DNA of 64,000 nt, from the NCBI GenBank assembly GCA_035575675.1, contig DATLXS010000182.1, forward strand, positions 880 through 64,879, given 5' to 3'. The first letter of the stretch is position 1; each line of letters begins with the position of its first letter. The position numbers were made by a program, and so were the translations under genes. The stretch is from Gemmatimonadales bacterium. Its GTDB lineage: Bacteria > Gemmatimonadota > Gemmatimonadetes > Gemmatimonadales > GWC2-71-9. The notes beneath the pieces were generated by a model. The model made no database searches. It was not told where the DNA came from and worked only from the letters and a program-made list of their open reading frames with translations. Of this stretch, positions 1 through 64,000 are shown in pieces.

Positions 1-194
1 TTCTGGATCTCGTAGTTGCCTGGACTCCACGCGGGCAACGAGACGAGCAGCGTGTCCTTTCCGCTGGTTGGAAAATCCGCGCTGACGTGGAACGTCCCCG
101 GGGTCAGGGAGACTTCGTAGCGCACGGTCTGCGCGCCGAGCGGCGTGGCGATTAGCAGTGTGAAGGCGAGGCGGCCGGTGAAACGACGCATCAT
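1..194 (-). CDS. M61-like secreted peptidase, N-terminal fragment (gene continues past window start)
   Basis: Not in the ORF track because it runs off the window. Reverse-strand translation from ATG-ATG (194/191) gives MMRRFTGRLAFTLLIATPLGAQ TVRYEVSLTPGTFHVSADFP..LLVSLPAWSPGNYEIQ. This is a signal peptide followed by the LPxWxPGxY N-terminal pattern I associate with M61 glycyl aminopeptidases. Confidence 0.4.
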   Translation of the reverse strand, partial: MMRRFTGRLAFTLLIATPLGAQTVRYEVSLTPGTFHVSADFPTSGKDTLLVSLPAWSPGNYEIQ

Positions 195-221
195 CACTCC
201 GGGCAAGCAGTTGAGAGATAC

Positions 222-258
222 TTAAAACTAGAACGGCCTCGGCGTGAGCGCCGAGGCC
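222..258 (-). terminator. Rho-independent terminator downstream of the HU/IHF gene
   Basis: Perfect 10-bp stem GGCCTCGGCG-TGAG-CGCCGAGGCC (235-258). On the minus strand it is followed by GTTCTAGTTTTAAG. It lies 29 nt after the stop at 287. Confidence 0.5.
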
Positions 259-286
259 GCGTCCCAAGTTGCCGTCACGTCGCGTC

Positions 287-601
287 TTACGACGAAACCT
301 TCTCGCTCGCGTCGGCGACCATTGCACGCAACTCCTTGCTGGGCTTGAAGACAGGCACCGGACGCGCGGCGACTTCGACTGGATCACCAGTCCTCGGGTT
401 ACGCGCCATCCGTGTTTTGCGCTGACGGATTTTGAACGTGCCAAATCCGCGTATCTCAATGTTATGCTGCTCAGCCAGCGCGGCTTTGACGGCGTCGAGG
501 AACGAGTCCACGACCCGTGCACAGTCCTTTTTTGAAATGAGGGGACCGGCGGTACGAGCGATTTGCGCGGTGACCTTTTCGACCAGATCGGCCTTCGTCA
601 T
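287..601 (-). CDS. HU/IHF-family DNA-binding protein
   Basis: 104 aa. MTKADLVEKV... and GFGTFKIRQRKTRMARNPRTGDPVEV form the canonical HU/IHF beta-arm motif (RNPxTG). Confidence 0.9.
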   Translation of the reverse strand: MTKADLVEKVTAQIARTAGPLISKKDCARVVDSFLDAVKAALAEQHNIEIRGFGTFKIRQRKTRMARNPRTGDPVEVAARPVPVFKPSKELRAMVADASEKVSS

Positions 602-655
602 TGGTCCCCCCGAAACCTTTCCGGGTCAAAGTCGGGGGCTATCATACGAGCTTAC

Positions 656-1630
656 TTATTTAGTGTCAAGAGCTTGTAGGAATTGTTGAAAGTGTCCCTG
701 GGCGTCGTGTGGGCCCGGCGAGGCCTCGGGATGGTACTGAACGGCAAAAATTGGGTACTCGCGGTGCTTGATCCCTTCGACGGTCCCGTCGTTGAGGTTA
801 AGGTGGGTGACCTCAAGCGACTTCGCGCCCGGAACGCCCGCCGTCTCCCCCTTCACTGCGAATCCGTGGTTCTGGGACGTGATAAGTACTTGTCCTGTAG
901 CAATATCGCGAACTGGATGATTGCCGCCCCGATGGCCGTATGGCAGCTTCACCGTCTCCCCGCCCATTGCGAGACCGAGCAATTGGTGACCGAGACAGAT
1001 CCCGAAGATGGGCAGCTTCCCGTCGGCGAGCGTCCGAATTGTATCGATCGCGTAACCCACGGCCGCGGGGTCGCCGGGCCCGTTCGACAAAAAAACGCCA
1101 TCGGGTTTCAGTGCGCGCACCTGCTCGGGTGTAGTCGCCGCCGGGACGACGGTGACCCGGCACCCGTGTTGCACGAACAGCCGCAGAATGTTGCGCTTCA
1201 TCCCGAAGTCGAATGCCACGACGTGTTGTTTCGCGTCCGCCGGTCCTTCGGTGTACGCGCGCGGGATCGTCGCGGCACTTGCCAGGTCGAGTCCGTTCAT
1301 CGATGGCGAAGCGGCGAGCGCTGCCTTGATCGCGTCGGTCGGTTTGTCGCCGAGGGCGAGCACACCGCGCATCGCGCCACGGGAGCGGATGTAGCGGGTG
1401 AGCTGACGGGTGTCGACATCGGCGATGAGCGGCACCTTTGCGCCGGCGAGCCAATCGAGCAGCGTCCCCGTCGAGCGCCAATTCGATGGCGTGGCGGACA
1501 GCTCGCGCACCACGACGCCGACGACCCGCGGCCGATCGGACTCCACGTCGTCCGGGTTGATGCCGTAATTGCCGATCATCGGCGCCGTCATCACGACGAT
1601 CTGACCGAGATAGGAGGGGTCGGTAAACAC
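656..1630 (-). CDS. carA: Carbamoyl-phosphate synthase small (glutaminase) subunit
   Basis: Carries the GATase triad region FGICLGHQLL and HGFAV...QYHPEASPGPHD. The ORF-track GTG start (1630) is a minimum: in-frame CarA N-terminal homology (AYVLLEDGAWFPG..AEVVFTTNLSGYQEVFTDPSY) continues upstream to about 1741 with no ATG/GTG/TTG (see findings). Confidence 0.9.
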   Translation of the reverse strand: MFTDPSYLGQIVVMTAPMIGNYGINPDDVESDRPRVVGVVVRELSATPSNWRSTGTLLDWLAGAKVPLIADVDTRQLTRYIRSRGAMRGVLALGDKPTDAIKAALAASPSMNGLDLASAATIPRAYTEGPADAKQHVVAFDFGMKRNILRLFVQHGCRVTVVPAATTPEQVRALKPDGVFLSNGPGDPAAVGYAIDTIRTLADGKLPIFGICLGHQLLGLAMGGETVKLPYGHRGGNHPVRDIATGQVLITSQNHGFAVKGETAGVPGAKSLEVTHLNLNDGTVEGIKHREYPIFAVQYHPEASPGPHDAQGHFQQFLQALDTK

Positions 1631-1751
1631 CTCCTGATATCCGCTCAGATTTGTGGTGAAGACGACTTCTGCGTATGCCGGCTCAAATGCGAGTGGCGCC
1701 GTTCCGGGGAACCACGCGCCGTCCTCCAGGAGGACGTAGGCGGGTGCTGGA

Positions 1752-2123
1752 CTAGGGCCGGCGATTGCTCGGACGCGGAGTCGCCGGCGCTGCTGCGGGA
1801 GGCGCCGTCGGTTGCGTTTCGATCGGGAGCGGCGTCGGCGCCACGGGTGTGGGGTTCTGCCCCTGGCCCTCGAGCACCGAGCGAACCTGTGTGGCGGACT
1901 GTGACATGAACGTCAGCACCAACGCGAGAAACAAGAAGATCCCCGCGGTCCACCACGTGACCTTCGTCAGCAGCGTCGTCGCCTGACGGCCGCCCATGAT
2001 GGTCTCGGTGCCCGCGCCGCCCCCCATGGAGGCGAGCCCGCCACCCTGCCCCGCCTGCAGCAACACGGCGACGGCGAGGATCAGCGAGTCGAGGATCAGG
2101 ATGCCAACGAGGATTCCGTACAT
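1752..2123 (-). CDS. secG: Preprotein translocase subunit SecG with Pro/Ala-rich C-terminal tail
   Basis: 123 aa. Two-TM SecG pattern MYGILVGILILDSLILAVAVLLQAGQGGGLASMGGG..TTLLTKVTWWTAGIFLFLALVL, in the usual position downstream of tpiA. Confidence 0.8.
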   Translation of the reverse strand: MYGILVGILILDSLILAVAVLLQAGQGGGLASMGGGAGTETIMGGRQATTLLTKVTWWTAGIFLFLALVLTFMSQSATQVRSVLEGQGQNPTPVAPTPLPIETQPTAPPAAAPATPRPSNRRP

Positions 2124-2139
2124 GCGCGGGGCAAGATAC

Positions 2140-2885
2140 CTAGGCTACGGTGGTGCGCACAAGTTGCGCCCAGCTTCTGGCGTCGAGCGACGCGCCGCCC
2201 ACCAACACGCCATCCAGCTCGTGCTGGGCTAAGAGCTCGGCGGCGTTCTTCAGGTTCACGCTTCCACCATAGAGAATTACGAACGGCGCGGCCGTGACCG
2301 CTCGGGTTTTGAGCCACTCCCGAATGACCCGGTGGACTTCGGCGGCATCTTGGGGCGTTGCGTTGCGGCCGGTGCCGATCGCCCAGACCGGTTCGTAGGC
2401 GACGGTCACACGTGCCTTGCCGTCGCGCTTCCCCAGCGCGGCCTCGAGCTGGCGAGTGACGACCGCCATCGTGTCGCCGGCCTCGCGTTGCTCCAACGTT
2501 TCCCCAACGCAGAGGACCGGTTGGAGATCGGCGGCGAGGGCCGCGCTCACCTTCTTGCCCGTCTGCTCGTCCGTCTCGCCAAAGACATGACGCCGTTCGG
2601 AGTGGCCGATGAGCGTGAGGCGGGCCCCCGCCTGCTTGGCGAGCGATCCGGAGGTCGCGCCGGTGAACGCGCCCTTGGGTTCCCAGTAGATGTCCTGCGA
2701 TCCGGCCAGCACGTTGCGATGGCCCGCGATGCCCTGTGCGACTGTCTCGAGCGCAACGGCCGGAGGGAAGAACCAGACCGATCGCTCGAGCGCGATTTCA
2801 CCGGCCGCAAAGAACGCGCGTAAGTACTCGCGGGCTTCCACCGGGCCTACGTTCATCTTCCAATTGCCCGCAAAGATGAGCGGCC

Positions 2886-2889
<4 letters not shown>
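2140..2889 (-). CDS. tpiA: Triose-phosphate isomerase
   Basis: 249 aa with AGNWKMN, IGHSERR and YEPVWAIGTG motifs. GTGA overlap with the pgk stop. Confidence 0.95.
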
Positions 2890-5086
<2,197 letters not shown>

Positions 5087-5854
5087 TTAGGTGAAGTCTG
5101 GAATTGCGGCGCGCGCGAACGTCACGCCCTCGACCCGCGTCGCGCCGGCCTGCTCGAGGGCACGCGCTGCCTCAGCGAGCGTCGCGCCGGTTGTAAAAAC
5201 ATCATCGACCAGGATTAATGCGAAACTCGAAATGTGGAATGCGAAATTGACGCTTCCAGGTCCATTTTGGATTTCGCATTTCGCATTTCGCACTTCAAAC
5301 GCCCCCGCCACGTTCGCCAGACGCGTGTCCGGTGTCAACGCCGTTTGCGTCGGCGTCTCCCGCGTGCGGACGAGCAGGTCGGGAAGCACGGGAATCCGCC
5401 ACTGTCGGGCCAGCGCGCGCGCCAGCATCGCACTCTGGTTGTAGCCGCGCGTGCGCAAGCGCTTTGTGGCGAGAGGAATCGGGATGAGCACCGACGCTCC
5501 GTCGGCCGGGGACTGCCGTTTCCCCATCGCGATTGCCAAGTCGTCGGCGATCCGCGGCAGGCCGCCGTACTTCAGGGCGTGGACGGCGGGCCGGGCGTAC
5601 GCATCGAGCCACACCGCGGATCGCACCGCTCTGAGCGCCTCCGGCCACGCAACGCACAGCCGGCAGGGGCCGAAGTGGGGCTCGGGCTGGCCACACCGCT
5701 CGCACCAGGGTGGCCGCACCGCGCGCCAGCGCTGCCGGCACAGCGGGCAGACGATCCTGGCGGCATCGCGGGCATTGAGCAGACCGTGACAAATGAGACA
5801 CTCTGCAGGAAGGAGAAGCTGTTCAACCGCGGAGCGCACGGACGACGGCAGCAC
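5087..5854 (-). CDS. ComF-family phosphoribosyltransferase-like protein carrying an in-frame repeat insertion
   Basis: 255 aa. N-terminal double zinc ribbon (CLICHG..CPLCRQ..CERCGQ..CRLC) and a C-terminal PRPP loop LILVDDVFTTGATL. The AT-rich repeat at 5217-5293 is read in frame as NAKCEIQNGPGSVNFAFHISSFA. Confidence 0.8.
   Translation of the reverse strand: MLPSSVRSAVEQLLLPAECLICHGLLNARDAARIVCPLCRQRWRAVRPPWCERCGQPEPHFGPCRLCVAWPEALRAVRSAVWLDAYARPAVHALKYGGLPRIADDLAIAMGKRQSPADGASVLIPIPLATKRLRTRGYNQSAMLARALARQWRIPVLPDLLVRTRETPTQTALTPDTRLANVAGAFEVRNAKCEIQNGPGSVNFAFHISSFALILVDDVFTTGATLAEAARALEQAGATRVEGVTFARAAIPDFT
5217..5293. repeat. Inverted pair of GCGAAAT-type heptamer arrays inside comF
   Basis: Left arm AATGCGAAACTCGAAATGTGGAATGCGAAAT (5217-5247), a 23-nt spacer, and right arm ATTTCGCATTTCGCATTTCGCAC (5271-5293). 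The arms are reverse complements at the unit level. The region is visibly AT-richer than its surroundings. Confidence 0.85.
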
Positions 5855-6647
5855 GCATCACCTCGACTGGTGCATCGGTGCCGGGAAAGAAGCGTTCGAA
5901 CGCGGCTGCCCCCTGCTGCACCAGCATCTCCCGGCCATCGGCGGCCTCGATGCCGCGCTCGCGCAGGGCGTGGACCCACCGCGTCTCCCCCGGCGCGTAG
6001 ACGAGGTCGAGTGCCCGCTGCACGCCGGGGATGTGATTGATGTCGACGGGCAGCGGATCGTGACCGGCAAGACCCAATGGAGTGGCGTTGATCGCGACGT
6101 CCACCTCGATCGGCCCGTTGGCGACCGTGGTGGGAACGCCAACGCCCGTCGCCCAGGCCGCGAACGCCGTCGCGCGCGCGCCGTCGCGCGAGCGCACGGA
6201 CAGCGTGACGCCGCGGTCCACCGCGCTCACCGCCGTCGCGCGCGCCGACCCCCCGGTTCCCACCACGAGCCACCGTTCCCCTTTTCGCGCCGCGCCGATT
6301 CGGTCGAGCGCCGCGGCGACGCCGGACACATCGGTATTGTCGCCGACGAGCGCTCCGTCCTCAGTCCAGAACGTATTGCACGCGCCGACGCGGGCGCAGA
6401 CATCCGTTTTCCGCGCGACGGATCCTTCGACTGCTTCTTTATGCGGAGCGGTGACGTTGCCGGCGCCCCCGGTCGCCGCCTGCATCGCGAGGAAGGCGGG
6501 CAGCGATTCGGGCGTGACGCGCAGCGCAACGTACACCGCGTCGAGGCCGAGCGCGCGACAGGCCGCGTTGTGCATCGCGGGGGAGAGGGAATGGGCCACC
6601 GGGTCACCGATGACCGTGAGCAGCCGCGTCTTAGCGCTGATCTCCAC
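5823..6647 (-). CDS. aroE: Shikimate dehydrogenase
   Basis: Contains VIGDPVAHSLSPAMHNAA, NVTAPHK and GDNTD motifs. The ORF-track start at 6716 overlaps the upstream gene by 86 nt. GTG at 6647 gives 274 aa. Confidence 0.85.
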   Translation of the reverse strand: MEISAKTRLLTVIGDPVAHSLSPAMHNAACRALGLDAVYVALRVTPESLPAFLAMQAATGGAGNVTAPHKEAVEGSVARKTDVCARVGACNTFWTEDGALVGDNTDVSGVAAALDRIGAARKGERWLVVGTGGSARATAVSAVDRGVTLSVRSRDGARATAFAAWATGVGVPTTVANGPIEVDVAINATPLGLAGHDPLPVDINHIPGVQRALDLVYAPGETRWVHALRERGIEAADGREMLVQQGAAAFERFFPGTDAPVEVMRAAVVRALRG

Positions 6648-7101
6648 GCTTGCTCTCAGCGACGAGCCGGTCGGCGACGGCGGCCGTGAGCGACTCGAGC
6701 TCCTGGCAGGTATCACGATAGATGCCGAGATCGCCGCCGAAGGGATCGCTCACTTCGTCGCCGCCCTGGCCGGCGTACTCGGCGAGCACGAACACGCGAC
6801 CCTCGCCCCCGAGCTCGTCGACGCGCGCGCGATGATGGCGGGCCATGGTGAGAATCAGGTCGGCGCGCTCGACCAGTTCCCGCGTCAACAGGCGGGCGCG
6901 GTGGCCGGACAGGTCGAGCCCGCGCTCGAGCCCCACGAGATACGCGCCTTCGGATGCAGGCGCGCCATCCCACGCCCCCGTCCCCGCCGACGACACGGTC
7001 ACCTCGATCCCGCGCTCGGTGAGCGCGCGCTCGAGCAGCGACGCGGCCAGCGGGCTGCGGCAAATATTGCCGGTGCAGACGAACAGGACGTGCTGGATCA
7101 T
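6631..7101 (-). CDS. Low-molecular-weight protein-tyrosine phosphatase family protein
   Basis: MIQHVLFVCTGNICRSPLA carries the CX5R(S) P-loop. ATG at 7101 forms an ATGA overlap with the upstream stop. The ORF-track extension to 7185 is Arg/Pro-rich and implausible. Confidence 0.85.
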   Translation of the reverse strand: MIQHVLFVCTGNICRSPLAASLLERALTERGIEVTVSSAGTGAWDGAPASEGAYLVGLERGLDLSGHRARLLTRELVERADLILTMARHHRARVDELGGEGRVFVLAEYAGQGGDEVSDPFGGDLGIYRDTCQELESLTAAVADRLVAESKRGDQR

Positions 7102-7751
7102 GGCGCGAGCCGCCCGACGGCGCGGCGGAGCTCGTGGACGCTGAGCGTGCCTTCCCGGACGATCTCCGCCCGCGGCCTGGTGCAATCAACCACGGTCGAG
7201 GGGGGCCGGTTTCCCAGCACGCCGCCATCGAGCACGAGCAGCTGTCCGGCCGCCACCGCCGGCGCGAAGTCGCGGGCGATCGCGTCAGCCCCGGGCCCCG
7301 GCGGCTGGCCGGGCAGATTCGCCGAGGTGGACGTGAGCGGCGAGCCGAGCGCCGCGACCAAGCGCGCGATCGCCTGGTGGGACGTCCACCGCACGGCGAT
7401 CCCGCCATCGGGTCCGCGCAACATGTCCGGCAACCGGCCGGAGCCGCCGGGCAGGACGAGTGTCAGCGGGCCGGGCCAGAATGCGCGCGCCAGAGCGTCG
7501 GCGGAGGCATTGAAGGCCAGGCCGTGCGCCTCAGCCATACCGCGGTCGCTGATCAACAACAGAAAGGGCTTGCTGGCCGACCGCCCTTTCATCGCGGCGA
7601 GCGCCGCGACATCCGCTTGCACCGCGCGTGAGCCGAGACCGTACACCGTCTCGGTGGGATACGCGAGCAAGCCTCCCTTTCCCATATGCGTCACCACCTG
7701 CGGGATCGCGGTGGCAACATCCGCATCCGATTGAAACGGAATCGGTTTCAA
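7098..7751 (-). CDS. tsaC: L-threonylcarbamoyladenylate synthase (YrdC/Sua5 family)
   Basis: 217 aa. YrdC-domain signature LAYPTETVYGLG and SANLPG. TTGA overlap with the ispD stop. Confidence 0.85.
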   Translation of the reverse strand: MKPIPFQSDADVATAIPQVVTHMGKGGLLAYPTETVYGLGSRAVQADVAALAAMKGRSASKPFLLLISDRGMAEAHGLAFNASADALARAFWPGPLTLVLPGGSGRLPDMLRGPDGGIAVRWTSHQAIARLVAALGSPLTSTSANLPGQPPGPGADAIARDFAPAVAAGQLLVLDGGVLGNRPPSTVVDCTRPRAEIVREGTLSVHELRRAVGRLAP

Positions 7752-8476
7752 CGCAATTCACGAGCGAGAGCCTCGGCGATCCGGAAGTCGTCGGCTGTGG
7801 TAATCTTGACATTGTACGGCGAATCGGGAATCAATTCCACCGGAAACCCTGCTCGCTCACAGACCTCGGCGTCGTCGCTCGGCGCGCCACCGTTCGCGGC
7901 CGCACCGAGCTGTGCGTAGGCGGCGTTCAACATTTGCCGCGGGAATCCCTGCGGCGTCTGGGCGCGCCAGATGCGTTCCCGGTCTACGGTCCGCGTAATG
8001 CGCGGTGTGGCGCGTGGCGCGCCCTCGCCAATCTCCTTCAATGTGTCGGACGTGGGCACCGCGGCGACGGCGCCGACGCCCGCGCGCGCGCGGGTGATCA
8101 CCGCATCGATCGTTTCGCGACTCACGAATGGCCGGGCCGCATCGTGGATCAGGATGATCGTGGCATCGGCGGGCAGCACGCGGAGCCCGGCGCGCACCGA
8201 GTCCACGCGCTGCGCGCCACCGGGTACGAAGCTCAGCCGCTCACCGCGGAGCTTGCCGAGCCAGTCGGGCGGGCGCTCCAGGTACCCGGGCGGCAGCGTC
8301 ACGACGACCTGACGGACTTCCGGATGCCCGATGAACGCCCGCAAGGCGCGCAGCAGCATCGGCACGCCGTGGATCGGACGGAATTGTTTCGGCTCGCCGG
8401 GGCCCGCCCGTACGCCGGCCCCCGCGGCGACGACGACGACGCCGACGTCAGGCTGCGAGGCGGCGGGTGAGCTCAC
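7748..8476 (-). CDS. ispD: 2-C-methyl-D-erythritol 4-phosphate cytidylyltransferase
   Basis: VVVVAAGAGVRAG..PKQF N-terminal motif and ILIHDAARP. The ORF-track start at 8728 lies inside radA. GTG at 8476 gives 242 aa. Confidence 0.85.
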   Translation of the reverse strand: MSSPAASQPDVGVVVVAAGAGVRAGPGEPKQFRPIHGVPMLLRALRAFIGHPEVRQVVVTLPPGYLERPPDWLGKLRGERLSFVPGGAQRVDSVRAGLRVLPADATIILIHDAARPFVSRETIDAVITRARAGVGAVAAVPTSDTLKEIGEGAPRATPRITRTVDRERIWRAQTPQGFPRQMLNAAYAQLGAAANGGAPSDDAEVCERAGFPVELIPDSPYNVKITTADDFRIAEALARELR

Positions 8477-9800
8477 CGATTCCCTCCAGCCCGATGATCT
8501 CGAGCTCGCCGGCCGCGCCGCGCGAGCGGGCGGACAAGAACACGCGGCGAAAGCCCTGGCGTGCGGCCTCGGCGAGGCGTCGCTCCACGCCCGCGACGGG
8601 GCGGATCTCGCCGCCGAGTCCCACCTCGCCCAGGAACAGTGCGTCGGCCGGCACGGGCCGGTCATGGACCGTCGAGACGAGGGCGGCGAGGATGGCGAGG
8701 TCGGTGGAGGGTTCGATGAGGCGCACACCTCCCGTGACGTTGACGAAGACGTCCAGGTTCCCGAACGGGAGGCCGCCGCGCCGCTCGAGCACCGCGAGCA
8801 GCAGCGCGAGGCGGCGATGATCGAGCCCAGTCGCCACGCGCTGCGGCGTCCCGAATCCCGCCTTCGAGGCGAGCGCCTGAATCTCGACCAGCATCGGGCG
8901 CGTGCCTTCCATCAAGGCCGTCACCGCGGAGCCGGAGGCCCCGGTGCTGCGGCCCGCGAGGAACGCCGCGGCGGGGTTGGCGACCGGCTCGAGCCCGCTC
9001 CCCGTCATCCGGAACACGCCGATTTCGTCCACCGACCCGAACCGGTTTTTCACGGCTCGCAGGATCCGGTGGTCGAGCGTCGTTTCACCTTCGAAATAGA
9101 GGACGGTGTCGACGATATGCTCGAGCGTCTTCGGGCCCGCGATGCCGCCGCCCTTGGTGACGTGTCCGACGAGCAGCACCGCGGGACCGGATTCCTTGGC
9201 GAACCGCATCAGGCGGGCAGCGCATTCGCGCACCTGGCCGACGTTGCCGGGCGCCCCTTCCAGCTCTTCGGTATAGGTGGTCTGCACCGAGTCGAGCAGC
9301 ACGACCTGTGATTGCAGCTGGGTCGCGTGATGCAGGATCGATTCGAGGCGCGTTTCGCCCAGGACATGAATGCCGCCGGCGTTCTCTTCCAGACGGTCAG
9401 CGCGCAGCCGCAGCTGGTCGGGGGACTCCTCGCCCGAGACGTACAGCGTCGAGACGCCCTGGTTCTCCAGGCGGGCGGCGCATTGCATCAGCAGCGTCGA
9501 CTTGCCGATGCCCGGCTCGCCGCCGACGAGCGTCACGGAGCCTGGCACGATGCCCCCGCCCAGGACGAAGTCGAACTCGGCGAGGCCCGTCCGCCAGCGC
9601 TGCGCGCTGGCCGTTGGAATGGTGGACAGTTGGACGGGAACGGCCCCAGTTTCATTCCGACCTTCCAACCTTCCGACATTCCGCCCGACAGGCTCCTCCG
9701 CCAGCGAATTCCACGCACCGCAACTATCGCAGCGCCCCCCCCACTTGGGCTGATCGGCCCCGCATTCCGTGCAACGAAAGACGGACTTGCCTTTAGACAC
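8448..9800 (-). CDS. radA: DNA repair protein RadA/Sms
   Basis: 450 aa. Zn ribbon CTECG..CDSCGAWN, Walker A GEPGIGKST, KNRFG motif, and a Lon-like C-terminal domain. Confidence 0.95.
   Translation of the reverse strand: MSKGKSVFRCTECGADQPKWGGRCDSCGAWNSLAEEPVGRNVGRLEGRNETGAVPVQLSTIPTASAQRWRTGLAEFDFVLGGGIVPGSVTLVGGEPGIGKSTLLMQCAARLENQGVSTLYVSGEESPDQLRLRADRLEENAGGIHVLGETRLESILHHATQLQSQVVLLDSVQTTYTEELEGAPGNVGQVRECAARLMRFAKESGPAVLLVGHVTKGGGIAGPKTLEHIVDTVLYFEGETTLDHRILRAVKNRFGSVDEIGVFRMTGSGLEPVANPAAAFLAGRSTGASGSAVTALMEGTRPMLVEIQALASKAGFGTPQRVATGLDHRRLALLLAVLERRGGLPFGNLDVFVNVTGGVRLIEPSTDLAILAALVSTVHDRPVPADALFLGEVGLGGEIRPVAGVERRLAEAARQGFRRVFLSARSRGAAGELEIIGLEGIGELTRRLAA
9613..9685. repeat. GGAAKG-type octamer array (possible inverted pair) inside the radA linker
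   Basis: C-rich arm TCATTCCGACCTTCCAACCTTCCGACATTCCGCC (9652-9685). Its reverse complement starts GGCGGAATGT, identical to the left end of the 35631 element. The upstream G-rich stretch GTTGGAATGGTGGACAGTTGGACGGGAACGG (9613-9643) is only partly complementary and may be native radA sequence. Confidence 0.4.
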
Positions 9801-11214
9801 GGCCAGCCTCCACCGGCGACTCCCGCGCGGTGTAGTTGTCGAATCGGGTGTACTCCTTCTTGAAGTGCAGCTTCACCGTCCCGGTCGGGCCGTTGCGCTG
9901 CTTGCCGACGATCACCTCGGCGAGGCCCTCGATGCTTTCGTTGGTCTTGGGATCGACGGGCCCGTCATAGAATTCCTGCCGGTAGATGAAGCACACGACG
10001 TCGGCGTCCTGCTCGATCGCGCCCGATTCGCGGAGGTCCGACAGCTGGGGCCGCCGGTGCTCGCCACCGCGCTGCTCCGGCGCGCGCGACAGCTGCGAGA
10101 TCGCCACGACCGGAACGTCGAGCTCCTTGGCCAGCGCCTTGAGCGAGCGCGAGATGTAGGAAATCTCCTGCTGGCGGTTCTCGACGTCGCCCGGACCTTG
10201 CATGAGCTGCAGATAGTCGACGATCACGAGCGAAATATTGTGCTCGGATTTCAACCGCCGTGCCTTCGAGCGCATGGCGAGCGGCGTCAAGGAGCCGGAA
10301 TCGTCAATCCAGATCGGCGCCGTGCCGAGCAACCCCGCCGCCCGCGCGAGTTTGGGATAGTCGTCATCCCGCAGCTGTCCGCGGCGCAGCCGTTGCGCAT
10401 CGACCAGCCCCTCCGAACACAGGAGCCGCTGCACCAACGCGTCCTTCGACATTTCGATCGAGAAAAAGGCGACGCCCGTGTTGTGCTCGATCGCGGCGTG
10501 CTGGACGATGTTCAGCGCCAGCGCCGTTTTTCCCATCGACGGCCGGGCGGCGATAATGACCAGATCGGCGCGCTGGAACCCCGCCGTCAGACGATCCAGA
10601 TCGACGAACCCGCTGGGCACCCCGGTGACCGAGCCGGCCCCGGACTGGAGCTGCTCGATCCGCTCCATCGTCGGCCAGATGAGCTCCTTGATCCGGATGA
10701 ATTCCTCAGCGCGGCGGAACTGCGCGACCTGAAAGACGCGATGCTCGGCGTTGTCGAGCACCTCGCCGGCGGAGCCGTGCCCCTCATAGACGTCCTGGAT
10801 GATCCCCGTTGCCGCTTCGACGAGGCGGCGGAGCACCGCCTTGTCCCGGATGATCTTGGCGTGATACTCGACGTTGGCGGCGGTGGGCACGACGTCGATC
10901 AGCGCGGCGATGTACTCCATCCCGCCCGCGCGATCGAGGTCGCCGCGGCGGCTCAGCTCGTCGCGGATCGTCACGGGATCGATGACATCGCCGCGCTCGG
11001 TCAGGGAAATCATCGAGCGGAACAGCAGCCGGTGGCTTTCCTTGTAGAACATCGTGTCGTCCAGGATTTCGGCGGCTTTGAGCGCCGCATCCTGGTCGAG
11101 CACCATCGCGCCGAGGACCGCCTGCTCCGCCTCGTTGCTCCACGGCGTCTGGCGGCCGGCGAACTCGCCGGCTCTGTCAGCGCTCGAGGAGGCGAGCTGC
11201 GATACGGACGTCAT
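9793..11214 (-). CDS. dnaB: Replicative DNA helicase
   Basis: 473 aa. N-terminal PWSNEAEQAVLGAM, Walker A AARPSMGKTA, IVDYLQLM and SQLSR motifs. Confidence 0.95.
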   Translation of the reverse strand: MTSVSQLASSSADRAGEFAGRQTPWSNEAEQAVLGAMVLDQDAALKAAEILDDTMFYKESHRLLFRSMISLTERGDVIDPVTIRDELSRRGDLDRAGGMEYIAALIDVVPTAANVEYHAKIIRDKAVLRRLVEAATGIIQDVYEGHGSAGEVLDNAEHRVFQVAQFRRAEEFIRIKELIWPTMERIEQLQSGAGSVTGVPSGFVDLDRLTAGFQRADLVIIAARPSMGKTALALNIVQHAAIEHNTGVAFFSIEMSKDALVQRLLCSEGLVDAQRLRRGQLRDDDYPKLARAAGLLGTAPIWIDDSGSLTPLAMRSKARRLKSEHNISLVIVDYLQLMQGPGDVENRQQEISYISRSLKALAKELDVPVVAISQLSRAPEQRGGEHRRPQLSDLRESGAIEQDADVVCFIYRQEFYDGPVDPKTNESIEGLAEVIVGKQRNGPTGTVKLHFKKEYTRFDNYTARESPVEAGRV

Positions 11215-11986
11215 CCCAGGTTGGTCTCTTCCAGTTGGGGTTCCGGAGCAGCGCCGCCGGGTGATACGTGACGATCACAGGGGTGCCGCGGAACCGGTGA
11301 ACCTGATTGCGTAATGAGCCGAGGGACTGCTTGGTGTTGAGCACGCTCTGCGCCGCCGTCCCGCCCATGGCGAGAATGACCTTCGGCTTCACGAGCTCGA
11401 TCTGGCGGTGGAGGTAAGGGAGGCACGCCGCGATTTCGTCGTATTGCGGCAACCGGTTTTCCGGCGGCCGGCACTTCACGACATTGCAGATGAAGACCTG
11501 ATCGCGCGGCAGCTTGATCGCCTCGAGGATCTTCGTGAGCAGCTCGCCCGCCCGGCCGACGAAGGGACGGCCGGTCTCGTCTTCGGTCTTGCCCGGCCCC
11601 TCGCCGATCACCACCAGGCGCGCGGTGGCCGGACCTTCGCCCGGGACGGTGTTCGTGCGGCGTTCGCACAGCTTGCACTTGCGGCATTCCGCGATGAGCG
11701 CCGCGACGGCCGCGAGCGACTGGGTCTGCTGGATCGGATCGGCGGCGAACAGGTCGCTCGACGGCGGATCGAACCTCAGGCCCGCAGGTGGAAGATCGGC
11801 GGCAATGTGGGTTTTCCCCGGGCTTGCGCCGGGGGTGAGAACTGCGGGAGCGGCTGTGGCTGTTTGGTCGTCTAACCCCGGACGCAAGTCGGGGGTTGGC
11901 GAGATGGTCGGGAGAATCACGGAATCTCCCCCCAAGAGCCGCTGCTGTTTTAAGTATTCCGCTGCCAGAGCCCGGCTGTCGGTCAA
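11177..11986 (-). CDS. Uracil-DNA glycosylase, family 4
   Basis: 269 aa. CRKCKLC..VPGEGP..VIGEGPGKTEDETGRPFVGRAGELL and the HPAALLRNP C-terminal motif. Confidence 0.85.
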   Translation of the reverse strand: MTDSRALAAEYLKQQRLLGGDSVILPTISPTPDLRPGLDDQTATAAPAVLTPGASPGKTHIAADLPPAGLRFDPPSSDLFAADPIQQTQSLAAVAALIAECRKCKLCERRTNTVPGEGPATARLVVIGEGPGKTEDETGRPFVGRAGELLTKILEAIKLPRDQVFICNVVKCRPPENRLPQYDEIAACLPYLHRQIELVKPKVILAMGGTAAQSVLNTKQSLGSLRNQVHRFRGTPVIVTYHPAALLRNPNWKRPTWDDVRIAARLLER

Positions 11987-13179
11987 AGCGCCTCTTCCAC
12001 GACGTCGAGGATGCGTTCGGCCACATCGCGCTTGGGCAGCAACGGCAAGTCGACTTGCGTACCGTTGCGTCCCAGGATCGTCACGCGATTGGTCGTGACC
12101 TCGAATCCGGCGCCGGGCTCAGTGGCGTCATTCAGGATCACGAAATCCAGCGCTTTATTCTGCATCTTGGACCGCGCGTTCGCGAGTCCGTTGCCCGTCT
12201 CCAGCGCGAACCCGACGACCACCATCCCCTTGCGCCGTTTGAGCGAGCCCAGTATGTCGGGCGTCGCTTCGAGCTCCACGGTCAACGCGCCGGCGCTCCG
12301 CGCGCGTTTCTTGTCGGCCGGACTCTTGGGCCGGTAGTCCGCGGGCGCGGCGCACATGATGAGGGCGTCGGCGTTCGGGACGAGGGACGCGAGTGCCTGC
12401 TGCATCTCTTCCGTCGTCTCGATGCGTGTGGTCTCGAGGCCTGGAGGCGGAGTCAATTCTGTGGGCCCGGTGACGAGCGCCACGTTGGCGCCGCGCGCAC
12501 GCGCCGCCTCCGCGAGGGCGTACCCCATCCGGCCGCTCGAAGGGTTCGTAATCACGCGCACCGGGTCGAGATGCTCGCGCGTCGGCCCCGCGGTCACCAC
12601 GACGCGCTTGCCGAACCACTTGCTCGTGGTGGTCTGTCCCAGCAGCCGCTCGGCCGCCGCGAAGATCGCGTCCGGCTCGCTCATCCGCCCCGGTCGTTCA
12701 CTCGGCCCTTCGGCGAGCGCGCCGATCTCCGGCCCCACGAAGTGCCAGCCGCGCGCGCGGAGCGCGCTGATGTTCGCGGTCGTGGCGGGGTTCGCATACA
12801 TCGCGTCGTTCATGGCGGGCGCCGCGAGCACGGGTCGATCGGCACGCGCGAGCAGCAGCGCGGTCAACAGGTCGTCCGCCATCCCCATCGCGCAGCGCGC
12901 CAGGGTGTTGGCGGTCGCCGGCGCGAGGATGATGAGGTCGGGGTGTTTCGCGAGATCGATGTGGGCCAGCGCGCGTCCCCGCTCCCACAACGACGTGAGC
13001 ACGGGGCGCCCCGTGAGCGCCTCGAACGTCAGCGGACGCACGAACTCGGCCGCTGCCGCCGTCAGCGCCACGTCGACCGTGGCGCCCGCTTCGGTCAGGC
13101 GGCGCGCCAGGATACAGCTCTTGTAACACGCGATTCCGCCCGACACGCCGAGCACGACGTGACGGCCGGCGAACGGCAT
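11983..13179 (-). CDS. coaBC: Bifunctional phosphopantothenoylcysteine decarboxylase / phosphopantothenate-cysteine ligase
   Basis: MPFAGRHVVLGVSGGIACYKS flavoprotein N-terminus and a C-terminal CoaB domain. ATG at 13179 shares 1 nt with the rpoZ stop (TGATG). The ORF-track extension to 13275 lies inside rpoZ. Confidence 0.9.
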   Translation of the reverse strand: MPFAGRHVVLGVSGGIACYKSCILARRLTEAGATVDVALTAAAAEFVRPLTFEALTGRPVLTSLWERGRALAHIDLAKHPDLIILAPATANTLARCAMGMADDLLTALLLARADRPVLAAPAMNDAMYANPATTANISALRARGWHFVGPEIGALAEGPSERPGRMSEPDAIFAAAERLLGQTTTSKWFGKRVVVTAGPTREHLDPVRVITNPSSGRMGYALAEAARARGANVALVTGPTELTPPPGLETTRIETTEEMQQALASLVPNADALIMCAAPADYRPKSPADKKRARSAGALTVELEATPDILGSLKRRKGMVVVGFALETGNGLANARSKMQNKALDFVILNDATEPGAGFEVTTNRVTILGRNGTQVDLPLLPKRDVAERILDVVEEAL

Positions 13180-13394
13180 CAGGTTTCCTGCGAGCGCCGC
13201 CGCCGCACCAGGCGGTACTTGAGGCCGCCGCGGACGAGCTCGTCGAACGCGCGCGTGGTGAGCTTCTCCTCCCAATCCACTGACCGGTCGCGGGGGAAAT
13301 CATTCACGAAGCGTGCGAACTTGGCGGCCACGAGGACGCCCAGGTACTTGTTCTGTGTCTGTCCTGCGACTTCTGCCGGTGTCACGATCCGCAT
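13179..13394 (-). CDS. rpoZ: DNA-directed RNA polymerase subunit omega
   Basis: 71 aa. Sits in the conserved gmk-rpoZ-coaBC order, with an NKYLGVLVAAKFARFVN omega-like helix. Confidence 0.7.
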   Translation of the reverse strand: MRIVTPAEVAGQTQNKYLGVLVAAKFARFVNDFPRDRSVDWEEKLTTRAFDELVRGGLKYRLVRRRRSQET

Positions 13395-13409
13395 TGCTCA
13401 GCCTTTCGG

Positions 13410-14060
13410 TTAGTGCAGCTCATCGTACAGTGTTCGGAGCATCCGTCCGTAATTCGTGATCCATTCAAAGTCTTTCTTGTCGCGCGTGCGCCCGCGCGCG
13501 CTATTCTCGTTCGCGATCGCCACCACCTGGGCGACCGCGGTCGTCAGATCGTCGTTCCGAATCCAGCGGTCGAACAGCGTCGCCTGCTGCAGCTCGTACT
13601 CGGCCCGGTCGAGCCGCCACCGGATCTGCTCGATCGACTCGCTCTTCCGCTGCCGCAGCCGCTCGAGCAGCACCCGCGGTTCGCTCGGCAGAATGAAGAT
13701 CGACATCGAGCGCGGCGGGGGATACTGCTCGCGCACCTGCCTCGCGCCTTCGACTTCGATGTCCAGCAGCACGTGCCTGCCGGCGCTCCAGACCTTCTCG
13801 ACTTCCCGCTTCAGCGTGCCGTAAAGCTCGCCGCCGTACTCCGCGTACTCGAGGAAGTGTCCCGCGCCCACGGCCTCGAGAAACTGCGACCGCCCCAGAA
13901 AATGATAATCGACGCCGTCGTGCTCGTTCTCGCGGGGCTTGCGCGTCGTCGCCGAGACGGAGAATCCGAAGCCGTCCGGGTGTTTCTCGCGCACCGCCCT
14001 CGCGATCGTCGTCTTGCCGCCACCCGATGGCGCGGACAAGACGACTATTCGTGGCGTCAC
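13410..14060 (-). CDS. gmk: Guanylate kinase
   Basis: 216 aa. P-loop SAPSGGGKTT and TTRKPRENEHDGVDYHF. Confidence 0.95.
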   Translation of the reverse strand: MTPRIVVLSAPSGGGKTTIARAVREKHPDGFGFSVSATTRKPRENEHDGVDYHFLGRSQFLEAVGAGHFLEYAEYGGELYGTLKREVEKVWSAGRHVLLDIEVEGARQVREQYPPPRSMSIFILPSEPRVLLERLRQRKSESIEQIRWRLDRAEYELQQATLFDRWIRNDDLTTAVAQVVAIANENSARGRTRDKKDFEWITNYGRMLRTLYDELH

Positions 14061-14950
14061 TCCAGATTCTCCAGCTGCTCCCGGAACTTCTCGAGGTCAC
14101 CCTTCATCGCGATCACCGTCTGCGTGATGCGGGCGTCGTTCGCTTTGGAGCCCATCGTGTTGACTTCGCGCAGCAGCTCCTGCGCCAGGAACCCGAGCTG
14201 CTTCCCCACCGCTTGCTCGGACTGCAGCGCCGCGCGGGCCGCCGCCACGTGCGCCTCGAAGCGCACCAGCTCCTCCGTGATATCCAGCTTGTCCGCCAGC
14301 AAGGCGATCTCGAGCGCCAGCCGCTGCTCGTCCACCGTCGCCTGCGCCGTCAGCTCGGCGACGGCCTGTTTGAGTCGCGCATGCTCGGCCTTGAGCCGCG
14401 CCGGGGCCTGCGCTTCGACGGCCCGCGCGCCGGCCTCGAGCGTATCGAGCCGGCGGCTCAGCTCGCCGACCAGTGCCTTCCCTTCCCGCTCGCGCATGGC
14501 CACGACGTCCCGGGCGGCGCGCTCGACGATGGTCTGGATGTCCGACCACTGCACGAGCTGCTCGCCTCCTCCTGCTCCGCTCCCGCCATTCGTCGCCGTG
14601 ATGACGTCAGGCTGCCGCGCCACGAATGCGAGATCCACCGTGCCCTTCAGCTTCAACTTCTTCTTGAGCTGCTGCGCCGCCGCCATCACCTGCCGGGCGC
14701 GCTCCAAGTCGACCGCGACCGCGCGCTCGGGACCTGGCGCCTCGACCCAGCGGGCCGTCACCGCCACATGCCCCCGCTCGAGCAGCTGGCGCAGGCGCTC
14801 GCGCAGTTCGGTCTCGACCCCGGCCAGGTCAGCCGGCAGCTTCAGCTGCGGGTTGAAATAGCGGTGGTTGACGGTGCGGATGTCGACTCGCAGCCGTCCG
14901 CGGAGCACTCGATCTTCGGCGGAGCCGAAGCCTGTCATACTACGCGGCAC
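14057..14950 (-). CDS. yicC: YicC-family stress-induced protein
   Basis: 297 aa. SMTGFG N-terminus and the C-terminal LREVNTMGSKAND motif. 4-nt overlap with gmk. Confidence 0.85.
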   Translation of the reverse strand: MPRSMTGFGSAEDRVLRGRLRVDIRTVNHRYFNPQLKLPADLAGVETELRERLRQLLERGHVAVTARWVEAPGPERAVAVDLERARQVMAAAQQLKKKLKLKGTVDLAFVARQPDVITATNGGSGAGGGEQLVQWSDIQTIVERAARDVVAMREREGKALVGELSRRLDTLEAGARAVEAQAPARLKAEHARLKQAVAELTAQATVDEQRLALEIALLADKLDITEELVRFEAHVAAARAALQSEQAVGKQLGFLAQELLREVNTMGSKANDARITQTVIAMKGDLEKFREQLENLE

Positions 14951-14975
14951 AGGGCGTTAAATGTAGTCGGGTGCG

Positions 14976-16763
14976 CTAGTTATTGAAGAACCACCGGGCG
15001 CCATACTGCTGCGCCGCCCTGGGATACCCCAGCCCCTCGACGAAGCTCGAGCGCATGATGTTGATGTTCTGCACGCTCCAGAAGATCGTGACCCCGGCGA
15101 GCTGCATCTCGAGGTCGGTGTCGACGAAGCTCGATCCGGCCATCGCCCGCTTCGCGCCGGTGCTGTCGAGCCCTCCCAGCGCCGACCGGCTCCAGGACTC
15201 CATCGCCACCTCGCCGCGCAGGGCGAAGATCCCGCTCTTGAAGACGCGCCAGAATTTCGAGTAGAACGTTGCCGACACGCGCCCGTGGCGGGGCGGCTCG
15301 AAATCGCCCCCGCCCACGGCCGGGTCGAAGTACCACCCGGCCAGCGCGAATCCGGGCGCGAGCCGAATCATCGCGCGGGCCGCGACGAATTCTGTGAGCG
15401 GCGTGGGATTCAGCGAGTCGACGGTCTTGATCCCGTCCGCGAACCCGAGCGGCGCGAACGGATCGCGCCTGCCGCGCCCCACCTCCAGCGTCAGCAGGCG
15501 ATTCTCGAAGCGTACCCACCCCGCGACGTCGAGCGTCTGTTGCACCTGATCGGTGGTCACGAATGGTGCCTGCACGTCGTGCTGCCACGCCACCTCGACC
15601 CGCGCCGAGACGCCAAGCGGCAGCGTCAGTCCCGCCGTGGCGAATGCCCGGACACCGGCGCGATGATTGGAGTAGTCCGTCTGGCGAATCGTTCCCGCGA
15701 GCGTGAGGGGAGGGATCGGCATCCATCCGGCGCGCCCTTCGAACTGCTGCGGCATGCCGGCGGCGCCAACGCGCGCAATCGCGGTGACGCTGGCATGGGG
15801 CCACGCCTGAATGGCCTCGACGCTGGCCACTGAGATGGTCCGCTCCGCAACCAGGGTGTCATGGCTGATCCCGCTGGTCCCTACCGTGGCCGTGAATCGC
15901 CACCCGAGGCCGTCATCGCGCTGCGCGACGAACAGCCGCAATTGCCGGTCGCGGCGATCCTGGCGCCACGGGTCCACGCGGCCGTCGGGCGCGGCGGACC
16001 GGTGCCAACTCGAGCTCGACACCTGGAAGGATGCGCCGAGCCGTCCACCTTCCGGGACGTAATCGGCCTTCAGCCAGATATCGCTCGTGCCGAACGGCGG
16101 GCTCGTGTGGCCGGGTAAGCCGACGCCGATGCTGGCCCAATCGGCGAGCATCGAGATGCCGAACCCCGATCGGGCGCGCGTGGCATAGCCTGCCCGATAA
16201 TCGGCGATGTCTTGCTGGCCGGTGACGATTCCGATCTGGGTGCGCGGCGTCGTCGAGCGGTGCTGCGCGGTCACGAGATAGACGCGGAGCGATGCGGGCA
16301 ACACGATGACGTCGGCGCGCTCGATCGGCCCGAGTGGGATCCGCGCCGGATCGAGATAGACGGAGTCACGGCCGAGCGGCAGCATCGGCACGCCGTCCCA
16401 ATAGACCTCGAGTGATGCGGGACCGCGGCCGCCGTACAACACGATCTCGGGTTCTCCATACCAGCCGCCCCGCGCGACAAAGACGCCCGGAATGTGCAGG
16501 AGCAGATCACTCAGCGTGCGCGCGTTCGACAGCAGAACGGAGTCGGTCGTGAAGGTGTAGCGCGTGCCCAGCGGCATGGGGCCGGACATGATGGCGGGCG
16601 CAAACGTCGGCAGCAGGGCGGGCGTCGTGTCGCGCGCCGTGGTATCCCGTGCCGACGTGTCCCGCGCCGCCCTGGCTCGACCCGCCGTATCCACCTGGGC
16701 GGCGAGCGCCGCCGGCAACAGGGCGAGGACGAGGAGGCTCGCCCTCGCCCATGGAGGAATCAC
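14976..16763 (-). CDS. Outer-membrane beta-barrel protein with TonB-dependent-receptor plug-like domain
   Basis: Signal peptide ...LLVLALLPAALAAQ, plug-like LSDLLLHIPGVFVARGG..LYGGRG..VYWDGVPM, and a beta-rich body ending ..GARWFFNN. GTG at 16763 forms a GTGA overlap with the pepA stop. The ORF-track start at 16886 lies inside pepA. Confidence 0.6.
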   Translation of the reverse strand: MIPPWARASLLVLALLPAALAAQVDTAGRARAARDTSARDTTARDTTPALLPTFAPAIMSGPMPLGTRYTFTTDSVLLSNARTLSDLLLHIPGVFVARGGWYGEPEIVLYGGRGPASLEVYWDGVPMLPLGRDSVYLDPARIPLGPIERADVIVLPASLRVYLVTAQHRSTTPRTQIGIVTGQQDIADYRAGYATRARSGFGISMLADWASIGVGLPGHTSPPFGTSDIWLKADYVPEGGRLGASFQVSSSSWHRSAAPDGRVDPWRQDRRDRQLRLFVAQRDDGLGWRFTATVGTSGISHDTLVAERTISVASVEAIQAWPHASVTAIARVGAAGMPQQFEGRAGWMPIPPLTLAGTIRQTDYSNHRAGVRAFATAGLTLPLGVSARVEVAWQHDVQAPFVTTDQVQQTLDVAGWVRFENRLLTLEVGRGRRDPFAPLGFADGIKTVDSLNPTPLTEFVAARAMIRLAPGFALAGWYFDPAVGGGDFEPPRHGRVSATFYSKFWRVFKSGIFALRGEVAMESWSRSALGGLDSTGAKRAMAGSSFVDTDLEMQLAGVTIFWSVQNINIMRSSFVEGLGYPRAAQQYGARWFFNN

Positions 16764-18223
16764 GCGCCGGCGCGTTTGAGCAGGAATTCCGTGAACAGAC
16801 GAACGCCGATCGCCGTTGGCCCCTTCGCGTGTGCTGCGCCTTCGCCCTCGAGGTATGCCGTGCCGGCGATGTCGAGATGGACCCACGGGAAGCTGTCGAC
16901 GAACTCACGGAGGAACCACGCGCCGGCGATGGTACCGGCGGAGCGGCCGCCGGAATTCCTGACGTCGGCGACATCGGACTTGAGCAGCTCCCGGTATTCC
17001 TCCCACAGCGGCAGCGGCCAGCACCGCTCCCCGGCGCGCTCGCCCGCGTCGCGCACTTCCGCGAGCAGGGTCTCGTCGTTGCCGAGCATGCCGATCGCGT
17101 GGTGGCCGAGCGCGATGACCACCGCGCCGGTCAGCGTCGCCACGTCGATGACCGCGGCCGGTTTGTAGCGGCGCGCGTAGGACAACGCGTCGCAGAGAAT
17201 GAGCCGGCCTTCGGCGTCGGTGTTGATGATCTCGATCGTCTTGCCGAGGTGGCTCTTCACCACGTCACCGGGCTTGATGGCGGTCCCGGAGGGCAGGTTT
17301 TCCGTGGCCGGGATCAAACCGACCACGTTGATCTTGGGCTTCAGCCGCCCCAACACTTCGAATGCGCCGAGCACGGCGGTCGCGCCGGACTTGTCGAACT
17401 TCATGTCCTCCATGTTCAGCGCCGGCTTGATCGAGATGCCGCCGGAATCGAACGTCACTCCCTTCCCGATGAGCGCGACAGGGGCTCCGCTGCCACCCTG
17501 GTATTCGAGCACGATGAAACGGGGCTCCTCGGCGCTGCCCTGGGCGACGGCGAGGAGCGCGCCCATCCCTTCCTTCTTTATCTGCGCCGTGTCGAGGATC
17601 GTGACGGTGAACCCGTGCGCCGCACCCAGCTTGCGGGCCTGTTCGGCGAGGTAGCTGGGTGTGCACACGTTCCCCGGTTGCATCTGGAGATTACGCGTGA
17701 AGAGGTAGCCCGCCGCTATGGCGTCGCCGATGCGGCGTCCGGCTTCGGCCGCGGTCTTGTCCGGCGCGTCGACCACCAGCTCGACGGTCTCGATCTCCGG
17801 CTTGGCGTCCTCGGGCTGCTTCTTGAGCTCTGTGAACTGCCAACCGCCTTGCGCGGCGCCTTCGACGACCACCTGGGCCAGCTCGGCGGCGCCGAGGCCT
17901 CCGCGCGCTTCCCGCGACACCGCCAGCGCCAGGGACTTGGTACCCAGGCCCCGTGCGCGTTTCGCGGCGATCGCGCTCGCGCGGCGGATCGAGTTGCGGG
18001 TGATGTCGCCGGGCTTTCCCACACCGACGAGCAAGATGCGCGAAGCTTTGCCGCTGCCGTAGACGAGTAACGTCTCGTCCTTCTTTCCCTTGTAATCCCC
18101 TGACGCGATGGCGCGGTCGAGACTCGCATCCTGGACCGGCGGTGCCGATCCCTGGGCAACGACGACCGCGAGCAGCGGTGTCTCGAGGCTCGCGAGGGGG
18201 CGCGTCGAAACAAGAGTCTTCAT
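16760..18223 (-). CDS. pepA: Leucyl aminopeptidase (M17)
   Basis: M17 signature NTDAEGRL and [14 protein letters not shown] at 18223 (MKTLVSTRP) forms an ATGA overlap with the icd stop. Confidence 0.9.
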
Positions 18224-19440
18224 GACAGGTGCTCGATGATGGCATCGGCGAAGGCAGACGTGGACACCTCGGTGGCACCCGGCATCTGCCGCGCGAGATC
18301 GTACGTGACGCGCCGGGCCCCGATCGCACCCTCGAGGCCGCGCACAATCGCGTGCGCGACGTCGTCCCAACCCAGCTCTTCGAACATCATGACTCCCGAC
18401 AGGACGACGCTGCTTGGATTGATCTTGTCCTGCCCCGCATACTTGGGCGCCGTGCCGTGCGTCGCTTCGAACACCGCGTAGCCGTCACCCACATTGCCGC
18501 CGGGCGCGAGGCCCAGGCCGCCGACCTGCGCGGCGGCGGCATCGGACAGGTAGTCGCCGTTGAGATTGGGCGAGGCAATGACGGAGTATTCGTCCGGGCG
18601 TAACAACAACTGCTGGAACATGGAATCCGCGATGCGATCCTTGATCATGACCGTGCCGGTGCCTGCTGTGGCCTTGCCACCCTCTGCTTCCGTTACCGTC
18701 TGCTGGCCAAAGCGTTCCTTCGCGATTTCGTATCCCCAGTCGCGGAACGCGCCTTCGGTGAACTTCATGATGTTGCCCTTGTGCACCAGTGTTACCGACG
18801 GGAGGCGGCGCTTGATGGCGTGCTGAATCGCCTTCACGATCAGCCGCTGCGAGCCGAATTTGGACATCGGCTTGATGCCGATCGCGCTGCCTGCGCGGAT
18901 CTTGGCGCTGAAGCGGCTCTGCAGGAATTGGATCACGGCGTCGGCGTCGGCACTGCCCGCCTTGTACTCGATCCCGGCGTAGACGTCTTCGATATTCTCC
19001 CGGAAGATGATGATGTTGAGCTTGCCGGGGGCTTTCATCGGGGACGGGACGCCCTCGAAGTAGCGGACGGGCCGGATGCAGGCGTACAGGTCCAGAATCT
19101 GACGCAACGCGACGTTCAGCGAGCGGATGCCGCCGCCCACCGGTGTCGTCAGCGGTCCTTTGATCGCGACGCGGTGCTCGCGGATGACCGCGAGCGTTTC
19201 TTCAGGCAGCCAGCTTCCGTTCTGATTGAATGATTTCTCTCCGGCCAACACCTCGCGCCACACGACGCTGCGTTTGCCGCCGGAGGTCTTGGCGACTGCC
19301 GCGTCGAACACCTTCGCCGAGGCGCGCCAGATGTCGGGCCCGGTGCCGTCGCCTTCGATGAACGGGATGATTGGATGGTCGGGGACGATCCACTGGCCGT
19401 CCCGGTGGTCGATCTTGCGGCCTGCAACCTGTGTTGGCAT
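18220..19440 (-). CDS. icd: NADP-dependent isocitrate dehydrogenase
   Basis: [14 protein letters not shown] and NLNGDYLSD motifs. ATG at 19440 gives 406 aa. The upstream ORF-track extension has no homology. Confidence 0.95.
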
Positions 19441-19506
19441 GGCCCCCAGTTTACCACAAAAAGGTGACCGGAGGGAACGGCGGCGGGTTGGGTGGGTAGC
19501 GAACCA

Positions 19507-19950
19507 ATGCGAATCGCACACGCCGCCCTAATTCTCACGCTGGTGACGCTGACGGGCGGCGGCTGCTTTGGCGGCACGGGCTCCGGTCTCGTCGGCACAT
19601 CCGGTGGCGATGGCGGCACCGGCAACGGCGCCGCCGTACTGGACTTCTTCGTCCAGCCGAACACCGCGAACGTCGGTCAGGTGATCTCGCCGCCGGTCGA
19701 GGTCCTCGTCCGCGATTCTCTGGGCAGTATTGACAGCGCGTTCACGGCAAGCATCACGATGGGTCTCGCGTCGAACTCGACCGGCGCGGCACTGGGCGGC
19801 ACGACAACGGTACGACCCACCAATGGAATCGCGACCTTCAGCAATCTCTCCGTCAATGCAGCGGGCACGTACACGCTGCAAGCGAGCGCCGACGGTGCCA
19901 CCAGCGTGACGAGCGGCGCCTTCACGATTACGACCGCGACGGAGCCCTGA
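19507..19950 (+). CDS. Lipoprotein with an Ig-like (Big-type) domain
   Basis: [20 protein letters not shown] is a lipobox-like signal. It is followed by a Gly-rich linker and a beta-rich domain ([23 protein letters not shown]...[21 protein letters not shown]) typical of bacterial Ig-like repeats. Confidence 0.5.
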
Positions 19951-19970
19951 TCATTGGACATTCTACATTC

Positions 19971-21923
19971 TCACAGCCGATAGCCAGCCAACGTTCCACT
20001 GGTAGTCTGTAAGAAAAGCATCCCCGAAATGTCGTCGACCGCATAGACGGGCTCGCGTTGCTTCCCGAGGTCGACGCGCGAGCGCGGTTGCCCGCTGTCT
20101 TTGTCGATCTGCAGCAGCACGTTGCCGTTCCCATCGGGCGAGCGCGTGAGCACGAACACGGCGCTCGGCGTCGCGAGGGAGGCTTTGAACCGCTTCGACG
20201 CCAGCGCGCCCGCCTGTTGTGAATATCCGCTCAGCTGTGCTCCGCCCTGCGAGTACGCCGTCGCCAGCTGGCTGGTGATGCGTTTGGCGGTCGTGTCGGT
20301 CGCGGTGCGCGAGGCCTGCGCAAACGCGTCGCCGTAGGCGGACGCCGCGGCGCCGTACAGTCCGGCGCGGACCGAATTGATCCGGTACAGCGCCCGCAGC
20401 AGTCCGGGCAGCTGCGGCGCGGGATTGTAGACCTGTTGCTTGATCTGCCCGTCCCGGCTGACGATCACCATGTTTTGTGGTGACGTAAGCACGAGGCCCG
20501 CCGTGCGAACCTCGAGCGCGGTGGGATCCTCATCGCCTTGCAGCTTGATCTCTCCACCGAGCGCGTGATAGGCGCCGTCCTGGCGATTCACGGCGTAGAG
20601 ATGACGGTCCTTGTTCGCGTATACGTAGAGCGTGCTTCCTTCCGCGGCGTGGAGCAGCAGGGATGACTTGCCGCCTTCGATCGCGTCTTTGTATTTCGGT
20701 TCGCCGCTGGACAGGTCGATGACGTTCACTTCGCCGTTGGTCGAGGCATCCGGCCGCGAGACATACAACAGACCCGCGGGAACGAGCTCGGCATAGTCGA
20801 GCTGGCCTTTGATCTTCACGTCCTTCTGCAGTCGCAGGGTGGCGGTGGCGACGTTCAGGACATTGACGAACGTCTTCGAATCGGCGTCCACCGCGAGGAC
20901 GACCGCGTCACCGGTGACCATGGCGTCCTTCACGGTACCGCGCATGCGGAGCGGCTTCGCGGCGATCATCGTGCCGTCGTCATAGCGTGCGACGTTCAGG
21001 CCGGTCTGCACCACGCCGTTGATGATGCGGACGTTGCCGGTCGCTTGATCGGGTGGCGGACCGACGGGCAACATGATGATGCCGGCCGGATGCTGGACGA
21101 TGTCCCGAATCCAGCCGTCCACGTTCGCCGGCTTCGCCCAGAGCGCCTGTCCGTCGGCGAGCCGGTAGGCCATGAGCCGGTCGTCGTAGCTCACGTAAAT
21201 GCGGTCGTTCCTGGCGAGCGAGGGATAGAGCTTGACTTGATGGGGCACCGCGCCGGAGCGCGCCATCGGCAAGGTCGCCGTCCAGCGGATCGCGCCGGTT
21301 TTCGCATCGAGCGCGCGCAGGCCCATCAGCGTGTGGACCACGATCACCTCGGGCCCTGCCTGGAGCACTTCGAGCGTGGTCGCCGCCGAGGCCATGCGCA
21401 CCAGACCCTGCATGAGGCCGCCGAGGCCGCCGCGCTTCGGCTCGGTCTGTTGGAAGAGCGATTCACTCACCCAGCGCTGGGTGCCGGTCGCCAGATCGTA
21501 GAGCGCCACCACGGGCGGACCCGAAGCGCGTTGACCGTGCACGAGCAGCGTCCCCGTCTGAGGCAGCACACGACGCGTGACGACGCGCGTCAGATTCAAG
21601 CGCCGCGAGTCGAAGAGCACGGTGCCGGTCACCGGGTCGAAGATGAGCGACAGGCCGGGCTTCGCCGCCTCCATCAGGAGCGATCCCTCGACCATGCGCA
21701 CGCTGTCCACCGGCAGGCCGCCGAGCTCCGGTTTCTGCCAGGCGATCTGCCCGCGTTCCACGTCGACGCCCGAGAGCGCGGCATCGCTCGCGACCAGCAG
21801 TGCGCCGGCAGGCGTGATCTGCTCCCAGCGGAGGTCGCCGGGGAAATGCAGCGTCCAGGCGGCGACCGAGCCTACGGGGGCTTGAGCAGCCTGAAGAAGG
21901 ACGAGGAGCAGCGGCAGTGTCAT
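19971..21923 (-). CDS. Secreted PQQ-like beta-propeller repeat protein
   Basis: 650 aa. Signal peptide MTLPLLLVLLQAAQA and repeated ..G.V.ALD..TG...W.. blades (GVDVERGQIAWQ, LYDLATGTQRWV, ALDAKTGAIRWT, AYRLADGQALWA). Confidence 0.6.
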   Translation of the reverse strand: MTLPLLLVLLQAAQAPVGSVAAWTLHFPGDLRWEQITPAGALLVASDAALSGVDVERGQIAWQKPELGGLPVDSVRMVEGSLLMEAAKPGLSLIFDPVTGTVLFDSRRLNLTRVVTRRVLPQTGTLLVHGQRASGPPVVALYDLATGTQRWVSESLFQQTEPKRGGLGGLMQGLVRMASAATTLEVLQAGPEVIVVHTLMGLRALDAKTGAIRWTATLPMARSGAVPHQVKLYPSLARNDRIYVSYDDRLMAYRLADGQALWAKPANVDGWIRDIVQHPAGIIMLPVGPPPDQATGNVRIINGVVQTGLNVARYDDGTMIAAKPLRMRGTVKDAMVTGDAVVLAVDADSKTFVNVLNVATATLRLQKDVKIKGQLDYAELVPAGLLYVSRPDASTNGEVNVIDLSSGEPKYKDAIEGGKSSLLLHAAEGSTLYVYANKDRHLYAVNRQDGAYHALGGEIKLQGDEDPTALEVRTAGLVLTSPQNMVIVSRDGQIKQQVYNPAPQLPGLLRALYRINSVRAGLYGAAASAYGDAFAQASRTATDTTAKRITSQLATAYSQGGAQLSGYSQQAGALASKRFKASLATPSAVFVLTRSPDGNGNVLLQIDKDSGQPRSRVDLGKQREPVYAVDDISGMLFLQTTSGTLAGYRL

Positions 21924-21966
21924 GGGTGGCCTCCTGAGAGGCCCCCATATCCCCCAACGGGGGACG

Positions 21967-22971
21967 TTAGCGCAAGGGCTGTCGGCGGAACCTGACCTCG
22001 ACAGTGCGTTGGGTGTCGATTTTGGTCCGCCTGCCGTAGCGGTACGTCGTGACCGCGGTCAACGAGTCTTGGAGGGGCACGCCGGGCGCGATGTTGCGAA
22101 AGCGGGTCCGGAACGTCATCGCCTTCACGTTCGTCAGTGCCGACCGGTCCGGCCGAGTGAGCGTGGTGATCGTGTAGCGCAGCTCGTAGGTCGTGGGATC
22201 GAGAAACGCGGTGCCCGCCATGTCGGCCGAACCGATGCGCAACGCGGGCTCGAAGTCGAGCCGCACCAGCGTTTCGCCGCCGATCGTGTCGCGACCAGCA
22301 AGATGGAAACAGTGATTGGCGATGAAGTCCTCGTTGCCGAGGTCCTCGAGGTCCGCGCTCCGGATGACAAGGACGTTGTCGGGAGAGCCCCAGGGACCCC
22401 AGCCCGGCTCGACGACGCGACCCACCGCATATGGATGCGTGTCGGTGCTCTCGAATCGCAGCCGGCGGATCGCGGGGCGACCCGTGTCCCCGCGCTGGCT
22501 CACTTCCCGCAGTGACAGCTCGAGCTCGTAGTGGAATGGGTAGGAGTCAACAAGCAGCGCGAAGCGTCGCGCGTTCTCCTGCAGTTGGTCGAACACGGCG
22601 AACAGCGCAGCGTCGCTCGAATCGGGACGGCCGGGTTTGGTGCACTGGCTGCCGGCGATCGTGACCGGAGGCAGTTCGATCGCGAGATGCCGGAGGGCGA
22701 CCCGCACGACGGTCGTGCTGTCGCCACGAATCACGATCTGGGTGTCGAGCGGCGTGTAGCCAATCTGCCGGACGCTGAGGACATAGCTCCCGGCGGCTGG
22801 GGCGGTGAATGCGAACGCGCCGGCCGAGTCGGTGAATTGGCGCCCGCCGTTCGGGCGCAGACTCACGATGCTGAAGCCGAGCGGTTCACCGGATTCGGTG
22901 CTGACCACGGTGCCGTGGAGTGATGGCTGCTGCGCCGTGGCGAGCGGTGCATACAACAGAGGAATGAGCAA
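21967..22971 (-). CDS. CarboxypepD_reg-like domain protein
   Basis: N-terminal LHGTVVSTESGEPLGFSIVSLRP..TDSAGAFAF..GSYVLSVRQIGY matches the carboxypeptidase-regulatory fold. The ORF-track version (to 23778) reads through the tRNA-Leu gene. I place the start at TTG 22971, 13 nt from the tRNA, but this is uncertain. Confidence 0.5.
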   Translation of the reverse strand: MLIPLLYAPLATAQQPSLHGTVVSTESGEPLGFSIVSLRPNGGRQFTDSAGAFAFTAPAAGSYVLSVRQIGYTPLDTQIVIRGDSTTVVRVALRHLAIELPPVTIAGSQCTKPGRPDSSDAALFAVFDQLQENARRFALLVDSYPFHYELELSLREVSQRGDTGRPAIRRLRFESTDTHPYAVGRVVEPGWGPWGSPDNVLVIRSADLEDLGNEDFIANHCFHLAGRDTIGGETLVRLDFEPALRIGSADMAGTAFLDPTTYELRYTITTLTRPDRSALTNVKAMTFRTRFRNIAPGVPLQDSLTAVTTYRYGRRTKIDTQRTVEVRFRRQPLR

Positions 22972-22983
22972 CGTCGTGACTGA

Positions 22984-23066
22984 TGCCCGAGGAGAGAGTC
23001 GAACTCTCATGGGGTTGCCCCCGACGGATTTTGAGTCCGTTGCGTCTGCCATTCCGCCACTCGGGC
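22984..23066 (-). tRNA. tRNA-Leu (anticodon CAA)
   Basis: 83 nt: GCCCGAGTGGCGGAATGGCAGACGCAACGGACTCAAAATCCGTCGGGGGCAACCCCATGAGAGTTCGACTCTCTCCTCGGGCA. Acceptor stem GCCCGAG/CTCGGGC, anticodon stem ACGGA/TCCGT with loop CTCAAAA, a long variable arm, and T arm GAGAG-TTCGACT-CTCTC. No encoded CCA. Confidence 0.9.
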
Positions 23067-23365
23067 GAGGGGCGGAAATATAGTCACGCCCATTCCCTCC
23101 GCGGAGATGCGCGAACCACGCGCCAGGTAACGCAGCAAAATTCAACATGGGCTGACCTGACGTTTTGTGATTGCGAAACGCTGACAGGTAATCGCCCAGG
23201 GTGTCGCCGACACGCAACGTTTTGCGCTTCCCCCCGACCACGCGGATGCCCTGGGCGTCCCGGCACATGCCTTGCCCAACGCTCGGGCCGGTCGCGCCTC
23301 CGAGGGTGCGACCGGAAGCTCTCGCAGCTCTGGCAACCATCTCCGTGCAAAAGGAGAAGCGAACC

Positions 23366-24223
23366 ATGCATCTGCAAAACTTCCTGGCCCGCTCGCGCGG
23401 GCTGCACGCCGCGGCCCTCGCGAGCGCATTCATTCTGACCGGCGCCTGTCGCGACACTTCACACCAGCCGCTTGCCCCGTCGTTTGCCTCGTCATCGTCC
23501 CTGCCCCACATCAACATCACTGACCTGGAGATCCCGATCAGCGTGAACGCGGAGCTCGACGCCGTGGACTGCAGCAACAACCCCGGTCCGCAGATCACGC
23601 TCAGCGGTGCGGCTGCGTTGGGTGGATTCGGCGTGGAGATGACCTTCAGCAACAACCTGAAGGGGACGCACGAGTACACGGCTGACAAGGTCGTGGACTT
23701 GTCGCTGCAGCCCGCCGGGCAGTCGATCACGATCCCCAAACAGCCGGTGCTGGGAGGCGTGGGCGGCAACCCGTTCATTTGGGTGCAGTTCGTGGACGCG
23801 AAGGGTACGCCGACCAGCGACGAGATCTATCTCGGCCGCTGTGTACAGGGCAGCCGCTATGGCTTCACGCACGCCCAGCAAACTCCGGCAAACGCCTTCG
23901 CCGATTTCGGCATCACGAGCTGCGAGAACAGCCCCGGGCCGTTCATCAGCATGGACGCGAGCCTGGCGTATGCGGGGCTCGGCATTCAGGTCATCTTCCG
24001 AAACAACGACAACCCGGTGGGTGGCCCGCACGAGGCGGTCCGCAGCCAGGCGCTGTCCGTCATTCCGGCCGGGATGAGCTTTACCTTCCCGAAGCAGCCC
24101 GTGCAGGGCGGCGTGGGTGGTAATCCGTGGATTCTCGCAGGCTTCCTGGACGGCGCCGGTGCTCGCGTGAGCGATCCGACGCTACTCGGTCGCTGCGAGC
24201 AGCTGAGCAAGGCATTGAGCTAG
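23366..24223 (+). CDS. Lipoprotein with two tandem ~100-aa cysteine-bracketed repeat domains (unknown family)
   Basis: AAGGAG RBS 10 nt upstream of ATG 23366. Lipobox ..FILTGAC. Internal duplication: CSNNPGPQITLSG..FPKQPVLGGVGGNPFIWVQF..GRCVQ versus CENSPGPFISMDA..FPKQPVQGGVGGNPWILAGF..GRCEQ. Confidence 0.6.
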   Translation: MHLQNFLARSRGLHAAALASAFILTGACRDTSHQPLAPSFASSSSLPHINITDLEIPISVNAELDAVDCSNNPGPQITLSGAAALGGFGVEMTFSNNLKGTHEYTADKVVDLSLQPAGQSITIPKQPVLGGVGGNPFIWVQFVDAKGTPTSDEIYLGRCVQGSRYGFTHAQQTPANAFADFGITSCENSPGPFISMDASLAYAGLGIQVIFRNNDNPVGGPHEAVRSQALSVIPAGMSFTFPKQPVQGGVGGNPWILAGFLDGAGARVSDPTLLGRCEQLSKALS

Positions 24224-24255
24224 CCACGCGATTACTCGAAGGGGGCTGGATAAAC

Positions 24256-24290
24256 GTAGGGGCGCAGCATGCTGCGCCCCTACATTTTTT
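24256..24290 (+). terminator. Rho-independent terminator between convergent genes
   Basis: Perfect palindrome GTAGGGGCGCAGC/ATGC-centred/GCTGCGCCCCTAC (24256-24283) followed by ATTTTTT (24284-24290). Confidence 0.75.
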
Positions 24291-24337
24291 CCAACTCAGC
24301 GTCCTTTCCAACCCAGCGTCCTCGACTCCCCGGTGTC

Positions 24338-24910
24338 CTAGATCCCCCGACCCCGTCGCCCTCCCCGCAACCGCGGAGCCGGCGCGCCCATACGCCCGCC
24401 TCTTTCGACTCCCCGCCCTTCCCGCCGTTCCATGCGCATTTCGCCCACGCGCTGCATGAGGCGCTCGCGCATTTGCAGGAATTGGGCGCGCTGGACCGGG
24501 GTGAGGTATCCCGCCATTTCGCGATCCTCATCCTGGTCAATCCTGACCATCTCGGCTCGCCCGGTGCGCATCCCGTCCATGAGCTTGTTCACGCTGTCCG
24601 CATTCGCCGGAATGCCGGGTCGCATTTGGCCGTCGAGCGCGCGCCGGCGCTCGAACTGCTGTTGCATCACCGCACGGCGGCGCGTGCCGAAGCGCTCTTG
24701 TGTGTCGCGCAGCTTCGTGGTCTGATCGGCATTCAGGTTGAGCTCCTGTTTTACGCGATCGTTGAACCGTTGCTCGATCTGCGCCCGCAGGCGTCCTGCC
24801 TCGGCGGTGTCGCTCGACGCGCGCATGCTGTCACGCTGCTGGGCGGCGAGACGTCCCCCCGCCCCCCCCGCGAGCAGGACGGCAAGGCTGAGTAGGATGT
24901 GCTTCCTCAT
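24338..24910 (-). CDS. Periplasmic Spy/CpxP-like (LTXXQ-motif) protein
   Basis: 190 aa. Signal peptide, a helical Arg/Gln/Glu-rich body with LNADQTTKL and LTPVQRAQF (LTXXQ-type) motifs. Last gene of the ECF sigma operon. Confidence 0.55.
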   Translation of the reverse strand: MRKHILLSLAVLLAGGAGGRLAAQQRDSMRASSDTAEAGRLRAQIEQRFNDRVKQELNLNADQTTKLRDTQERFGTRRRAVMQQQFERRRALDGQMRPGIPANADSVNKLMDGMRTGRAEMVRIDQDEDREMAGYLTPVQRAQFLQMRERLMQRVGEMRMERREGRGVERGGRMGAPAPRLRGGRRGRGI

Positions 24911-24912
24911 GT

Positions 24913-25341
24913 TTATCCCTCCAGAGAGCGCAGTACTGCCCGCAGCTGCTGCGCGTCGAGTTCATGTAAGTCCGTGCTGCCTTCCGGTACGGCCACACTA
25001 TCGCTGCTGATGATCTGATCGAACGTCGCCAGCACGTCGCGGAGCTCATCGGCCGAGAGATCGTTCAGGTCGTCAGCGACGAGGTGGGCGGTGTGCACGG
25101 AGATGTCGCGAACGAACGTCTGGCGGACAGCCACGGCCCCCCCCACCACGATGACCAGCCCGGCCGCAATCCTCAGCCAGCTCGCCTGGACCCACGACAC
25201 ACGCCGCACCGGCTGCTCGCGCAGCCGGGCGACGACCGACCCCGCCGTCGCCTCGACGTCGAGTCGATCGGCGACTTTGCGGCCGAGTTGTTTCGCGAGG
25301 CCCTCGAGCCTAGCGTCGCCGTTCACAGCGTCGCCTTTCAT
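24913..25341 (-). CDS. Putative anti-sigma factor / single-pass membrane protein
   Basis: 142 aa. One central TM segment (WLRIAAGLVIVVGGAVAV). ATGA overlap with the ECF sigma gene immediately upstream. The call rests on position only. Confidence 0.4.
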   Translation of the reverse strand: MKGDAVNGDARLEGLAKQLGRKVADRLDVEATAGSVVARLREQPVRRVSWVQASWLRIAAGLVIVVGGAVAVRQTFVRDISVHTAHLVADDLNDLSADELRDVLATFDQIISSDSVAVPEGSTDLHELDAQQLRAVLRSLEG

Positions 25342-25892
25342 TTCACTATCTCCTTCAGCCTGCGAACTGCATGATGGTAGTGCACGCGCGCTGCTCCAGG
25401 TGTCGTCGCCAGCGCTGCCGCGATTTCTTCGTACTCCAGCCCCTGCTGGGCTCTGAGCAGGAAGACTTCACGTTGCAACCGCGGCAGCTTCTGCAGACCC
25501 GCCGCGAGTAACGCCTCGGCTTCGCTCGCCTCGGCATGCTCATGCGGGTCTCCGGCCCAGTCGCGAACGCCTTCATCCAGGGGCAATACCTTCCGCCGCG
25601 CCGCCCGCCGTCCGAAATCCTTCAGCACGTTGCCGCCGATCGTCAGCAGCCAGGTGCGGAACTGACACTGCCCGCGAAACCGGTCCACGCTCCGAAACGC
25701 GCGGATGAACGTCTCCTGCACCAGATCGTCGACGTCCGCCTCGGGCGCGCCGGCACCCGCCAGAAAACGCGCCAGGGGCCGAGCGTGACGCCCGACCAGC
25801 TCGGCCGCCGCCTGTTCGTCGCCCCCCTGCCACGCCCGAATCAGCGCGGCATCGGGAGGGGGGACTGCTGGAACCATGTGCGGGTGGGCCAT
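25338..25892 (-). CDS. ECF-type RNA polymerase sigma-70 factor
   Basis: 184 aa. Region 2 (DDLVQETFIRAF..F..WLLTIGGN) and region 4 (LPRLQREVFLLRAQQGLEYEEIAAALATTPGAARVHYHHAVRRLK). Confidence 0.9.
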   Translation of the reverse strand: MAHPHMVPAVPPPDAALIRAWQGGDEQAAAELVGRHARPLARFLAGAGAPEADVDDLVQETFIRAFRSVDRFRGQCQFRTWLLTIGGNVLKDFGRRAARRKVLPLDEGVRDWAGDPHEHAEASEAEALLAAGLQKLPRLQREVFLLRAQQGLEYEEIAAALATTPGAARVHYHHAVRRLKEIVK

Positions 25893-25976
25893 CGGGCTCC
25901 GGTTTATGACGTGAGATCGTGCTCGATATTAAGAAGCTAGCCTTGCAAGCACAGCGCCGGCGGCATAGCTTCCACT

Positions 25977-25994
25977 TTCGAACGATCGTTCGAA
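25977..25994. promoter_or_regulatory. Perfect 18-bp palindrome, candidate TetR operator
   Basis: TTCGAACGATCGTTCGAA ends 3 nt before the TetR start codon (25998), in the 105-nt divergent region shared with the ECF sigma operon. Confidence 0.5.
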
Positions 25995-25997
25995 CTC

Positions 25998-26567
25998 ATG
26001 CGACCATACGACGAGCGTCTCGACCACCTGCTCGCCCGCGCCGCCCGGGTCTTCGCGGACAAGGGCTACCATCCCACCACGATGCGCGATCTCGCGGCGG
26101 CGAGCGGGATGTCCCTGGCCGGGATGTACTACTACGTCCGCGGCAAGGAAGACCTGCTCGCCCTGATCCAGGATCGGTGTTTCACGCAGGTGCTGGACGG
26201 CGCGCGGCGCGCCGTCACCGCGGCGACCGATCCGCAAGAACGGCTGCAGGCGTTCATCCGACACCATGTCGCGTTTTTCGCGCAGCACATGCCGGAGATG
26301 AAGGTGTTGTCGCACGAGGCGTCGCCCAAGGGCGTCAGTGCCATCAAGCGGCGCTACGTCGATCTGCTCGAATCGATTCTCAAGGAGGCGGCGCCCGAGC
26401 AGAGTGGCCCCGACCGCAGCGCTGCGGCCTACATCCTCTTCGGCATGATGAACTGGATCTACAACTGGTATGACCCGGCCGGCGCGATCGATCCCGCGCG
26501 GCTGGCCGATCTCATGACGAGCATCTTCCTCGGCGGCTTCGTCGAGACTCATCCGGAGGCTAAGTAA
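25998..26567 (+). CDS. TetR/AcrR-family transcriptional regulator
   Basis: 189 aa. N-terminal HTH FADKGYHPTTMRDLAAASGMSLAGMYYYVRGKEDLL. Confidence 0.9.
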   Translation: MRPYDERLDHLLARAARVFADKGYHPTTMRDLAAASGMSLAGMYYYVRGKEDLLALIQDRCFTQVLDGARRAVTAATDPQERLQAFIRHHVAFFAQHMPEMKVLSHEASPKGVSAIKRRYVDLLESILKEAAPEQSGPDRSAAAYILFGMMNWIYNWYDPAGAIDPARLADLMTSIFLGGFVETHPEAK

Positions 26568-26570
26568 CCC

Positions 26571-27380
26571 ATGGCAACAATGACAGAACCGCAGGTCAAG
26601 ACACTCGTGCAGTACCGGAGCGAGGGCGGGCTTGCGATCATCGCGCTCGACGATCCCCCGGCCAATACCTACACGTATGACATGATGCGCCAGCTCGACG
26701 AGGCGATCCTCCGCGCGCGTTTCGACGACACGGTGCACGTCATCGTCCTGCGCGGCCACGGCGACAAGTTCTTCTCGGCCGGCGCGAACATCGGCATGCT
26801 GAACACGGTCACGCCCCGCTTCAAATACTTCTTCTGTCTGCACGCCAACGAGACGTTGAACCGGTTGGAGCAGACGCCCAAGCTGACGATCGCGGCGCTC
26901 AATGGGCACACCGTCGGCGGCGGTCTCGAGATTGCGATGGCGTGCGACATCCGGCTCGCAAAGGAGAATGCCGGAAAGATCGGTCTCCCCGAGGTCAACC
27001 TCGGCGTGCTCCCGGGAACCGGTGGCACCCAGCGGATGGCGCGTCTCCTTGGCAAGCCGCTGGCGATCGAGCTGATGGTGAAGGGCGAGCTGTTCTCGTT
27101 CGACCGCGCCAAGGAAATCGGGCTCGTGAACGAAATCTTCCCCGCCAAGGACTTCTGGGAGCAGGTGCTCCTCTACGCCAAACAATTCTGTCCGCCCCAC
27201 AAGGCGTCGAAGGCGGTCGGCTTGATCAAGCGCGCCGTGCAGTCGGGAGCCGAGGTTCCGTTCGAGTCGGCGCTCGCGATCGAGCGTGAGCTGCAACAGC
27301 AGCTGTTCCAGAGCGAAGACGCCAAAGAAGGGATCGCCGCGAATCAGGAGAAGCGGGTGGCGGAGTTCAAAGGGAAGTGA
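26571..27380 (+). CDS. Enoyl-CoA hydratase/isomerase family protein
   Basis: 269 aa. Crotonase-fold motifs FFSAGANI and LNGHTVGGGLEIAMACDIR. Confidence 0.9.
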   Translation: MATMTEPQVKTLVQYRSEGGLAIIALDDPPANTYTYDMMRQLDEAILRARFDDTVHVIVLRGHGDKFFSAGANIGMLNTVTPRFKYFFCLHANETLNRLEQTPKLTIAALNGHTVGGGLEIAMACDIRLAKENAGKIGLPEVNLGVLPGTGGTQRMARLLGKPLAIELMVKGELFSFDRAKEIGLVNEIFPAKDFWEQVLLYAKQFCPPHKASKAVGLIKRAVQSGAEVPFESALAIERELQQQLFQSEDAKEGIAANQEKRVAEFKGK

Positions 27381-28806
27381 AGACCGACCTCTTCATTAAT
27401 AACGAGTGGCGGCCGGCAAGCTCTGGGAAACGCTTCCGCGTCGAGAATCCGGCCACCGAAGAGAACCTGGCCGACGTCGCCCAGGGCGATGCCGCGGACG
27501 TTGACAATGCGGTTCGCGCCGCGAAGACCTGCTTTGAATCGCAAGCGTGGCGGGACATGTCAGGGAGGAAGAGAGGAAAACTCCTCTTTAAGGCGGCGGA
27601 TCTGTTGGAAGCACGGCTCGACGAAGTCGCCCGGCTCGAGACGGCACAGAACGGCAAGACGCTGTTCGAGTCGAAGATCGAGATCGGGATGACGATCAAC
27701 ACGCTGCGCTACTACGCGGGGTGGGCGGATAAGATCGTCGGCGACACGCTGCCGGTCGAAGGCCCGTTCTTGACCTACACCTTGCGCGAGCCGATCGGCG
27801 TCGTTGGCGCGATCGTGCCCTGGAATTTCCCGCTCAACATCGCGAGCTGGAAGTTCGCCCCTGCCCTCGCGGCCGGGTGCACGGTTGTCCTGAAGCCCGC
27901 GTCGGAAACGCCCCTCACGGCCCTGCTCTTCGCCGAGATCGCGCTCGAGGCGGGCCTGCCGCCGGGCGCGTTCAACGTCGTGCCGGGCGGCGGCGCGACG
28001 GCCGGAGCCGCACTCGTGCGGCACCCGGATGTCGACAAGATCTCGTTCACCGGATCGACCGAGGTGGGCCGGCAGGTCATGAAGATGGCCGCCGAGACGA
28101 ACAAGCGCGTCACCATGGAGCTGGGTGGCAAAAGTCCCAACATCATCTTTGCCGACGCCGACCTGAAAGCTGCCGTGCGCGGCGCGCAGACGGGAATCTT
28201 CTACGGCAAAGGCGAAGTGTGCGCTGCCGGATCGCGTCTGTTGGTTGAGAAATCGGTGCATGCGCAGGTGATCGAGCAGCTCGCTGAGGGTGCGAAGAAA
28301 ATGACGCCCGGCGATCCGCTCGATAAAAACACCCGGCTCGGCGCGCTCGTCTCCAGGAAACAGCAGGAGACGGTGCTCTCCTACATCAAGCGCGGTGTGG
28401 ACGAAGGGGCGCAGCTCGTGGCCGGGGGGAAGGCGGCGAAGCCCAACGGCAAGGGCTACTACGTCGAAGCGACCGTGTTCGACGGCGTGCAGCCAGACAT
28501 GACGATCGCGCGCGAAGAGATCTTTGGGCCGGTGCTTGCCGTGCTCACGTTCGACGATTTCGAGCAGGGTGTGAAGCTCGCGAACAACACCATTTACGGT
28601 CTCGCCGCCGGGCTGTGGACGAAGGACATCCAGAAAGCGCACCGCGCCGCCAAGGCGATTCGCGCCGGCACGGTGTGGATCAACTCGTACAACTTCTACG
28701 ACTCCGGCGCGCCCTTTGGCGGGTTTAAAGCATCGGGATTCGGCCGCGATCTCGGCCGCGAGGCGCTCGACGGTTACCTCGAGACCAAGACTGTGTGGGT
28801 CGCCCT

Positions 28807-28810
<4 letters not shown>
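27377..28810 (+). CDS. NAD(P)-dependent aldehyde dehydrogenase
   Basis: 477 aa. ALDH motifs VPWNFPL, FTGSTEVG, MELGGKSP and GEVCAAGSR (catalytic Cys). GTGA overlap with the upstream gene. Confidence 0.9.
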
Positions 28811-29990
<1,180 letters not shown>

Positions 29991-29991
<1 letters not shown>

Positions 29992-30728
29992 TGGCGGCGT
30001 ACGAGCGCGTGCTGGTCGAGATCACCGATCACATCGGGACGCTCACCCTCAACCGGCCCGAGAAGCTCAACGCATTCGACCCCGACGGCTGCGAAGATCT
30101 GCTCGCGGCGCTGCGCATGCTTGCGGCCGCGGACGCTGTGCGGGTCATCGTCCTCACGGGCGCCGGACGCGCGTTCTGCGCCGGGGCGGACCTCGCCGTG
30201 CTGGGCACACAGGGTGAACAGCTCGTGCGGGCCGGCAAGGAGATCGCGCTGACAATTCGCAACGCGCCGAAACCGGTGCTCGCGGCGGTGAACGGTCCCG
30301 CGGCCGGTGGCGGCGCCAACCTGGCGCTTGCGTGCGACTACCGCCTGGCGTCCGATCAGGCGTCGATCGGCCAGGTATTTCACAAGCTGGGCCTCGGGCC
30401 GGACTGGGGTGGGAGCTACTTCCTCCCGCGGCTCACGGGCATCTCGAGGGCGCTCGAGCTGGTCTGGAGCGCCCGCATGGTCCCGGCGGCGGAAGCGGCC
30501 CAGCTCGGCCTGTTCGATCGCGTGGTCCCGGCCGAGGCCCTAGCCCCGGAGACCCAGGCCCTCGCTCAGCGCTGGGCGGGCATGGCGCCGCTGGCGGTGC
30601 GTAAGGCGAAAGCGGCCCTGTACCGTTCGCTCCACAGCACACTCGAAGAGATGCTCGACGTCGAAATCGCCGATCAAGAGATTCTGTTCGCCACTCCCGA
30701 AGCACGCCAACTCATAAGGAATCGCTGA
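29991..30728 (+). CDS. Enoyl-CoA hydratase/isomerase family protein
   Basis: 245 aa from ATG 29991 (TGATG junction). LNRPEKLNAF, FCAGADL and VNGPAAGGGANLALACD. Confidence 0.85.
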
Positions 30729-31858
30729 TGGTCCGCAAACTTCACAACTTCGACGACTGGATCGACTACTTCCGCTACTGGCAGGACTCGATCGGTCTCC
30801 CGCAGGGCGATCTTCGCAAGTACGGGTTCGAGGCCAAGTTCGGGGAGCCCGAGGTGCCGCACATCGAGTTCGGGCACTACAAGGGCCAGCGCAAATGGCC
30901 GACCGTGATGCACATCCCCGACCAGCGCATCCGCGACGCGCTGCTCAACCTGATCGTCTACCAGGGTGATACGGAATTCGCCTCGGTGGAGCAGCAGCGC
31001 AACCTGCTGCAGCACGCGCCCTCCGCGTATGACCTCCTGTCATTGCAGCGCGTGATGACCGAAGAGATGCGGCATGGCTGGCAGATGTCCTATCTGCTCT
31101 GCAGCCATTTTGGTGATGAGGGCAAGCGCGAAGCGGCGAAGCTGCTCGAGCGGCGCGCCGACGAGGGCGAGCGGCTGCTCGGCTCGTTCAACGAGATCGT
31201 CGACAACTGGCTCGACTTCTTCACCTACACCCAGTTCATCGACCGCGACGGCAAGTTCCAGCTCAAGATGCTGTCCGTCTCGGCGTTCGATCCGCTGTCC
31301 CGCTCGATGGGTCCGATGCTGAAGGAAGAGTCGTACCACCTGGGCACCGGCAACAACGGGCTGCTGCGCATCGTGAAGGCCGGCAAGATGCCCCCGGAGG
31401 TGATGCAGCGGTTCTTCTATAAGTGGATCCCCACGGCGTTCGACCTCTTTGGAACCGACAATTCCTCGTCCGCGCACTGGGCGTACGTGTGGGGACTCAA
31501 GGGGCGGTATGACGAACGCGAGAATCCCACCAACGGCGCGGAGCCGGACAAGAGCAAGCTGAACGAGCTGGCGCGGAATCTGTACCGCCAGGAGATCGTG
31601 AAGCTGGTCGAGCGGCTCAACATGTTTATCCCGGAGCGCGAGCGGCAGCTCAAGGTGCCGGATCTCAAGTTCAACCGCCGGATCGGGATGTACGCGCACC
31701 AGACGTTCACGGTGGACGGGCAGCCGATCGACGCGGCCAAGTATCCCGCTTATCTGGAGTCGGTGCTGCCGCGCCCCGAAGACATCGCGACCGTGCACGA
31801 CATCGAGAAAGAACCGGACTGGATCGAGCCGAAGAGAGCCGACAGCCTCCAACAGTGA
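30728..31858 (+). CDS. BoxB-like diiron oxygenase (benzoyl-CoA 2,3-epoxidase subunit B family)
   Basis: 376 aa. YQGDTEFASVEQQ, TEEMRHGWQM (EXXH), FIDRDGKFQL and LKEESYHLGTG (EXXH). From memory these track the BoxB ligand-bearing helices closely. The protein is shorter than canonical BoxB at both ends. Confidence 0.6.
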   Translation: MVRKLHNFDDWIDYFRYWQDSIGLPQGDLRKYGFEAKFGEPEVPHIEFGHYKGQRKWPTVMHIPDQRIRDALLNLIVYQGDTEFASVEQQRNLLQHAPSAYDLLSLQRVMTEEMRHGWQMSYLLCSHFGDEGKREAAKLLERRADEGERLLGSFNEIVDNWLDFFTYTQFIDRDGKFQLKMLSVSAFDPLSRSMGPMLKEESYHLGTGNNGLLRIVKAGKMPPEVMQRFFYKWIPTAFDLFGTDNSSSAHWAYVWGLKGRYDERENPTNGAEPDKSKLNELARNLYRQEIVKLVERLNMFIPERERQLKVPDLKFNRRIGMYAHQTFTVDGQPIDAAKYPAYLESVLPRPEDIATVHDIEKEPDWIEPKRADSLQQ

Positions 31859-32541
31859 AGCCTTTGGTGATTGCCCACCGGGGTGCCTCCAGCATCGAGC
31901 TGGAGAACTCCCTCGCCGCCTTCCGCGCGGCCCGAGGGCAGGGCGCCGACGGCGTCGAGCTGGACGTCCACGCCACGATCGACGGAGAAATCGTCGTTCA
32001 CCACGATCCGTCCATTATCGGCCTCCCGATCGCGCAGACGCTGGCGACGGACCTCGCGACCGTGCCACTCGCGAACGGTGAGCCCATTCCCACGCTCGCG
32101 CAGGCGCTCGACGTGCTCGGCACGCTCAGAGTCTTCGTCGAGGTGAAAGTGCTCGACCCCCGCTGGGATGATCGGTTGTTCGCGACGCTCGAGCGCGGCC
32201 CGAACCCGGCCGGGTACGCGGTACACAGCTTTCTCGAGCCTGTGATCCGGCGACTGGGTGAGAAACGGCCGACCCTGGCGCGGGGGATTCTTTCGGAAGT
32301 CCGCTCGCCGTCCGCCAAGCAGATCCTCGCGGACGCCGCGGCGCAGACACTCTGGCCCGAGCAAACGACGATCGATGAGCGGCTCGTGCAGGCGGTTCAC
32401 GGCCTGGGCGCGACGCTCATTGCGTGGACGGTGGACAATCCGGCTGACATGGAGCGCCTGGTGCACTGGGGCGTAGACGGTCTCTGCACCAACCATCCCG
32501 AGCGCGCGCGGCGGGTGGTCGACGGGAGCCGAGCCGCGTGA
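31855..32541 (+). CDS. Glycerophosphodiester phosphodiesterase family protein
   Basis: 228 aa. VIAHRGAS..ENSLAAF..GADGVELDVH...VVHHD GDPD signature. Confidence 0.85.
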   Translation: MKPLVIAHRGASSIELENSLAAFRAARGQGADGVELDVHATIDGEIVVHHDPSIIGLPIAQTLATDLATVPLANGEPIPTLAQALDVLGTLRVFVEVKVLDPRWDDRLFATLERGPNPAGYAVHSFLEPVIRRLGEKRPTLARGILSEVRSPSAKQILADAAAQTLWPEQTTIDERLVQAVHGLGATLIAWTVDNPADMERLVHWGVDGLCTNHPERARRVVDGSRAA

Positions 32542-33395
32542 ACCCCCCTCGCGTCGCCGTACTCGGCGCCGGCACGATGGGGCACGGCATCGCCTACATC
32601 GCTGCGCTCGCAGGATGCAAAGTCAGGCTCACCGACGCACAACCCGATGCCCTGCCCCTGGCGATGAGTAAAATCGAGAGCTTGCTCGAAGGTGGCGTGA
32701 AGCGCGGGAAGATCACCGAGCAGGAGCGGAATCAGGTCCACGAGCGGCTGCGCGCCGAGCCGCAGCTCGGTGCCGCGGTCGCCACGGCCGACATCGTGAT
32801 CGAGGCGGTCGTCGAGGACCTGGCGATCAAGCAGCGCCTCTTCGCGGATGTCGAACGCGCGGCGCCGCCCGATGCCCTACTCGCCACAAACACCTCTTCA
32901 TTATCGATCGGGCAGATCGCCGCCCCGATGGCGCACCCGGCGCGACTGGTCGGCATGCACTTCTTCAATCCGGTGTACGTCATGAAGCTGGTCGAGGTCG
33001 TCACCCACGGACGCAACAGCCGGCCCGCGGCCGAGCGCGCCGTGGAATTCGCCCGGCAGCTCGGCAAGGAGCCGATCGTCGTGCGCGATTCCCCCGGTTT
33101 CGCGTCCAGCCGGTTAGGGGTCGTCCTCGGCCTCGAAGCGATGCGCATGCTCGAGCAGGGCGTGGCGAGCGCGGAAGACATCGACAAGGCGATGGAGCTG
33201 GGCTACAACCACCCGATGGGGCCGCTCAAGCTGACCGATCTCGTGGGCCTCGACGTGCGCCTGGCGATCGCCGAGTACCTGCATGCGACGCTCGGCAAAC
33301 CGCAGTACGAGCCGCCGAAGATTCTGAAGGAGAAGGTGAGCAAGGGCGAGCTGGGGAAGAAAACGGGAAAGGGGTTCTACGCCTGGGGCGATTGA
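32538..33395 (+). CDS. 3-hydroxyacyl/3-hydroxybutyryl-CoA dehydrogenase
   Basis: 285 aa. VAVLGAGTMGHGIA Rossmann motif, FFNPV.., SPGFASSR and MGPLKLTDLVGLD. Confidence 0.9.
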   Translation: MNPPRVAVLGAGTMGHGIAYIAALAGCKVRLTDAQPDALPLAMSKIESLLEGGVKRGKITEQERNQVHERLRAEPQLGAAVATADIVIEAVVEDLAIKQRLFADVERAAPPDALLATNTSSLSIGQIAAPMAHPARLVGMHFFNPVYVMKLVEVVTHGRNSRPAAERAVEFARQLGKEPIVVRDSPGFASSRLGVVLGLEAMRMLEQGVASAEDIDKAMELGYNHPMGPLKLTDLVGLDVRLAIAEYLHATLGKPQYEPPKILKEKVSKGELGKKTGKGFYAWGD

Positions 33396-34261
33396 GCCGT
33401 ATCACCGACGTCCACATCCATATCCAGCCGTGGCGCGACCTCAAGCCCAAAGTCCAGGAGGCGATGCGCAAGGGGAAAGAGGACCATTGGGAGGTCCTCA
33501 TCTCCCTGATGGACGATCCCCGCGCGCTGCTCGAGATGATGGACAAATCGGGCGTCTGGCGCGTCGGCCTCGTCAATTATCCGAGCCCCGACATCATGGG
33601 GTTCGACGATTCGACCAACACATTCGCCGCCACCTACGCCCGCGCGAATCCCGAGCGGCTGTTGCCCTATGGCGGCGTGCACGCGCGTTTCACGCGCGAT
33701 CCTGCGGGCGACGTCGATCGCTTGATCGATATGGGCATCCGGTTGCTCAAAATCCATCCGCCGCACCAGGCCTTCCCCGCCAACGCCTACACCGACGGCC
33801 TCGCGGCGCTTGGCCAGATCTACCGGCGCTGTGAAGAACGCGGCCTGCCGGTGATGATCCACACCGGCACATCGATCTTCCCGGGCGCGCGCTCGAAATT
33901 CGGCAATCCCATGGAGCTGGACGATGTCGCCATCGATTTTCCGGATCTGCAACTCGTGATGGCCCATGGCGGGCGGCCGCTCTACATGGAGGAAGCGTTT
34001 TTCATCCTGAGACGTCATAGGAAAGTCAGGCTCGATGTCTCAGGCATTCCGCCCTCCAAGCTGCTGGAGTACTTTCCTCGCCTGACGGAGATCTCGGACC
34101 GCGTGCTGTGGGGCACCGACTGGCCCAGCCCCGGTGTGAAAGACCTCCGGCAAAACATCGATCAGTTCCTGGCCCTGCCGCTTACGAACGAGCGGCAACA
34201 GGCTATCCTCGAAACCAACGCGCTGGCGCTTTTCCCTATGGAGTCTCGAACCCATGCATAA
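33392..34261 (+). CDS. Amidohydrolase-2 (TIM-barrel metal-dependent hydrolase) family protein
   Basis: 289 aa. ITDVHIHIQPW (HxH), ..IHPPHQ.., MIHTG and WGTDWP motifs. TTG start overlapping the upstream stop. Confidence 0.75.
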   Translation: MSRITDVHIHIQPWRDLKPKVQEAMRKGKEDHWEVLISLMDDPRALLEMMDKSGVWRVGLVNYPSPDIMGFDDSTNTFAATYARANPERLLPYGGVHARFTRDPAGDVDRLIDMGIRLLKIHPPHQAFPANAYTDGLAALGQIYRRCEERGLPVMIHTGTSIFPGARSKFGNPMELDDVAIDFPDLQLVMAHGGRPLYMEEAFFILRRHRKVRLDVSGIPPSKLLEYFPRLTEISDRVLWGTDWPSPGVKDLRQNIDQFLALPLTNERQQAILETNALALFPMESRTHA

Positions 34262-35627
34262 ACTGTTCGTGCTGCTGGTGGTGCTTCCTGGAACGCTGAT
34301 CGCGCAGGCCGCGCCGGCCACTGCTCCCGCCGGACGAATCGCGTTCGAGCAGTTCACGCTGCCCAGTGGCCTGCGCGTCATCTATTCCGAAGACCACTCG
34401 ACGCCGATCGTCACGGTGGATGTGTGGTACGAGGTCGGCTCGCGCAACGAGCGCCCCGGCCGCTCGGGGTTCGCGCACCTGTTCGAGCACATGATGTTCC
34501 AGGGGTCGGCGCACATCAAAAAGGCCGAGCACAACAAGTTGATCGAGCGCGCCGGCGGCGAGTTCAACGGCTCGACCGCCGAGGACCGCACGAACTATTG
34601 GGAGACGGTGCCGTCGAACCGTCTCAACCTGGCGCTCTGGGCGGAAGCAGACCGGATGCGCTCGCTTGCGATCACCCAGGAGAACTTCGAGAACCAGCGG
34701 CAGGCGGTCAAAGAGGAACGCCGGCTGCGCGTCGACAATCAACCTTATCAGGGTGCGTTCACGGACGGTCTCACGTTGCCGTTCGACAGCACCAGCTGCT
34801 TCCCCTACGCCCACACCGTCATCGGCTCAATGGCCGATCTCGACGCGGCGAAACTTCCGGATGTCCAGGCGTTCTTCGACAGCTACTACGCGCCCAACAA
34901 CGCGACCCTCGTCGTGGTGGGCGATTTCGCGCCGAGCGAGCTGCGCCGCCTCGTGAATCAGTACTTCGCGGGGGCGCCGAGTCACCCGGTGCCGGAAGCG
35001 CCGCGGTGCGATGCGACGGCGACCGGCACCGTTCCCCGGCGCCGCGAGGTGCATGACGCGCAGGCAAATCTGGACGCGGTGCTCCGCATCTACCGCGTTC
35101 CGGACCATCGCCACGCCGACACGCCCGCGCTCGAGATCCTCAACATCATCCTCGGCCAGGGCGAGAGCTCGCGGCTCAACGTCTCGGTCGTGCGGCGGGA
35201 AAAGGCCGCGGTCGGGTCGGGCGCCATTCTCAACCCGTTCGGCTCGCGCAACGGGCCCGGGATCTGGGTCGCGTACGGTATCGTGAACTCGGGAGTGCCG
35301 GCGGACCGGCTGGACAGCCTGATTGGGGTGCAACTGGACAGCATTCGTGCCAACGGCATTACGCCGGACGAGCTCGACAAGGCGAAGAACGCGCTACGCG
35401 CCGGCTTCATTACCAACCGGGAGACCACGTTGGGCAAAGCGGAGGAGCTGCATCACTACCTGACGTTTCATACGTCGATCGAAGAGATCAACACCGATCT
35501 CGACCGGCTGCTCGCGGTGACGAGCGACGATGTGAAGCGGGTCGCGAACACCTACCTGGCGCCCGGCAATCTGACGCTGGTGGTCGTTCGTGCGGGTGCG
35601 GCGCCGGCGAGCGGAGGTGCCCAATGA
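34254..35627 (+). CDS. M16 (pitrilysin-family) zinc peptidase, active subunit
   Basis: 457 aa. Signal peptide MHKLFVLLVVLPGTLIAQA and an intact HLFEHMMFQGS (HxxEH) zinc motif. Confidence 0.9.
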   Translation: MHKLFVLLVVLPGTLIAQAAPATAPAGRIAFEQFTLPSGLRVIYSEDHSTPIVTVDVWYEVGSRNERPGRSGFAHLFEHMMFQGSAHIKKAEHNKLIERAGGEFNGSTAEDRTNYWETVPSNRLNLALWAEADRMRSLAITQENFENQRQAVKEERRLRVDNQPYQGAFTDGLTLPFDSTSCFPYAHTVIGSMADLDAAKLPDVQAFFDSYYAPNNATLVVVGDFAPSELRRLVNQYFAGAPSHPVPEAPRCDATATGTVPRRREVHDAQANLDAVLRIYRVPDHRHADTPALEILNIILGQGESSRLNVSVVRREKAAVGSGAILNPFGSRNGPGIWVAYGIVNSGVPADRLDSLIGVQLDSIRANGITPDELDKAKNALRAGFITNRETTLGKAEELHHYLTFHTSIEEINTDLDRLLAVTSDDVKRVANTYLAPGNLTLVVVRAGAAPASGGAQ

Positions 35628-37738
35628 ACCGGCGGAATGTGGGAATGATGGAACGATGGACTGGACTACTGCTTCTCCTTTCCATCATTCCATCATTCAT
35701 TCCATCATTCCATCTTTCCGCCCAGGAGCCCTTCCCCACCAAGGCACCGGCTCCCAGTCGCCTCCGGCCCGTGCAGTTCCCGCCGTTCCGGGATGTCGCA
35801 CTGCCGAACGGGATGACCCTGCTGCTGGTCGAGAATCACGAGCAGCCGACCCTCTCGGTGAGTCTCAGCTTCCGCGCGGGAACCGCGTACGATCCCGCCG
35901 GCAAAGAAGGGGTCGCGGCGCTGGTCGCGGAGCTGTTGACCAAGGGCACCCCCACGCGCACCGCCGACCAGATCGAGGCCGCGATCGAGGGTGTGGGCGG
36001 GAGCATCGGCGCGAGCACGGGCGACGACTTCCTGACGATCTCGACCGACGTGCTGAGCGATCACGCGGATCTGGCGTTCTCGCTGCTCGGCGATGTGACG
36101 CGACGGGCGACGTACCCCGAGCAGGAGCTGGAGCTCGCGCGCACGCGGTTCCTTTCGTCGCTCGAGGTGGAGCTGTCGCAGGCCGATAATGTCGCCGCGC
36201 GCGCGTTCCAGAAGGAGATTTACGGCCGCAATCCGTACGGCCGAACCACGAGCGTTGCCGCCTACAAGGCGATCACTCGGGACGACGTCGTGGGGTTCGC
36301 GGCGCGGCGGCTGCGTCCCGGTGGCGCGCTCCTCGTGATCTCAGGCGATATCACCCTGCCGCAAGCCCGCGCGTTCGCGACCGAGGCGTTCGGCACCTGG
36401 CGCGGCGCCGCGGCGCCGACGCCCGCATTTCCCGCGGTCCCCACCAAACGCGGCACGGACATCCTGCTCGTCAACCGGCCGGGCTCCGTGCAGTCGAATA
36501 TCGTGATCGGCAATACGACCTTCCTCCCGACCGACAGCGGCTACTACCCGGCGCGGATCGCGACGCACGTCTTGGGCGGTGGCAGTGATTCCCGCCTGTT
36601 CATGATCCTGCGCGAGCAGAAGAGCTGGACGTACGGCTCCTACGCCGCGCTGCGGCGCAGTCGCGGCATGGGATTCTGGCAAGCGACATTCGAGGGCCGC
36701 ACCGAGGTCACCGACAGCGCGCTGACGGAGCTGCTCCATCAGATCGACCGGATACGCACCGAGACCATTTCCGACAGTGAGCTCGTTGCGGCGAAGGGGT
36801 TCCTCGTCGGCTCCTTCCCGCTGACGATCGAGACGCCGCGCCAAATCGCGCAGGTCGTCACGTCGGCGCGGCTGCTCGGGCTCGGCGCGGACTACATCCA
36901 GCGCTATCGCGAACGCCTCACGGCGGTGAGTGCCCTGCGCGCGCGCGCCGCGGCGCAGCGCGTCTTCAAACGCGATGCGCTCACGATCGTGGTGGTCGGC
37001 GACGCCAAGGCGCTATACGACAAGCTCAAGGCGATCGCGCCCGTGCGACTCGTGGATGTCGGCGGCAAGTCGATGGATCCGGCCGACCTGAATCCGACGG
37101 GCGGGCCGGTGGCGTTCGATCGCAGTCAGATCGTGGCGCACAGCGACAGCTTCCAGGCACTGGTGCAAGGCAACGCACTGGGGGGTCAGACCTCGAAGGT
37201 TGTCGTCACCGGTGATTCGATCGTCTATACCGAATCGACCGTGATTGGTGCGTTCGTCCAGCAACAGTCGACGGCCGTGCTGAACAGCGACCTGTCGATG
37301 CGTCGGACCGATCAGACCAGCGTGGTTCAGGGCCAGCACACGGAGATCCATCTCGTTTACGCGGGCGGGCGAGTGAAGGGCACGAGCCAGACGCCGCAGC
37401 CCGGCGGTCCGAAGACGATCTCGGTCGACACGACGGTTACCGCGGGGACGATCGACGACAACGCGCTCGCGGTCCTGTTGCCCGCGCTGGCGCTCGAGCA
37501 AGGCAAAACCTTCAACCTGAACGTCTTCTCGTCCGGCGAAGGCGTGACCAAGGTCGTCAGCGTGAAGGTCGCCGGCGTCGAGAACGTCGCGGTGCCCGCG
37601 GGGACCATCCCGGCCTACCGGCTCGAGTTGTCCGGGATGCAGCTGCCGCTCGTGATGCATGTCAGCCAGCAGGCGCCGCGGCGGGTCGTGCGGGTTGCGC
37701 CGACGGGAGCGCCGCTGGTGTTTGAACTCGTGAAATAA
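35624..37738 (+). CDS. M16-family peptidase, non-catalytic partner with ~250-aa C-terminal extension
   Basis: 704 aa. M16 fold with no HxxEH motif. ATGA overlap with the upstream M16 gene. The first ~33 codons are encoded by the inverted repeat at 35631-35722. Confidence 0.8.
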   Translation: MNRRNVGMMERWTGLLLLLSIIPSFIPSFHLSAQEPFPTKAPAPSRLRPVQFPPFRDVALPNGMTLLLVENHEQPTLSVSLSFRAGTAYDPAGKEGVAALVAELLTKGTPTRTADQIEAAIEGVGGSIGASTGDDFLTISTDVLSDHADLAFSLLGDVTRRATYPEQELELARTRFLSSLEVELSQADNVAARAFQKEIYGRNPYGRTTSVAAYKAITRDDVVGFAARRLRPGGALLVISGDITLPQARAFATEAFGTWRGAAAPTPAFPAVPTKRGTDILLVNRPGSVQSNIVIGNTTFLPTDSGYYPARIATHVLGGGSDSRLFMILREQKSWTYGSYAALRRSRGMGFWQATFEGRTEVTDSALTELLHQIDRIRTETISDSELVAAKGFLVGSFPLTIETPRQIAQVVTSARLLGLGADYIQRYRERLTAVSALRARAAAQRVFKRDALTIVVVGDAKALYDKLKAIAPVRLVDVGGKSMDPADLNPTGGPVAFDRSQIVAHSDSFQALVQGNALGGQTSKVVVTGDSIVYTESTVIGAFVQQQSTAVLNSDLSMRRTDQTSVVQGQHTEIHLVYAGGRVKGTSQTPQPGGPKTISVDTTVTAGTIDDNALAVLLPALALEQGKTFNLNVFSSGEGVTKVVSVKVAGVENVAVPAGTIPAYRLELSGMQLPLVMHVSQQAPRRVVRVAPTGAPLVFELVK
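35631..35722. repeat. Inverted pair of GGAATGA-type arrays with GGCGGAA/TTCCGCC termini
   Basis: Left arm GGCGGAATGTGGGAATGATGGAACGATGGA (35631-35660), a 20-nt spacer, and right arm TCCATCATTCCATCATTCATTCCATCATTCCATCTTTCCGCC (35681-35722). Confidence 0.85.
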
Positions 37739-37751
37739 CAGGAGATCCCTC

Positions 37752-39158
37752 ATGCGATATCTGTCGACCAGGCTGGCGATGCCGGTGCTCCTCGCCGGCT
37801 GCGCCTCAGCGGGTGCACGGACGACGACCGCGGCCGCACCCCCACAACCCGCCGCGCCAGCCGCGGCGGCCACACAGGATGCGGGCATCGGGCCCCAGTA
37901 TCCATCGACCTATCAGCGCCATCCCAATCCTCCGGTGCTGATCCGCAATGCCACGATCATGACGGCGGCGGGACAGGAGATTCAGGGCGGCTCAATTCTG
38001 TTCCGTGACGGCCGGATCGTCGCGGTGGGCGCGAACGTCACGGCGCCGACCGACGCGACGATCGTCGACGGCACGGGCAAGTGGGTGACGCCGGGCGTGA
38101 TCGACACGCACTCGCACATCGGCGTCTACGCCGCACCCGGCACGTTCGGGGAATCGGACGGCAACGAGGCCACGAGCCCGGTGACGGCCGAGGTGTGGGC
38201 GGAGCATTCGTTCTGGCCGCAGGATCCGCAGATCCCGCTCGCCATCGCGGGCGGTGTCACGACGATCCAGGCGCTCCCGGGGTCCGCGAATCTCATCGGC
38301 GGACGCAGCGCGGTGTTGAAGCTCGTCCCGGCGCGCTCGGTGCAAGAGATGAAGTTCCCCGGCGCGCACTACGGGCTGAAAATGGCGTGCGGTGAGAATC
38401 CCAAGCGCGTGTATGGAAACCGCGGCGGTCCGTCGACGCGGATGGGCAACATGGCCGGCTACCGCGCGGCATTCATCGCCGCTCAAGCCTATCGCCAGAA
38501 GTGGGACAAGTGGAACAAGGATCACCAGGGCGATCCGCCGGAGCGCAATCTGCGGAACGAGTCGCTCGCCGAGGTGCTGCGCGGCAACATCTACGTGCAG
38601 AACCACTGCTACCGCGCGGACGAAATGATGCAGATGCTCGATCTCGCCCATGAGTTCGGGTTCAAGATCCGCTCGTTCCACCACGCGGTGGAGGCGTACA
38701 AGATCGCCGACGTGCTGGCGCGCGAGGGCACGGCGGTGTCGATCTGGTCGGACTGGTGGGGTTTCAAAGAAGAGGCGATGGACGGGATCTACGAGAACGC
38801 CGCGCTGGTGCAGCAGGCGGGTGGGCGCGTGGTGATCCACTCCGATGACGCATCCGGCATTCAACGGCTCAATCAGGAGGCGGCAAAGGCGATGTATCAC
38901 GGCCGGCGCGCCGGAATTCCCATCACGCGGGACCAGGCGGTGCGCTGGTTCACCGCCAACCCGGCCTGGGTGCTCGGCCTCGACTCGATCGTCGGGTCGC
39001 TCGAGCCCGGCAAGATGGCCGATGTCGTGCTCTGGTCGGCCGATCCGCTTTCCGTCTATGCCCGCGCGATTCAGGTCTACAACGACGGCTGGCTCGTCTA
39101 CGACCGCAACGATCCGGCGCATCAACCAAGAACCGACTTCACGCTGGGGCAGCCATGA
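37752..39158 (+). CDS. Amidohydrolase-family lipoprotein (metal-dependent, HxH intact)
   Basis: 468 aa. Lipobox LLAGC. TPGVIDTHSHIG metal motif and a C-terminal ...PGKMADVVLWS pattern. Confidence 0.8.
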   Translation: MRYLSTRLAMPVLLAGCASAGARTTTAAAPPQPAAPAAAATQDAGIGPQYPSTYQRHPNPPVLIRNATIMTAAGQEIQGGSILFRDGRIVAVGANVTAPTDATIVDGTGKWVTPGVIDTHSHIGVYAAPGTFGESDGNEATSPVTAEVWAEHSFWPQDPQIPLAIAGGVTTIQALPGSANLIGGRSAVLKLVPARSVQEMKFPGAHYGLKMACGENPKRVYGNRGGPSTRMGNMAGYRAAFIAAQAYRQKWDKWNKDHQGDPPERNLRNESLAEVLRGNIYVQNHCYRADEMMQMLDLAHEFGFKIRSFHHAVEAYKIADVLAREGTAVSIWSDWWGFKEEAMDGIYENAALVQQAGGRVVIHSDDASGIQRLNQEAAKAMYHGRRAGIPITRDQAVRWFTANPAWVLGLDSIVGSLEPGKMADVVLWSADPLSVYARAIQVYNDGWLVYDRNDPAHQPRTDFTLGQP

Positions 39159-40363
39159 TCGCCTTCCTGCTTGCCCAGACGATCGCGATCACCGGGGGCA
39201 CGGTGTATCCGGTTTCGGGTCCGAAGATCGAAAACGCCACGGTGCTGATCCGTGATGGCCGGATTGCCGCCGTCGGAGCGACCGTGGCCGTGCCGGCAGG
39301 TGCGACGCGCATCGATGCATCCGGCAAGTGGGTAACACCCGGCTTCATCGATGGCGCGGGTCAGATGGGATTGCGGGAGATTGGCGCGGTCGACAATACG
39401 AGTGAGTACACCTTCCGGGGCAACGACGTCGCGGCTGCCTTCAACGTGCTCGAAGGCGTCAATCCGGCGTCCGCGCTCATCGCCGTGAACCGGATGGAAG
39501 GGATCACCACCACCCTCGCGGTGCCCAACGGCAATCTGATTTGGGGCCAGGCGGTGTTGATCGATCTCGATGGCGCGACGATCGAGGCGATGCGGGTGAA
39601 ATCACCCACCGCGATGGTCGCCGATTTGAGCGAAGGGTCCAAGGCCGCGGGCGGCGGCTCCCGCGCGGGCGTGGCGCAACGGCTGCGCCGCGTACTCGAT
39701 GACGCGCGCGAATACGCGACGCGGCGTGCCGATTATCGCCGCGCGCAGATCCAGCCGCTCAGCGCGAGCGCGGCGGACCTCGAGGCGCTGCAGCCGGTGC
39801 TGCGTGGTGAGCTGCCGCTGCTCGTGGTTGCGAACCGCCGCAGCGATATCGAGACCGCGCTGCGCATCGCCAAGGAGTACAAGCTGCGGCTGATTCTCGC
39901 GGGGGTCGCCGAGGGGTGGATGATCGCGAGCGAGATCGCGGCGGTGGGGGTGCCGGTGCTGGTCGAGCCGCTCGACAACATTCCGAGCTACGACGCGCTC
40001 GGCATCCGCTACGAGAACGCGCCGTTGCTCGCGAAGGGCGGCGTGAAGGTCGCGCTGATGGAGACGGCGACCGAGAATACCAGAGACCTGCGGCAGCAGG
40101 CAGGCAACGCCGTTGCGAACGGGATGCCGTGGGAGCAGGCGTTGCGGGCCGTGACGCTCACACCCGCCGAGATCTTTGGCGTGGCGGATCGGTACGGATC
40201 ACTGGACGCGGGGAAAGTTGCGAACGTCGTCGTCTGGACCGGTGATCCCTTCGATTTCTCGACGGGGGTCGAGCACGTATTCATACGGGGCAAAGACATT
40301 CGGTTGCGGAGCAGACAGACGGAGTTGCTGGAGAGGTATAAGACGCTGCCGCCGAAGTACTAG
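39155..40363 (+). CDS. Amidohydrolase-family paralog lacking the HxH metal motif
   Basis: 402 aa. Same fold (TPGFIDGAGQMG where HxH is expected; ..GKVANVVVWTGDP). ATGA overlap with the upstream paralog. No signal peptide from the only available start. Confidence 0.7.
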   Translation: MIAFLLAQTIAITGGTVYPVSGPKIENATVLIRDGRIAAVGATVAVPAGATRIDASGKWVTPGFIDGAGQMGLREIGAVDNTSEYTFRGNDVAAAFNVLEGVNPASALIAVNRMEGITTTLAVPNGNLIWGQAVLIDLDGATIEAMRVKSPTAMVADLSEGSKAAGGGSRAGVAQRLRRVLDDAREYATRRADYRRAQIQPLSASAADLEALQPVLRGELPLLVVANRRSDIETALRIAKEYKLRLILAGVAEGWMIASEIAAVGVPVLVEPLDNIPSYDALGIRYENAPLLAKGGVKVALMETATENTRDLRQQAGNAVANGMPWEQALRAVTLTPAEIFGVADRYGSLDAGKVANVVVWTGDPFDFSTGVEHVFIRGKDIRLRSRQTELLERYKTLPPKY

Positions 40364-40776
40364 GCGGTAACAGGCGGGATTGGGCGGTAACGGGCGGTAG
40401 GTGGCGAACCCACCTGCCGCTTGTTTTTGTCGATTGCGGCATACAATCGCCACACCAACGTCCCTGCATGATTCCGCAGGCGTTCAATCGTTTGCCACGC
40501 CTCGTCTGACATCAACTCCAGGTCCTTGGCGAGTCTCAACGCGACAGATAACTCAGACAATGAACCGAGAGCGATGTCGAGGTAACGCCTGAACTCGGCG
40601 GATCCCCGTTTCGCCGATCCTTCTGCGATGTTGGCGACGACAGAGAAAGCCGCACGTCGGGACTGCGAAGTTAGTCCGTAGAGCTCATGCTTTGGGAAAG
40701 TCGCGGTAATCCGATAAACATCCAGAGTCAGTTCGTAAGAAAGCTTCCATGCTTGAAAGCGCTCATAGGGGAGCAT
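40360..40776 (-). CDS. Four-helix-bundle protein (23S rRNA intervening-sequence protein / Avd-like family)
   Basis: 138 aa. FQAWKLSYELTLDVY..FPKHELYGLTSQSRRAAFSVVANIAEGSAKRGSAEFRRYLDIALGSLSEL matches the TIGR02436/PF05635 pattern. The C-terminal tail (..GSPPTARYRPIPPVTA) is read from array A. Visibly lower G+C than its neighbours. Confidence 0.85.
   Translation of the reverse strand: MLPYERFQAWKLSYELTLDVYRITATFPKHELYGLTSQSRRAAFSVVANIAEGSAKRGSAEFRRYLDIALGSLSELSVALRLAKDLELMSDEAWQTIERLRNHAGTLVWRLYAAIDKNKRQVGSPPTARYRPIPPVTA
40363..40429 (+). repeat. GGCGGTAnnn 10-bp iteron array ending in a terminator hairpin (array A)
   Basis: GGCGGTAACA GGCGGGATTG GGCGGTAACG GGCGGTAGGT starts on the last base of the TAG stop. 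The last unit forms stem GCGGTAGGTGG-CGAAC-CCACCTGCCGC followed by TTGTTTTTG. Confidence 0.9.
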
Positions 40777-40844
40777 CAGTGGATCGTAGCGTTCAGTCTG
40801 ACAAGCGGGTTACTCAATCGAACGCATGTGGGCACAAGAAAATT

Positions 40845-40878
40845 CCGCCTGTTGCCGCCTTTTGCCGCCCATTACCGT
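40845..40878 (-). repeat. 10-bp iteron array B (C-rich on + strand)
   Basis: CCGCCTGTTG CCGCCTTTTG CCGCCCATTA CCGTC. On the minus strand it reads TGA-GACGGTAATG GGCGGCAAAA GGCGGCAACA GGCGG, starting directly after the stop of the 40880-41680 gene. Confidence 0.85.
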
Positions 40879-40879
40879 C

Positions 40880-41680
40880 TCAGCGTCTCGACCAGACGAG
40901 TATCGCTCCGCAAGGACTCAAATAACCTGAGTACTGGACGGGTACACCCTCGGGTCCGGGATATACTTCCAGCGCTTCGATATTGAATGGGTTGACGAGG
41001 TCATCGAGGCTGAGTCCACCGCTAGCCGTGCCGCCGGGCTGCAGCAAGACACCGTCGAAAACGACGCTGGGGTTACATTTTCCGCGAAAGAACATCGTGT
41101 TCGCGGCTCGCATGGTGACTGTACATTGCAAGCCGGGACCGCCTTGTGAAGGGCCCCGCTGCTGTCCCCCGCAAGTGACGCGCACTCCAGACATCCCATG
41201 AAGTAGGTCAGTAAGGTGGAGGGGATCCCGCTTGTCGATTTCGTCGCGGGTGAGGAAATGTCCAAACCCCTCCTGTCTGCGTCTGTAAAACCCGGCGTCC
41301 GCCAAGTATGGCAACCGTCTCTCGATTTCCTTCGCTACGACCGTAACGGTGTCGAGAGTTATCGGGTTCGAAGGCAAGCTCAGCGATACGCGTGCCGTGA
41401 AGGCTGAACTGAAAAGAAAGGGTTTGCTTAGACTGATCGGATAACCGATCCTACTGATTAGCAGGCGATACTCACCGAGGCGCGGAATGCTGAAGGTGAA
41501 CTGACCGTCCGAGCTTGTGACTAGAGACTTCATCGCCGTGCCCGCGCTATCGAGGAGAAGGATGCGTGCACCGACGATGGGTTTTCCGGACACACTGTCC
41601 AGCACCGTCCCGGCGAGGACCTGTGCTTCAGCGGGATGCGCGAGCAATCCGAGTGTCAGCACGCAAACGGAGAGTCGCAT
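40880..41680 (-). CDS. CarboxypepD_reg-like + TonB-plug-like domain protein (no barrel)
   Basis: 266 aa. Signal peptide MRLSVCVLTLGLLAHPAEAQ, LAGTVLDSVSGKPIVGARILLLD..SDGQFTF..GEYRLLISRIGY, then plug-like LTDLLHGMSGVRV..VVFDGVLL..NIEALEVYPGP. Lower G+C than its surroundings. Confidence 0.6.
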   Translation of the reverse strand: MRLSVCVLTLGLLAHPAEAQVLAGTVLDSVSGKPIVGARILLLDSAGTAMKSLVTSSDGQFTFSIPRLGEYRLLISRIGYPISLSKPFLFSSAFTARVSLSLPSNPITLDTVTVVAKEIERRLPYLADAGFYRRRQEGFGHFLTRDEIDKRDPLHLTDLLHGMSGVRVTCGGQQRGPSQGGPGLQCTVTMRAANTMFFRGKCNPSVVFDGVLLQPGGTASGGLSLDDLVNPFNIEALEVYPGPEGVPVQYSGYLSPCGAILVWSRR

Positions 41681-41698
41681 CTCGTTTAGTGTACCAAT

Positions 41699-41764
41699 GA
41701 AAAAGCGGCAGGGTCCGCAAACCCCTACCGCCCATTACCGCCTTGTACCGCCTGTTACCGCCTA
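41699..41764 (-). repeat. 10-bp iteron array C plus terminator hairpin downstream of rpmA
   Basis: The minus strand reads TAG-GCGGTAACAG GCGGTACAAG GCGGTAATGG GCGGTAGGG-GTTTGCGGA-CCCTGCCGC-TTTTT. The first 17 nt are identical to array A (TAGGCGGTAACAGGCGG) on the opposite strand. Confidence 0.9.
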
Positions 41765-42040
41765 GTTGTTCGCCGCCGCTTTCACTGCAGCCGGATACAC
41801 ACTCACCTGAAACCGCTGCTTGTTCTTGTGCTCGAACTTCACGTGACCGTCGATGGTCGTGAACAGCGTATCGTTCGCACCGCGGCGCACGTTCTTGCCG
41901 GGATGGAACTTGGTGCCGCGCTGAATGACGATGATGGTCCCGGCCCGCACGAATTCCCCGCCGAACCGCTTCACGCCGAGGTACTTCGGATTCGAGTCGC
42001 GCCCGTTGCGCGAGGAGCCGACGCCCTTCTTATGAGCCAT
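41762..42040 (-). CDS. rpmA: 50S ribosomal protein L27
   Basis: 92 aa. [39 protein letters not shown]. Confidence 0.97.
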
Positions 42041-42046
42041 AGGGTC

Positions 42047-42364
42047 CTAGCCGACCTTCACGTCGGCGATCTTGATCTCGGTGAAGTCCTGCCGGTGCCC
42101 GCCGTGGCGGCGATAGCCGGTGCGGCGCGCGAACCGGAAGATCCGAACCTTCTTGCCCTTGCCGTGCCGCACGACCTCGGCGGTGACCTTCGCGCCCTTC
42201 ACCTTCGGCGTGCCGGTCGCGACATGTTTGCCGTCGCTCGCGACGAGCACGGTGTCGAACGAGACCTCGTCGCCCGGCTTCGCGTCGAGCAGCGGCACCT
42301 TGATGGTGACTCCGGGCTCGGCCCGGAACTGAGCACCACCGGTCGTAAAAATCGCATAACTCAT
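42047..42364 (-). CDS. rplU: 50S ribosomal protein L21
   Basis: 105 aa. MSYAIFTTGGAQFR..VLV..DG....G.P....KV.AEVV.HGKGKKV.IF..RR..YRR..GHRQ. Confidence 0.95.
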   Translation of the reverse strand: MSYAIFTTGGAQFRAEPGVTIKVPLLDAKPGDEVSFDTVLVASDGKHVATGTPKVKGAKVTAEVVRHGKGKKVRIFRFARRTGYRRHGGHRQDFTEIKIADVKVG

Positions 42365-42398
42365 AGGGCGCGGAACCTAAATAGAGACTTGGGCTTAG

Positions 42399-44021
42399 TC
42401 AAGCGACGGCGTATTGCTCCGTCACGTCGCGACCCGCCGGCCGAGCCATCATCCGGAACTCATCCAGCCGCATCATCGGGTCGTCCCGCACCTCGAGCTC
42501 GAGGCCGGTCTGCTTCTCCAACTGACGCAGGAAGTTAGGCTCCTGCTCCACGAGGTAGAGCGCGACCTCGGGATGGAGCCGGACCGACAGCTGCCGCTCC
42601 TTGTGATCGGCGCCGGCGCGCTTGAGCGAGCGCTCCATGCGCCGCACCACGACCTCCGGCCGGAACACCCGGCCGGTGCCCGAGCAGGTCGGGCACTCGA
42701 TCGTCATCGACTGCCACAGGGACGGCCGCACCCGCTGCCGGGTCATTTCGATCAAGCCCAGCTCGGACACCGCAAACGCCCGCGTGCGCGCCCGGTCGTG
42801 GCCGAGGTGGGTGCGCAGCTCCTGGAGCACCTTGTCGCGGTTCGACCTGGTCTCCATGTCGATGAAATCGACGACGATGATCCCGCCGATGTCGCGCAGC
42901 CGGAGCTGTCGTGCCACCTCGCGCGCCGCCTCGAGGTTCGTGCGCAGGATCGTGCTCTCGGGGTCTCGCTTGCCGGTGTAGCGCCCCGTGTTGACGTCGA
43001 TCGAGATCAGCGCCTCGGTCGGCTGAATGATCAGGTACCCGCCGGTCGGCAGGTCGACCCGCTGCTTGAAGAGGTTGCGGATCTCCGCCTCGACGTCGTA
43101 TTCGTCGAAGAGCGGCGTCTCGGCGGTGTACAGCTTGACCCGGGGCAATAGCTCGGGGTCGATCTGCTTCAAGTACTGCTCGACTTCGTTGTACAGGAGC
43201 TTGGAGTCGACGAGGAGCAGGTCGACGTTGTCCGAGAGCAGGTCGCGCACGATGCCCCGCGTGAGGCTCGTCTCGCGCTGGACCAGTTGTGGCGCCCGGC
43301 CTCCCGTCTGCTTGCGCGTGATCTTCTTCCACAAGCCGAGGAGGTGGTCGATCTCGCGCTTGCAGCTCGCCTCCGTCAGATCATCGGCGACGGTACGGAT
43401 GATCCAGCCGCCCGAATCCGCCGGGACGAGCTTCGTGACCAGCTCGCGCAACTTGGCGCGTTGCTCACGGGATTCGATCTTCCGCGAGACGCCGACCTTG
43501 GACGCGAACGGCATGTAGACGAGGAACCGGCCGGCGAGCGAGACCTGCGCGGTGACGCGCGGGCCTTTGGTCCCGATCGCTTCTTTGATGACCTGGACGA
43601 GCTTCGTTTGGCCGCGCTTCAGCTCGTCGGCGATGTTGGGAGCCGGGCGCCGCCGAGACCGTTCCCGCGGAGGGCCGCCGCGGCGCTTCACTTCAGGCTG
43701 GCTGCCCCCGTTGCCACTGCCGCTCCCGTTCCCGTTGCCGTTCTCGTCGTCTGCGTCGTCCGGCTCACGGTCCTCGGGATCTTCGTCTTCGTCGGCTTCG
43801 ATTAGATCGGAGGCGTGGAGAAAGGCGCTCTTTTCGGCGCCGATGTCGACGAAGGCCGCCTGGATGCCGGGCAGAACCGCCTCGACCTTGCCGACATAGA
43901 TGTCGCCAACCGAACGGTGGGAGTCGGGACGATCGACCAGGAGTTCAACAAGGCGGTCGTCCTCGAGAATGGCCACGCGGGTCTCTCGCGGGTTTCCAGA
44001 GATCAGTATTTCGCGCTTCAA
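42399..44021 (-). CDS. Ribonuclease E/G family endoribonuclease
   Basis: 540 aa, TTG start. S1 domain (GDIYVGKVEAVLPGIQAAFVDIG..AFLHASD), DNase-I-like region (TEALISIDVNTG) and Zn-link CPTCSGTG. An acidic/Gly-Asn/basic insert lies in the S1 region. Confidence 0.9.
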   Translation of the reverse strand: MKREILISGNPRETRVAILEDDRLVELLVDRPDSHRSVGDIYVGKVEAVLPGIQAAFVDIGAEKSAFLHASDLIEADEDEDPEDREPDDADDENGNGNGSGSGNGGSQPEVKRRGGPPRERSRRRPAPNIADELKRGQTKLVQVIKEAIGTKGPRVTAQVSLAGRFLVYMPFASKVGVSRKIESREQRAKLRELVTKLVPADSGGWIIRTVADDLTEASCKREIDHLLGLWKKITRKQTGGRAPQLVQRETSLTRGIVRDLLSDNVDLLLVDSKLLYNEVEQYLKQIDPELLPRVKLYTAETPLFDEYDVEAEIRNLFKQRVDLPTGGYLIIQPTEALISIDVNTGRYTGKRDPESTILRTNLEAAREVARQLRLRDIGGIIVVDFIDMETRSNRDKVLQELRTHLGHDRARTRAFAVSELGLIEMTRQRVRPSLWQSMTIECPTCSGTGRVFRPEVVVRRMERSLKRAGADHKERQLSVRLHPEVALYLVEQEPNFLRQLEKQTGLELEVRDDPMMRLDEFRMMARPAGRDVTEQYAVA

Positions 44022-44179
44022 AGCAGTTACCCTCGCGCCCCGGCGGGAAACAGCCGCCCCCCGGGAGCCTGTGGTTTTCCCAGCAATAGTCCAACTCGCC
44101 CGGCCGATGTGGCGTGGGGAGTGAGATGATTCGATTGGAGAGGCGGCTGAGAGACGCCAGAGCCCAATGCATGAAGGTA

Positions 44180-44208
44180 AAGCTAGGAAAAGAGGAGACT
44201 TAGGTCAA
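44180..44208 (-). promoter_or_regulatory. Possible sigma-70-type promoter for the RNase E/G gene
   Basis: The minus strand reads TTGACC (44208-44203), a 17-nt spacer, then TAGCTT (44185-44180). It overlaps the acyl-CoA dehydrogenase stop and would give a ~150-nt structured leader. Confidence 0.25.
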
Positions 44209-45431
44209 TCGATCAGACCGCCGAGCAACTGCCGCGCAATCACGACGCGCTGGATCTCGCTCGTTCCCTCGCCGATCTCGCAGATCTTGGCGTCCCGCAT
44301 CATGCGCTCGACCGGGTACTCGGTGGTGTAGCCGTACCCGCCATGCAGCTGCACGGCCTTCGTTGTGGCGCGCATGCACAGCTCGGAAGCGTAGAGCTTG
44401 GCCATCGCTGCTTCCTTCTTGAACGGATGGCCCTGTTGTTTGAGCCAGGCGGCATGATATACGAGCTGCTTGGCGGCTTCGATCTCGGTCGCCATGTCGG
44501 CCAGCGCGAAATGCACGCCCTGGAAGCTCGCGATCGGCCGGCCGAACTGCTTGCGGGTGGACGTATACGCCAGACACTCGTCCAACGCTCCCTCGGCCAA
44601 CCCGAGCGACAGGGCGGCGATGCCGATCCGGCCGCCGTCGAGCGTGTGGAGAAACTGCCGGAAGCCGTTGTTCACTGGTCCGAGCACATTTTCCTTCGGG
44701 ACGATCGCGTCCTGAAAGATCAGCTCACGGGTGTCCGATGCCCGCCAGCCCAGCTTGTCTTCTTTTTTGCCTGACAGGACGCCGCGGTTCTTCGGTAGCT
44801 CGGCAGAGGACGCGTGGCCGATCCCCACGCGCTTCGCCTCGTCGAGGTCGCACGTGTCTTTGCTGACAATGAAGGCCGTGATCCCGTGCGTGCGTTTGGC
44901 GGTCGGATCGGTGCGCGCGGTGACGCAGAAGATCTCGCCGACGCCGGCGTGGGTGATGAAGATCTTCGAGCCGTTGAGGACGTAGTGGTCGCCTTTGTCG
45001 ACCGCGGTCGTCTTGGTGCCGCCCGCGTCCGAGCCCGCGCCCGGCTCCGTGAGGCCAAAACCGCCCAGGACCTTCCCGGGCGCGAGCAAGGGTACGAAGC
45101 GGCGCTTCTGCTCGTCGGTGCCGAAGTCCACGATCGGCGACGTGCCGAGCGTGGTGTGGGCGCTGACGGTGATGGCGTGACTCGCATCGACTTTCGCAAG
45201 CTCATGGATCACGGTGATGTAGGACAGATAATCCATCCCCGACCCGCCCAACTCCTCCGCCCACGGAATCCCGAACAGCCCGAGCTCCGCCATCCGTTTG
45301 ATGTTGTCCCAGGGGAAGCGGCTGTCGAGATCGTATTGGCGGGCGGTGGGTTTGACGACGTTCCGGGCGAAGTCTCGCACCATCTCGCGAACCTGGAGAT
45401 GGTGGTCGGAGAAGTAGAGGCTATCGTGCAT
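44205..45431 (-). CDS. Acyl-CoA dehydrogenase
   Basis: 408 aa. ACAD pattern ..[10 protein letters not shown].., ..QFG.PIASFQ.. and C-terminal ..YEGTSEIQ-like ([15 protein letters not shown]). Confidence 0.9.
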
Positions 45432-45443
45432 GCAGGAAAATAC

Positions 45444-45487
45444 GACGGTAAGGGACGGTAAAGAAGCGACGGTAAAGGACGGTAAGG
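45444..45487. repeat. GACGGTAAnG iteron array, single arm
   Basis: GACGGTAAGG GACGGTAAAGAAGC GACGGTAAAG GACGGTAAGG fills the recQ-stop to acyl-CoA-dehydrogenase-start spacer. C-rich in the sense of both flanking genes. Confidence 0.85.
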
Positions 45488-45488
45488 G

Positions 45489-46616
45489 TCACACCTCGCC
45501 GAAGTGTTGGAGAATGATCGCGCGGTGGTTCCGGCGCGCCTCGACGTACCGCCGCATCGCGGGCGCAATGTTGCCCCACGCGAGATCCTCCCTTCGCCAC
45601 AACACCAGACATTCGGCTGCCCTGCCGTCCCTGCCGCCCCTGCCGGCCTCTTGGTAGTAGGCCTCCAACGTGGGCGGGGGACCCCAATGCAGCACCTGCC
45701 GAACGTCCGGCTTGTCGATGCCCATGCCGAACGCGCTCGTCGCGACGATCACACGCACCTGATCGGTGAGGAACGCCCGTAATACACGCCGGCGCATGCC
45801 GGGACTGAGACCGGCGTGATAGGGGGCCGCGCGCACACTCGACCGCAGGAGCGCGCGCGCGACGAGCTCGGTCAGGCGGCGGGTTGGCGTGTAAATGAGC
45901 GACGCTCCTGCCCCGGTGCGGACGCGCTGGCGGATCGCCGCGAAGCGCTCGCGATCATCTCGCACGCGACAGACACGCAAGTCGAGATTGGGACGATCGA
46001 ACGACGTCACCACGACCTCGGCATCTGGCATGCGCAGTACGTGCAGGATGTCGGTGCGAGCGGCCGGAGTCGCGCTTCCCGTCAGGGCAATCGTCGGGGG
46101 CCGTCCGAGCGCCGCGCGGAACACGCCGAGGCGCCGGTAGACCGGCCGGAATTCGTTGCCCCATTCGGCGATGCAGTGCGCCTCGTCGATCGCGAGCAGC
46201 GACACCCGCGTGCCGGCTGCTACGAGGCGTCGCGTCAGCGATGCCAATCGCTCCGGCGCGCAGTACAGCAGCGCGAGCCGCCCCGCGGTCGCCGCGTCCA
46301 GGATGGTGCGCCGCTGGGTGGCATCGAGCTGGCTGTTCACGTAGGCGGCCGCGATGCCCCGGCGTCGCAGCGCGCCGACTTGATCCTGCATCAGCGAGAT
46401 CAAGGGCGACACGACGAGCGTCAGGCCGGCGTCGAGCAGCGCGGGGACCTGGTAGCAGAGCGACTTCCCCGCCCCAGTGGGGAGTACGGCGAGGACGTTC
46501 CGGCCGGCGAGCAGCGGGCCCAGCACTCTGAGCTGATGGACGCGGAAGCGGGCGTGACCGAACCGTTCCTTGAGGATTGTGCGCGCGGCCTCGAGTCCCA
46601 CGGTGCAGGTCGGCAT
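45489..46616 (-). CDS. RecQ-family helicase core, lacking Zn-binding/WH/HRDC domains
   Basis: 375 aa. Motifs LAVLPTGAGKS, DEAHC, TATA-like LTGSATP and YYQEAGRGGRDG. Ends ..AIILQHFGEV* exactly where RecQ proteins begin the Cys4 zinc cluster. Confidence 0.8.
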   Translation of the reverse strand: MPTCTVGLEAARTILKERFGHARFRVHQLRVLGPLLAGRNVLAVLPTGAGKSLCYQVPALLDAGLTLVVSPLISLMQDQVGALRRRGIAAAYVNSQLDATQRRTILDAATAGRLALLYCAPERLASLTRRLVAAGTRVSLLAIDEAHCIAEWGNEFRPVYRRLGVFRAALGRPPTIALTGSATPAARTDILHVLRMPDAEVVVTSFDRPNLDLRVCRVRDDRERFAAIRQRVRTGAGASLIYTPTRRLTELVARALLRSSVRAAPYHAGLSPGMRRRVLRAFLTDQVRVIVATSAFGMGIDKPDVRQVLHWGPPPTLEAYYQEAGRGGRDGRAAECLVLWRREDLAWGNIAPAMRRYVEARRNHRAIILQHFGEV

Positions 46617-46687
46617 GTCGCACGAAATGGCATTGCCGGTCGCGGACCCCTATCCCAAAAGCGCGGCACGGAGCACGTTTACGCGTC

Positions 46688-48826
46688 ATGCCTCCTCTAT
46701 TCTTCGCGACACTCATGCTGGTACAAACTGTGATCTATCCTCCCGCGCGCAAAGACGACGTTGTCGACGACTACCACGGGACCAAGGTTGCCGACCCCTA
46801 CCGCTGGCTCGAGGACGTCGACGCGCCGGAAACCCGCGGCTGGGTGGAAGCCGAGAATCGCGTCACATTCGCCTATCTCGAGCAGATCCCCGAGCGCGAG
46901 CGCATTCGGCGGCGGCTGACGGAATTGTGGGACTATCCGAAATACGGCGCGCCGTTCCAGAAGGGCGGACGCTACTTCTTCTTCAAGAATTCAGGTCTCC
47001 AGAACCAGGCGGTCCTGTACACGCAAAGCGCGCTCACCGCCGAGCCCGAAGTCCTGCTCGATCCCAACACACTGTCGGCGGACGGCACCGTCGCGCTGTC
47101 GATCCTCGCCTTCGCCGAGGACGGCAGGACGATGGTCTACGGCACGTCGGGGAGCGGCTCGGACTGGCAGGAATTCCGCGTGCGTGATGTCGCGACTCGG
47201 CAGGACCGGCCTGATCACCTGAAATGGATCAAGTTCTCGAGCGCGGCATGGACGCACGACGGCGCCGGATTCTTTTACAGCCGCTATCCAGAGCCCGCGC
47301 CGGGCGCCGATCCGCTGCTCGAGGTCAATCACAACCAGAAGGTCTATTACCACAAGCTGGGCACCGACCAGTCCACCGACCGCCTGGTGTACGAACGGCC
47401 CGATCATCCCGACTGGGGCTTCGGCGTCGAAGTGAGCGCCGACGGTCGCTACGCCGTCTACACGGTCTGGCTGGGCACCGACCGCCGCAATCGCGTCTAC
47501 TATCAAGACCTGGGCGACGCCAGGCATCCGCGGCTCGACGCACCCGTCGTCCGCTTGCTCGATGCCTTCGACGCGGCCTACGGTTTCGTCGGCAACACGG
47601 GCCCCGTCTTCTATTTCCAGACCGATAACGGCGCGCCGCGTGGCCGCATCGTCGCCGTCGATGTTCGTCATCCCGCACCGATCGCCTGGAAAGAAGTCGT
47701 GCCGCAGGCGCCGGACGTGATTGAAGGCTCGCAGATTGTCCACAACACGTTTGTCGTGCGCTACCTCCACGACGCGTACTCGCAGCTGCGCCTCTTCGCG
47801 CTCGACGGCAAGCCGGCCGGCGACGTCGGGCTGCCGACGCTGGGCTCGATCGTGCAGGTGACCGGCGAGCCTCGCGACACGGAGATGTTCTACGCGTTCA
47901 CGTCGTTCCTGTATCCGACCACGATCTTCCGGCACGACTTCACGACCGGCACCTCCACCGTCTTCAAGGCACCGGAGATTGCCTTCGACCCCGCGAAGTA
48001 CGAAACGGTGCAGGTGTTCTACCACAGCAAGGACGGGACGCGGGTTCCGCTGTTCCTGACCTACAAGAAGGGCGTAAAGCAGGATGGCTCGAACCCGACG
48101 TACCTGTACGGCTACGGCGGCTTCAATGTCAACATGACGCCGGGCTTTTCGATCGGCGTGCTCGCGTGGCTCGAGATGGGCGGCGTGTACGCGCAGGCGG
48201 TGCTGCGCGGCGGATCGGAGTACGGGGAAGAGTGGCATCAGGCGGGGATGCTCGACCGCAAGCAAAACGTGTTCGACGATTTTATCGCCGCCGCGGAGTA
48301 TCTGATCGCCGCGCGCTACACGGCACCGCCCAAACTGGCGATCGGCGGGGGCTCGAATGGCGGGTTGCTGATCGGTGCCGTGTTGAATCAGCGGCCCGAA
48401 TTGTTCGGCGCCGCCCTGCCGGCCGTCGGCGTGATGGACATGCTGCGCTTCCACAAGTTCACGATCGGCTGGGCGTGGGTGACCGAATACGGCTCGGCCG
48501 ACAGCGTCGCGCAGTTCCCGTTTCTGCTGCGGTACTCGCCGATCCACAATATGAAGCCGGGGACGCACTATCCCGCGACCTTGATCACGACCGCCGATCA
48601 CGACGACCGCGTGGTGCCGGGGCACTCGTTCAAATACGCGGCGACGCTCCAGACGGCGCAGGGCGGCCCCGAGCCGGTGCTGATACGGATCGAGACCAAG
48701 GCCGGCCACGGCGCCGGCAAGCCGACCGCCAAAGTGATCGAGGAGCAAACCGATCGCTGGGCGTTCCTCGTTCACACGCTCCACATGCAGCTACCGGCAC
48801 AGACTTCGTCCGCGCCGAGGCCCTAG
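46688..48826 (+). CDS. Prolyl oligopeptidase (S9A)
   Basis: 712 aa from ATG 46688. DPYRWLED N-terminus, catalytic GGSNGGLL, and ..DDRV.P.HS.K.. The ORF-track start at 46577 adds an implausible Arg/Cys-rich leader. Confidence 0.9.
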   Translation: MPPLFFATLMLVQTVIYPPARKDDVVDDYHGTKVADPYRWLEDVDAPETRGWVEAENRVTFAYLEQIPERERIRRRLTELWDYPKYGAPFQKGGRYFFFKNSGLQNQAVLYTQSALTAEPEVLLDPNTLSADGTVALSILAFAEDGRTMVYGTSGSGSDWQEFRVRDVATRQDRPDHLKWIKFSSAAWTHDGAGFFYSRYPEPAPGADPLLEVNHNQKVYYHKLGTDQSTDRLVYERPDHPDWGFGVEVSADGRYAVYTVWLGTDRRNRVYYQDLGDARHPRLDAPVVRLLDAFDAAYGFVGNTGPVFYFQTDNGAPRGRIVAVDVRHPAPIAWKEVVPQAPDVIEGSQIVHNTFVVRYLHDAYSQLRLFALDGKPAGDVGLPTLGSIVQVTGEPRDTEMFYAFTSFLYPTTIFRHDFTTGTSTVFKAPEIAFDPAKYETVQVFYHSKDGTRVPLFLTYKKGVKQDGSNPTYLYGYGGFNVNMTPGFSIGVLAWLEMGGVYAQAVLRGGSEYGEEWHQAGMLDRKQNVFDDFIAAAEYLIAARYTAPPKLAIGGGSNGGLLIGAVLNQRPELFGAALPAVGVMDMLRFHKFTIGWAWVTEYGSADSVAQFPFLLRYSPIHNMKPGTHYPATLITTADHDDRVVPGHSFKYAATLQTAQGGPEPVLIRIETKAGHGAGKPTAKVIEEQTDRWAFLVHTLHMQLPAQTSSAPRP

Positions 48827-48837
48827 GAGACGATCGC

Positions 48838-49581
48838 ATGCCCAAGGTGCACTGTTCGCTGTGTAACGCTCCCGTGGAGGGCCGCACGCTCGCGTCCCCG
48901 CAGAAGTTGGAAAACCGCATCATCGACCTGATAAAAAAAGACCGGCCGGAATGGGAAGGGACGCGTGGCATCTGCGCCAACTGCCTCGAGACCTATCGCG
49001 CCAAGAAGTTCGTGACCTATCTCGAAGCCGAGTATCAGAAGCTGTCGGAGCTCGAGCACTCAGTGGTCTCGAAGATCACGCGCCGCGGGCGGGTCAGTAA
49101 GCTCGTGCATCAGGACATGGAGACGTCGATGACGTTCGGCGAGCACGTGGCCGACAAGGTGGCGCAGTTTGGGGGAAGCTGGCGCTTCATCGGGCTCTTT
49201 GGAGGCATCCTGCTCGTGTGGATGGTGGTGAACGCCTGGGTGCTCGCGACCCATCCCTTCGACCCCTACCCCTTCATTCTCTTGAACCTCGTGCTGTCGA
49301 CGCTCGCGGCGCTCCAGGCGCCGGTGATCATGATGAGCCAGAACCGCCAGGCGCACAAAGACCGGATGCAGGCGAATCAGGATTACGAGATCAACTTGAT
49401 GGCGGAGATTGAAATCCGGGATCTACACGACAAGCTGGATTCGCTGCGATTCAAGCAATGGCACGAGCTGTGGCACATTCAAAAGCGGCAAATCGAACTG
49501 CTCGAGCATCTCTGCGCGAAGGGTGCGGATCCCGAGCTTAAGGCTCCCGCGCCGAGTCCCTATGTGCCCCCTGAACTCTGA
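48838..49581 (+). CDS. DUF1003-family membrane protein with N-terminal zinc ribbon
   Basis: 247 aa. AGGAGA RBS at 48825-48830. CSLC..CANC ribbon, then FGGSWRFIGLF..PYPFILLNLVLS..APVIMMSQNRQ..D (DUF1003 core). Confidence 0.75.
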   Translation: MPKVHCSLCNAPVEGRTLASPQKLENRIIDLIKKDRPEWEGTRGICANCLETYRAKKFVTYLEAEYQKLSELEHSVVSKITRRGRVSKLVHQDMETSMTFGEHVADKVAQFGGSWRFIGLFGGILLVWMVVNAWVLATHPFDPYPFILLNLVLSTLAALQAPVIMMSQNRQAHKDRMQANQDYEINLMAEIEIRDLHDKLDSLRFKQWHELWHIQKRQIELLEHLCAKGADPELKAPAPSPYVPPEL

Positions 49582-49652
49582 CGGTAGGCAAGGCGACGGT
49601 AGATGAAACGACGGTAGGTAAGGCGACGGTAGATAAAACGACGGTAGATACC
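49579..49652 (+). repeat. GACGGTAG 15-bp iteron array (left arm)
   Basis: T-GACGGTAGGCAAGGC GACGGTAGATGAAAC GACGGTAGGTAAGGC GACGGTAGATAAAAC GACGGTAGATACC. It begins inside the TGA stop of the DUF1003 gene and shows an alternating 30-bp higher-order repeat. Confidence 0.9.
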
Positions 49653-49692
49653 ATTTTGAGTTGTGGTTGATCGCCTCCCGAGATACTCCCTC

Positions 49693-50061
49693 ATGCTCGC
49701 GCATGAGAGAATCCACGCTTGGAAGTTGTGTCACGAGCTGGTGCTGGCTGTATACGATGCAACGACATCGTTTCCTAAACATGAACTCTACGGGTTGACC
49801 TCCCAAGCTCGGCGCGCCGCTTTTTCTGCGGCGGTCAACATTGTCGAAGGCTCCGCCAAGCGTGGCCCCGCCGAATTTCGACGATTCCCGGATATGAGTG
49901 TTGGTTCGCTTGCGGAGCTCGCCTACACGTTGCGTGTGGCGAAGGACCTGGGGTTCATTGATGACGAGCGCTGGCGGTCATTAGAACAACGTCGAAGACA
50001 AGCAGGCATGATGACGTGGAGACTCTACTCGGCGGTTGCGAGAGCGGCGAGAAGAGTGTGA
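49693..50061 (+). CDS. Four-helix-bundle protein (23S rRNA intervening-sequence protein / Avd-like family), paralog 2
   Basis: 122 aa from ATG 49693 (MLAHERIHAWKLCHELVLAVY..FPKHELYGLTSQARRAAFSAAVNIVEGSAKRGPAEFRRF). Aligns end to end with the 40360-40776 protein at roughly 60% identity by eye. Confidence 0.85.
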   Translation: MLAHERIHAWKLCHELVLAVYDATTSFPKHELYGLTSQARRAAFSAAVNIVEGSAKRGPAEFRRFPDMSVGSLAELAYTLRVAKDLGFIDDERWRSLEQRRRQAGMMTWRLYSAVARAARRV

Positions 50062-50063
50062 CA

Positions 50064-50132
50064 CTTACCGTCGCCTTATCTACCGTCCTTTACCGTCGTA
50101 TTATCTACCGTCGTATTATCTACGGTCGTCTC
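50064..50132 (-). repeat. CTACCGTC iteron array (right arm, inverted)
   Basis: CTTACCGTC GCCTTATCTACCGTC CTTTACCGTC GTATTATCTACCGTC GTATTATCTACGGTC. The array ends 1 nt before the TCA (minus-strand TGA stop, 50133-50135) of the 50133-50450 gene. Confidence 0.9.
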
Positions 50133-50450
50133 TCACCCCGCATCTTTCCAGTCAATCGCATAGCTGCGCCCACATTCGTGGCACTTGGCGTCCTTGCGAT
50201 TCTCGGGGACGACGGTCCGCGCGTGACATCCGGGGCACACCAGGTGTGGCTGGCGCACCACACTCCAGGCGCTGGGTCGCTCGCTCCGAATCTCGAGATC
50301 CGCTTTTGGGATCCGGATCTCCACGTGGTGCACATCCAGCACCACGAAGTCCTTGGGCGGATTTTCGACGACGCGATACCAGGCGCCGCGCCGGAGTCCC
50401 TGTCCTTCCGCACGATCACCGCGACTACGAGCCCAACCGATGTCAGCCAT
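50133..50450 (-). CDS. Hypothetical protein with C-terminal zinc ribbon
   Basis: 105 aa from MADIGW (ATG 50450, 8-nt overlap with the upstream GroES-like gene). C-terminal CPGC..(13)..CHEC. Confidence 0.45.
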   Translation of the reverse strand: MADIGWARSRGDRAEGQGLRRGAWYRVVENPPKDFVVLDVHHVEIRIPKADLEIRSERPSAWSVVRQPHLVCPGCHARTVVPENRKDAKCHECGRSYAIDWKDAG

Positions 50451-50808
50451 GCTTCCCTCGCACAAGGACGAGAATCGCCGCCTGTGGCACGACGAGATAC
50501 GTCTTACCCTCGAATGTGATTTCTACGGCCGCTTTCCGGAAAAAGAGCGCGTAGTCTCCCGCCTCCGCCTGCGTCGGCAAATACTTCACCTCAGCGCCGT
50601 GAATCTTCCACGGCTCCTCGTCCATGCTCGCCGGCTCGGGCATCGGGGTGCCGGGGCCGGTGGCGACGATGCGGCCGCCCTGCACCTGGCGGCCCTCGAT
50701 GGCGGAGGGAGGGAGATAGAGTCCGACGTTCGTGCGCTCCTCCCCCTCCTCGGGCGAGATGAGCACACGATCGCCGACGACGATCAAGCGCTTCGGGTCT
50801 TCCGGCAC
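50443..50808 (-). CDS. GroES/Cpn10-like protein (atypical, with insert)
   Basis: 121 aa. LIVVGDRVLISPEEGEERTNVGLYLP..A....QGGRIVATGPG ... GDYALF ... YLVV....ILV follows the GroES beta-barrel pattern. There is no groEL nearby. Confidence 0.55.
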   Translation of the reverse strand: MPEDPKRLIVVGDRVLISPEEGEERTNVGLYLPPSAIEGRQVQGGRIVATGPGTPMPEPASMDEEPWKIHGAEVKYLPTQAEAGDYALFFRKAAVEITFEGKTYLVVPQAAILVLVRGKHG

Positions 50809-50882
50809 GCCAGATGATTAGCCTTTCATGGGCATTTTGCGCAAGTCGCAAGGGTCCCGTGACGTCCATCACGCCCGTTTTC

Positions 50883-50909
50883 TTGACTTGAGGGGTCCGT
50901 TTTTATAAC
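50883..50909 (+). promoter_or_regulatory. Possible sigma-70-type promoter for the 50945 gene
   Basis: TTGACT (50883-50888), a 15-nt spacer, then TATAAC (50904-50909), 36 nt upstream of ATG 50945. The spacer is shorter than optimal. Confidence 0.25.
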
Positions 50910-50944
50910 AATGTGCCCGCCGACCTCCCTCTCCGGAGCCCTGA

Positions 50945-52168
50945 ATGCAAGAGGTAACGAACGCCGGGCAGACCCAACAGTGGAGCTTCGTGCTTCAGCA
51001 ACTGGTGCAGTGGGTTGTCGCGGGGTTTACGTGGATCGTCCCCATCCAGGCGCGCATCCTCGATTTCGTGCTGCGGGGTGAGTCCTTCTGGAGTCTCGCC
51101 GCGACGTCGGTGCTGCTGTTCCTGCCGGCGATGGCGGTCATCGGCGGATTGTGGCTGACGATGGCCGCGGTGTACACGATCCCGTTCCGGCTCGGTCGGT
51201 CGGTGACGCTCCTGCAGTCGGTCGCGCTGGCGTGGTGGGACGTGCTGCGCATGTCGTGGTTCTACTGGGCGGGCCTGGTGCGCTTCCTGATCGTCCTCAT
51301 CGGCTGGGTCTGGGGCCTGATCCAGTTGAGCGGGAGGCTCATCGTCGGCACGGTGAAGGGCGCGATCACGTCGCCGCTTGCCGTCCTGGACGCGACGTCG
51401 CGCCGTCCGGGCGTGCCGTGGCCCGCATTCTTCATGTTGGTGTTCTGGTCGATGATCGAGGCCACAATTTTCACCTTCACGCTGAAGCCGACGGCGAGTG
51501 AGTTGCTCGGCGAGCTCACCGGCTACGAGGTCAACGGGTTCGCGTTCATGATGTTGCTCTGGCTGTTCCTGTGGGTTCTGGTCGCGGGCAGCTTCGCGTG
51601 CATTCAAGTCTTGAACGAGGCCATCAAGAGCAAAAAGTACGGGCAGATTGTCTCGATGGTGGCCATCGAAATCGCCGTGGCGATGTTCGAGGTGCTGTTC
51701 CTGTATCGCGAGCTGGTCGACGCCATGACGCCGTGGCTCGCGCAGCAGGGCGTTCAGCTCACAGCCATTGAGACGATCGGACTCGCGTTCTTTGCCTGGG
51801 TCGGCGTGCGCGGCATGACGTGGTTCCTGTTCGGCCGCTTCGGCGCGCCGGCGATGATCGCGCTCCTCGGCCGCCAGGGGTTGGTCGTCGAGGGTGGAGC
51901 CGGCCACGGGCCCGCGCCGCAGATGGCCGACTACTGGAAGGGGCCGATCGCGGCCCTCAAAGCGGAACGCGAATGGTTTCGCAAGGAGGCGCGGGAGGTG
52001 TTCGAGCTGGCGTCGCTCCCGGTTCTGCAGGTGGTTGCCGCGGGGCTGAACTTCCTGTTCGTCGTCTTCACGGGCCGCGGCCACTTTACGTTGCCGTTCA
52101 AGTCGATCGACGAGGTGCTCGCGGCCACGCATTTCCCCGCTCGCGTGAGCGGCGAGGTGGCGCGATGA
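50945..52168 (+). CDS. Polytopic inner-membrane protein, unknown family
   Basis: 407 aa with about 8-9 hydrophobic, Trp/Phe-rich segments (e.g. FWSLAATSVLLFLPAMAVIGGLWL, WFYWAGLVRFLIVLIGWVWGLI, GFAFMMLLWLFLWVLVAGSF). I recognise no motif. Confidence 0.6.
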   Translation: MQEVTNAGQTQQWSFVLQQLVQWVVAGFTWIVPIQARILDFVLRGESFWSLAATSVLLFLPAMAVIGGLWLTMAAVYTIPFRLGRSVTLLQSVALAWWDVLRMSWFYWAGLVRFLIVLIGWVWGLIQLSGRLIVGTVKGAITSPLAVLDATSRRPGVPWPAFFMLVFWSMIEATIFTFTLKPTASELLGELTGYEVNGFAFMMLLWLFLWVLVAGSFACIQVLNEAIKSKKYGQIVSMVAIEIAVAMFEVLFLYRELVDAMTPWLAQQGVQLTAIETIGLAFFAWVGVRGMTWFLFGRFGAPAMIALLGRQGLVVEGGAGHGPAPQMADYWKGPIAALKAEREWFRKEAREVFELASLPVLQVVAAGLNFLFVVFTGRGHFTLPFKSIDEVLAATHFPARVSGEVAR

Positions 52169-52914
52169 AGCGCGTGGTCCTGGCGCTCAGCCTCCTGGCG
52201 GTCGCGTGCGCGCCGAAAGCTGGTGGGCCGCCGCCGCGGTCGACGCTGGTGGTGGGACTCGATGTCTCGGGCTCGTTCCGCAACAGCGGGCGCTTCGACG
52301 ACGCGATGCGCTACGCCGCGTTGTACATCTACGGGCACGTCAACGGCCTCGGCGGTCTCAAGCAGGCGACCGACGTCTTTGTCGGATCGCTCGGCGGCGA
52401 CGTCGTGGGCCAGCCCAAGACATTCCACCCGATTCAGGACTTGGGCGGCAAGACGCCGGCGGAGATCGAGCGCGACCTGCGCGCCTGGTTCCCTGACGTC
52501 GATGCCCTCACCGACTTCAACGCCTTTTTCCAGCGCGTGGCGGTGCACATCAAGCGCCAGAACCTGGTGCTGGCACCGCTCAATATCGTGATGTTCTCGG
52601 ACGGCCTGCCCGATCTTCCGGGCGCGCGCCGCATGCAGCCCAAAGAGCTCTATGGGAAGGTTGATCTGAGTCCGATCGAGTACCTGTCGCGCAACGTGAC
52701 GGTCCGGCTCCTGTACGCCGACCCACCGATCGCGCAGAACTGGGAAAGGCTCGTCCCCCGCAATCGCGTGAAGATCTGGACGCAGGACGCCCAGGTCATG
52801 GATGGGTGGCACCGTCACGAGGTGGCGGGTGTCCCGATGGAGCGGCAGGACTCGCTCTGGAGTTGGACGGAGCAGATTGTCGACTTCCGCGTCCGCCGCG
52901 GCAAAATTCTCTAA
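52165..52914 (+). CDS. vWA-like (MIDAS-motif) lipoprotein
   Basis: 249 aa. ATGA overlap with the membrane protein gene. Lipobox LLAVAC. LVVGLDVSGSF (DxSxS) and IVMFSDGLPD are characteristic of von Willebrand A domains. Confidence 0.6.
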   Translation: MKRVVLALSLLAVACAPKAGGPPPRSTLVVGLDVSGSFRNSGRFDDAMRYAALYIYGHVNGLGGLKQATDVFVGSLGGDVVGQPKTFHPIQDLGGKTPAEIERDLRAWFPDVDALTDFNAFFQRVAVHIKRQNLVLAPLNIVMFSDGLPDLPGARRMQPKELYGKVDLSPIEYLSRNVTVRLLYADPPIAQNWERLVPRNRVKIWTQDAQVMDGWHRHEVAGVPMERQDSLWSWTEQIVDFRVRRGKIL

Positions 52915-52918
52915 AAAC

Positions 52919-53013
52919 GACGGTAAGGGACGGTAGGTGAAACGACGGTAAGGGACGGTAAACCCTTACCGTCGTTTACCGTCGTAGTACCTACCGTCGC
53001 ATTACCTACCGTC
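52919..53013. repeat. Back-to-back inverted GACGGTA arrays with no cargo ('empty' hairpin)
   Basis: GACGGTAAGG GACGGTAGGTGAAAC GACGGTAAGG GACGGTAAAC | CCTTACCGTC GTTTACCGTC GTAGTACCTACCGTC GCATTACCTACCGTC. It sits between convergent genes, and the TAG stop of the methyltransferase (53006-53008) lies inside the array. Confidence 0.9.
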
Positions 53014-53806
53014 GATTCTCCAGGCTCACCGTCCGTATCCACTCGGCGGGATCCGTCGGCGCGTGAGGTACCAGCCCCCGCCACACCTTGTAGCGCAGCT
53101 TCCGCAAGCCGGTCAGCGCACGCCCATCCGCAAACGGAATCAGTCGCCGCACTCGTCGCGCCAGGGCCAGCCGCGCGGCGCGCCACCGCGCGCCGTCGCC
53201 CGGCCGATATTGCGCCCACCCGATCGAGCCGCAGAGACCCGCAGGACCGAATTGGTCTGAGGCGAGCAGCTCCTCGGCAAACACGCGCACCGGCCCCTCA
53301 AAGCTGTGCAGTACGTCATGCATCGCGACGATCGCACCCGGCGCCAGGTGCGGCCGAAAGAGGTCGATATCCTCCTTCGCGCCGCGGTACGTGTGGTCGC
53401 CGTCGATCCACAGGAACCGGATCGACCGAGTCCACCCCTGCGCGAGGTCACGGGAATAGGCGCGATGCGCCTCGACAGTTCGCTCGACGCCTGCGTCGCG
53501 CAGCGACGCCTGGAAGTCATCCCACGACGATTGCTGCGAGCCATGTCCAAAGTCTGTGACGGCGGGGGCGGAGTGCGGATCGACGCTTACGACGGGGCCG
53601 AGGCCATAGTGCTGCGCGATGGAGGCCAGCCCAACGGTGGACTTTCCCTTGTAGCTCCCGATCTCGAGGATCGTCCCGCGGGCGGGGGCGCACGCCGCCG
53701 CGAGCGCCAGGAACCGCGCTTCGCGCTCCGTTAAAAACCCCGGAGCGGCCCGGACGCGTGTCCAGGCCTCCTCAACGGCTTGTCCAAGATCAGACGGCGT
53801 GGTCAG
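53006..53806 (-). CDS. Class I SAM-dependent methyltransferase (Methyltransf_24-like)
   Basis: GTILEIGSYKGKSTVGLA (motif I), VVSVDPH and LWIDGDHTY. Homology begins near FLTEREARFL. There is no ATG/GTG/TTG in frame between 54079 and the domain. CTG at 53806 would make a CTGA overlap with the bacilliredoxin stop. Confidence 0.65.
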   Translation of the reverse strand: MTTPSDLGQAVEEAWTRVRAAPGFLTEREARFLALAAACAPARGTILEIGSYKGKSTVGLASIAQHYGLGPVVSVDPHSAPAVTDFGHGSQQSSWDDFQASLRDAGVERTVEAHRAYSRDLAQGWTRSIRFLWIDGDHTYRGAKEDIDLFRPHLAPGAIVAMHDVLHSFEGPVRVFAEELLASDQFGPAGLCGSIGWAQYRPGDGARWRAARLALARRVRRLIPFADGRALTGLRKLRYKVWRGLVPHAPTDPAEWIRTVSLENRR

Positions 53807-54237
53807 CAGTGCTGCTCGAATGCCGCGGTCAGGTCGGCCGCGATGTCGCGCGCGTTCCGCCCTTCGATGTTGCGCCGCTCCAGCATGAACACGATCCGCC
53901 CGTCCTTGAACAGGGCGATCTGCGGCGACGACGGTGCGTACCCGGTGAAGTAGCTGCGGGCGCGTGCCGTCGCGTCGGCATCCTGCCCCGCGAATACGGT
54001 GACGAGACGCGCGGGACGGCGATCGTGTTGGATCGCCAGCGCCGCCGCGGGCCGGGCATTGCGGGCGGCACAGCCGCACACCGAGTTCACCACGACGAGG
54101 GTCGGCGCGCGTTCGCTGGCGAGCACGCCGTCCACCTCTTCAGGCGTCCGCAGCTCTTCGAAGCCCAGACGGGTCAGCTCCTCCCGCATCGGGCGGACCA
54201 TCTCGGGATCGTACATCGGGACGTTCAGATTGCGCAT
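53803..54237 (-). CDS. Bacilliredoxin (BrxA/BrxB, DUF1094 family)
   Basis: 144 aa. TLVVVNSVCGCAARNARPAA (CGC redox motif), TVFAGQD, YFTGY.PSSP and C-terminal LTAAFEQHC. Matches B. subtilis YphP/YqiW along its whole length, from memory. Confidence 0.8.
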   Translation of the reverse strand: MRNLNVPMYDPEMVRPMREELTRLGFEELRTPEEVDGVLASERAPTLVVVNSVCGCAARNARPAAALAIQHDRRPARLVTVFAGQDADATARARSYFTGYAPSSPQIALFKDGRIVFMLERRNIEGRNARDIAADLTAAFEQHC

Positions 54238-54244
54238 ACGCTCC

Positions 54245-55003
54245 TCATTTCTGTAAGAACGCGCTCAGCGCTGCCCGGAAGTCGGGCGTGCTTCTGCTGA
54301 CCGCATTGACATCGGCGCCGAGCCGCAGGCCGTCCTCGAAGCTCAGCCCATCGAGCTGGTAGAACTGCTGCTTGGTGAACGCGAGCGCCGATGGGCTCGC
54401 CTCCGCGAGCACGCGCAGTACCTCGCCTGCCTGCTCCTCGAAGTCCGCATCCTCATACACCCGCGACGCGAGTCCCGCCGCGGCGGCCGCGGTGCCGTCG
54501 AGCAGCCGCCCCGTCGTCGCGAGGTCGAACGCGATCTTCTCGCCCACCGCGCGCCGCAGCATCGTCATCACGATGGCCGGGACAAAGCCGCGCTGGACCT
54601 CGGGGTAGCCGAACTGTGCCGATTCCGCCGCCACAACGAGATCGGATGCCGTCGCGAGCCCGCAGCCGCCCGCGAGCGCGCGTCCCTGCACCAGCGCGAC
54701 GATCGGCTTGGGCAGCCGCCGCATCCGCATGAAGACCTGCGCAAAATGCAACGCGGCCTGACGGTTCTGCTCGAGCGTGTGGTCGGCCGAGGCGAGCAGC
54801 TCGTTCAAATCCATGCCGGCGCAGAAATCTCTGCCGCTGCCGCGCACTGCGACCACCCGCACCGATGCATCCAGATCGGCTCGCTCGATCGCCGCGAGCA
54901 ACCCGTCGATCATCGCGGCGTCGATCGCGTTGCGCTTGTCGGCGCGGTTCAACGTCGCGGTGAGCACCCCACCCGCGAGCTCGGTCAGGACGCGCTCGCT
55001 CAC
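54245..55003 (-). CDS. Enoyl-CoA hydratase/isomerase family protein
   Basis: 252 aa. LNRADKRNAI, FCAGMDL and VQGRALAGGCGLATASD. Confidence 0.85.
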   Translation of the reverse strand: MSERVLTELAGGVLTATLNRADKRNAIDAAMIDGLLAAIERADLDASVRVVAVRGSGRDFCAGMDLNELLASADHTLEQNRQAALHFAQVFMRMRRLPKPIVALVQGRALAGGCGLATASDLVVAAESAQFGYPEVQRGFVPAIVMTMLRRAVGEKIAFDLATTGRLLDGTAAAAAGLASRVYEDADFEEQAGEVLRVLAEASPSALAFTKQQFYQLDGLSFEDGLRLGADVNAVSRSTPDFRAALSAFLQK

Positions 55004-55317
55004 TTGCGCACCTCGATCTCCATGCGGAGCAGTGCGGTGGAGAAGACCTTGCCCTGTGCGTCCGTCTTGAGCGAGATCGTGCCACCACCATCGAGCGCGC
55101 CGTGCAGCAGGAAGTTCAGCGCGAAGAGGTTGGGCAGCTCGAAGCGTTCGACCGTGCCGGTAATCATGCCCTTAAAATGCCGTGCGACGCGCGCCGCCGT
55201 CACCTGCTTCACGAGCAGCGGGTAATCCTTGGGCTTGAGTGCAATCAGGCCAATGTTGGCCGTGTCGCCCTTGTCGCCCGAGCGTGCATGCGCCAGCTCC
55301 ACGAGTTTGCGTTTCAT
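55000..55317 (-). CDS. AtuA-related C-terminal-domain protein (stand-alone)
   Basis: 105 aa. LAHARSGDKGDTANIGLIA.. resembles the C-terminal module of long AtuA proteins. Overlap-coupled on both sides (ATGA, GTGA). Confidence 0.55.
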   Translation of the reverse strand: MKRKLVELAHARSGDKGDTANIGLIALKPKDYPLLVKQVTAARVARHFKGMITGTVERFELPNLFALNFLLHGALDGGGTISLKTDAQGKVFSTALLRMEIEVRK

Positions 55318-56696
55318 GCCTGGATCAGCTCCACTCCGTGCTGCACCATCCGTTTGTCGATCAACGCCGGCCAGTACGCCACGATTTCCTCGGGCTTCGG
55401 GCGTCCGCCGGCAAAACCGGTCACGCTGGGCGGTCCATTGAGAATCAGCGGCGCGATCTCGCGCGTAAACCGATCGACCGGGGCCTCGTCCCGCGCCCGC
55501 ACGCCGACCCGCAGCTGCACTTCGGGCAGCGTCGCGACGTCCACGTCCTTGAGGGCGAGCGGGCCATGGGTGGCGGTGGCGCCGACAAACTCGGTGTGGA
55601 TCGCCTCGAACGCGAGCCGGAGGTCCTTGAGACGCTGGCGGAGGATGCGATCGGCGGCCTTCGCCTTCTCGAGCGCATCGGGCCAGGCGTAGACGAGCGT
55701 ACCGATCGCCTTGTAGCCGTAGAAGTAGGCGAGCGAGACTTTCAGCTTATCGGTCGCCGGCTTTCCCCTGACACCAGACACCTGCACCCGGTCTTTGCCG
55801 GCCTGGCGCAATTGGATCGTCGTAAAGTCGGCCACGCCGTCGGGCGTGATGTACGCCCGTGGATCGCCCATCTCGTAGACCAGTTGCTCCGTGACAGACG
55901 CGACGTCGATGCGCCCGCCGGTCTGCGGATGCTTGATGAGATCGAACGTGCCGTCGGCGCGGGCTTCGACGATCGGGTACCCGACGTTCGCCAGGTCGGG
56001 AATGTGCTGCCAGTCGCGCAGGCAGTTGCCGCCGCTGCACTGCGCGCCGCATTCGATGATGTGTCCCGCGACCGTGCCCGCGGCGATCTCGTTCCAGGCG
56101 TCCGGGGCCCAGCCAAACGCGTGCATCAATGGTCCGAGCGTCAGGCCGGTGTCGGTGACACGTCCCGTGATCACGACCTGGGCGCCGCGCTGCAAGGCAT
56201 CCACCACCGGAGCGGCGCCGAGATACGCGTTGGCCGACAGCACGCGGTCACGAACGTCGCCTAACGGTCGCCCGGTATCGAGGTTGGCGAGCGTATGGCC
56301 GCGCGCCATCAAGCCGTCCAGCCGGCCCAGCAGGTCGTCACCGGTCACGACGCCGATCGTGAGCTTGCCGCCAAGCTTGAGCTTCCGCGCCACCTCGGCG
56401 ACGGCCATGGCACACGCGCGGGGATTCACCCCGCCCGCGTTGGCGGTCACTTTGATGCCGCGCTCGACGACGGTGGGAAGGATACGCTCCATCTGCGTCA
56501 CGAAGTCGGTCGCGTAGCCGCGTGCCGGATCGCGCGACTTCTGTTTTTGCAGGATGGACATGGTGACTTCGGCGAGGTAGTCCATCATGAGGTAATCGAT
56601 CGGGCCGCCGCTCACCTGGCGGTACGGCGCCTCCAGCCAGTCTCCCCAAAACCCCTGCCCTCCCGCGACTCGGACGGTCGCCGGACGGGCCGTCAC
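55314..56696 (-). CDS. DUF1446 / AtuA-family (acyclic terpene utilisation) protein
   Basis: 460 aa. VRVAGGQGFWGDW..IDYLMMDYLAEVTMSIL N-terminal signature. Confidence 0.75.
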   Translation of the reverse strand: MTARPATVRVAGGQGFWGDWLEAPYRQVSGGPIDYLMMDYLAEVTMSILQKQKSRDPARGYATDFVTQMERILPTVVERGIKVTANAGGVNPRACAMAVAEVARKLKLGGKLTIGVVTGDDLLGRLDGLMARGHTLANLDTGRPLGDVRDRVLSANAYLGAAPVVDALQRGAQVVITGRVTDTGLTLGPLMHAFGWAPDAWNEIAAGTVAGHIIECGAQCSGGNCLRDWQHIPDLANVGYPIVEARADGTFDLIKHPQTGGRIDVASVTEQLVYEMGDPRAYITPDGVADFTTIQLRQAGKDRVQVSGVRGKPATDKLKVSLAYFYGYKAIGTLVYAWPDALEKAKAADRILRQRLKDLRLAFEAIHTEFVGATATHGPLALKDVDVATLPEVQLRVGVRARDEAPVDRFTREIAPLILNGPPSVTGFAGGRPKPEEIVAYWPALIDKRMVQHGVELIQA

Positions 56697-59524
56697 TTTA
56701 CCCCACCCGCTCCGCGCGACTGCGGCCCGACCACGGTGCGGCGTGCCGAGACCGAGCCCGTCGACGTCGTCACGCGTGTCTCGATGAGTGGCCCGTATCC
56801 CGCCGGCATATCGAGCGACGGCGCGTTGGGCAACCGAATCACGCTGCGTCCGCCGGCGACGACCGAGAGCGCGGTGGCATCACCCACCGCAGCGTCTGGA
56901 CCGACGAATCGCACGAGGGCGGTGCCACGCCAGGCGTGCGTCGGAAGGCGGGCGAATGCGGGATAGAACTCGACGGTGAGGGGGATCCCCCTGAGCGAGT
57001 CGGACAGGGCCAGACCCATGCGCCCGAAGGCGTAATTCACCGGTTCGTTGCCGCCGCGGACCTGCTGGCCGGTCGAGTCGTAGACCGTGACCGACAAATC
57101 CGTCAGCTCGTCCCATAACTCGGCGGGGACCTCGAAGTCCACTTCCATCCGCTTCGCCCAGCGCGGCGGGCGCACCTGCAGCGATTCGGCGGGCTGGCCG
57201 CGGCCGGCAATGGCATAGCTCCGCTCGGCGCCGACGAGCCGGTAGGCGACCTGGCCCGGCGCGGTGGTGCCCTGCGTGCCGCCGACACTCGAGGCCTCGA
57301 GCCCCCACGCTCCGCCCGCTCCCTGGTGCGCCGCGCCGAGCGCAACGGGTCCCAACTCTGCGCGCACGGTGACCGCCGTGGTTGCCAGCGGCGGCGCGAC
57401 GACGTCGAGCTCGTACACACCCGCGATCATGTCCTCGGCACGCACGGTGATGGTTGCGCTGCCCGGCTCCAGTTCGCCGATGTCGATGTCGTTCGGCGCT
57501 GCGCGCGCGGGTGCACCGTTTGGCTCGTAGAGGCGCACCGTCGCCTGCTGGCGCTGCGAATCGGGAAGCGTCACGCTCGCGCGCAGGGTGGCGTTGTCTT
57601 CGGGCACGCGCAGAAAATAGCGCTGCACCGCGCCGGGACCGACGGCGCGGCGTTCGTCGAACAGCGCATTCGTCGTGAGGTCGGTGGGTACGATGACCGT
57701 ATTCACGAGCGTGAACAACGGACCGGCAATGGGGTCGCGGGGATTCAGCGCGACGACCGTTCCCACGTAGATGCCGGGTGCCGTCAATGCGCTGCGATTG
57801 TAGGTCACGGCGATCTGGGTCGCACGGGGCGCGGCGTCGATGGAGTCGTCGACCGAGAGCCAGGGAGCGTTCGCACGCAGGACGAACTCGGCGGCGCGGA
57901 GGCCGCCCATGTGACGGACGGTAAACGTTTCCACACTGTCCTCGGGACCGGCAAACCCGTTGCGCCGGAACGCGGCGGTCACACCGCTCGAGGCCTTCAC
58001 GGCATAGATCGATCCCTGGTGGCCCCCTTCGAGCCATTGGTACGCCGTTTCGAGCACGGGCATCCCGGCACCGTCATCGAGGACGCGCGCGCCGGAGAGC
58101 TGCCGCCCCGACATCCGCAGCGCCTGCACGATGTCGGCGGACGTGGCGCGGCGGCCCTCTTGCGTCAACGCCGACACGAGGCAGGCAGCGAGACCGGCCG
58201 CGTGGGGGGACGACATGCTCGTGCCGGGCTTGATCTCGTTCCCGGTATCCCAGCGTGGGACGCTGGAAAATGCGACGCCCGGCGTTACGATGTCGGGTTT
58301 CGCGAGCTCGCCGCCGCGCGAGCTGAACCACGCGAGCACATCGCGGGCCGGCGGCACGCCCTGCCGTGGTGGTCCTGTGAAGACGCCGGGCAAGACGGCG
58401 CCGACGGACAGCGCCAGGCTCGACGAACCGGGAAACCCCAGCGTGGACCATCCAGGGCCATCGTTGCCGGCACTGATCGCGAAGACGGCCTCCGGATGGG
58501 CGAGCAGGAAGGCATCCACGATCGAATCGATCACGGCGCGGCCCTCATGCTCGTTGCCGACCCCGAAACTCATGTTGAGCACGAGCGGTAGATTGCGCTG
58601 CGCGGCGTAGCGGGCGGCGTAGTCGATCGCGCGCATCATGCTGGCGTGGACCGAGACGCCGCCGCGCGCGTTGTTCGCGATCTTGAGGCCGATGATCTGC
58701 GCCCCGGGCGCCACACCGCTGAACCCCGCCACGTCGAACAGGTTGTAGCCGGCGGCGATTCCGGCCACGTGCGTCCCATGCCCTGACGTGTCGAAGAAGA
58801 GATCGAGCGCCGGCGTGCTGTCCGCCACCACCTGACTGAAATTCGCGACGATCGTCAGCGGCTTCGTGCCGAAGGCGATCATCTCACGGCCCTGGCGATA
58901 GTCGTGCAGCGGCATCTCATCTTCGAACGAGCCGTCGCGGTTGGTATCGATGAACGCCACCCAGCCATCGGACGCCCTGACGACCACGACGGGAAACTCG
59001 TCGGTGTTGCGGCCGTTGCCGTTGACGTCACCCGCCGGCGGGCGGCCGAGCGGCAGCTCGCGAAAGACCCCGCGATACCAGGTCGTGGCGGTGGTCAGGC
59101 GGCCGATGCGTGCCGCTCCCTTCATCTCCTTGTCCGTCGGTGCGGGGAACGCCGTCAGCGCCACGCGGCCTTCGCCCGAGAAGTCGCGCAGCTCGATGAT
59201 CTTCGGGGCGCCCGTGCTGGTGACCATCAGTCCCGGGACGCCCGGGTCGACGCCACTGTCGAGAATGGCGATCAGCACGCCACGGCCGTCGTAGGTCGGG
59301 TGCAGTGAGCGAAATACGTCCACCCCGGTGCTCTTGAGCGGCATCAGACCGAGCATGTACGCCATTGCCGGATCGACCGCCGGCTGCGCCATGGCGGCGC
59401 GGCTGCCGTCCGATGGGACTGCAGCGACTGCCGCGGCCGGCTTGGGCGGAGCGGGTTTGGTGATGCCCTTGCTCGAGGCGCAGGCGGTGAGAGCGAGCAG
59501 GAAGATGGCGGCAGGCGTGCGCAT
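56693..59524 (-). CDS. S8 (subtilisin-family, TPPII-like) lipoprotein peptidase
   Basis: 943 aa from ATG 59524 ([15 protein letters not shown] lipobox). Catalytic triad AILDSGVD, HGTHVAGIAAG and GTSMSSPHAAG. The 1369-aa ORF-track version is an artefact that extends in a second reading frame into the carboxyltransferase gene region (59524-60802). Confidence 0.85.
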   Translation of the reverse strand: MRTPAAIFLLALTACASSKGITKPAPPKPAAAVAAVPSDGSRAAMAQPAVDPAMAYMLGLMPLKSTGVDVFRSLHPTYDGRGVLIAILDSGVDPGVPGLMVTSTGAPKIIELRDFSGEGRVALTAFPAPTDKEMKGAARIGRLTTATTWYRGVFRELPLGRPPAGDVNGNGRNTDEFPVVVVRASDGWVAFIDTNRDGSFEDEMPLHDYRQGREMIAFGTKPLTIVANFSQVVADSTPALDLFFDTSGHGTHVAGIAAGYNLFDVAGFSGVAPGAQIIGLKIANNARGGVSVHASMMRAIDYAARYAAQRNLPLVLNMSFGVGNEHEGRAVIDSIVDAFLLAHPEAVFAISAGNDGPGWSTLGFPGSSSLALSVGAVLPGVFTGPPRQGVPPARDVLAWFSSRGGELAKPDIVTPGVAFSSVPRWDTGNEIKPGTSMSSPHAAGLAACLVSALTQEGRRATSADIVQALRMSGRQLSGARVLDDGAGMPVLETAYQWLEGGHQGSIYAVKASSGVTAAFRRNGFAGPEDSVETFTVRHMGGLRAAEFVLRANAPWLSVDDSIDAAPRATQIAVTYNRSALTAPGIYVGTVVALNPRDPIAGPLFTLVNTVIVPTDLTTNALFDERRAVGPGAVQRYFLRVPEDNATLRASVTLPDSQRQQATVRLYEPNGAPARAAPNDIDIGELEPGSATITVRAEDMIAGVYELDVVAPPLATTAVTVRAELGPVALGAAHQGAGGAWGLEASSVGGTQGTTAPGQVAYRLVGAERSYAIAGRGQPAESLQVRPPRWAKRMEVDFEVPAELWDELTDLSVTVYDSTGQQVRGGNEPVNYAFGRMGLALSDSLRGIPLTVEFYPAFARLPTHAWRGTALVRFVGPDAAVGDATALSVVAGGRSVIRLPNAPSLDMPAGYGPLIETRVTTSTGSVSARRTVVGPQSRGAGGVK

Positions 59525-61095
59525 CACGAGAGACCCGGGAGTGCAAAGGCCCCGAGATGGGGGCCGGTGAATTCCGTAGACACCTCGAGGAGAAACGCCA
59601 GCGTGTCGCGCGTTTCGTCGGGTGTGAGAATCGCATCGACAAAGCCGCGGGCGCCTGCGAATTTCGCGTCCAGCTGATGCTCGTAATCGGCGCGCATCGC
59701 GTCCACGGCGGCCGCGTTGTCCGGCGTCGTGGCGTCGGCGCCGTACACCGCCTGAATCGCCGACTCCCCTTCCATGACGCCCATCCGGCCCGTCGGCCAC
59801 GAGACGATGAAATCCGGATCGAACCCCTGACCGGCCATCGCATAATAGCCGGCACCGGAGGCGTGGTTCACCGTGAGGACGAGCTTCGGCACCGTCGCCG
59901 TCGCCATCGCCTCGACGAAGCGCGCGCCCGCCCGGATGATGCCGGTGTGCTCCGCTTCCGTCCCGACCATGAAGCCCGACACATCCTGAATGAACAGGAG
60001 CGGCACGCGCTCCCGGTCGGCGTTCTCGATGAAATACGCGACTTTCTCGGCGCTCTCCGTGTAAATGATGCCGCCGATGCGCGGCGCTGCATTCTTCTTC
60101 TTTCCCTTGATGACGCCGCGCGAGTTGGCGATCACGGCGACTTGCCGCCCCTCGATGGCGCCGTGCCCGCAGATCATCTCGGGGGCAACGTCCGGCTGGA
60201 ACTCGTCGAGCCGTCCGCCGTCGAGCAGGCACTCGAGCAGCGCGCGGACGTCGTAGCTCATCCGATGATCGACGGGGATCAGGTCGTACAGTGCCTTCGG
60301 GTCGCGCTTTGGTGCGGGATAGGTACGGCGCGCCGGCGGCGGGTGCGGCAAACGGGCCACGTACTCGCGGATCCTGGCCAGGCAGTCTTTGTCGTCTTTC
60401 GCGCGGTAGTGCGCGACGGCACTGACCGATGTGTGCGTCGTGGCGCCGCCCAGCGTCTCGGCATCGACCACCTGGCCGGTCGCGCCCTTCACGAGGTTGG
60501 GCCCGCCCAGTCCCATGAACGACGTGCCGTCCACCATGAAGATCACGTCCGACAGCGCCGGCAAATACGCACCGCCCGCAATGCACGGTCCCATCACGGC
60601 CGCGATCTGCGGCACCTTGAGGTAGCGCCGCATGATGGAGTTGTAGTAGAAGATTCGGGCCGCGCCATATTGACCCGGGAAGACCCCGCCCTGGTACGGC
60701 AGGTTCACGCCCGCCGAGTCGACCAGATAAATGATGGGGATGCGCTGCCGCATCGCGATTTCCTGCGCGCGGAGAATCTTGCGGATCGTCTCGGGCCACC
60801 ACGACCCGGCCTTGACCGTCGCATCGTTCGCCACCACCACCACGGGGCGCCCCCCCACGCGACCCAGCCCCGTGACCACACCGGCGGCGGGCGCCTGCCC
60901 ATCGTACTGGTCCCAGGCGACGAGGAGCCCGATCTCGACCCAGGGGCCGTCCGGGTCGAGCAACGCGGCCACCCGCTCGCGCGCCGTCAACTTGCCCTGA
61001 TCGTGCTGGCGCTTGATGCGCTCCGCGCCGCCGCCCTGTTCGAGGCGGCCGCGGAGCGTCTGGTATTCGTCGTTGAGGGTCTTGAGGCGGCTCAC
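59524..61095 (-). CDS. Acyl-CoA carboxylase carboxyltransferase (beta) subunit
   Basis: 523 aa from GTG 61095 (GTGA overlap). ..[24 protein letters not shown] and GGAYLP.. motifs of propionyl/methylcrotonyl/geranyl-CoA carboxylase beta subunits. Confidence 0.9.
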
Positions 61096-61508
61096 GCGGC
61101 GACGTGCTCCACCGCCCACTCCTGGATGTACCTGATCAGGTCCGACGTCGGCGTGCCGGGGCCGAACAACTTGCCCGTGCCCTGCGATTCCAGCGCCGTC
61201 ATGTCTTCAGGGGGAATGATGCCGCCACCGGTCAGCAGCACGTCCTGCCGCCCGGCGGCGTCGAGCAGTTTGCGAACCCGCGGGAACAGCGTCATGTGCG
61301 CGCCGGACAGAATCGACAGGCCCACGACGTCGACGTCCTCCTGAATGGCGGCCTGCGCGATCATCTCGGGCGTCTGATGCAGCCCCGTGTAGATCACTTC
61401 CATGCCGGAATCGCGCAGCGCCGCCGCGACGACTTTCGCGCCGCGGTCGTGCCCATCGAGGCCCGGCTTCGCGACGAGAATGCGGATCGGACGCCGGGAT
61501 TTGGCCAT
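61092..61508 (-). CDS. Methylmalonyl-CoA mutase, cobalamin-binding (small) subunit
   Basis: 138 aa. [21 protein letters not shown] (DxHxxG B12-binding motif) and [11 protein letters not shown]. Confidence 0.9.
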
Positions 61509-62572
61509 CAGGCGCGGAACCGCAGCAGCGCCGCCAGGCCGTTCACGACGCGCCGGGCCTTGTCGTCGTAAAGGACATCGATCTGGGCGCGCTGACCGAG
61601 CGCCTCTTCGATTGCCTCATCGATGCGGGCGTCATCGTCATGGCCGTCGGCCAACAGGGTGCGCACCTGGCCGCGGCGTAGCGCCTTGAGCGTGGCGTCG
61701 ACGCCGTTGACGGCCCAGCCGCGCGGCACACCGTCTTTCACGGCATCGGCGTGAGCGCGCTCCCAGGCGCGCTCGCGTTCCTCGCGCAGCCCCAGCGTGG
61801 CGTCCCGCACCTCCGCCGCCGTCGCCTGCTTGGGACTGAGTTTCACCACACCAAACACCAGGTCGTGCACATAGGTGTGAAGGTGGGGAATCACGGCCCC
61901 GGCGTCCACACCCACACCGCCCACGACGATGCCGGCCAGCGGCCTGGTGCGATTGATCTGGAAGACGCGGTCGGCGATCTGCGCATAGAGCCGGTGCTTC
62001 TCGGTGCGAATGCGCTGGTGAAACTTGTGTTCTCCGGTGCCGCCGTGGAACTTCCCCACTCGCGATGTTTCGATGCCGGCCAGGCCGGGCAGCTCTACGC
62101 AATCGTACGCGGTGACCTCGAAAAAGCGCGCCGCCGTGCGGTCATACACGACGGCGAGGATGGTGCCGAACTCTTCTTCGAGGCCGAGCAGCTCGCGCAC
62201 CAGCGGTTCGTGCGAGACGGCGAGCCGGGAGCGATGCACGTGCGGCAGGGGCAGGACTTCGAACAGGCCCAACTCCCGTGAGGCGAAGATGGCAATGGCC
62301 CGCGCCCGCGGGAGGTGATTCGGTTGCTCCAGGTAGTCCACCACCTGTTCCAAATTCGTGGCGACGGCCGGTTGGTCTTCATACTCGCGCAGCAATCCTT
62401 TGGCGCGGGTCTTCATCTTGATCAAATACTTGCCACGCGTCCTGTCCCGGGGCTCGAGCTTGAGGTAGCACGAGACCACCCAGTGCAGCCCAGGCTCCAT
62501 CCGCGCCAGGCGCGCAATCGCTGCCTGGACGTCTTGCTCGGTGATCGCGGCAGGCAGGGGGGGAGCACTCAT
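61508..62572 (-). CDS. eRF1/Pelota-like (bacterial aeRF1-superfamily) protein
   Basis: 354 aa. C-terminal [24 protein letters not shown] ... GLAALLRF follows the eRF1/Pelota domain-3 pattern. Central loop [14 protein letters not shown]. Family-level call from motif memory only. Confidence 0.5.
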
Positions 62573-62575
62573 GAT

Positions 62576-64000
62576 CTAAAAGAAGACGGGTTCGCGGTAC
62601 GCTCCCCACACGCGCTCCAGCGCGTGGCGGATCTCGTACAGCGTCGCGTAGGCGCGCGCACAATCGAGCATTGGGCCAATCACGCTCTGATCCGCCTCCG
62701 CCGCCTGCCGCAGAACGTCGAGCCGCCGCTCGACCAGGGCCGTGTCTCGCTCCGCGCGTACGCGGGCGAGGCGGCGACGCTGCTCGTCCTCAGCATCGTT
62801 GGAGACCTTCAGGATTTCGACGGGGTGGTCGTCCTCGGACAAGAACTCGTTGACGCCGACGATCACCTTCTCATTGCGCTCGATGTGACGCTGGAAGGCG
62901 GCCGCCGACTGGGCGATCTGCCGCTGGAACCAGCCGCTCTCGATCCCGCGGACCACGCCACCGATCGAATTGATCTCGGCAAAGAGTGCTTCGGCTTCGC
63001 GCTCGAGCTGGTCCGTGAGCGCCTCGATGAAATACGAGCCGCCCAGTGGATCGATCACGTCGGCCACGCCGGTTTCGTGGGCAAGGATTTGCTGGGTCCG
63101 GAGGGCGACCTGCACCGACTGCTCGGTGGGAAGGGCGAGCGTCTCATCCAGCGAATTCGTGTGGAGCGACTGTGTGCCGCCGAGGACGGCGGCGAGTGCC
63201 TGGTAGGCGACGCGCACGATGTTGTTGAGCGGCTGTTGGGCCGTCAGCGTAACGCCGGCCGTCTGACTGTGGAACCGCATCATCCAGGAGCGCGCGTGCT
63301 TCGCTTTGTAGCGCTCGCGCATGTGCCGGGCCCAGATCCGGCGCGCGGCCCGCAGCTTGGCGATCTCCTCGAAGAAGTCGTTGTGGCTGTCCCAGAAGAA
63401 GGAAAGGCGCGCGGCGAAGCTGTCGATATCGAGACCCCGGGCGATACCGCGTTCGACATAGGTAAACCCGTTCGCGAGCGTGAACGCGAGCTCCTGCGCC
63501 GCGGTGGCGCCCGCTTCGCGGATGTGGTAGCCGGAGATCGAAATGGTGTTCCACAGCGGCGTGTGCTTGGCGCCCCACTCGAACATGTCGACGATGACCT
63601 TGAGCGCGGGCTCGACCGGATAGACCCACGCATGCTGGGCCATGTACTCCTTCAGAATGTCGTTCTGCACCGTGCCGCGCAGCTTCGCGAGCGGCACACC
63701 CTGCTTCTCGGCCGCGGCCACGTAGAAGCAGAAGAGAATGGCGGCCGGACCGTTGATCGTCATGGAGGTCGACACCTGATCGAGCGGGATGCCGTCGAAC
63801 AGAGTCTCCATGTCCGCCAGGGACGAAATGGCGACACCGCACTTCCCGACCTCGCCCTCCGAGCGCGGGTGATCGGAGTCGTAGCACATCATCGTCGGGC
63901 AATCGAACGCGACGGAGAGGCCGGTCTGCCCATGGTCGAGCAGGAACTTGTAGCGCCGATTCGTATCGGCCGCGCCGCCGAAACCGGCGAACTGCCGCAT
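62576..64000 (-). CDS. Methylmalonyl-CoA mutase, catalytic (large) subunit, C-terminal 474 aa in window
   Basis: [48 protein letters not shown]. The ORF runs off the window end, so the N-terminus is not visible. Confidence 0.9.

Follow-up and report, generated by a model that had tools for sequence, protein, structure and literature searches.

In the 23S rRNA intervening sequence of Coxiella, tandem heptamers of variable copy number lie before an S23p ORF, and RNase III cuts the element at the first repeat (PMC4990558). A Xanthomonas relative of the encoded protein (PDB 2GSC) is a homopentameric toroid (PMC4990558). Short tandem arrays have also been described outside rRNA. The GGGAATC arrays of Xanthomonas and the GGGGA(C/T)T arrays of Nostoc occur on the sense strand, no more than 50 nt past a stop codon, and form convergent pairs (Rehm et al. 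2015, PMC4692102). The genomes concerned have 70–75 such inverted pairs each, the sites are conserved between species while the copy number varies, and that study links the arrays to no gene (PMC4692102). A G-quadruplex role was proposed for the GGGAATC arrays, whose oligonucleotides form G4 in vitro (PMC4692102). For the TAACTGA arrays of other bacteria, a binding factor has been proposed (PMC4679880).

The arrays in the window (i.e., the whole stretch of DNA analyzed, 64,000 nt) had been described in an earlier note as iteron arrays of an unrecognized family. However, both arm pairs enclose small genes of PF05635/TIGR02436, the family named "23S rRNA intervening-sequence protein", and the arrays are therefore the ends of a gene cassette instead of standing free (Table 1). 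The array class is not wholly unrecognized: an Rfam search with the arrays gave no match, but the cassette architecture, as read from the sequence, is that of a 23S rRNA intervening sequence outside rRNA, and the habits of the arrays are those of the GGGAATC/GGGGAYT arrays.

The clustering is not random, as the note had held. GRCGGTAR occurs 31 times in the window, compared with 4.35 +/- 2.27 expected from 100 dinucleotide-preserving shuffles (maximum 11). Among these matches, 28 of 31 fall within seven TRF arrays, all adjoining stop codons: 40362–40406 (period 10/20), 40845–40869 (10), 41726–41764 (10/20), 45444–45488 (10/14), 49580–49650 (15/30), 50065–50129 (15/25), and 52966–53014 (10/15). 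Comparison of the sequence with the ORF list likewise confirms the proposed anchoring on stop codons at 40361, 40880, 41762, 49579, 50133, 52912, and 53006. The first unit overlaps the TAG (40361–40363) of an amidohydrolase gene (39155..40363), the TAG (41762–41764, minus strand) of the ribosomal protein L27 gene (41762..42040; Pfam), and, on GACGGTAG, the TGA (49579–49581) of a DUF1003 gene (48166..49581). The stops at 40880, 50133, and 52912 are 0–5 nt from an arm, and the stop at 53006–53008 is the TAG of a repeat unit. Every unit of these seven arrays carries a stop codon, and we agree that the arrays are not CRISPR.

Table 1. Features of the window, with position, strand, and description or basis.
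Feature	Position	Strand	Description or basis
7-nt-unit hairpin (GCGAAAT)	5217..5293	-	fold z -6.9; inside gene 5087..5854
Weak 8-nt repeat, RadA linker	9610..9685	-	TRF score 44; doubtful member
Two-unit copy	19958..19971	-	directly after stop of ORF 19971..21923 (minus)
8-nt-unit hairpin	35631..35722	+	GGAATGAT / TTCCATCA units; TRF, fold z -4.9
IVP1, PF05635/TIGR02436 four-helix-bundle gene	40360..40776	-	138-aa ORF; profile matches
G-rich arm of cassette A	40363..40412	+	GGCGGTAA-type 10-nt units; TRF and sequence
Terminator-like small hairpin	40393..40432	+	last G unit and complementary unit, then GCCGCTTGTTTTT; sequence reading
Inner arm, cassette A	40845..40879	-	G-rich on minus strand; TRF and sequence
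266-aa ORF	40880..41680	-	Pfam CarboxypepD_reg and Plug; N-terminal part of TonB-dependent receptor
Terminator-like hairpin and T-run	41700..41725	-	follows L27-side arm; scan: GGGGTTTGCGGACCCT GCCGCTTTTT
Outer arm, cassette A	41724..41764	-	G-rich on minus strand; TRF, inverted repeat
Lone arm	45444..45487	+	four GACGGTAA units; TRF and sequence
G-rich arm of cassette B	49579..49652	+	five GACGGTAG cores, 15-nt period; TRF and sequence
IVP2, PF05635/TIGR02436 gene	49663..50061	+	listed ORF 132 aa; profile matches
C-rich arm of cassette B	50064..50132	+	TRF, sequence, inverted repeat
Gene-less hairpin	52919..53013	.	four GACGGTAR units, 4-nt loop, four complementary units

In cassette A, the G-rich arm and 41724–41775 form a 52-nt inverted repeat that is 85% complementary. 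IVP1 (Pfam E=1.7e-30; TIGR02436 E=8.3e-29; PDB 2GSC E=1e-22) lacks its own stop codon, and its reading frame continues across the arm as far as a CTAG shared with the amidohydrolase stop. The inner arm, upstream of IVP1, directly follows the TGA stop of the 266-aa ORF. This ORF sits between the inner and outer arms, in a region of low GC content (0.584), and is missing from the orthologous cassette in locus L009. The small hairpin made of the last G unit and a complementary one resembles an intrinsic terminator that would end the amidohydrolase transcript; loci L047 and L009 share this layout, and the scan found its mirror image on the minus strand, following the L27-side arm.

In cassette B, IVP2 (Pfam E=5.6e-27; TIGR02436; PDB 2GSC E=1.8e-19) likely starts at the ATG at 49693, based on an alignment of orthologues. 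The C-rich arm starts 3 nt past the IVP2 stop and ends 5 nt short of the stop of a convergent zinc-ribbon gene (50133..50465, minus strand). The potential to form long imperfect hairpins that the note had suggested is seen in RNA folding: the entire cassette B folds with its arms paired (-239.5 kcal/mol, z -5.1), as does the gene-less hairpin (-65.1 kcal/mol, z -8.5), which fills the gap between the convergent stops at 52912–52914 and 53006–53008. The arm at 45444–45487 is indeed single, with neither a partner arm nor a fold found. It is flanked by two minus-strand genes, with the stop of the DEAD/Helicase_C gene (45489..46616) on one side and the start of the acyl-CoA dehydrogenase gene (44205..45431) on the other.

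Instead of the at least ten copies given in the note, the window has two cassettes, an extra arm, a hairpin, and a lone arm, which together make up seven arms of a single unit family, and two hairpins built from units of other families, because the arrays presented as diverged versions of a G-N-C-G-G-T-A-R core lack that core and are intragenic or doubtful. Their units are GGAATGAT and GCGAAAT, and three of these four supposedly intergenic arrays lie inside genes. One of these three is doubtful, as is the fourth, which has two units between stop codons. The hairpin at 35631..35722 begins 4 nt past the stop of an M16 peptidase gene, in the 5' end of the next M16 peptidase gene, where it encodes the signal-peptide region (...MMERWTGLLLLLSIIPSFIPSFHLSA); in its unit it is similar to the arms of the L047 PF05635 cassette. 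The GCGAAAT hairpin is in frame within a ComF-like phosphoribosyltransferase gene, between the GAF and LVDDV motifs. The RadA-linker repeat folds weakly (9652–9685, z -2.4) and is not an insertion, with the linker length equal in homologues; in a by-eye reading, 19 of 20 nt match the L047 arm. The two-unit copy, in a 20-nt gap between convergent stops, is statistically weak and a possible minimal remnant.

The presence/absence polymorphism that the note had suggested looking for is found at the orthologous DUF1003/zinc-ribbon junction. Of the 71 informative soil-metagenome loci, 46 are empty: they carry no array, and their two stops overlap in CTAG. Another 22 have arrays and the gene (truncated in four). 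Two others (L105 and L106) have only a remnant hairpin without the gene and retain the filled-type TGA stop, and one has an unrelated 7-mer hairpin. These patterns show that the cassette sits exactly between the stops of two converging host genes, with its first unit supplying or overlapping the stop, that relatives differ in whether they carry it at this junction, and that gene loss leaves gene-less hairpins. The filled state is scattered across the host-gene tree. No target-site duplication was found, and no nuclease or transposase was seen; both points count against the model favored below. The gene is under purifying selection, with a median dN/dS of about 0.1 (0.095, compared with 0.084 for the host gene).

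It may be proposed that the repeat hairpins came first, as the host lineage's two-way terminators between converging genes, and that the PF05635 gene later entered their loops, much as intervening sequences do at the tips of rRNA hairpins. The gene-less hairpin filling the gap at 52919–53013 and the terminator-like hairpins built from repeat units are consistent with this order. However, none of the 46 empty loci has a hairpin or array, arrays at the junction either accompany the gene or are its evident remnants, which keep the filled-type TGA, and unit type follows the gene clade. This explanation is largely refuted at this one junction, and we consider it highly unlikely overall.

Genome loci with relatives of this gene, from several phyla, have similar organizations. 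Short tandem arrays are present on both sides of the gene in 69 of 80 loci, inverted in 59 of those 69 pairs, and the arm-to-arm gap is mostly 410–475 bp. Arrays cover 17.7% of bases beside the gene, compared with 2.0% elsewhere in the same loci. In Xanthomonas, the PF05635 gene lies between accB and accC and is bracketed by GGGAATC-type units and their complement; this link between PF05635 and the GGGAATC repeat was found here, and the repeat has about 186 occurrences in that genome (PMC4692102). Acidobacterial PF05635 genes are flanked by GGTAACT units, and loci in other phyla have the heptamers AGCTAAC, CCAATCA, and CAGCAAT. Repeat-unit type tracks gene clade, paralogues within one genome retain distinct units, and gene subtype co-varies with arm period, while the gene tree is incongruent with that of the host gene.

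The heptamers are not G-rich, which argues against a role for G-quadruplexes, in which four G-tracts would fold in DNA or RNA and affect transcription or stability, the PF05635 gene being incidental. Such folding would suit the GACGGTAAGG arrays, which have GGG every 10 nt and 7-nt loops (e.g., L004 and L002), as well as the Xanthomonas arrays, in which four units are commonest and G4 forms in vitro (PMC4692102). However, GGG tracts are missing from the 15-nt units, both in the window and in its nearest relatives, a conserved set of at least four G3 tracts in all arrays is absent, the GACGGTA core but not the G-tract pattern is conserved at the junction, and empty sites have no array whatever. 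We therefore regard this role as very improbable.

The note had placed the G-rich arm 5' of the C-rich arm, and this order holds in the window and in all 45 Gemmatimonadota loci with clear skew (45:0). Rho has a preference for RNA that is rich in C, poor in G, and contains YC dimers. Such dimers are spaced regularly at 10–15 nt in the C-rich arm, which may be a putative Rho-utilization site at the far end of the cassette on either strand. The strict G-first, C-last polarity would then arise because Rho would end transcripts once they have crossed the gene, before they run antisense into the converging gene. The GC skew of these arms (about -0.4 to -0.7) and their location directly after the gene's stop fit this explanation. 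However, the site would be masked once the arm paired with the G arm, and the heptamer cassettes in other phyla lack such skew (of 12 inverted pairs, 4 are G-first and 1 is C-first). Rho loading thus appears improbable.

We favor, with moderate confidence, the explanation that the arrays are arms of a compact PF05635 cassette acting like a 23S rRNA intervening sequence outside rRNA. The arms would pair in read-through RNA from either side to form a long imperfect duplex. Because this duplex would be an RNase III substrate and a two-way barrier between converging transcripts, insertion should be harmless wherever RNA cutting is, namely within rRNA helices, between tRNAs or cistrons, and after stops. 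Stop codons in the units would close any host reading frame entering the arrays, and replication slippage inside each arm may make arrays grow or shrink. Lone arms probably arise likewise by gene loss, which would account for the remaining arrays of the window. Several observations conflict with this model. G:U strand asymmetry is absent from the arms (38 loci favor sense and 40 antisense), and 11-mer sharing is 0.16 between a locus's own two arms versus 0.12 between arms of different loci. The arm spacers do not co-vary and each arm is homogenized separately, so the duplex is not visibly selected. Moreover, terminator-like hairpins directly after the G-rich arm (cassette A and L047) would stop many host transcripts short of the second arm, and in gene-less intragenic arrays any cut would destroy the mRNA.

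Conservation of the unit core at the sequence level hints at sequence-specific protein binding, and some factor therefore probably reads it; the encoded protein is the obvious candidate. Alternatively, then, a pentameric PF05635 protein may bind the units in single-stranded RNA or DNA, one core per subunit, as TRAP binds GAG, with a conserved core, a free spacer, and the hairpin as a by-product. Arrays around its own gene would provide autoregulation, and gene-less arrays after stops or before starts would form a regulon (mRNA ends, stability, or translation). Across junction cassettes, GACGGTA is nearly invariant, owing partly to the way cores were searched, while spacers vary, the gene has diverged to 60% identity, and host dS is saturated. 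Unit periods are quantized at 10 or 15 nt without intermediates (36 and 95 of 133), the arms are not compensatory, and terminators right after the G arm would leave it single-stranded in host mRNAs. The match between unit type and protein clade, including distinct units of paralogues in one genome, also fits, although plain co-inheritance predicts the same. Lone and gene-less arrays near IVP2 bear its unit. Arms in the window have 4–5 cores each, the Xanthomonas protein is homopentameric (PMC4990558), and Xanthomonas arrays modally have four units (PMC4692102). However, arms at the junction have 1 to 10 units, with a mode of 3–4 rather than 5, Xanthomonas arrays occur on either strand relative to neighbors (PMC4692102), and the inverted arrangement and fixed polarity are left unexplained. 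We consider such a regulator possible but rather unlikely.

Under the preferred intervening-sequence model, the elements share with those in 23S rRNA (Leptospira, Coxiella, and others) a PF05635 (S23p) protein in the loop, flanking inverted repeats with a predicted long stem, and a patchy distribution suggesting mobility. The strain-variable tandem heptamers of Coxiella, at the stem base where RNase III cuts, are a further likeness and give the model an experimental precedent (PMC4990558). Unlike 23S intervening sequences, the window cassettes lie between stops of protein genes, and tandem units of 10 or 15 nt make up the whole of their arms. Purifying selection on the gene is clear here, whereas the Coxiella gene is decaying, and derivatives without the gene occur at scattered places in the genome, some in ORFs. 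The GGGAATC/GGGGA(C/T)T arrays are also short tandem G-rich units, mostly intergenic, with a modal count of four (PMC4692102), but their units are 7 nt rather than 10 or 15 nt and differ in sequence, and the G-quadruplex potential that the Rehm study emphasizes is not a conserved property of the present arrays. The TAACTGA arrays (Beggiatoaceae, cyanobacteria, and Bacteroidetes; PMC4679880) are likewise abundant intergenic short tandem units, have stops in all frames in one orientation and therefore sit at ORF ends, and occasionally occur in frame within ORFs; the GGTAACT units beside acidobacterial PF05635 genes are a further point of likeness. In contrast to the arrays here, those of Beggiatoa are found mainly a short distance before start codons and are hardly ever inverted, and TAACTGA arrays have no known associated gene.

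The Avd protein of diversity-generating retroelements has a homologous four-helix-bundle fold (PHROG Avd E=4.7e-08; weak bAvd and NF033474 matches, far below family cut-offs). However, the ~0.5-kb cassette is too small to contain a template repeat or a reverse transcriptase, and neither was found among annotated neighbors. PF05635 is not known to have catalytic activity. The cyanobacterial STRR heptamers are also short tandem intergenic units and may be likened to the arrays here. Rickettsia palindromic elements are in-frame selfish insertions in genes, and the gene-less hairpin at 5217–5293 similarly lengthens a ComF-like protein by ~15 residues in frame, but it consists of tandem units and is unrelated to them in sequence. 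In outline, REP/REPIN elements with RAYT are alike in that a gene is flanked by inverted copies of a genome-dispersed, hairpin-forming, gene-less repeat. However, REP units are imperfect palindromes rather than tandem arrays, and RAYT is a Y1 transposase, unlike PF05635.

At every position for which the earlier note had claimed an array, Tandem Repeats Finder detects one of short period, with units arranged head-to-tail and periods of 7–15 nt. In a window of about 66% G+C, the motif GRCGGTAR occurs 31 times, compared with 4.35 ± 2.27 times in shuffled sequence, and 28 of these 31 matches fall within seven arrays. The positional claims also held when the sequence was compared with the ORF list: array starts overlap stop codons or stand 0–5 nt from them, arrays are G-rich on the sense strand of the preceding gene, and the G-rich arm (G arm) lies 5' of the C-rich arm (C arm) throughout the window. 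Arms in the window each contain four or five cores. Such head-to-tail units lack the unique spacers of about 25–50 nt that define CRISPR, as had been argued, and none of the arrays matches any Rfam family; the sole Rfam match in the window is a tRNA gene. Readings of the arrays as G-quadruplexes or as Rho sites are less likely than readings by arm pairing or by protein binding to the units (below); the 15-nt units contain no GGG.

The description of these features as iteron arrays was right about the repeats, but not about their nature. The arrays make up the inverted arms of a cassette of about 0.5–0.55 kb, whose gene had been overlooked. Two cassettes, A and B, are found in the window. The ORF between the first arm and the inner arm of cassette A (IVP1) and the ORF between the arms of cassette B (IVP2) both belong to the Pfam family PF05635, "23S rRNA-intervening sequence protein" (E = 1.7e-30 and 5.6e-27, respectively). 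Each protein has further matches in NCBIfam TIGR02436 (four helix bundle protein) and in the solved structure 2GSC (Xanthomonas XCC0516), and the two share 59% sequence identity. Their matches to Avd, an accessory protein in diversity-generating retroelements, are weak and below the cut-offs (19 bits vs. 40 for bAvd; 24 vs. 80 for NF033474). PADLOC gave no defence-system match for the protein, and a scan for sigma-70 promoters found no match inside either cassette.

Features of the window discussed in the text
Feature	Position	Strand	Context
GCGAAAT hairpin	5217-5293		ComF-like gene
ComF-like gene	5087..5854	minus	
RadA gene	8448..9800	minus	
RadA linker	9610-9685		RadA gene
Array in RadA gene	9652-9685		RadA gene
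Two-unit array	19958-19971		beside stop codon
tRNA gene	22984-23066	minus	
GGAATGAT hairpin	35631-35722		M16 peptidase gene
M16 peptidase gene	35624..37738		
CTAG, first copy	40360-40363		cassette A
IVP1 (PF05635)	40360-40776	minus	cassette A
Arm	40363-40412		cassette A
Inner arm	40845-40878		cassette A
266-aa ORF	40880-41680		cassette A
Outer arm	41724-41764		cassette A
CTAG, second copy	41761-41764		cassette A
Lone arm, no fold	45444-45487		
G arm	49579-49652		cassette B
IVP2 (PF05635)	49663..50061	plus	cassette B
C arm	50064-50132		cassette B
Gene-less hairpin	52919-53013		

The arms form inverted repeats of 42–52 nt with 85–86% complementarity. When cassette B is folded as a single RNA, its arms pair with each other (z = −5.1). 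The array at 52919-53013 is a gene-less version of the cassette and folds into a hairpin in which four units face another four (−65 kcal/mol, z = −8.5). By Pfam, the neighbours of the cassettes are protein-coding: an amidohydrolase gene, the L27 gene, the DUF1003 gene, and a zinc-ribbon gene. The G arm of cassette A is followed directly by a small hairpin with a T-run, and so is that of L047, a locus with a PF05635 cassette in another genome. Several further observations concern cassette A. The IVP1 ORF has no stop codon of its own and reads through the terminator-like hairpin and the arm, resulting in a 22-residue tail (KNKRQVGSPPTARYRPIPPVTA). The 266-aa ORF between the inner and outer arms encodes the N-terminal domains of a TonB-dependent receptor only; its region has a GC content of 58%, and the ORF is absent from the orthologous cassette at locus L009. 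CTAG bounds cassette A on both sides and could be either a target or a duplication; cassette B has no such duplication.

Four other arrays had been grouped with the GRCGGTAR arrays as diverged versions. The GCGAAAT array is a real hairpin (z = −6.9), but it is not intergenic, being located in frame within a ComF-like gene. The distance from the GAF motif to the LVDDV motif is 26 residues in this protein, compared with a median of 12.5 in its homologues and nine in one that is 72% identical, and the hairpin adds about 15 residues between these conserved motifs. An insert of equal length but different sequence occupies this place in P0241, which is the nearest representative homologue. The GGAATGAT array is likewise a real hairpin (z = −4.9) that proved to lie within a gene, here one for an M16 peptidase, and its C-rich arm codes for the hydrophobic core (LLLLLSIIPSFIPSFHLSA) of a signal peptide predicted there. 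[quoted passage not shown] Its 8-mer unit resembles the TTGGAAKG arms of the PF05635 cassette at L047, a locus from the same metagenome-assembled genome as L001, which is the closest relative of the window. The array in the RadA gene is doubtful. An in-frame insertion was considered for it and rejected, as the linker has equal length in homologues; by eye, 19 of 20 nt in this linker (coding GRNVGRLEGRN) match the L047 G arm (2880-2912). Finally, the fourth array, with two units, is too short to judge.

Similar cassettes are present in other bacteria. A scan of one genome per species yielded 80 loci with relatives of the protein, including L001, which encodes a protein 98% identical to one encoded in the window; the closest relatives suggest a soil-dwelling member of the Gemmatimonadales as the source of the window. 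By their titles, sixty of these loci are from Gemmatimonadota, and the others are from Planctomycetota, Chloroflexota, Acidobacteriota, Bacteroidales, CPR lineages, a cyanobacterium, Verrucomicrobiales, and a gammaproteobacterium. Short-period arrays occur on both sides of the gene in 69 of the 80 loci, and in 59 the two arrays are inverted copies. Arms are mostly 410–475 bp apart. Arrays cover 17.7% of bases within 260 nt of the gene and 2.0% of bases elsewhere in the same loci. In Gemmatimonadota, the G arm comes first in 45 loci and the C arm in none. The units in this phylum are 8–16 nt in length (e.g., GACGGTAAGG, GGCGGTAGAG, GGCGGTCA, and GGACGGCC), those in other phyla are heptamers (e.g., CTGAAGC, AGCTAAC, CAGCAAT, and GGTAACT), and the clades of the protein tree match the unit types. 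In six planctomycete loci (L064, L068, L069, L072, L075, and L080), the PF05635 gene is antisense within clusters of 10–19 tRNA genes, between tRNA-Asn and tRNA-Gly, and the heptamer arrays surround other tRNA genes as well. One Bacteroidales locus (L071; 2841-2998 and 3350-3583) is an exception to the inverted rule: CCAATCA is repeated 22 times on one side of the gene and 29 times on the other, in direct orientation. The protein family itself is large, with more than 3,800 PF05635/TIGR02436 proteins at E ≤ 1e-20 for one Xanthomonas query alone.

The junction occupied by cassette B, where the stop codon of the DUF1003 gene meets the G arm, was compared among relatives as the earlier note had proposed. 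A metagenome scan with the DUF1003 protein yielded 80 orthologous loci (56–99% identity), 71 of which cover the gene end and could be scored. The junction is polymorphic. It is empty in 46 of the 71 loci, with neither array nor PF05635 gene, and filled in 22, with a G arm starting from the stop codon (TGAcggtag...), the gene, and a C arm where the contig reaches that far. Two loci (L105 and L106) have a gene-less remnant of one G unit and two C units, and at one (L154) the hairpin consists of an unrelated 7-mer and likewise lacks the gene. Where the junction is empty (loci among L087-L164), the DUF1003 gene and the convergent zinc-ribbon gene have stop codons that overlap in the palindrome CTAG. 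No consistent target-site duplication was found at the 22 filled junctions.

The filled state is dispersed across the host-gene tree, and the subtypes of the cassette disagree with host-gene relationships. For example, L135 and L150 share 0.94 identity in the host gene and 0.67 in the cassette gene, and the corresponding values for L128 and L149 are 0.80 and 0.94. Moreover, the arm period (10 or 15 nt) co-varies with the gene subtype. Taken together, these patterns indicate that the arrays are part of the cassette and not of the host site. That the arrays are pre-existing terminators is a less likely reading. Purifying selection acts on the PF05635 gene, whose dN/dS has a median of 0.095 compared with 0.084 for the host gene; the gene is truncated in four of the 22 filled loci. 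At two orthologous sites, it occurs in either orientation (the window vs. L009; L011 and L012 vs. L008, L013, and L016). The stages of decay seen at the DUF1003 junction include a frameshifted gene, a lost stop codon, truncated genes, and remnant hairpins (L131, L135, L118, L161-L163, L105, L106, and L154); L154 is a distant relative with its hairpin in the same place as the cassette. Cassettes are therefore acquired, swapped, and lost, and those that decay leave gene-less hairpins behind. There is good support for identifying the arrays of the window as arms or remnants of PF05635 cassettes.

The anatomy of the arms has some bearing on their mechanism. At this junction, the periods are nearly always 10 or 15 nt (36 and 95 of 133, respectively), with almost none in between. 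The core GACGGTA is constant and the spacers are variable, although the constancy is partly owed to the core-search procedure. Compensatory co-variation of spacers between arms is absent, with an 11-mer sharing of 0.16 between arms of the same locus vs. 0.12 between different loci. A strand asymmetry in pairing (G:U vs. A:C), which was sought as a sign of selection at the RNA level, is also absent (38 vs. 40 loci). In the clade of the window, ATAATAC is amplified in right arms and does not occur in left arms. Units per arm at the DUF1003 junction range from one to ten with a mode of three to four, and the five units per arm expected from a pentamer were not observed. Periods, core, spacers, pairing, and hairpins together show that each arm evolves via local slippage and that the core is conserved as sequence, beyond its role as a pairing partner. 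This weakens the case for selection on the duplex only and would allow for a factor recognising the units. In the main rival explanation, which we hold to be rather unlikely, a pentameric PF05635 protein binds the tandem units. The favoured reading is that the arms act in a manner similar to an rRNA intervening sequence. The arms would pair into a duplex within read-through RNA, and this putative RNase III substrate may separate converging transcripts; stop codons inside the units would let the cassette occupy sites without any intergenic space. This reading fits every cassette location, since transcript cutting is presumed harmless at each of these, whether in an rRNA helix, between tRNAs, between accB and accC, or past a stop codon.

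The PF05635/TIGR02436 family was discovered about thirty years ago in rRNA intervening sequences and, to our knowledge, has no known function. Abundant short tandem repeats close to gene ends have been reported for cyanobacteria, Xanthomonas, and Beggiatoaceae, with neither an explanation nor an associated gene. The regular bracketing of a PF05635 gene by inverted repeat arrays across phyla joins these two puzzles, and this connection of an enigmatic protein family with repeat families that are no less enigmatic is new in the literature covered. Also new is that the whole cassette comes and goes at stop-codon junctions and leaves gene-less arrays upon decay, which suggests how sites without intergenic space tolerate insertions.

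Several known elements differ from these cassettes. REP/REPIN-RAYT systems combine a palindrome of about 20–40 nt with a Y1 transposase, whereas the units here are non-palindromic tandem repeats with a PF05635 gene, in line with the mismatch to the REP consensus stated in the earlier note. Replication-origin iterons are direct repeats of 17–22 nt by a Rep gene at a single origin; the arrays here are inverted and occur at several chromosomal loci, and no Rep domain was found among their annotated neighbours in the window. For miniature inverted-repeat transposable elements, whose terminal inverted repeats are bounded by a target-site duplication, the signs are mixed: CTAG stands on both sides of cassette A and is present at empty sites, and the 22 filled junctions have no consistent duplication. 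In diversity-generating retroelements, Avd is found by a reverse transcriptase and template/variable repeats, whereas the cassette has no further ORF. The closest parallel is the 23S rRNA intervening sequence, which likewise has an S23p/PF05635 ORF inside and terminal inverted repeats that could form a long stem; however, it is located in helix 25 or 45 of the 23S rRNA rather than between protein genes. The cassettes are a lineage-specific form of an already known, still unexplained type of element. In Coxiella burnetii, two or three tandem GACAGAT heptamers precede the S23p ORF, their number varies among strains, and the first repeat is an RNase III cut site; the Xanthomonas S23p is cited as a homopentameric toroid (PMC4990558). 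These heptamers are the only link between PF05635/S23p and flanking tandem repeats in a literature covered mainly through open-access sources, and an earlier description is possible.

In Xanthomonas, the XCC0516 homologue is located between accB and accC (L081-L084), which are normally in one operon. The gene is bracketed by GGGAATCGGGAGTGGAGAATGGGGAATCGG upstream and the complement CCCACTCCCCATTCTCGACTCCCTATTCCC downstream, indicating that it is flanked by a repeat dispersed through that genome; on the upstream side, the GGGAATC array and the gene start overlap. For Beggiatoaceae, cyanobacteria, and Bacteroidetes, MacGregor reported TAACTGA arrays with stops in all frames and proposed an unidentified binding protein (PMC4679880). 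It is conceivable, albeit improbable, that PF05635 proteins recognise short tandem repeats by sequence, each paralogue having its own 7–15-nt unit and a gene between two inverted arrays of that unit. Intergenic families such as the cyanobacterial STRR, Xanthomonas GGGAATC, Beggiatoa TAACTGA, and GRCGGTAR would then be their dispersed binding or mobilisation sites, and the 23S rRNA intervening sequence would be only one of the places where a general cassette has landed. For Xanthomonas campestris, Rehm et al. reported 186 GGGAATC arrays, with similar ones in Nostoc; these intergenic arrays most often have four units, lie on the sense strand up to 50 nt past a stop codon or on the antisense strand shortly before a start codon, form 70–75 convergent pairs, and have no known function or associated gene (PMC4692102). 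Those heptamers (GGGNATC and GGGGAYT) contain G3 tracts and are quadruplex-competent, whereas the units found here are GRCGGTAR with 10- or 15-nt periods, those of 15 nt lacking GGG. Nevertheless, the position within 50 nt after stop codons, the G-rich sense strand, the convergent pairs, and the count of about four units are common to the Xanthomonas and Nostoc arrays and those in the window.

Follow-up and report, generated by a model that had tools for sequence, protein, structure and literature searches.

The window (the whole 64,000-nucleotide stretch of Gemmatimonadales DNA that was analysed) carries a hairpin element of 92 bp (35631–35722), an inverted repeat of tandem GGAATNNT octamers, at the 5' end of the gene for an M16 peptidase subunit. 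We consider it likely that this element is a copy of a dispersed hairpin repeat that replaced the segment coding for the signal peptide, and that it is now translated as an export signal. Members of this repeat family also make up the predicted export signal in eight or more further unrelated gene families, whose products are exported or likely to be exported. The usual view is that signal peptides evolve via point mutations inside the gene itself; in this case the entire export signal comes from a dispersed hairpin repeat, on nine or more unrelated gene families, and the hairpin alleles swap among close species much faster than the genes change. An earlier note, made from the sequence alone, had suggested that a repeat was exapted as an export signal, and this is supported by the conserved start, the empty-site orthologues, the open reading frame and the recurrence on other families.

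The hairpin at the M16 junction

The following features of the M16 locus were assigned.

34254..35627, + strand: upstream M16 peptidase gene, 457 aa; HLFEH is its HxxEH motif, and it has a plain signal peptide of its own, MHKLFVLLVVLPGTLIAQA
35613..35617, + strand: Shine-Dalgarno (SD) sequence GGAGG, 6 nt upstream of the ATG, kept in all orthologous loci with or without hairpin
35624..35627, + strand: ATGA stop/start overlap, translational-coupling junction; (A/G)TGA kept in all allele classes
35624..35725, + strand: complete segment coding for the predicted signal peptide, 34 codons; the repeat element accounts for 92 nt of it
35631..35665, + strand: 5' G-rich arm, tandem octamer-type units GGCGGAAT GTGGGAAT GATGGAAC GATGGACT GGA
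35666..35675, + strand: hairpin loop, coding for part of the Leu-rich hydrophobic core (LLLLL)
35676..35722, + strand: 3' C-rich arm, TTCCATCA-type units, translated as LSIIPSFIPSFHLSA
35726..37738, + strand: mature part of the second M16 subunit, AELL replacing the zinc motif; C-terminal DUF3108

Direct reading of the sequence places the ATG (35624–35626) across the TGA of the upstream ORF (35625–35627). The downstream ORF (35624–37738) encodes 704 aa with the domains Peptidase_M16, M16_C and DUF3108; this second M16 subunit is non-catalytic, and its mature part is 98% identical to that of a Gemmatimonadales MAG (L008). The element begins 3 nt past the stop codon of the upstream gene and 7 nt past the ATG. 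Its inverted-repeat arms (35631–35656 and 35697–35722, 26 nt) are 85% complementary, and arms nested within it (35643–35665 and 35676–35698) are 87% complementary; the inverted repeat with GGCGGAA/TTCCGCC termini that had been reported in this gene was confirmed by sequence reading and an arm search. The GC content of the element is 0.47, versus a background of about 0.69. Folding of the RNA from 35600 to 35740 yielded −57.9 kcal/mol (z = −4.49), a stability that none of 200 dinucleotide shuffles reached, and the 107-nt core gave z values of −4.5 (+ strand) and −5.9 (− strand), which puts the hairpin beyond chance. It was among the four strongest hairpins of all 64 kb in a GC-corrected fold scan, and the 15-mer TTCCATCATTCCATC has five matches in the window, every one within the element (expected 0.05). 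A search of Rfam 15 at the element gave no match at the gathering score (the best was mir-H1, 28.9 bits versus 97, a generic hairpin match), and a consensus scan at the site found neither a promoter nor a terminator, nor a terminator-like U tract.

When the conserved coupled start (GGAGG-N6-ATGA) sets the frame, the element translates as MNRRNVGMMERWTGLLLLLSIIPSFIPSFHLSAQ; the N-terminus quoted in the earlier note matches the translation of the 704-aa ORF exactly. Translation of the 5' arm produces a long basic n-region, R-R-N-V-G-M-M-E-R-W-T-G. The SFIPSF repetition does mirror the DNA repeat, as had been claimed, and its source is a set of direct repeats, family D1, in which TTCCATCA-type units have a spacing of 8/12/8; a duplicated unit block in the 3' arm yields the IPSF/IPSF repeat, and tandem TTCCATCA units encode SIIPSFHH whichever frame is used. 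The end of the 3' arm, CTTTCCGCC(CAG), corresponds to L-S-A-(Q) and is common to copies on other genes.

By manually assigned features the N-terminus is signal-peptide-like; there is no SignalP or experimental evidence, and cleavage and export are inferred. The n-region MNRRNVGMMERW has a net charge of +2, positive directly after the initiator Met, and the mean n-region charge is +1.8 to +2.3 in hairpin alleles versus +1.7 in the plain class A. For the h-region TGLLLLLSIIPSF the best 8-residue Kyte-Doolittle window is 3.40 and the uncharged run is 23 residues; the hydrophobic core is weak in some other alleles (best window of 1.43 in L015). A c-region recognized by SPase I generally has small or neutral residues at −3 and −1; L-S-A↓Q or S-A-Q↓E is kept in all alleles and in other cargo genes. 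A Tat signal, considered because of the RR seen by eye in MNRRNV and MKAVRR, was ruled out since the twin arginine is not conserved across alleles.

Orthologous loci and allele turnover

The start is common to all of about 40 species-level orthologous loci, and 120 orthologous proteins converge at AQ↓EPFP, with four classes of N-terminus. Some orthologues have a plain signal peptide of 14–22 aa in the same slot and no hairpin (GC 0.67–0.79, fold z of ∼0), and others have hairpins of two unit families, the GGAATGAT/GGACGGTT type and the GGCGGTTAG type (GC 0.45–0.68, z of −4.7 to −10). The conserved SD and the stop/start overlap are the only possible start in the hairpin-free orthologues, which represent the 'empty site'; a start downstream of the element, which would have refuted the exaptation claim, was not met when the orthologue N-termini were compared. 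The reading frame of the element is open throughout in 22 of 22 distinct hairpin alleles, with basic residues after the ATG, which is consistent with translation of the 5' arm; this frame-0 stop test is weakly discriminating, as frame +2 is also open in 17 of the 22. Translation has to include the loop and 3' arm in every case, as no other part supplies a hydrophobic core. Decayed hairpins (L025, L027, L034 and L022, z of ∼0) still encode a signal peptide in frame, indicating that the structure is dispensable. It is unlikely that the hairpin alleles are assembly artefacts, because they recur in many independent assemblies.

Pairing probabilities at the SD, the AUG and positions +4 to +15 did not differ between hairpin and hairpin-free alleles (predicted SD pairing of 0.77–0.89 and 0.83–0.88, respectively), and SD occlusion is thus unsupported. 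Covariation (RNAalifold) was modest, with four compensatory stem pairs and no net bonus, the latter because the pairing register shifts between alleles. On well-supported trees of both flanking genes the allele classes are interspersed, mixed-class clades having 96–100% bootstrap. Hairpin identity is decoupled from flank identity: in sister species with 88–97% flank identity the hairpin is absent or different, and some distant species pairs have a hairpin identity of 0.93–0.96 versus 0.81 for the flanks. The higher identity of the hairpin and the four compensatory pairs could reflect selection on the structure itself.

35612..35773 (approximate), + strand: short recombination tract with the hairpin allele, from the mismatch profile versus L008 and L039

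The window has 0–4 mismatches per 50 nt to its close relative L008 in all flanking bins save one; the first 50 nt past the signal peptide have 11 mismatches to L008 and 3 to the distant L039. By this mismatch profile, the window allele is shown to have arrived on a recombination tract of about 160 bp. A blastn-short search with the M16 hairpin sequences against the window and 826 kb of related loci found none outside the orthologous site, so that local mobility is not demonstrable in that way.

Copies on other genes and elsewhere in the window

More than 120 copies of the window-type hairpin were found in a metagenome scan, where fewer than one was expected (our own estimate from 24 specified bases, not tool output); the M16 site made up only 4 of the 80 fetched loci. 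Their designation as a dispersed family relies on sequence recurrence only: the flanks of the copies inspected by eye show no GTAG-type conserved head, TIR, TSD or conserved termini beyond the units. Of the MITE-type features, whole-arm inverted repeats are present. On high-GC contigs, 20 of 46 copies by a strict test (about 27 of 46 by eye) encode a signal peptide, with the pattern …WNVGMME…LLSIIPSFHLSAQ↓; among mid- and low-GC copies the number was 0 of 34. The cargo includes M19 dipeptidase, M42/M28 aminopeptidase, LolA, SPOR/TPR, OMP-like and unknown proteins. Nearly all signal-peptide-type copies (24/25) begin just past the stop of an upstream long ORF, mostly by 3–6 nt, and the non-coding copies are also stop-proximal (11/19 and 9/34, versus 4–8% at random positions, which included coding positions). 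The remaining copies are intergenic hairpins near stop codons; some elements follow terminal genes, others lie between convergent genes, one is in a ComF loop, and the unit sequence is not conserved from site to site. Two further genes have an allele series of short plain signal peptide, GGAATGAT hairpin and GGCGGTTAG-type hairpin; the alleles compared belong to clusters with ≥90% identity, and the series was confirmed at the DNA level. Searching 5.8 billion proteins with a 30-aa signal-peptide profile yielded nothing but tiny spurious ORFs, and this census had no statistical power; by exact look-up, four of six cargo proteins were absent from the collection, probably as a result of gene callers placing the start elsewhere. 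Only one copy was on a viral contig, which gives no sign of phage carriage.

Hairpins of the same class are present at three other positions in the window.

5217..5296, − strand: GCGAAAT-unit hairpin, in frame inside a ComF-family PRTase gene (5087..5854, −)
49580..50135, + strand: inverted arms of ∼70 nt with GACGGTAG-type tandem units and a cargo gene
52917..53013, no strand assigned: solo GACGGTAAGG-unit hairpin between convergent ORFs, −65 kcal/mol, z of ∼−9

The ComF hairpin lengthens by about 12 aa a loop for which hairpin-free orthologues have 14 aa, and the solo hairpin begins right past a TAA stop. The gene bracketed by the 49580..50135 arms (49693–50058) is a 23S_rRNA_IVP/TIGR02436 four-helix-bundle gene. 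In the window and its relatives, IVP genes lie between arms built in the same tandem-unit manner (GGCGGTAGG, GACGGTAGAT), and these arms resemble the GGCGGTTAG-type M16 alleles in unit flavour; the 80 GGAATNNT copies had no IVP gene nearby.

We propose that the family consists of non-autonomous hairpins with arms of tandem units of ∼8 nt, GGAATNNT on one and the complement on the other; its copies characteristically lie directly downstream of stop codons. The gene for the second M16 subunit shares a 4-nt ATGA overlap with such a stop, which places the hairpin within its first 34 codons, where it has probably taken the place of most of an ancestral segment coding for a plain signal peptide. Translation from the conserved coupled start, which is itself inferred, would turn the G-rich arm into the long basic n-region and the loop and C-rich arm into the hydrophobic core, with the terminal CTTTCCGCCCAG providing the L-S-A-Q cleavage region. 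Such a coding site would be permissive because a signal peptide is loose in its sequence needs and is removed after export, and the mature enzyme would not be altered. The fast allele turnover is attributed to unit slippage or duplication and to short-tract recombination between species. The Sec-signal function is an inference, as is the nature of the element as a tolerated or co-opted selfish or 3'-end hairpin and not a purpose-built regulator.

Alternative readings and related systems

In principle, the hairpin could be an RNA structure under selection for regulation where the two cistrons meet, with its coding for a signal peptide secondary; it might impose strict translational coupling on the two M16 subunits by blocking de novo initiation, serve the upstream cistron in RNase III processing or 3'-end stabilisation, or slow early elongation and thereby aid targeting of the nascent secretory chain. 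The very stable folds kept across species, the double changes at the four compensatory stem pairs and the excess of hairpin over flank identity in some distant pairs would fit such a role, as would a structure that starts within the ribosome footprint (from 7 nt past the AUG) and the location of 24 of 25 signal-peptide-type copies at a stop/start junction; tandem-heptamer stems of the Coxiella IVS type are RNase III substrates (PMC4990558). However, close sisters lack the hairpin or have a different one, decayed hairpins persist as in-frame signal peptides, and predicted pairing around the SD and start is not higher in hairpin alleles. Since there is also no net covariation bonus, Rfam match or terminator-like U tract, and copies are found after terminal genes, between convergent genes and in the ComF loop, we regard a primarily regulatory role as unlikely.

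The earlier note had also allowed that the true start lies downstream, the element being a leader hairpin; the 5' arm would then be an untranslated leader or just the tail of the upstream transcript, and translation would cover at most the loop and 3' arm, or nothing of the element. Many GGAATG-type alleles do have in-frame ATGs in the 5' arm and close to the loop (window codons 8–9; L011, L038, L015 and L008), the loop ATGATCGTGCTT of the hairpin in the EngB-downstream gene aligns with the start of the short allele, GTGATCCTCGCG, and some gene callers began at an internal Met (P0002, P0013 and P0082). Against this, GGAGG-N6-(A/G)TGA is the sole start where there is no hairpin and persists in every hairpin allele, the GGCGGTTAG-type alleles have no usable internal start, and internal ATGs are not preceded by an SD. 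The basic residues right after the ATGA start are conserved, and frame 0 stays open in every allele, though pure GGAATGAT arrays hold TGA in every frame; a start past 35722 would leave a protein without a signal peptide, though its partner and all orthologues have one. A downstream start is therefore very doubtful: it fails for the loop and 3' arm, which hold the only hydrophobic core, and is not fully excluded for the 5' arm of GGAATG-type alleles with their in-frame ATGs near the loop. A contingency locus, in which slippage of 8-nt units toggles an exported protein ON and OFF as the CTCTT repeats of Neisseria opa do (PMC3960869), would draw on a unit length not divisible by 3, repeats in the signal-peptide region of several exported or outer-membrane-like proteins, allele length polymorphism and one frameshifted allele (L041). 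Yet 35 of 35 scored M16 loci, and L013 and L050 besides, are in frame, L041 alone being out of frame through a 25-nt deletion and not a unit slip; the units are imperfect with few consecutive identical copies, and elements also occupy non-coding positions. With about 1 of 39 genomes out of frame, phase variation is hardly credible and was rejected.

Taken as a dispersed repeat translated as an export signal, the element would work by analogy like a Rickettsia palindromic element (RPE), without being filed as one. RPEs are dispersed palindromic repeats in frame within ORFs, translated at permissive positions (PMC10969869), and the ComF-loop copy is the closest analogue; the window family differs in phylum and in its tandem-octamer architecture, and is taken to be unrelated in sequence. 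RPEs are ∼150 bp with a conserved peptide, and the description in PMC10969869 does not report that they supply signal peptides, whereas the dominant coding use of the window family is a cleaved N-terminal export signal. Also unlike RPEs, window-family alleles alternate with hairpin-free ones among close relatives. REP, BIME and MITE elements resemble the non-coding copies in being short, non-autonomous multicopy hairpins mostly just downstream of genes; unlike REP/BIME, the arms are tandem 7–12-nt units that vary by site, not one conserved palindrome, and many copies are intragenic and translated, so that the extragenic and conserved-palindrome criteria are unmet. The stem of the Coxiella 23S rRNA IVS has inverted repeats with variable tandem heptamer-like units (GACAGAT; PMC4990558), and a long stem of this kind is what the M16 hairpin shares with IVS elements (S23p/23S_rRNA_IVP). 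It differs in lying in an mRNA coding region and not in rRNA helix 25/45, and in having no IVP gene in its loop; RNase III excision would destroy the coding region of the mRNA. In opa, tandem CTCTT repeats of the leader peptide encode the hydrophobic part of the signal peptide of envelope proteins (PMC3960869); those are perfect direct pentamers with ON/OFF frameshifting, whereas the window repeats form an imperfect inverted-repeat hairpin and out-of-frame alleles are essentially absent. No prior description was found in the literature on the repeat sequence, hairpin-encoded signal peptides, Gemmatimonadetes repeats or IVP-flanking repeats.

The element may offer a natural case in which selfish or structural DNA was co-opted to serve as a protein module that is both functional and removable, and such unusual natural signal peptides (long n-region, SIIPSF core) could be used to probe how far Sec recognition extends. 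One genome brings solo and in-frame hairpins together with the enigmatic 23S-IVS-protein cassettes, which may help to explain the cassettes. A further idea, possible but rather improbable, is that tandem-unit hairpins are portable signal-peptide cassettes in Gemmatimonadota, a few families of which move or convert between the 5' ends of many exported-protein genes and between species. They would be maintained for linking the upstream 3' end (a stop-proximal hairpin in mRNA end formation or processing) to downstream initiation and export, and the IVP/Avd-like four-helix-bundle genes that sister elements carry in their loops may be connected with this. If true, this would be a new way to create, replace and regulate export signals, and a possible route from cytoplasmic proteins to exported ones. 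On the practical side, the element calls for caution with gene callers and signal-peptide predictors in Gemmatimonadota. Start codons at such loci were called inconsistently, P0002, P0013 and P0082 being the cases in which the internal Met was chosen.

Hairpin-encoded N-termini at the M16 locus

The earlier note had described 35624-35725 as an inverted repeat encoding the entire predicted signal peptide of an M16 peptidase, and this description was borne out on direct reading of the sequence. The stop codon of the upstream ORF (TGA, 35625-35627) overlaps the ATG (35624) of the next ORF, the product of which begins with MNRRNVGMMERWTGLLLLLSIIPSFIPSFHLSAQ-E. The features concerned are:

34254-35627, upstream M16 ORF
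35624-37738, downstream M16 ORF (704 aa)
35631-35656 and 35697-35722, outer arms of the hairpin (26 nt, 85% complementary)
35643-35665 and 35676-35698, nested arms

Direct repeats of the TTCCATCA type make up the C-rich arm. The fold had an energy of −57.9 kcal/mol (z = −4.5), and none of 200 shuffles was equally stable; strong folding was seen on both strands. The element has a GC content of 0.47 against a background of ~0.69, and a GC-corrected fold scan of all 64 kb placed it in the top four hairpins. Both genes were assigned to the M16 peptidases. The HxxEH motif is present in the upstream protein and absent from the downstream one, which has a C-terminal DUF3108; judged from these motifs and general knowledge of M16B enzymes, the genes look like a putative active/inactive subunit pair.

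A protein search yielded 120 close orthologues of the downstream protein (80–95% identity) from Gemmatimonadales MAGs. Their N-termini fall into four classes, all converging on ...AQ/EPFP.

N-terminal allele classes of the downstream M16 protein, with example N-termini.
Class A: 18–22 aa, plain; MKAVRALAALLLVGGTLAGQ
Class B: 14 aa; MNALLLVCTLLAVQ
Class C: 29–34 aa; MNRRNVGMME.W... or MKPWNVGRLDGWKVG...LSNIPTFQLSAQ
Class D: 29–36 aa; MKAVRRLGGLAV...TAQPPNRLTAQ

At the DNA level about 40 species-level loci were compared, and every one keeps GGAGG and, after it, an (A/G)TGA that overlaps the stop codon of the upstream gene. The comparison of orthologue N-termini, proposed in the earlier note as a check, came out in favour of the first of its two alternatives, a repeat exapted as an export signal: the hairpin-free alleles are an empty site with the same GGAGG and (A/G)TGA start. 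In classes A and B the segment has a GC of 0.67–0.79 and folds no better than expected (z about 0); in classes C and D it forms a near-perfect hairpin (GC 0.45–0.68, z of −4.7 to −10, with example fold energies of −66 and −79 kcal/mol). Their units form a gradient from class C to class D (GGAATGAT to GGACGGTT to GGCGGTTAG), and the matching complement of each is found in the 3' arm. Because three octamers equal eight codons, octamer arrays encode fixed peptides: (TTCCATCA)n gives SIIPSFHH whatever the frame, and (GGACGGTT)n gives GRLDGWTV. At four loci (L025, L027, L034 and L022) the hairpin-derived signal peptide is still in frame despite decayed structure (z about 0). Class-A-like signal peptides occur in all the deepest lineages, class B resembles class A minus an 18-nt n-region, and class D is like class A at its 5' and 3' ends; on these grounds the plain signal peptide is inferred, from sequence comparison only, to be the ancestral state.

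Translation of the 5' arm is not proven, and rests on four observations: the conserved Shine-Dalgarno sequence with ATGA, basic residues that follow the ATG, class D alleles that lack any alternative start, and a frame 0 that is open in 22/22 alleles. Public gene calls for the M16 orthologue start at varying internal Met or Val codons within the hairpin (proteins P0002, P0013, P0019, P0073, P0082, P0090, P0095, P0100, P0105 and P0119), so that the elements cause inconsistent start-codon annotation. In one orthologous locus (L041, MAG AG42, 7099-7175) a 25-nt deletion takes the end of the 3' arm together with the SAQ/E junction and puts the mature protein out of frame; this is either a pseudogene allele or a mistake in assembling the hairpin.

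Allele turnover and the question of function

Bootstrapped trees were built for the upstream gene, the mature downstream gene and the concatenation of both. Clades that mix allele classes had 96–100% support, and pairwise comparison showed that identity of the signal-peptide segment is decoupled from that of the flanks.

Mixed-class clades (class in parentheses) and pairwise identities at the M16 loci.
Clade: L015 (C) + L006 (D)
Clade: L018 (D) + L023 (A)
Clade: L024 (B) + L017/L021 (D)
Clade: L009 (A), L004 (B), L008 (C), window (C)
Window / L008: signal-peptide segment 0.68, flanks 0.93–0.97
L015 / L006: signal-peptide segment 0.64, flanks 0.88–0.94
L019 / L044: signal-peptide segment 0.96, flanks 0.81
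L011 / L038: signal-peptide segment 0.93, flanks 0.81–0.83

The first 50 nt past the signal peptide contain 11 mismatches between the window and L008, against 0–4 in all other 50-nt bins; compared with the distant L039, the same bin has 3 mismatches and all others 5–14. These patterns mark a short imported tract (~35612-35773) that brought the hairpin allele into the window locus.

A regulatory role for the hairpin is unlikely. In a conserved-RNA-structure test every allele folded strongly and four pairs with compensatory change were found, as such a role would have it; however, there was no net covariation signal across the M16 hairpin alleles, and sister lineages often have alleles that are decayed or have no hairpin. 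Occlusion of the Shine-Dalgarno sequence and AUG did not differ among alleles. Phase variation, as described for Opa (PMC3960869), lacks support at the M16 hairpin loci, since all 35 scored loci and two more are in frame, with a single 25-nt deletion allele. The three tests therefore favour an element that is tolerated or co-opted, and not a dedicated regulator.

A dispersed family next to stop codons

The M16 hairpin sequences did not recur elsewhere in 826 kb of related DNA. In a metagenome scan, more than 120 stretches (a lower bound) matched GGAATGATGGAA-N15-45-TTCCATCATTCC, for which we estimate a chance expectation of less than one match (24 specified bases); the M16 site accounts for only 4 of the 80 metagenome loci fetched. 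The copies span contigs of 36–72% GC, with extra GGAATNNT units in the flanks. On high-GC contigs a strict automatic test places 20/46 copies at an ORF's 5' end (~27/46 by inspection), and these share one frame, ...W(N/K)VGMME...LLSIIPSF(H/Q)LSAQ, followed by the mature protein. No signal-peptide-type reading was found among the 34 mid- or low-GC copies. The proteins so preceded include an M19 dipeptidase, an M42/M28 aminopeptidase, LolA, a SPOR+TPR protein, OMP-β-barrel-like proteins and others without Pfam matches; they are mutually unrelated, and typical or likely envelope proteins.

Two of these cargo genes, in clusters of at least 90% identity, show an allele series as in the M16 gene: a plain short signal peptide (MIIALLVCLIAQ), a GGAATGAT hairpin, and other hairpins including a class-D type ending in PPNRLTAQ. 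One of the clusters includes a protein named Gemmatimonadetes. Hairpins in cargo genes were confirmed in DNA at L173 (−75 kcal/mol, z = −6.9), L174 and L103. In the gene downstream of EngB, the loop of the hairpin lines up with the short allele where the latter has its start and h-core; a GGAATGATGG unit supplies the new ATGA stop/start overlap and rewrites the last codons of the upstream gene.

In 24/25 signal-peptide-type copies a long upstream ORF stops just before the 5' arm (mostly 3–6 nt), a spacing that the window element obeys. A nearby stop, here one that ends an ORF of 100 codons or more and lies no further than 12 nt from an arm end, was also found for 11/19 non-coding copies in high-GC and 9/34 in low-GC contigs, against 4–8% of random positions. 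The random control takes in coding positions, and part of the enrichment thus reflects hairpins filling short spacers. Most simply, the copies can be united as hairpins that lie close to stop codons. If the following gene begins at the same stop codon, a hairpin would persist only if compatible with the first ~30 codons, and a cleavable signal peptide would permit it there.

GGAATNNT-unit hairpins also occur in metagenome contigs of 36–50% GC (e.g. L084, L124, L064 and L100), always non-coding and sometimes several per contig, with two within 1.1 kb in L100; these contigs presumably belong to other phyla (taxonomy was not determined). The single GGAATGATGGAA hairpin from a viral collection (L175, an IMG/VR contig of GC 0.65, 4559-4599) lies directly upstream of an SD-like GGAGG and ATG.

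Other tandem-unit hairpins and known repeat systems

When the window was taken together with 622 kb from relatives, almost all of the strongest hairpins after GC correction proved to be tandem-unit inverted repeats. Their units are site- and species-specific (GGCGGTAGG, GACGGTAAG, GGGATGCG, GGGAGCA, CGGGAAA and others), and syntenic sites in different species carry hairpins of unrelated sequence. In the window they include:

5217-5296, GCGAAAT-unit hairpin (z = −4.5), in frame in a minus-strand ORF (5087-5854) for a ComF-family phosphoribosyltransferase
52917-53013, solo hairpin of GACGGTAAGG units (−65 kcal/mol, z about −9), directly after a TAA stop between convergent ORFs
49693-50058 (region 49580-50135) and 40411-40776 (region 40300-40900), two 23S_rRNA_IVP / TIGR02436 genes in cassettes

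The ComF hairpin immediately precedes the LVDDVFTTG motif. The orthologous linker measures 14 aa without a hairpin and 20, 21, 26 or 31 aa with different translated hairpins; it is a hypervariable in-frame insertion like the Rickettsia palindromic elements (RPEs). The IVP genes (Avd-like four-helix-bundle) each lie between ~70-nt inverted arms of tandem G[GA]CGG[TC]A-type units. Relatives vary in whether such cassettes occupy the syntenic sites: the one at 40411-40776 is present in seven relatives (L038, L016, L008, L011, L039, L028 and L022) and absent from the syntenic site in L001, L003 and L006, a distribution from which it appears to behave as mobile or losable.

Functionally, the element comes closest to RPEs, which are palindromic repeats found in frame within genes (PMC10969869). 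The nearest analogues are REP/MITE elements for the non-coding copies, Opa leader repeats for leader-peptide-encoding repeats, and 23S rRNA intervening sequences (IVS) for the arm architecture. The Coxiella IVS has a homologous S23p gene, and the tandem heptamers in the region of its stem vary among strains (PMC4990558); this stem resembles the arms of the IVP cassettes. Judged by their defining features, none of these groups includes the element; its broader category, in-frame, co-opted palindromic repeats, is known. No published account of the repeat, or of signal peptides encoded by hairpins, was found in the limited collection of literature searched; as far as that collection goes, it appears to be new that a dispersed hairpin serves repeatedly as signal peptide for many unrelated exported proteins.

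A one-armed tandem array of GACGGTAAGG units lies at 45442-45489 between two minus-strand ORFs, and related copies of the GACGGTAAGG-unit element occur in L038 (~19944) and L021 (~21860). A perfect palindrome, GTAGGGGCGCAGCA/TGCTGCGCCCCTAC, is found in the window (24252-24287), L006 (~14765-14795) and L027 (~18600-18630); its GTAG...CTAC ends are as in classical REP elements, and it may represent a separate conventional REP family. The fourth-strongest GC-corrected fold of the window (11841-11950, −57.5 kcal/mol, GC 0.63, z = −3.7) is of another type than the tandem-unit hairpins, with paired CCCCGG...CCGGGG motifs.

Follow-up and report, generated by a model that had tools for sequence, protein, structure and literature searches.

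How does a small gene come to lie inside an inverted pair of tandem-repeat arrays at the junction of two host genes, one for an amidohydrolase and the other for ribosomal protein L27 (rpmA)? The locus belongs to the 64-kb stretch of DNA analysed here (the window). An earlier note on this DNA had read it as amidohydrolase, array A, four-helix-bundle (4HB) gene, array B, plug gene, array C and rpmA, and every element of that layout was recovered in its place. The answer that we favour, at about even chances, is that positions 40363-40879, the 4HB gene with two arrays, represent one copy of a compact exchangeable cassette, an element of the intervening-sequence (IVS) kind situated between protein-coding genes. 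Such a cassette would comprise three to five short G-rich units, a TIGR02436/PF05635 gene, and the same units reverse-complemented. The features of the locus are:

39155-40363, plus strand: host amidohydrolase gene (PF01979/PF07969); its stop codon TAG (40361-40363) abuts array A
40360-40776, minus strand: 4HB gene 1, 138 aa (PF05635, TIGR02436); conserved core of 122 aa at 40411-40776
40363-40410, minus strand: read-through tail of 4HB gene 1, crossing the hairpin and array A
40363-40399, plus strand: array A, four 10-nt units GGCGGTAACA/GGCGGGATTG/GGCGGTAACG/GGCGGTAGGT; 3' (reverse-complement) array of cassette 1
40394-40428, plus strand: hairpin A, in which the last unit pairs with an inverted one (GCGGTAGGTGG/CCACCTGCCGC), then TTGTTTTT
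40777-40842, minus strand: spacer from array B to the start of 4HB gene 1, its putative own promoter
40843-40879, minus strand: array B, reading GACGGTAATG GGCGGCAAAA GGCGGCAACA GGCGGAA on the minus strand; 5' array of cassette 1
40880-41680, minus strand: CarboxypepD_reg+Plug gene, 266 aa; accessory cargo in its own right, inserted in the same hotspot
41699-41732, minus strand: hairpin C, GGCGGTAGGG/CCCTGCCGC followed by TTTTT
41726-41762, minus strand: array C, four units of period 10 immediately 3' of the rpmA stop
41762-42040, minus strand: host gene rpmA (L27), by gene call and domain match

Cassette 1 is compositionally foreign. GC3 is 0.62 in 4HB gene 1 and 0.64 in the plug gene, against 0.81-0.89 in host genes (0.84 in the amidohydrolase gene and rpmA, 0.88 in rplU and RNase G), which agrees with the previous description of the enclosed genes as richer in AT than their flanks. 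The amidohydrolase is 86-98% identical to its relatives. The CTAG at 40360-40363 does close both ORFs, as had been proposed, but its sharing is a consequence of C-terminal read-through, 4HB gene 1 crossing the hairpin and array A with its last 16 codons. The 4HB proteins of 120 aa in relatives end ahead of the array (L165), and the tail has a pLDDT of 51-59.

The arrays of cassette 1 are built of 10-nt GGCGGTAAC-like units, inverted around 4HB gene 1, and TRF detected arrays A, B, and C, all with period 10. Array A matches the reverse complement of array C at 38 of 43 positions (88%), including an exact TAGGCGGTAACAGGCGG, and the two are near-identical inverted copies, as had been noticed by eye. 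Array B is a degenerate reverse complement that begins at the stop codon of the plug gene. Among relatives, array A is near-identical in L148, L109, and L131 despite diverged flanking coding sequence; the counterpart of array B carries two extra units in L148 and is hairpin-ended in L109 and L131. For this copy alone, the data show that arrays A and C begin at the stop codons of their neighbours. Both end in a hairpin, built from the final unit of the array and an inverted one, and a T-run, and for this reason look like inward-facing intrinsic terminators. In module A, a 16-bp stem (centroid -27.7 kcal/mol) is followed by UUGUUUUU; module C has a 10-bp stem and UUUUU, and was partly detected by a simple scan too. 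Module A looks like a predicted terminator for the amidohydrolase gene, and module C for rpmA.

Could such arrays be no more than GC-rich intergenic simple repeats that happen to flank a small ORF? The single unit GGCGGTAAC, allowing at most one mismatch, is not enriched across the window (19 observed vs 13 expected), as chance or composition would have it. Its core, G[AG]CGGTA, forms seven clusters of at least three units in the window, and none was seen in 300 dinucleotide-matched simulations. Together with the conservation across phyla relative to controls and the purifying selection on the ORF that are described below, this leaves chance a practically negligible explanation; a compositional artefact is refuted by the controls, dN/dS, and the simulations.

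The content of the amidohydrolase|rpmA junction varies among close relatives: nothing at all, arrays only, the 4HB gene, the plug gene, a lipoprotein-like gene, or combinations of these. The uninterrupted version that the earlier note had suggested looking for exists: empty alleles have 8-23 nt with one common spacer sequence, and no relative carried the same genes at this site without arrays. These alignments demonstrate an ancestral spacer of 8-23 nt, with the cassette as an accessory insertion at a hotspot. The plug gene, previously taken for a second array-bounded gene, has to be read differently. Array C appears to be the terminator module of rpmA, while array B belongs to cassette 1 as its 5' array; in L147, where the stops overlap, the plug gene and array C are present and the 4HB gene and arrays A and B are absent. 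The plug gene also occurs without the 4HB gene in L101 and L106, and is missing from many relatives.

Comparison of the window with L148 reveals a cassette that is 95-100% identical (about 97%; the 4HB protein 96%, the 40777-40842 spacer 98-100%), against about 85% for the amidohydrolase and about 65% for the plug gene. L116 and L118 have flanks and arrays of approximately 100% identity around ORFs that are only 65-82% identical, and therefore the ORF is replaceable by recombination inside identical arrays. Such alleles demonstrate exchange of the cassette between strains as a unit bordered by arrays. L108 equals L110 minus the ORF, and its arrays-only allele retains the 4HB upstream region, which marks it as the result of a deletion; thus, at least one of the existing ORF-less array pairs derives from an ORF-bearing form.

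These alleles also bear on a fairly unlikely alternative, namely that the arrays are autonomous palindromic hairpins or host terminators, originating where genes meet and homogenised by slippage and concerted evolution, in the loops of which 4HB genes land or survive, the arrays being target and not element. Arrays-only alleles of several unit types at the rpmA junction are what this would lead one to expect. The absence of A and B where the 4HB gene is missing (L147 vs the window), the single high-identity block formed by arrays and ORF in the comparison with L148, and the deletion origin of the L108 allele all argue for arrays that belong to the element.

The closest 4HB homologs (73-96% identical) are all located at the amidohydrolase|rpmA junction, and for no cassette did a copy turn up at a second position in a genome. 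Comparison of empty (L130, L151, L147) with filled alleles gave no consistent target-site duplication; duplicated TA in the CTAG would be compatible with the rpmA junction, but not with the plug junction. Cassette 2, the second copy in the window, is syntenic in other Gemmatimonadales. Therefore, only recombinational exchange and gain or loss are demonstrated, not transposition. Cassette 2 and the other arrays in the window are:

5215-5296: ORF-less array pair
35634-35719, plus strand: ORF-less inverted array pair, GGAATGNT / ANCATTCC, period 8, within the signal-peptide coding sequence of the second M16 peptidase
45444-45488, plus strand: four GACGGTAA(G/A)G units as a solo array, with a helicase gene on one side and an acyl-CoA dehydrogenase gene on the other
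49580-49650, plus strand: five GACGGTAG units spaced 15 nt apart, the 5' array of cassette 2, beginning inside the TGA stop of a DUF1003 gene
49693-50061, plus strand: 4HB gene 2, 122 aa (TIGR02436), 59% identical to gene 1
50065-50129, minus strand: TACCGTC units that repeat the 5' array of cassette 2 in reverse complement and form its 3' array
52915-53015, no strand assigned: ORF-less inverted array pair of the GACGGTAAGG type, between convergent genes

Arrays that are found without a 4HB gene, beside other cargo, or inside a coding region may have an independent life. The three ORF-less pairs (5215-5296, 35634-35719, and 52915-53015, the last with a hairpin of about 45 bp, -65 kcal/mol, z -8.9) fit autonomous arrays, as do array modules that border other cargo genes. 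So does the M16 junction, where three unit families, about 100 nt long, substitute for each other with the complementarity of the arms preserved, and where the hairpin folds more stably in sense than in antisense RNA for 22 of 26 alleles. In rRNA, hairpin tetraloops are replaced by IVSs, again as expected of arrays that serve as targets, but the rRNA IVS copies bring their own repeats.

The design extends well beyond this genome. Inverted flanking arrays, defined by at least ten inverted 7-mers common to both flanks, were found at 64 of 82 4HB homologs (78%) from more than ten phyla, including Gemmatimonadota, Acidobacteriota, Planctomycetota, Chloroflexota, Bacteroidota, Cyanobacteria, Verrucomicrobiota, Pseudomonadota, and CPR. 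Among displaced controls the figure was 23 of 428 (5%), and among other genes of the same loci it was 1%, rates that are difficult to reconcile with arrays leading a life apart from the gene. The expectation that paralogs would be array-flanked as well was borne out by these homologs and by the second paralog in the window. Clear inverted arrays are absent at the other 18 of the 82. Direct-only arrays were seen at no locus, one plasmid copy has direct arrays, and an unannotated 4HB copy on an Azospirillum plasmid has inverted ones. The modal number of units is four, with a spacing of 7 or 9-10 nt, and 26 of 30 clades have a G-rich 5' arm (p 6e-5). The unit of a cassette also recurs in arrays elsewhere in the same genome. 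Because the same design surrounds the 4HB family in many phyla, the data point to a widespread, exchangeable, and apparently undescribed repeat-bounded 4HB cassette that is related to the ORF-carrying rRNA IVSs; no publication was found that links the TIGR02436/PF05635 family to such arrays.

The encoded protein is clearly assigned. 4HB gene 1 matches PF05635 with an E-value of 1.7e-30 (105.8 bits; cut-off 33.8), and TIGR02436 scores 100 bits for gene 1 and 90.3 bits for gene 2 (cut-off 24). A phmmer search matched gene 1 to 2GSC (E 1e-22). The AF2 monomer model (pLDDT 86.8) has helices at residues 2-24, 33-54, 59-85, and 91-122, and Foldseek aligned it with 2GSC (XCC0516; TM 0.91), with 2RLD (0.90), and with Avd (4DWL, 8UB7; 0.85-0.87). 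As modelled, 4HB 1 is an up-down four-helix bundle like XCC0516 and BT_0352. The gene has a dN/dS of 0.04-0.07, about 0.05, and the protein is kept under strong purifying selection. To our knowledge, no member of the TIGR02436/PF05635 family has a known biochemical function. Both 2GSC and 2RLD contain chains A-E, and XCC0516 is described as pentameric in PMC4990558, which cites Lin et al. 2006 on this point.

Diversity-generating retroelements (DGRs) offer one known system for comparison. Avd is a pentameric nucleic-acid-binding scaffold, and its four-helix-bundle fold matches that of the 4HB protein; the HMM relationship is weak, with 24.3 and 17.3 bits against the Avd model NF033474 (cut-off 80) and 19.2 against PF22296 (cut-off 40). 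No reverse transcriptase or TR/VR pair adjoins either 4HB copy, the neighbours of which encode amidohydrolase, plug, L27, L21, an RNase E/G-family protein, DUF1003, a zinc-ribbon-like ORF (no Pfam match), and a methyltransferase. In contrast to the template/variable pair of about 130 bp in DGRs, the flanking repeats are inverted tandem units of 7-15 nt.

The 23S rRNA IVSs of Leptospira, Coxiella, Brucella, and Xanthomonas, with their S23p ORF, are related elements. They encode the same protein family (PF05635), and the ORF is located between terminal inverted repeats, as in cassette 1. ORF-less forms of about 100 nt accompany the ORF-bearing ones, as is the case for the arrays described here. 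In Coxiella, the terminal stem of the IVS contains tandem heptamers, the copy number of which varies between strains, and the patchy distribution of rRNA IVSs is that expected of a selfish element (PMC4990558). The link to ORF-bearing IVSs drawn in the earlier note is upheld by the shared family and by these heptamers. Nevertheless, there are clear differences. Neither the window nor any of 20 homologous loci gave an rRNA match to Rfam models, and cassette 1 lies between convergent protein-coding genes and not in helix 9, 25, or 45 of 23S rRNA. Arrays A and C carry their own hairpin and T-run, 4HB gene 1 appears to have its own promoter, and RNase III processing is not indicated for cassette 1. 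While the Coxiella ORF is decaying, the 4HB ORF is under strong purifying selection.

An improbable reading takes the IVS likeness literally: in read-through RNA, the arrays would pair as a long stem with the ORF in its loop, and RNase III would cut it, thereby freeing the 4HB mRNA or removing the insert from the host transcript. Inverted repeats form a stem around the ORF in the minimum-free-energy fold of both cassettes, and this pairing of the arrays is seen for RNA of the full cassette length (z -5.5 for cassette 2, -3.2 for cassette 1). RNase III cleavage has been demonstrated for the Coxiella IVS, with the heptamers in the stem, and in many other phyla the 5' array directly precedes the ribosome-binding site. 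The hairpins with T-runs after arrays A and C, and a further one between the 5' array and the ORF in L165, are awkward for such a transcript. Unlike the M16 hairpin, 64 cassettes showed no asymmetry of sense and antisense stability (G.U; 33 vs 28, p 0.72), and variant units of cassette 2, read from the sequence, are not mirrored in register between the arms. The RNA proposed earlier, with a long stem closing a loop that carries the ORF, is possible and, given the hairpins, the conserved promoter-like stretch that separates the 5' array from the ATG, and the missing G.U asymmetry, unlikely as the working form of this copy; the interpretation offered in that note is, overall, partly supported.

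REP/REPIN-RAYT systems and MITEs may resemble the arrays in other respects, as dispersed palindromic pairs that outnumber a single-gene "master", with genome-specific units and a location at gene ends. By analogy, the 4HB protein might be a trans factor that mobilises or copies arrays, with ORF-less pairs as non-autonomous passengers. The window holds seven array clusters vs two 4HB genes, and Xanthomonas campestris has 186 GGGAATC arrays, including 70 close convergent pairs, with XCC0516 at one of them. In homolog flanks, same-unit solo arrays exceed mismatched units about 40-fold (with only three counted), and protein clade and unit type go together. Nonetheless, this scheme is quite improbable: the 4HB protein is a 120-aa all-helical Avd-like bundle with no HUH (Y1), DDE, or recombinase features and no nuclease or transposase fold, and the cassette ends are tandem arrays instead of one fixed palindrome. 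Inverted ends, as IS elements and MITEs have them, are present; no consistent target-site duplication and no second site were detected, transposition is undemonstrated, and the GGAATGNT and GCGAAAT arrays have no cognate 4HB gene in the window.

To return to the exchangeable cassette, its maintenance may involve the 4HB protein. 4HB gene 1 would have a promoter of its own, located in the spacer that separates array B from the ATG; TTGA..TTGAC motifs lie, by eye, upstream of Gemmatimonadales 4HB homologs, and a simple sigma-70 scan detected no promoter between array B and 4HB gene 1. The Avd-like, probably pentameric protein would then recognise the repeat units on single-stranded nucleic acid, which would account for a mode of four units, for spacing that ranges from 7 to 15 nt, and for a G-rich polarity that does not change. 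Array binding is purely what we infer; through it, the 4HB protein would help to maintain or spread the cassette, and spread from strain to strain would occur by homologous recombination through the arrays. TRAP, the trp RNA-binding attenuation protein, provides an analogy only, as a ring oligomer that reads one GAG/UAG repeat per subunit on terminator-linked ssRNA with variable spacers. Its fold and oligomer (an 11-mer beta-sandwich) are unrelated, and RNA binding by the 4HB protein is hypothetical.

A more far-reaching and only tentative idea is that TIGR02436 proteins are ring-shaped, sequence-specific readers of tandem repeats, taking one unit per subunit on ssRNA or ssDNA, and that together with inverted arrays they constitute unrecognised pan-bacterial, self-maintaining palindromic elements. 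If so, a single system would have given rise to rRNA IVSs with an ORF, the Xanthomonas and cyanobacterial heptamer SSR/STRR arrays, the 4HB genes that occur within cas operons, and many terminators built of repeats. The unit type of the arrays tracks the 4HB protein clade, a match that could be simple co-inheritance. In Xanthomonas (GGGAATC) and in Nostoc (GGGGA(C/T)T), the heptamer arrays are intergenic, comprise a few to about 20 copies, often form convergent pairs, and are conserved in position (PMC4692102). That study treats them as possible G-quadruplex elements and draws no link to the 4HB family. Like the cyanobacterial STRR, they consist of short tandem units; the units in the window differ in being 10-15 nt apart and without G3 runs. 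One such array, four copies of GGGAATC, overlaps the start of XCC0516, the gene of the crystallised homolog.

The interval between an amidohydrolase gene and rpmA (40360-41764) holds two cargo genes and three short repeat arrays. One cargo gene, 4HB-1, encodes a four-helix-bundle (4HB) protein of the PF05635/TIGR02436 family, named for the intervening sequences (IVS) of 23S rRNA; the other carries CarboxypepD_reg and Plug domains. The order of genes and arrays first described in the earlier note was confirmed by the sequence, the gene calls and TRF.

39155-40363, plus strand: amidohydrolase gene, stop TAG
40363-40399: array A, four 10-nt units (GGCGGTAACA, GGCGGGATTG, GGCGGTAACG, GGCGGTAGGT), directly after the amidohydrolase stop
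40360-40776, minus strand: 4HB-1 ORF (PF05635, E 1.7e-30; TIGR02436, 100 bits against a cut-off of 24)
40843-40879: array B, degenerate reverse complement of array A
40880-41680, minus strand: CarboxypepD_reg and Plug ORF, 266 aa (plug gene)
41726-41762: array C, touching the rpmA stop
41762-42040, minus strand: rpmA

TRF assigns a period of 10 to arrays A, B and C alike, and 38 of 43 positions agree between array A and the reverse complement of array C. In the 64-kb window there are seven clusters of three or more units with the core G[AG]CGGTA, and 300 dinucleotide-matched simulations gave none. The cassette (4HB-1 with arrays A and B) is foreign by composition. The enclosed genes had been described as AT-richer than their neighbours, and this is borne out by GC3 values of 0.62 (4HB-1) and 0.64 (plug), compared to 0.84 in both the amidohydrolase gene and rpmA and 0.88 in the rplU and RNase G genes. 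The CTAG said to supply the stop codons of both convergent genes is real but secondary, as the last 16 codons of 4HB-1 are read-through of the hairpin and array A. This C-terminal tail has low confidence in the AlphaFold model, and the stop precedes the array in the paralog 4HB-2 and in relatives of 120 aa.

A useful check, suggested beforehand, is whether paralogs are also flanked by inverted arrays. The window contains one further 4HB gene, which carries its own inverted pair (cassette 2).

49693-50061, plus strand: 4HB-2, 59% identical to 4HB-1
49580-49650 and 50065-50129: inverted arrays of cassette 2, GACGGTAG units, 15-nt spacing

Searches with the 4HB-1 and 4HB-2 proteins, restricted to one genome per species, yielded 80 loci from Gemmatimonadota, Acidobacteriota, Planctomycetota, Chloroflexota, Bacteroidota, Cyanobacteria, Verrucomicrobiota, Pseudomonadota, CPR, Cloacimonadota, and others. 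By eye, nearly all of these 4HB genes have a sense-strand array on one side and its reverse complement on the other. The units are lineage-specific and include, among others, GACGGTAAGG, GGCGGCGAAG, GGCGGTCA, GTCGTTG, AGCATTC, GGGGCTA, GTCAACA, GAATTCA, TAGCTGT, GGAATGT, GGAGTCA, and GAAGCCA. Between the upstream 160 nt and the downstream 220 nt, counted from the conserved core, at least 10 inverted 7-mers are shared in 64 of 82 4HB genes (78%), compared to 23 of 428 displaced control windows (5%) and 1% of the flanks of other genes in the same loci. With a threshold of 15 inverted 7-mers, the values are 59% for 4HB genes and 1% for controls. Direct-only arrays were found at none of the surveyed loci. 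Arrays mostly contain three to five units, with a mode of four, spaced at 7 nt in most phyla and at 9-10 nt in Gemmatimonadales. The G-rich arm is the 5' arm in 26 of 30 independent protein clades, on either strand (p 6e-5). Rfam detected rRNA context at none of 20 homologous loci and no known family over the arrays of the window. The plan of array, 4HB gene and inverted array is thus a general rule and no coincidence.

The possibility that arrays act as a three-frame stop barrier, making insertion at gene ends harmless, was rejected, since inward-reading arrays close 2.10 frames on average and shuffled ones 2.00 (p 0.47). In a Gemmatimonadetes MAG (QHTY01000020, locus L020), three 4HB genes lie within 3.6 kb alongside GGCGGCGA-type arrays, a sign that copy numbers may be very high in some genomes.

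A metagenome scan with the amidohydrolase recovered 80 relatives (86-98% protein identity), in which the junction with rpmA occurs in several states.

Alleles of the amidohydrolase-rpmA junction
Empty: 8-23 nt, shared spacer TAA-AACCATCGAGGCCGCC-TTA, or stops overlapping in CTAG
Arrays only: 42-127 nt, array pairs of several unit types
4HB only: about 500-560 nt, three protein clades just 51-59% identical to 4HB-1
Plug only: about 900 nt
Lipoprotein-like gene: about 700 nt
Combined cargo: up to 1.9 kb

The uninterrupted version of the junction that the earlier note had asked about therefore exists as the empty alleles. The states are scattered across the host tree, and arrays alone are present in the closest relative, which differs by 6% at the nucleotide level. 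The arrays of filled alleles touch both stop codons. Locus L147 lacks both array A and array B, and its plug and amidohydrolase stops overlap; at the amidohydrolase/plug junction, these two arrays are thus seen only along with the 4HB gene. Between the window and L148, another relative, the block at 40361-40840 (array A, hairpin, ORF, and upstream spacer) is 95-100% identical, whereas the amidohydrolase and plug genes outside it are about 85% and 65% identical, respectively. Array B differs between the two by two units. In another pair, L116 and L118, the flanks, arrays, and hairpins are about 97-100% identical and the 4HB ORF 65-82% (pS 0.68 vs 0.08), and here the ORF was replaced via recombination inside the arrays. 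L108 corresponds to L110 without the ORF, and the region upstream of 4HB is retained; deletion thus accounts for at least some arrays-only alleles. The junction is shown to be a hotspot where the cassette is accessory and is exchanged with the arrays as its borders.

L116 (5200-5240) and L118 (2335-2375) also contain a remnant unit, GGGCGGCC, between the amidohydrolase stop and the array. It is followed by a second copy of the last two codons and stop of the amidohydrolase (AAATACTAG) with the synonymous variants of another strain, a duplicated gene end left at the junction by recombination between strains. A third cargo gene of about 150-185 aa occupies the junction in L091, L099, L103, L112, L089, L100, and L162. 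It has a lipoprotein-like N-terminus (MRALAVALLAA..IACNP) and its own array-plus-hairpin module, and in L099 this module and the neighbouring bases duplicate the 3' end of rpmA.

The evidence for mobility of the cassette consists of gain, loss, and recombinational exchange, and stops short of transposition. The closest homologs of 4HB-1 (73-96% identical) are all at the amidohydrolase-rpmA junction, and look-ups with the exact protein and close homologs revealed no second genomic site for the same cassette. A consistent target-site duplication was not found; a TA duplication in CTAG is compatible with the rpmA junction but at odds with the plug junction. Synteny of cassette 2 extends across species of Gemmatimonadales, with one case of inverted orientation. 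At its syntenic DUF1003/zinc-ribbon site (49580-50129 in the window), locus L074 has a divergent 4HB gene (47% identical) that runs the other way, consistent with inversion via the inverted arrays at its flanks or with a separate insertion. An integron-like arrangement, with each cargo gene followed by a hairpin, was also considered, but the genes examined include no integrase and there is no attC-like conserved core.

Arrays may additionally serve the neighbouring genes. Array A is closed by a 16-bp hairpin that pairs its last unit with one inverted unit ahead of UUGUUUUU; the hairpin at the end of array C has 10 bp and precedes UUUUU. Because both modules face inward, they resemble intrinsic terminators of the amidohydrolase and rpmA; the two arrays double as terminator-like modules in this lineage. 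Array B of relatives has the same hairpin-plus-T design behind the plug gene. The stretch from the 5' array to the ATG contains conserved TTGA..TTGAC motifs in Gemmatimonadales, a putative promoter of the 4HB gene itself with a near-leaderless start. A simple promoter/terminator scanner, which also missed module A, reported no sigma-70 promoter, so this assignment is one that we infer.

By analogy with rRNA, the earlier note had proposed that the ORF lies in the loop of a long RNA stem cleaved by RNase III. The arrays do pair if the whole cassette is transcribed from outside (z -5.5 and -3.2). However, no G.U strand asymmetry was detected over 64 cassettes (sense more stable in 33, antisense in 28; p 0.72), which, together with the local terminators, argues against such an RNA being the usual form here. 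In phyla with the 5' array immediately before the ribosome-binding site, the stem design may well apply.

Arrays without a 4HB ORF are also present in the window.

35634-35719 (within 35624-35730): inverted pair, period 8, within the signal-peptide coding sequence of the second M16 peptidase
45444-45488: solo array
52915-53015: two inverted arrays of GACGGTAAGG-type units placed back to back between convergent genes; they fold into a hairpin of about 45 bp (-65 kcal/mol, z -8.9)

The M16 pair immediately follows an ATGA stop/start overlap. In relatives (L085-L164), this junction contains pairs of 8-nt units of the GGAATGTT, GGACGGTT or GGGCGGTT type, 95-110 nt in length and always in frame, or instead a short ordinary signal peptide. 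The arms stay complementary in all three unit families. The seven array-bearing alleles folded, out of 26, all give hairpins some 30-40 bp long (z -4 to -8). The strand test applied to the cassettes is positive here, with sense RNA exceeding antisense RNA in stability in 22 of 26 mutually related sequences (p 0.0015). RNAalifold returned no consensus structure for the M16 arrays because repeat registers differ between unit families, and single-sequence folds were used. Array pairs can thus exist and turn over without a nearby 4HB gene, and this is the chief support for a rival view, in which the arrays are autonomous hairpin elements and the 4HB genes their lodgers. At 4HB loci, the protein clade corresponds to the unit type of the flanking arrays.

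ORF-less rRNA IVSs are about 100 nt long, a notable match in size to the M16 array pairs. The preferred reading, at about even odds, is that the amidohydrolase-rpmA locus is an IVS-type cassette, of the plan array, 4HB gene and inverted array, living outside rRNA.

Other repeats in the window include an apparently intergenic back-to-back inverted pair at 5215-5296 (GCGAAAT / ATTTCGC, period 7), which has no cognate 4HB gene in the window. At 24254-24285, the REP-like palindrome GTAGGGGCGCAGCATGCTGCGCCCCTAC is perfect and has a T-run behind it; it is also present at the amidohydrolase junction in L090, L101, and L106. It recurs at unrelated sites and is a second, unrelated dispersed hairpin element of the lineage. 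Inside a thiolase gene (29586-29628), the array-like run GGCGGCGAAG GGCGGCGAAG GGCGGGGAGG GGCGGCAATG encodes the loop AAKGGEGRGGAAM and may be a repeat array fixed in coding sequence, or merely GC-rich codons.

The 4HB protein is under selection, with dN/dS of 0.04-0.07 within clades. The AlphaFold model of 4HB-1 (pLDDT 86.8) has four long helices. Among solved structures, the one nearest to it in sequence is XCC0516 from Xanthomonas campestris (2GSC, E 1e-22), which is also the first Foldseek match (TM 0.91, 42% identity), followed by BT_0352 (2RLD) and then by Avd, the accessory protein of diversity-generating retroelements (DGR), alone (4DWL) or in the DGR ribonucleoprotein (8UB7 and related entries; TM about 0.85). 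A true Avd was rejected because the score is far under the Avd equivalog cut-off. No reverse transcriptase or TR/VR pair was found near the 4HB genes of the window, and defence-system models (PADLOC) gave zero matches. PF05635/TIGR02436 is a very large function-orphan family (17,118 clusters at 50% identity in a single-sequence search), with two crystal structures and a misleading rRNA-derived name.

The flanking units themselves are candidate ligands of the 4HB protein. A tentative and rather doubtful proposal is that the Avd-like protein, probably pentameric, binds the repeated units on single-stranded nucleic acid. Such binding would fit the modal four units, the tolerated 7-15-nt spacing, and the fixed G-rich polarity, and through it the protein might promote maintenance or spread of the cassette. 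With two paralogs in one genome, each could act as a specificity control for the other. Natural empty, filled, and ORF-less alleles provide material on gain and loss. Cassettes are able to provide terminator-like modules and, in one case, a signal peptide to their neighbours.

ORF-bearing IVSs, Avd-like bundles, and heptamer SSR arrays are each already known. The Coxiella 23S IVS has a 28-bp terminal stem cut by RNase III, with tandem GACAGAT heptamers of strain-variable copy number in the 5' region, just upstream of its S23p ORF, and the cleavage site at the first heptamer repeat (PMC4990558). In Xanthomonas campestris, 186 GGGAATC heptamer arrays of unknown function have been described, including 70 close convergent pairs; array #15 of the supplementary table (four units) is 6 nt from accB and overlaps the start codon of XCC0516, on which the paper does not comment (PMC4692102). 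Full-text searches retrieved no literature linking the 4HB family to flanking tandem or inverted arrays, and only the heptamer remark on Coxiella and the SSR paper on Xanthomonas, which draws no such connection, came up. One shared architecture, common outside rRNA and across phyla, appears to be undescribed in the searchable literature. It joins three threads: the 4HB family, the Xanthomonas and cyanobacterial heptamer arrays lacking an explanation, and the old open question of the origin of rRNA IVSs.

23S_rRNA_IVP genes have also been reported inside cas operons (PMC3936711), and such repeated, unexplained appearances are part of the family puzzle. On a Pseudanabaena galeata plasmid (NZ_CP112875, 46268-46627; L172), cas6 and cas4 have a 4HB gene between them, and the heptamer arrays of about 12 to 16 units on its flanks (GCTAAAA / GCCAAAA) are direct, not inverted. 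Arrays of this kind might be mistaken for CRISPR arrays and inflate the CRISPR associations reported for the 4HB family, and caution is advisable as arrays beside 4HB genes may distort such statistics. An unannotated 4HB copy on an Azospirillum plasmid has inverted GAGGACG-type arrays.
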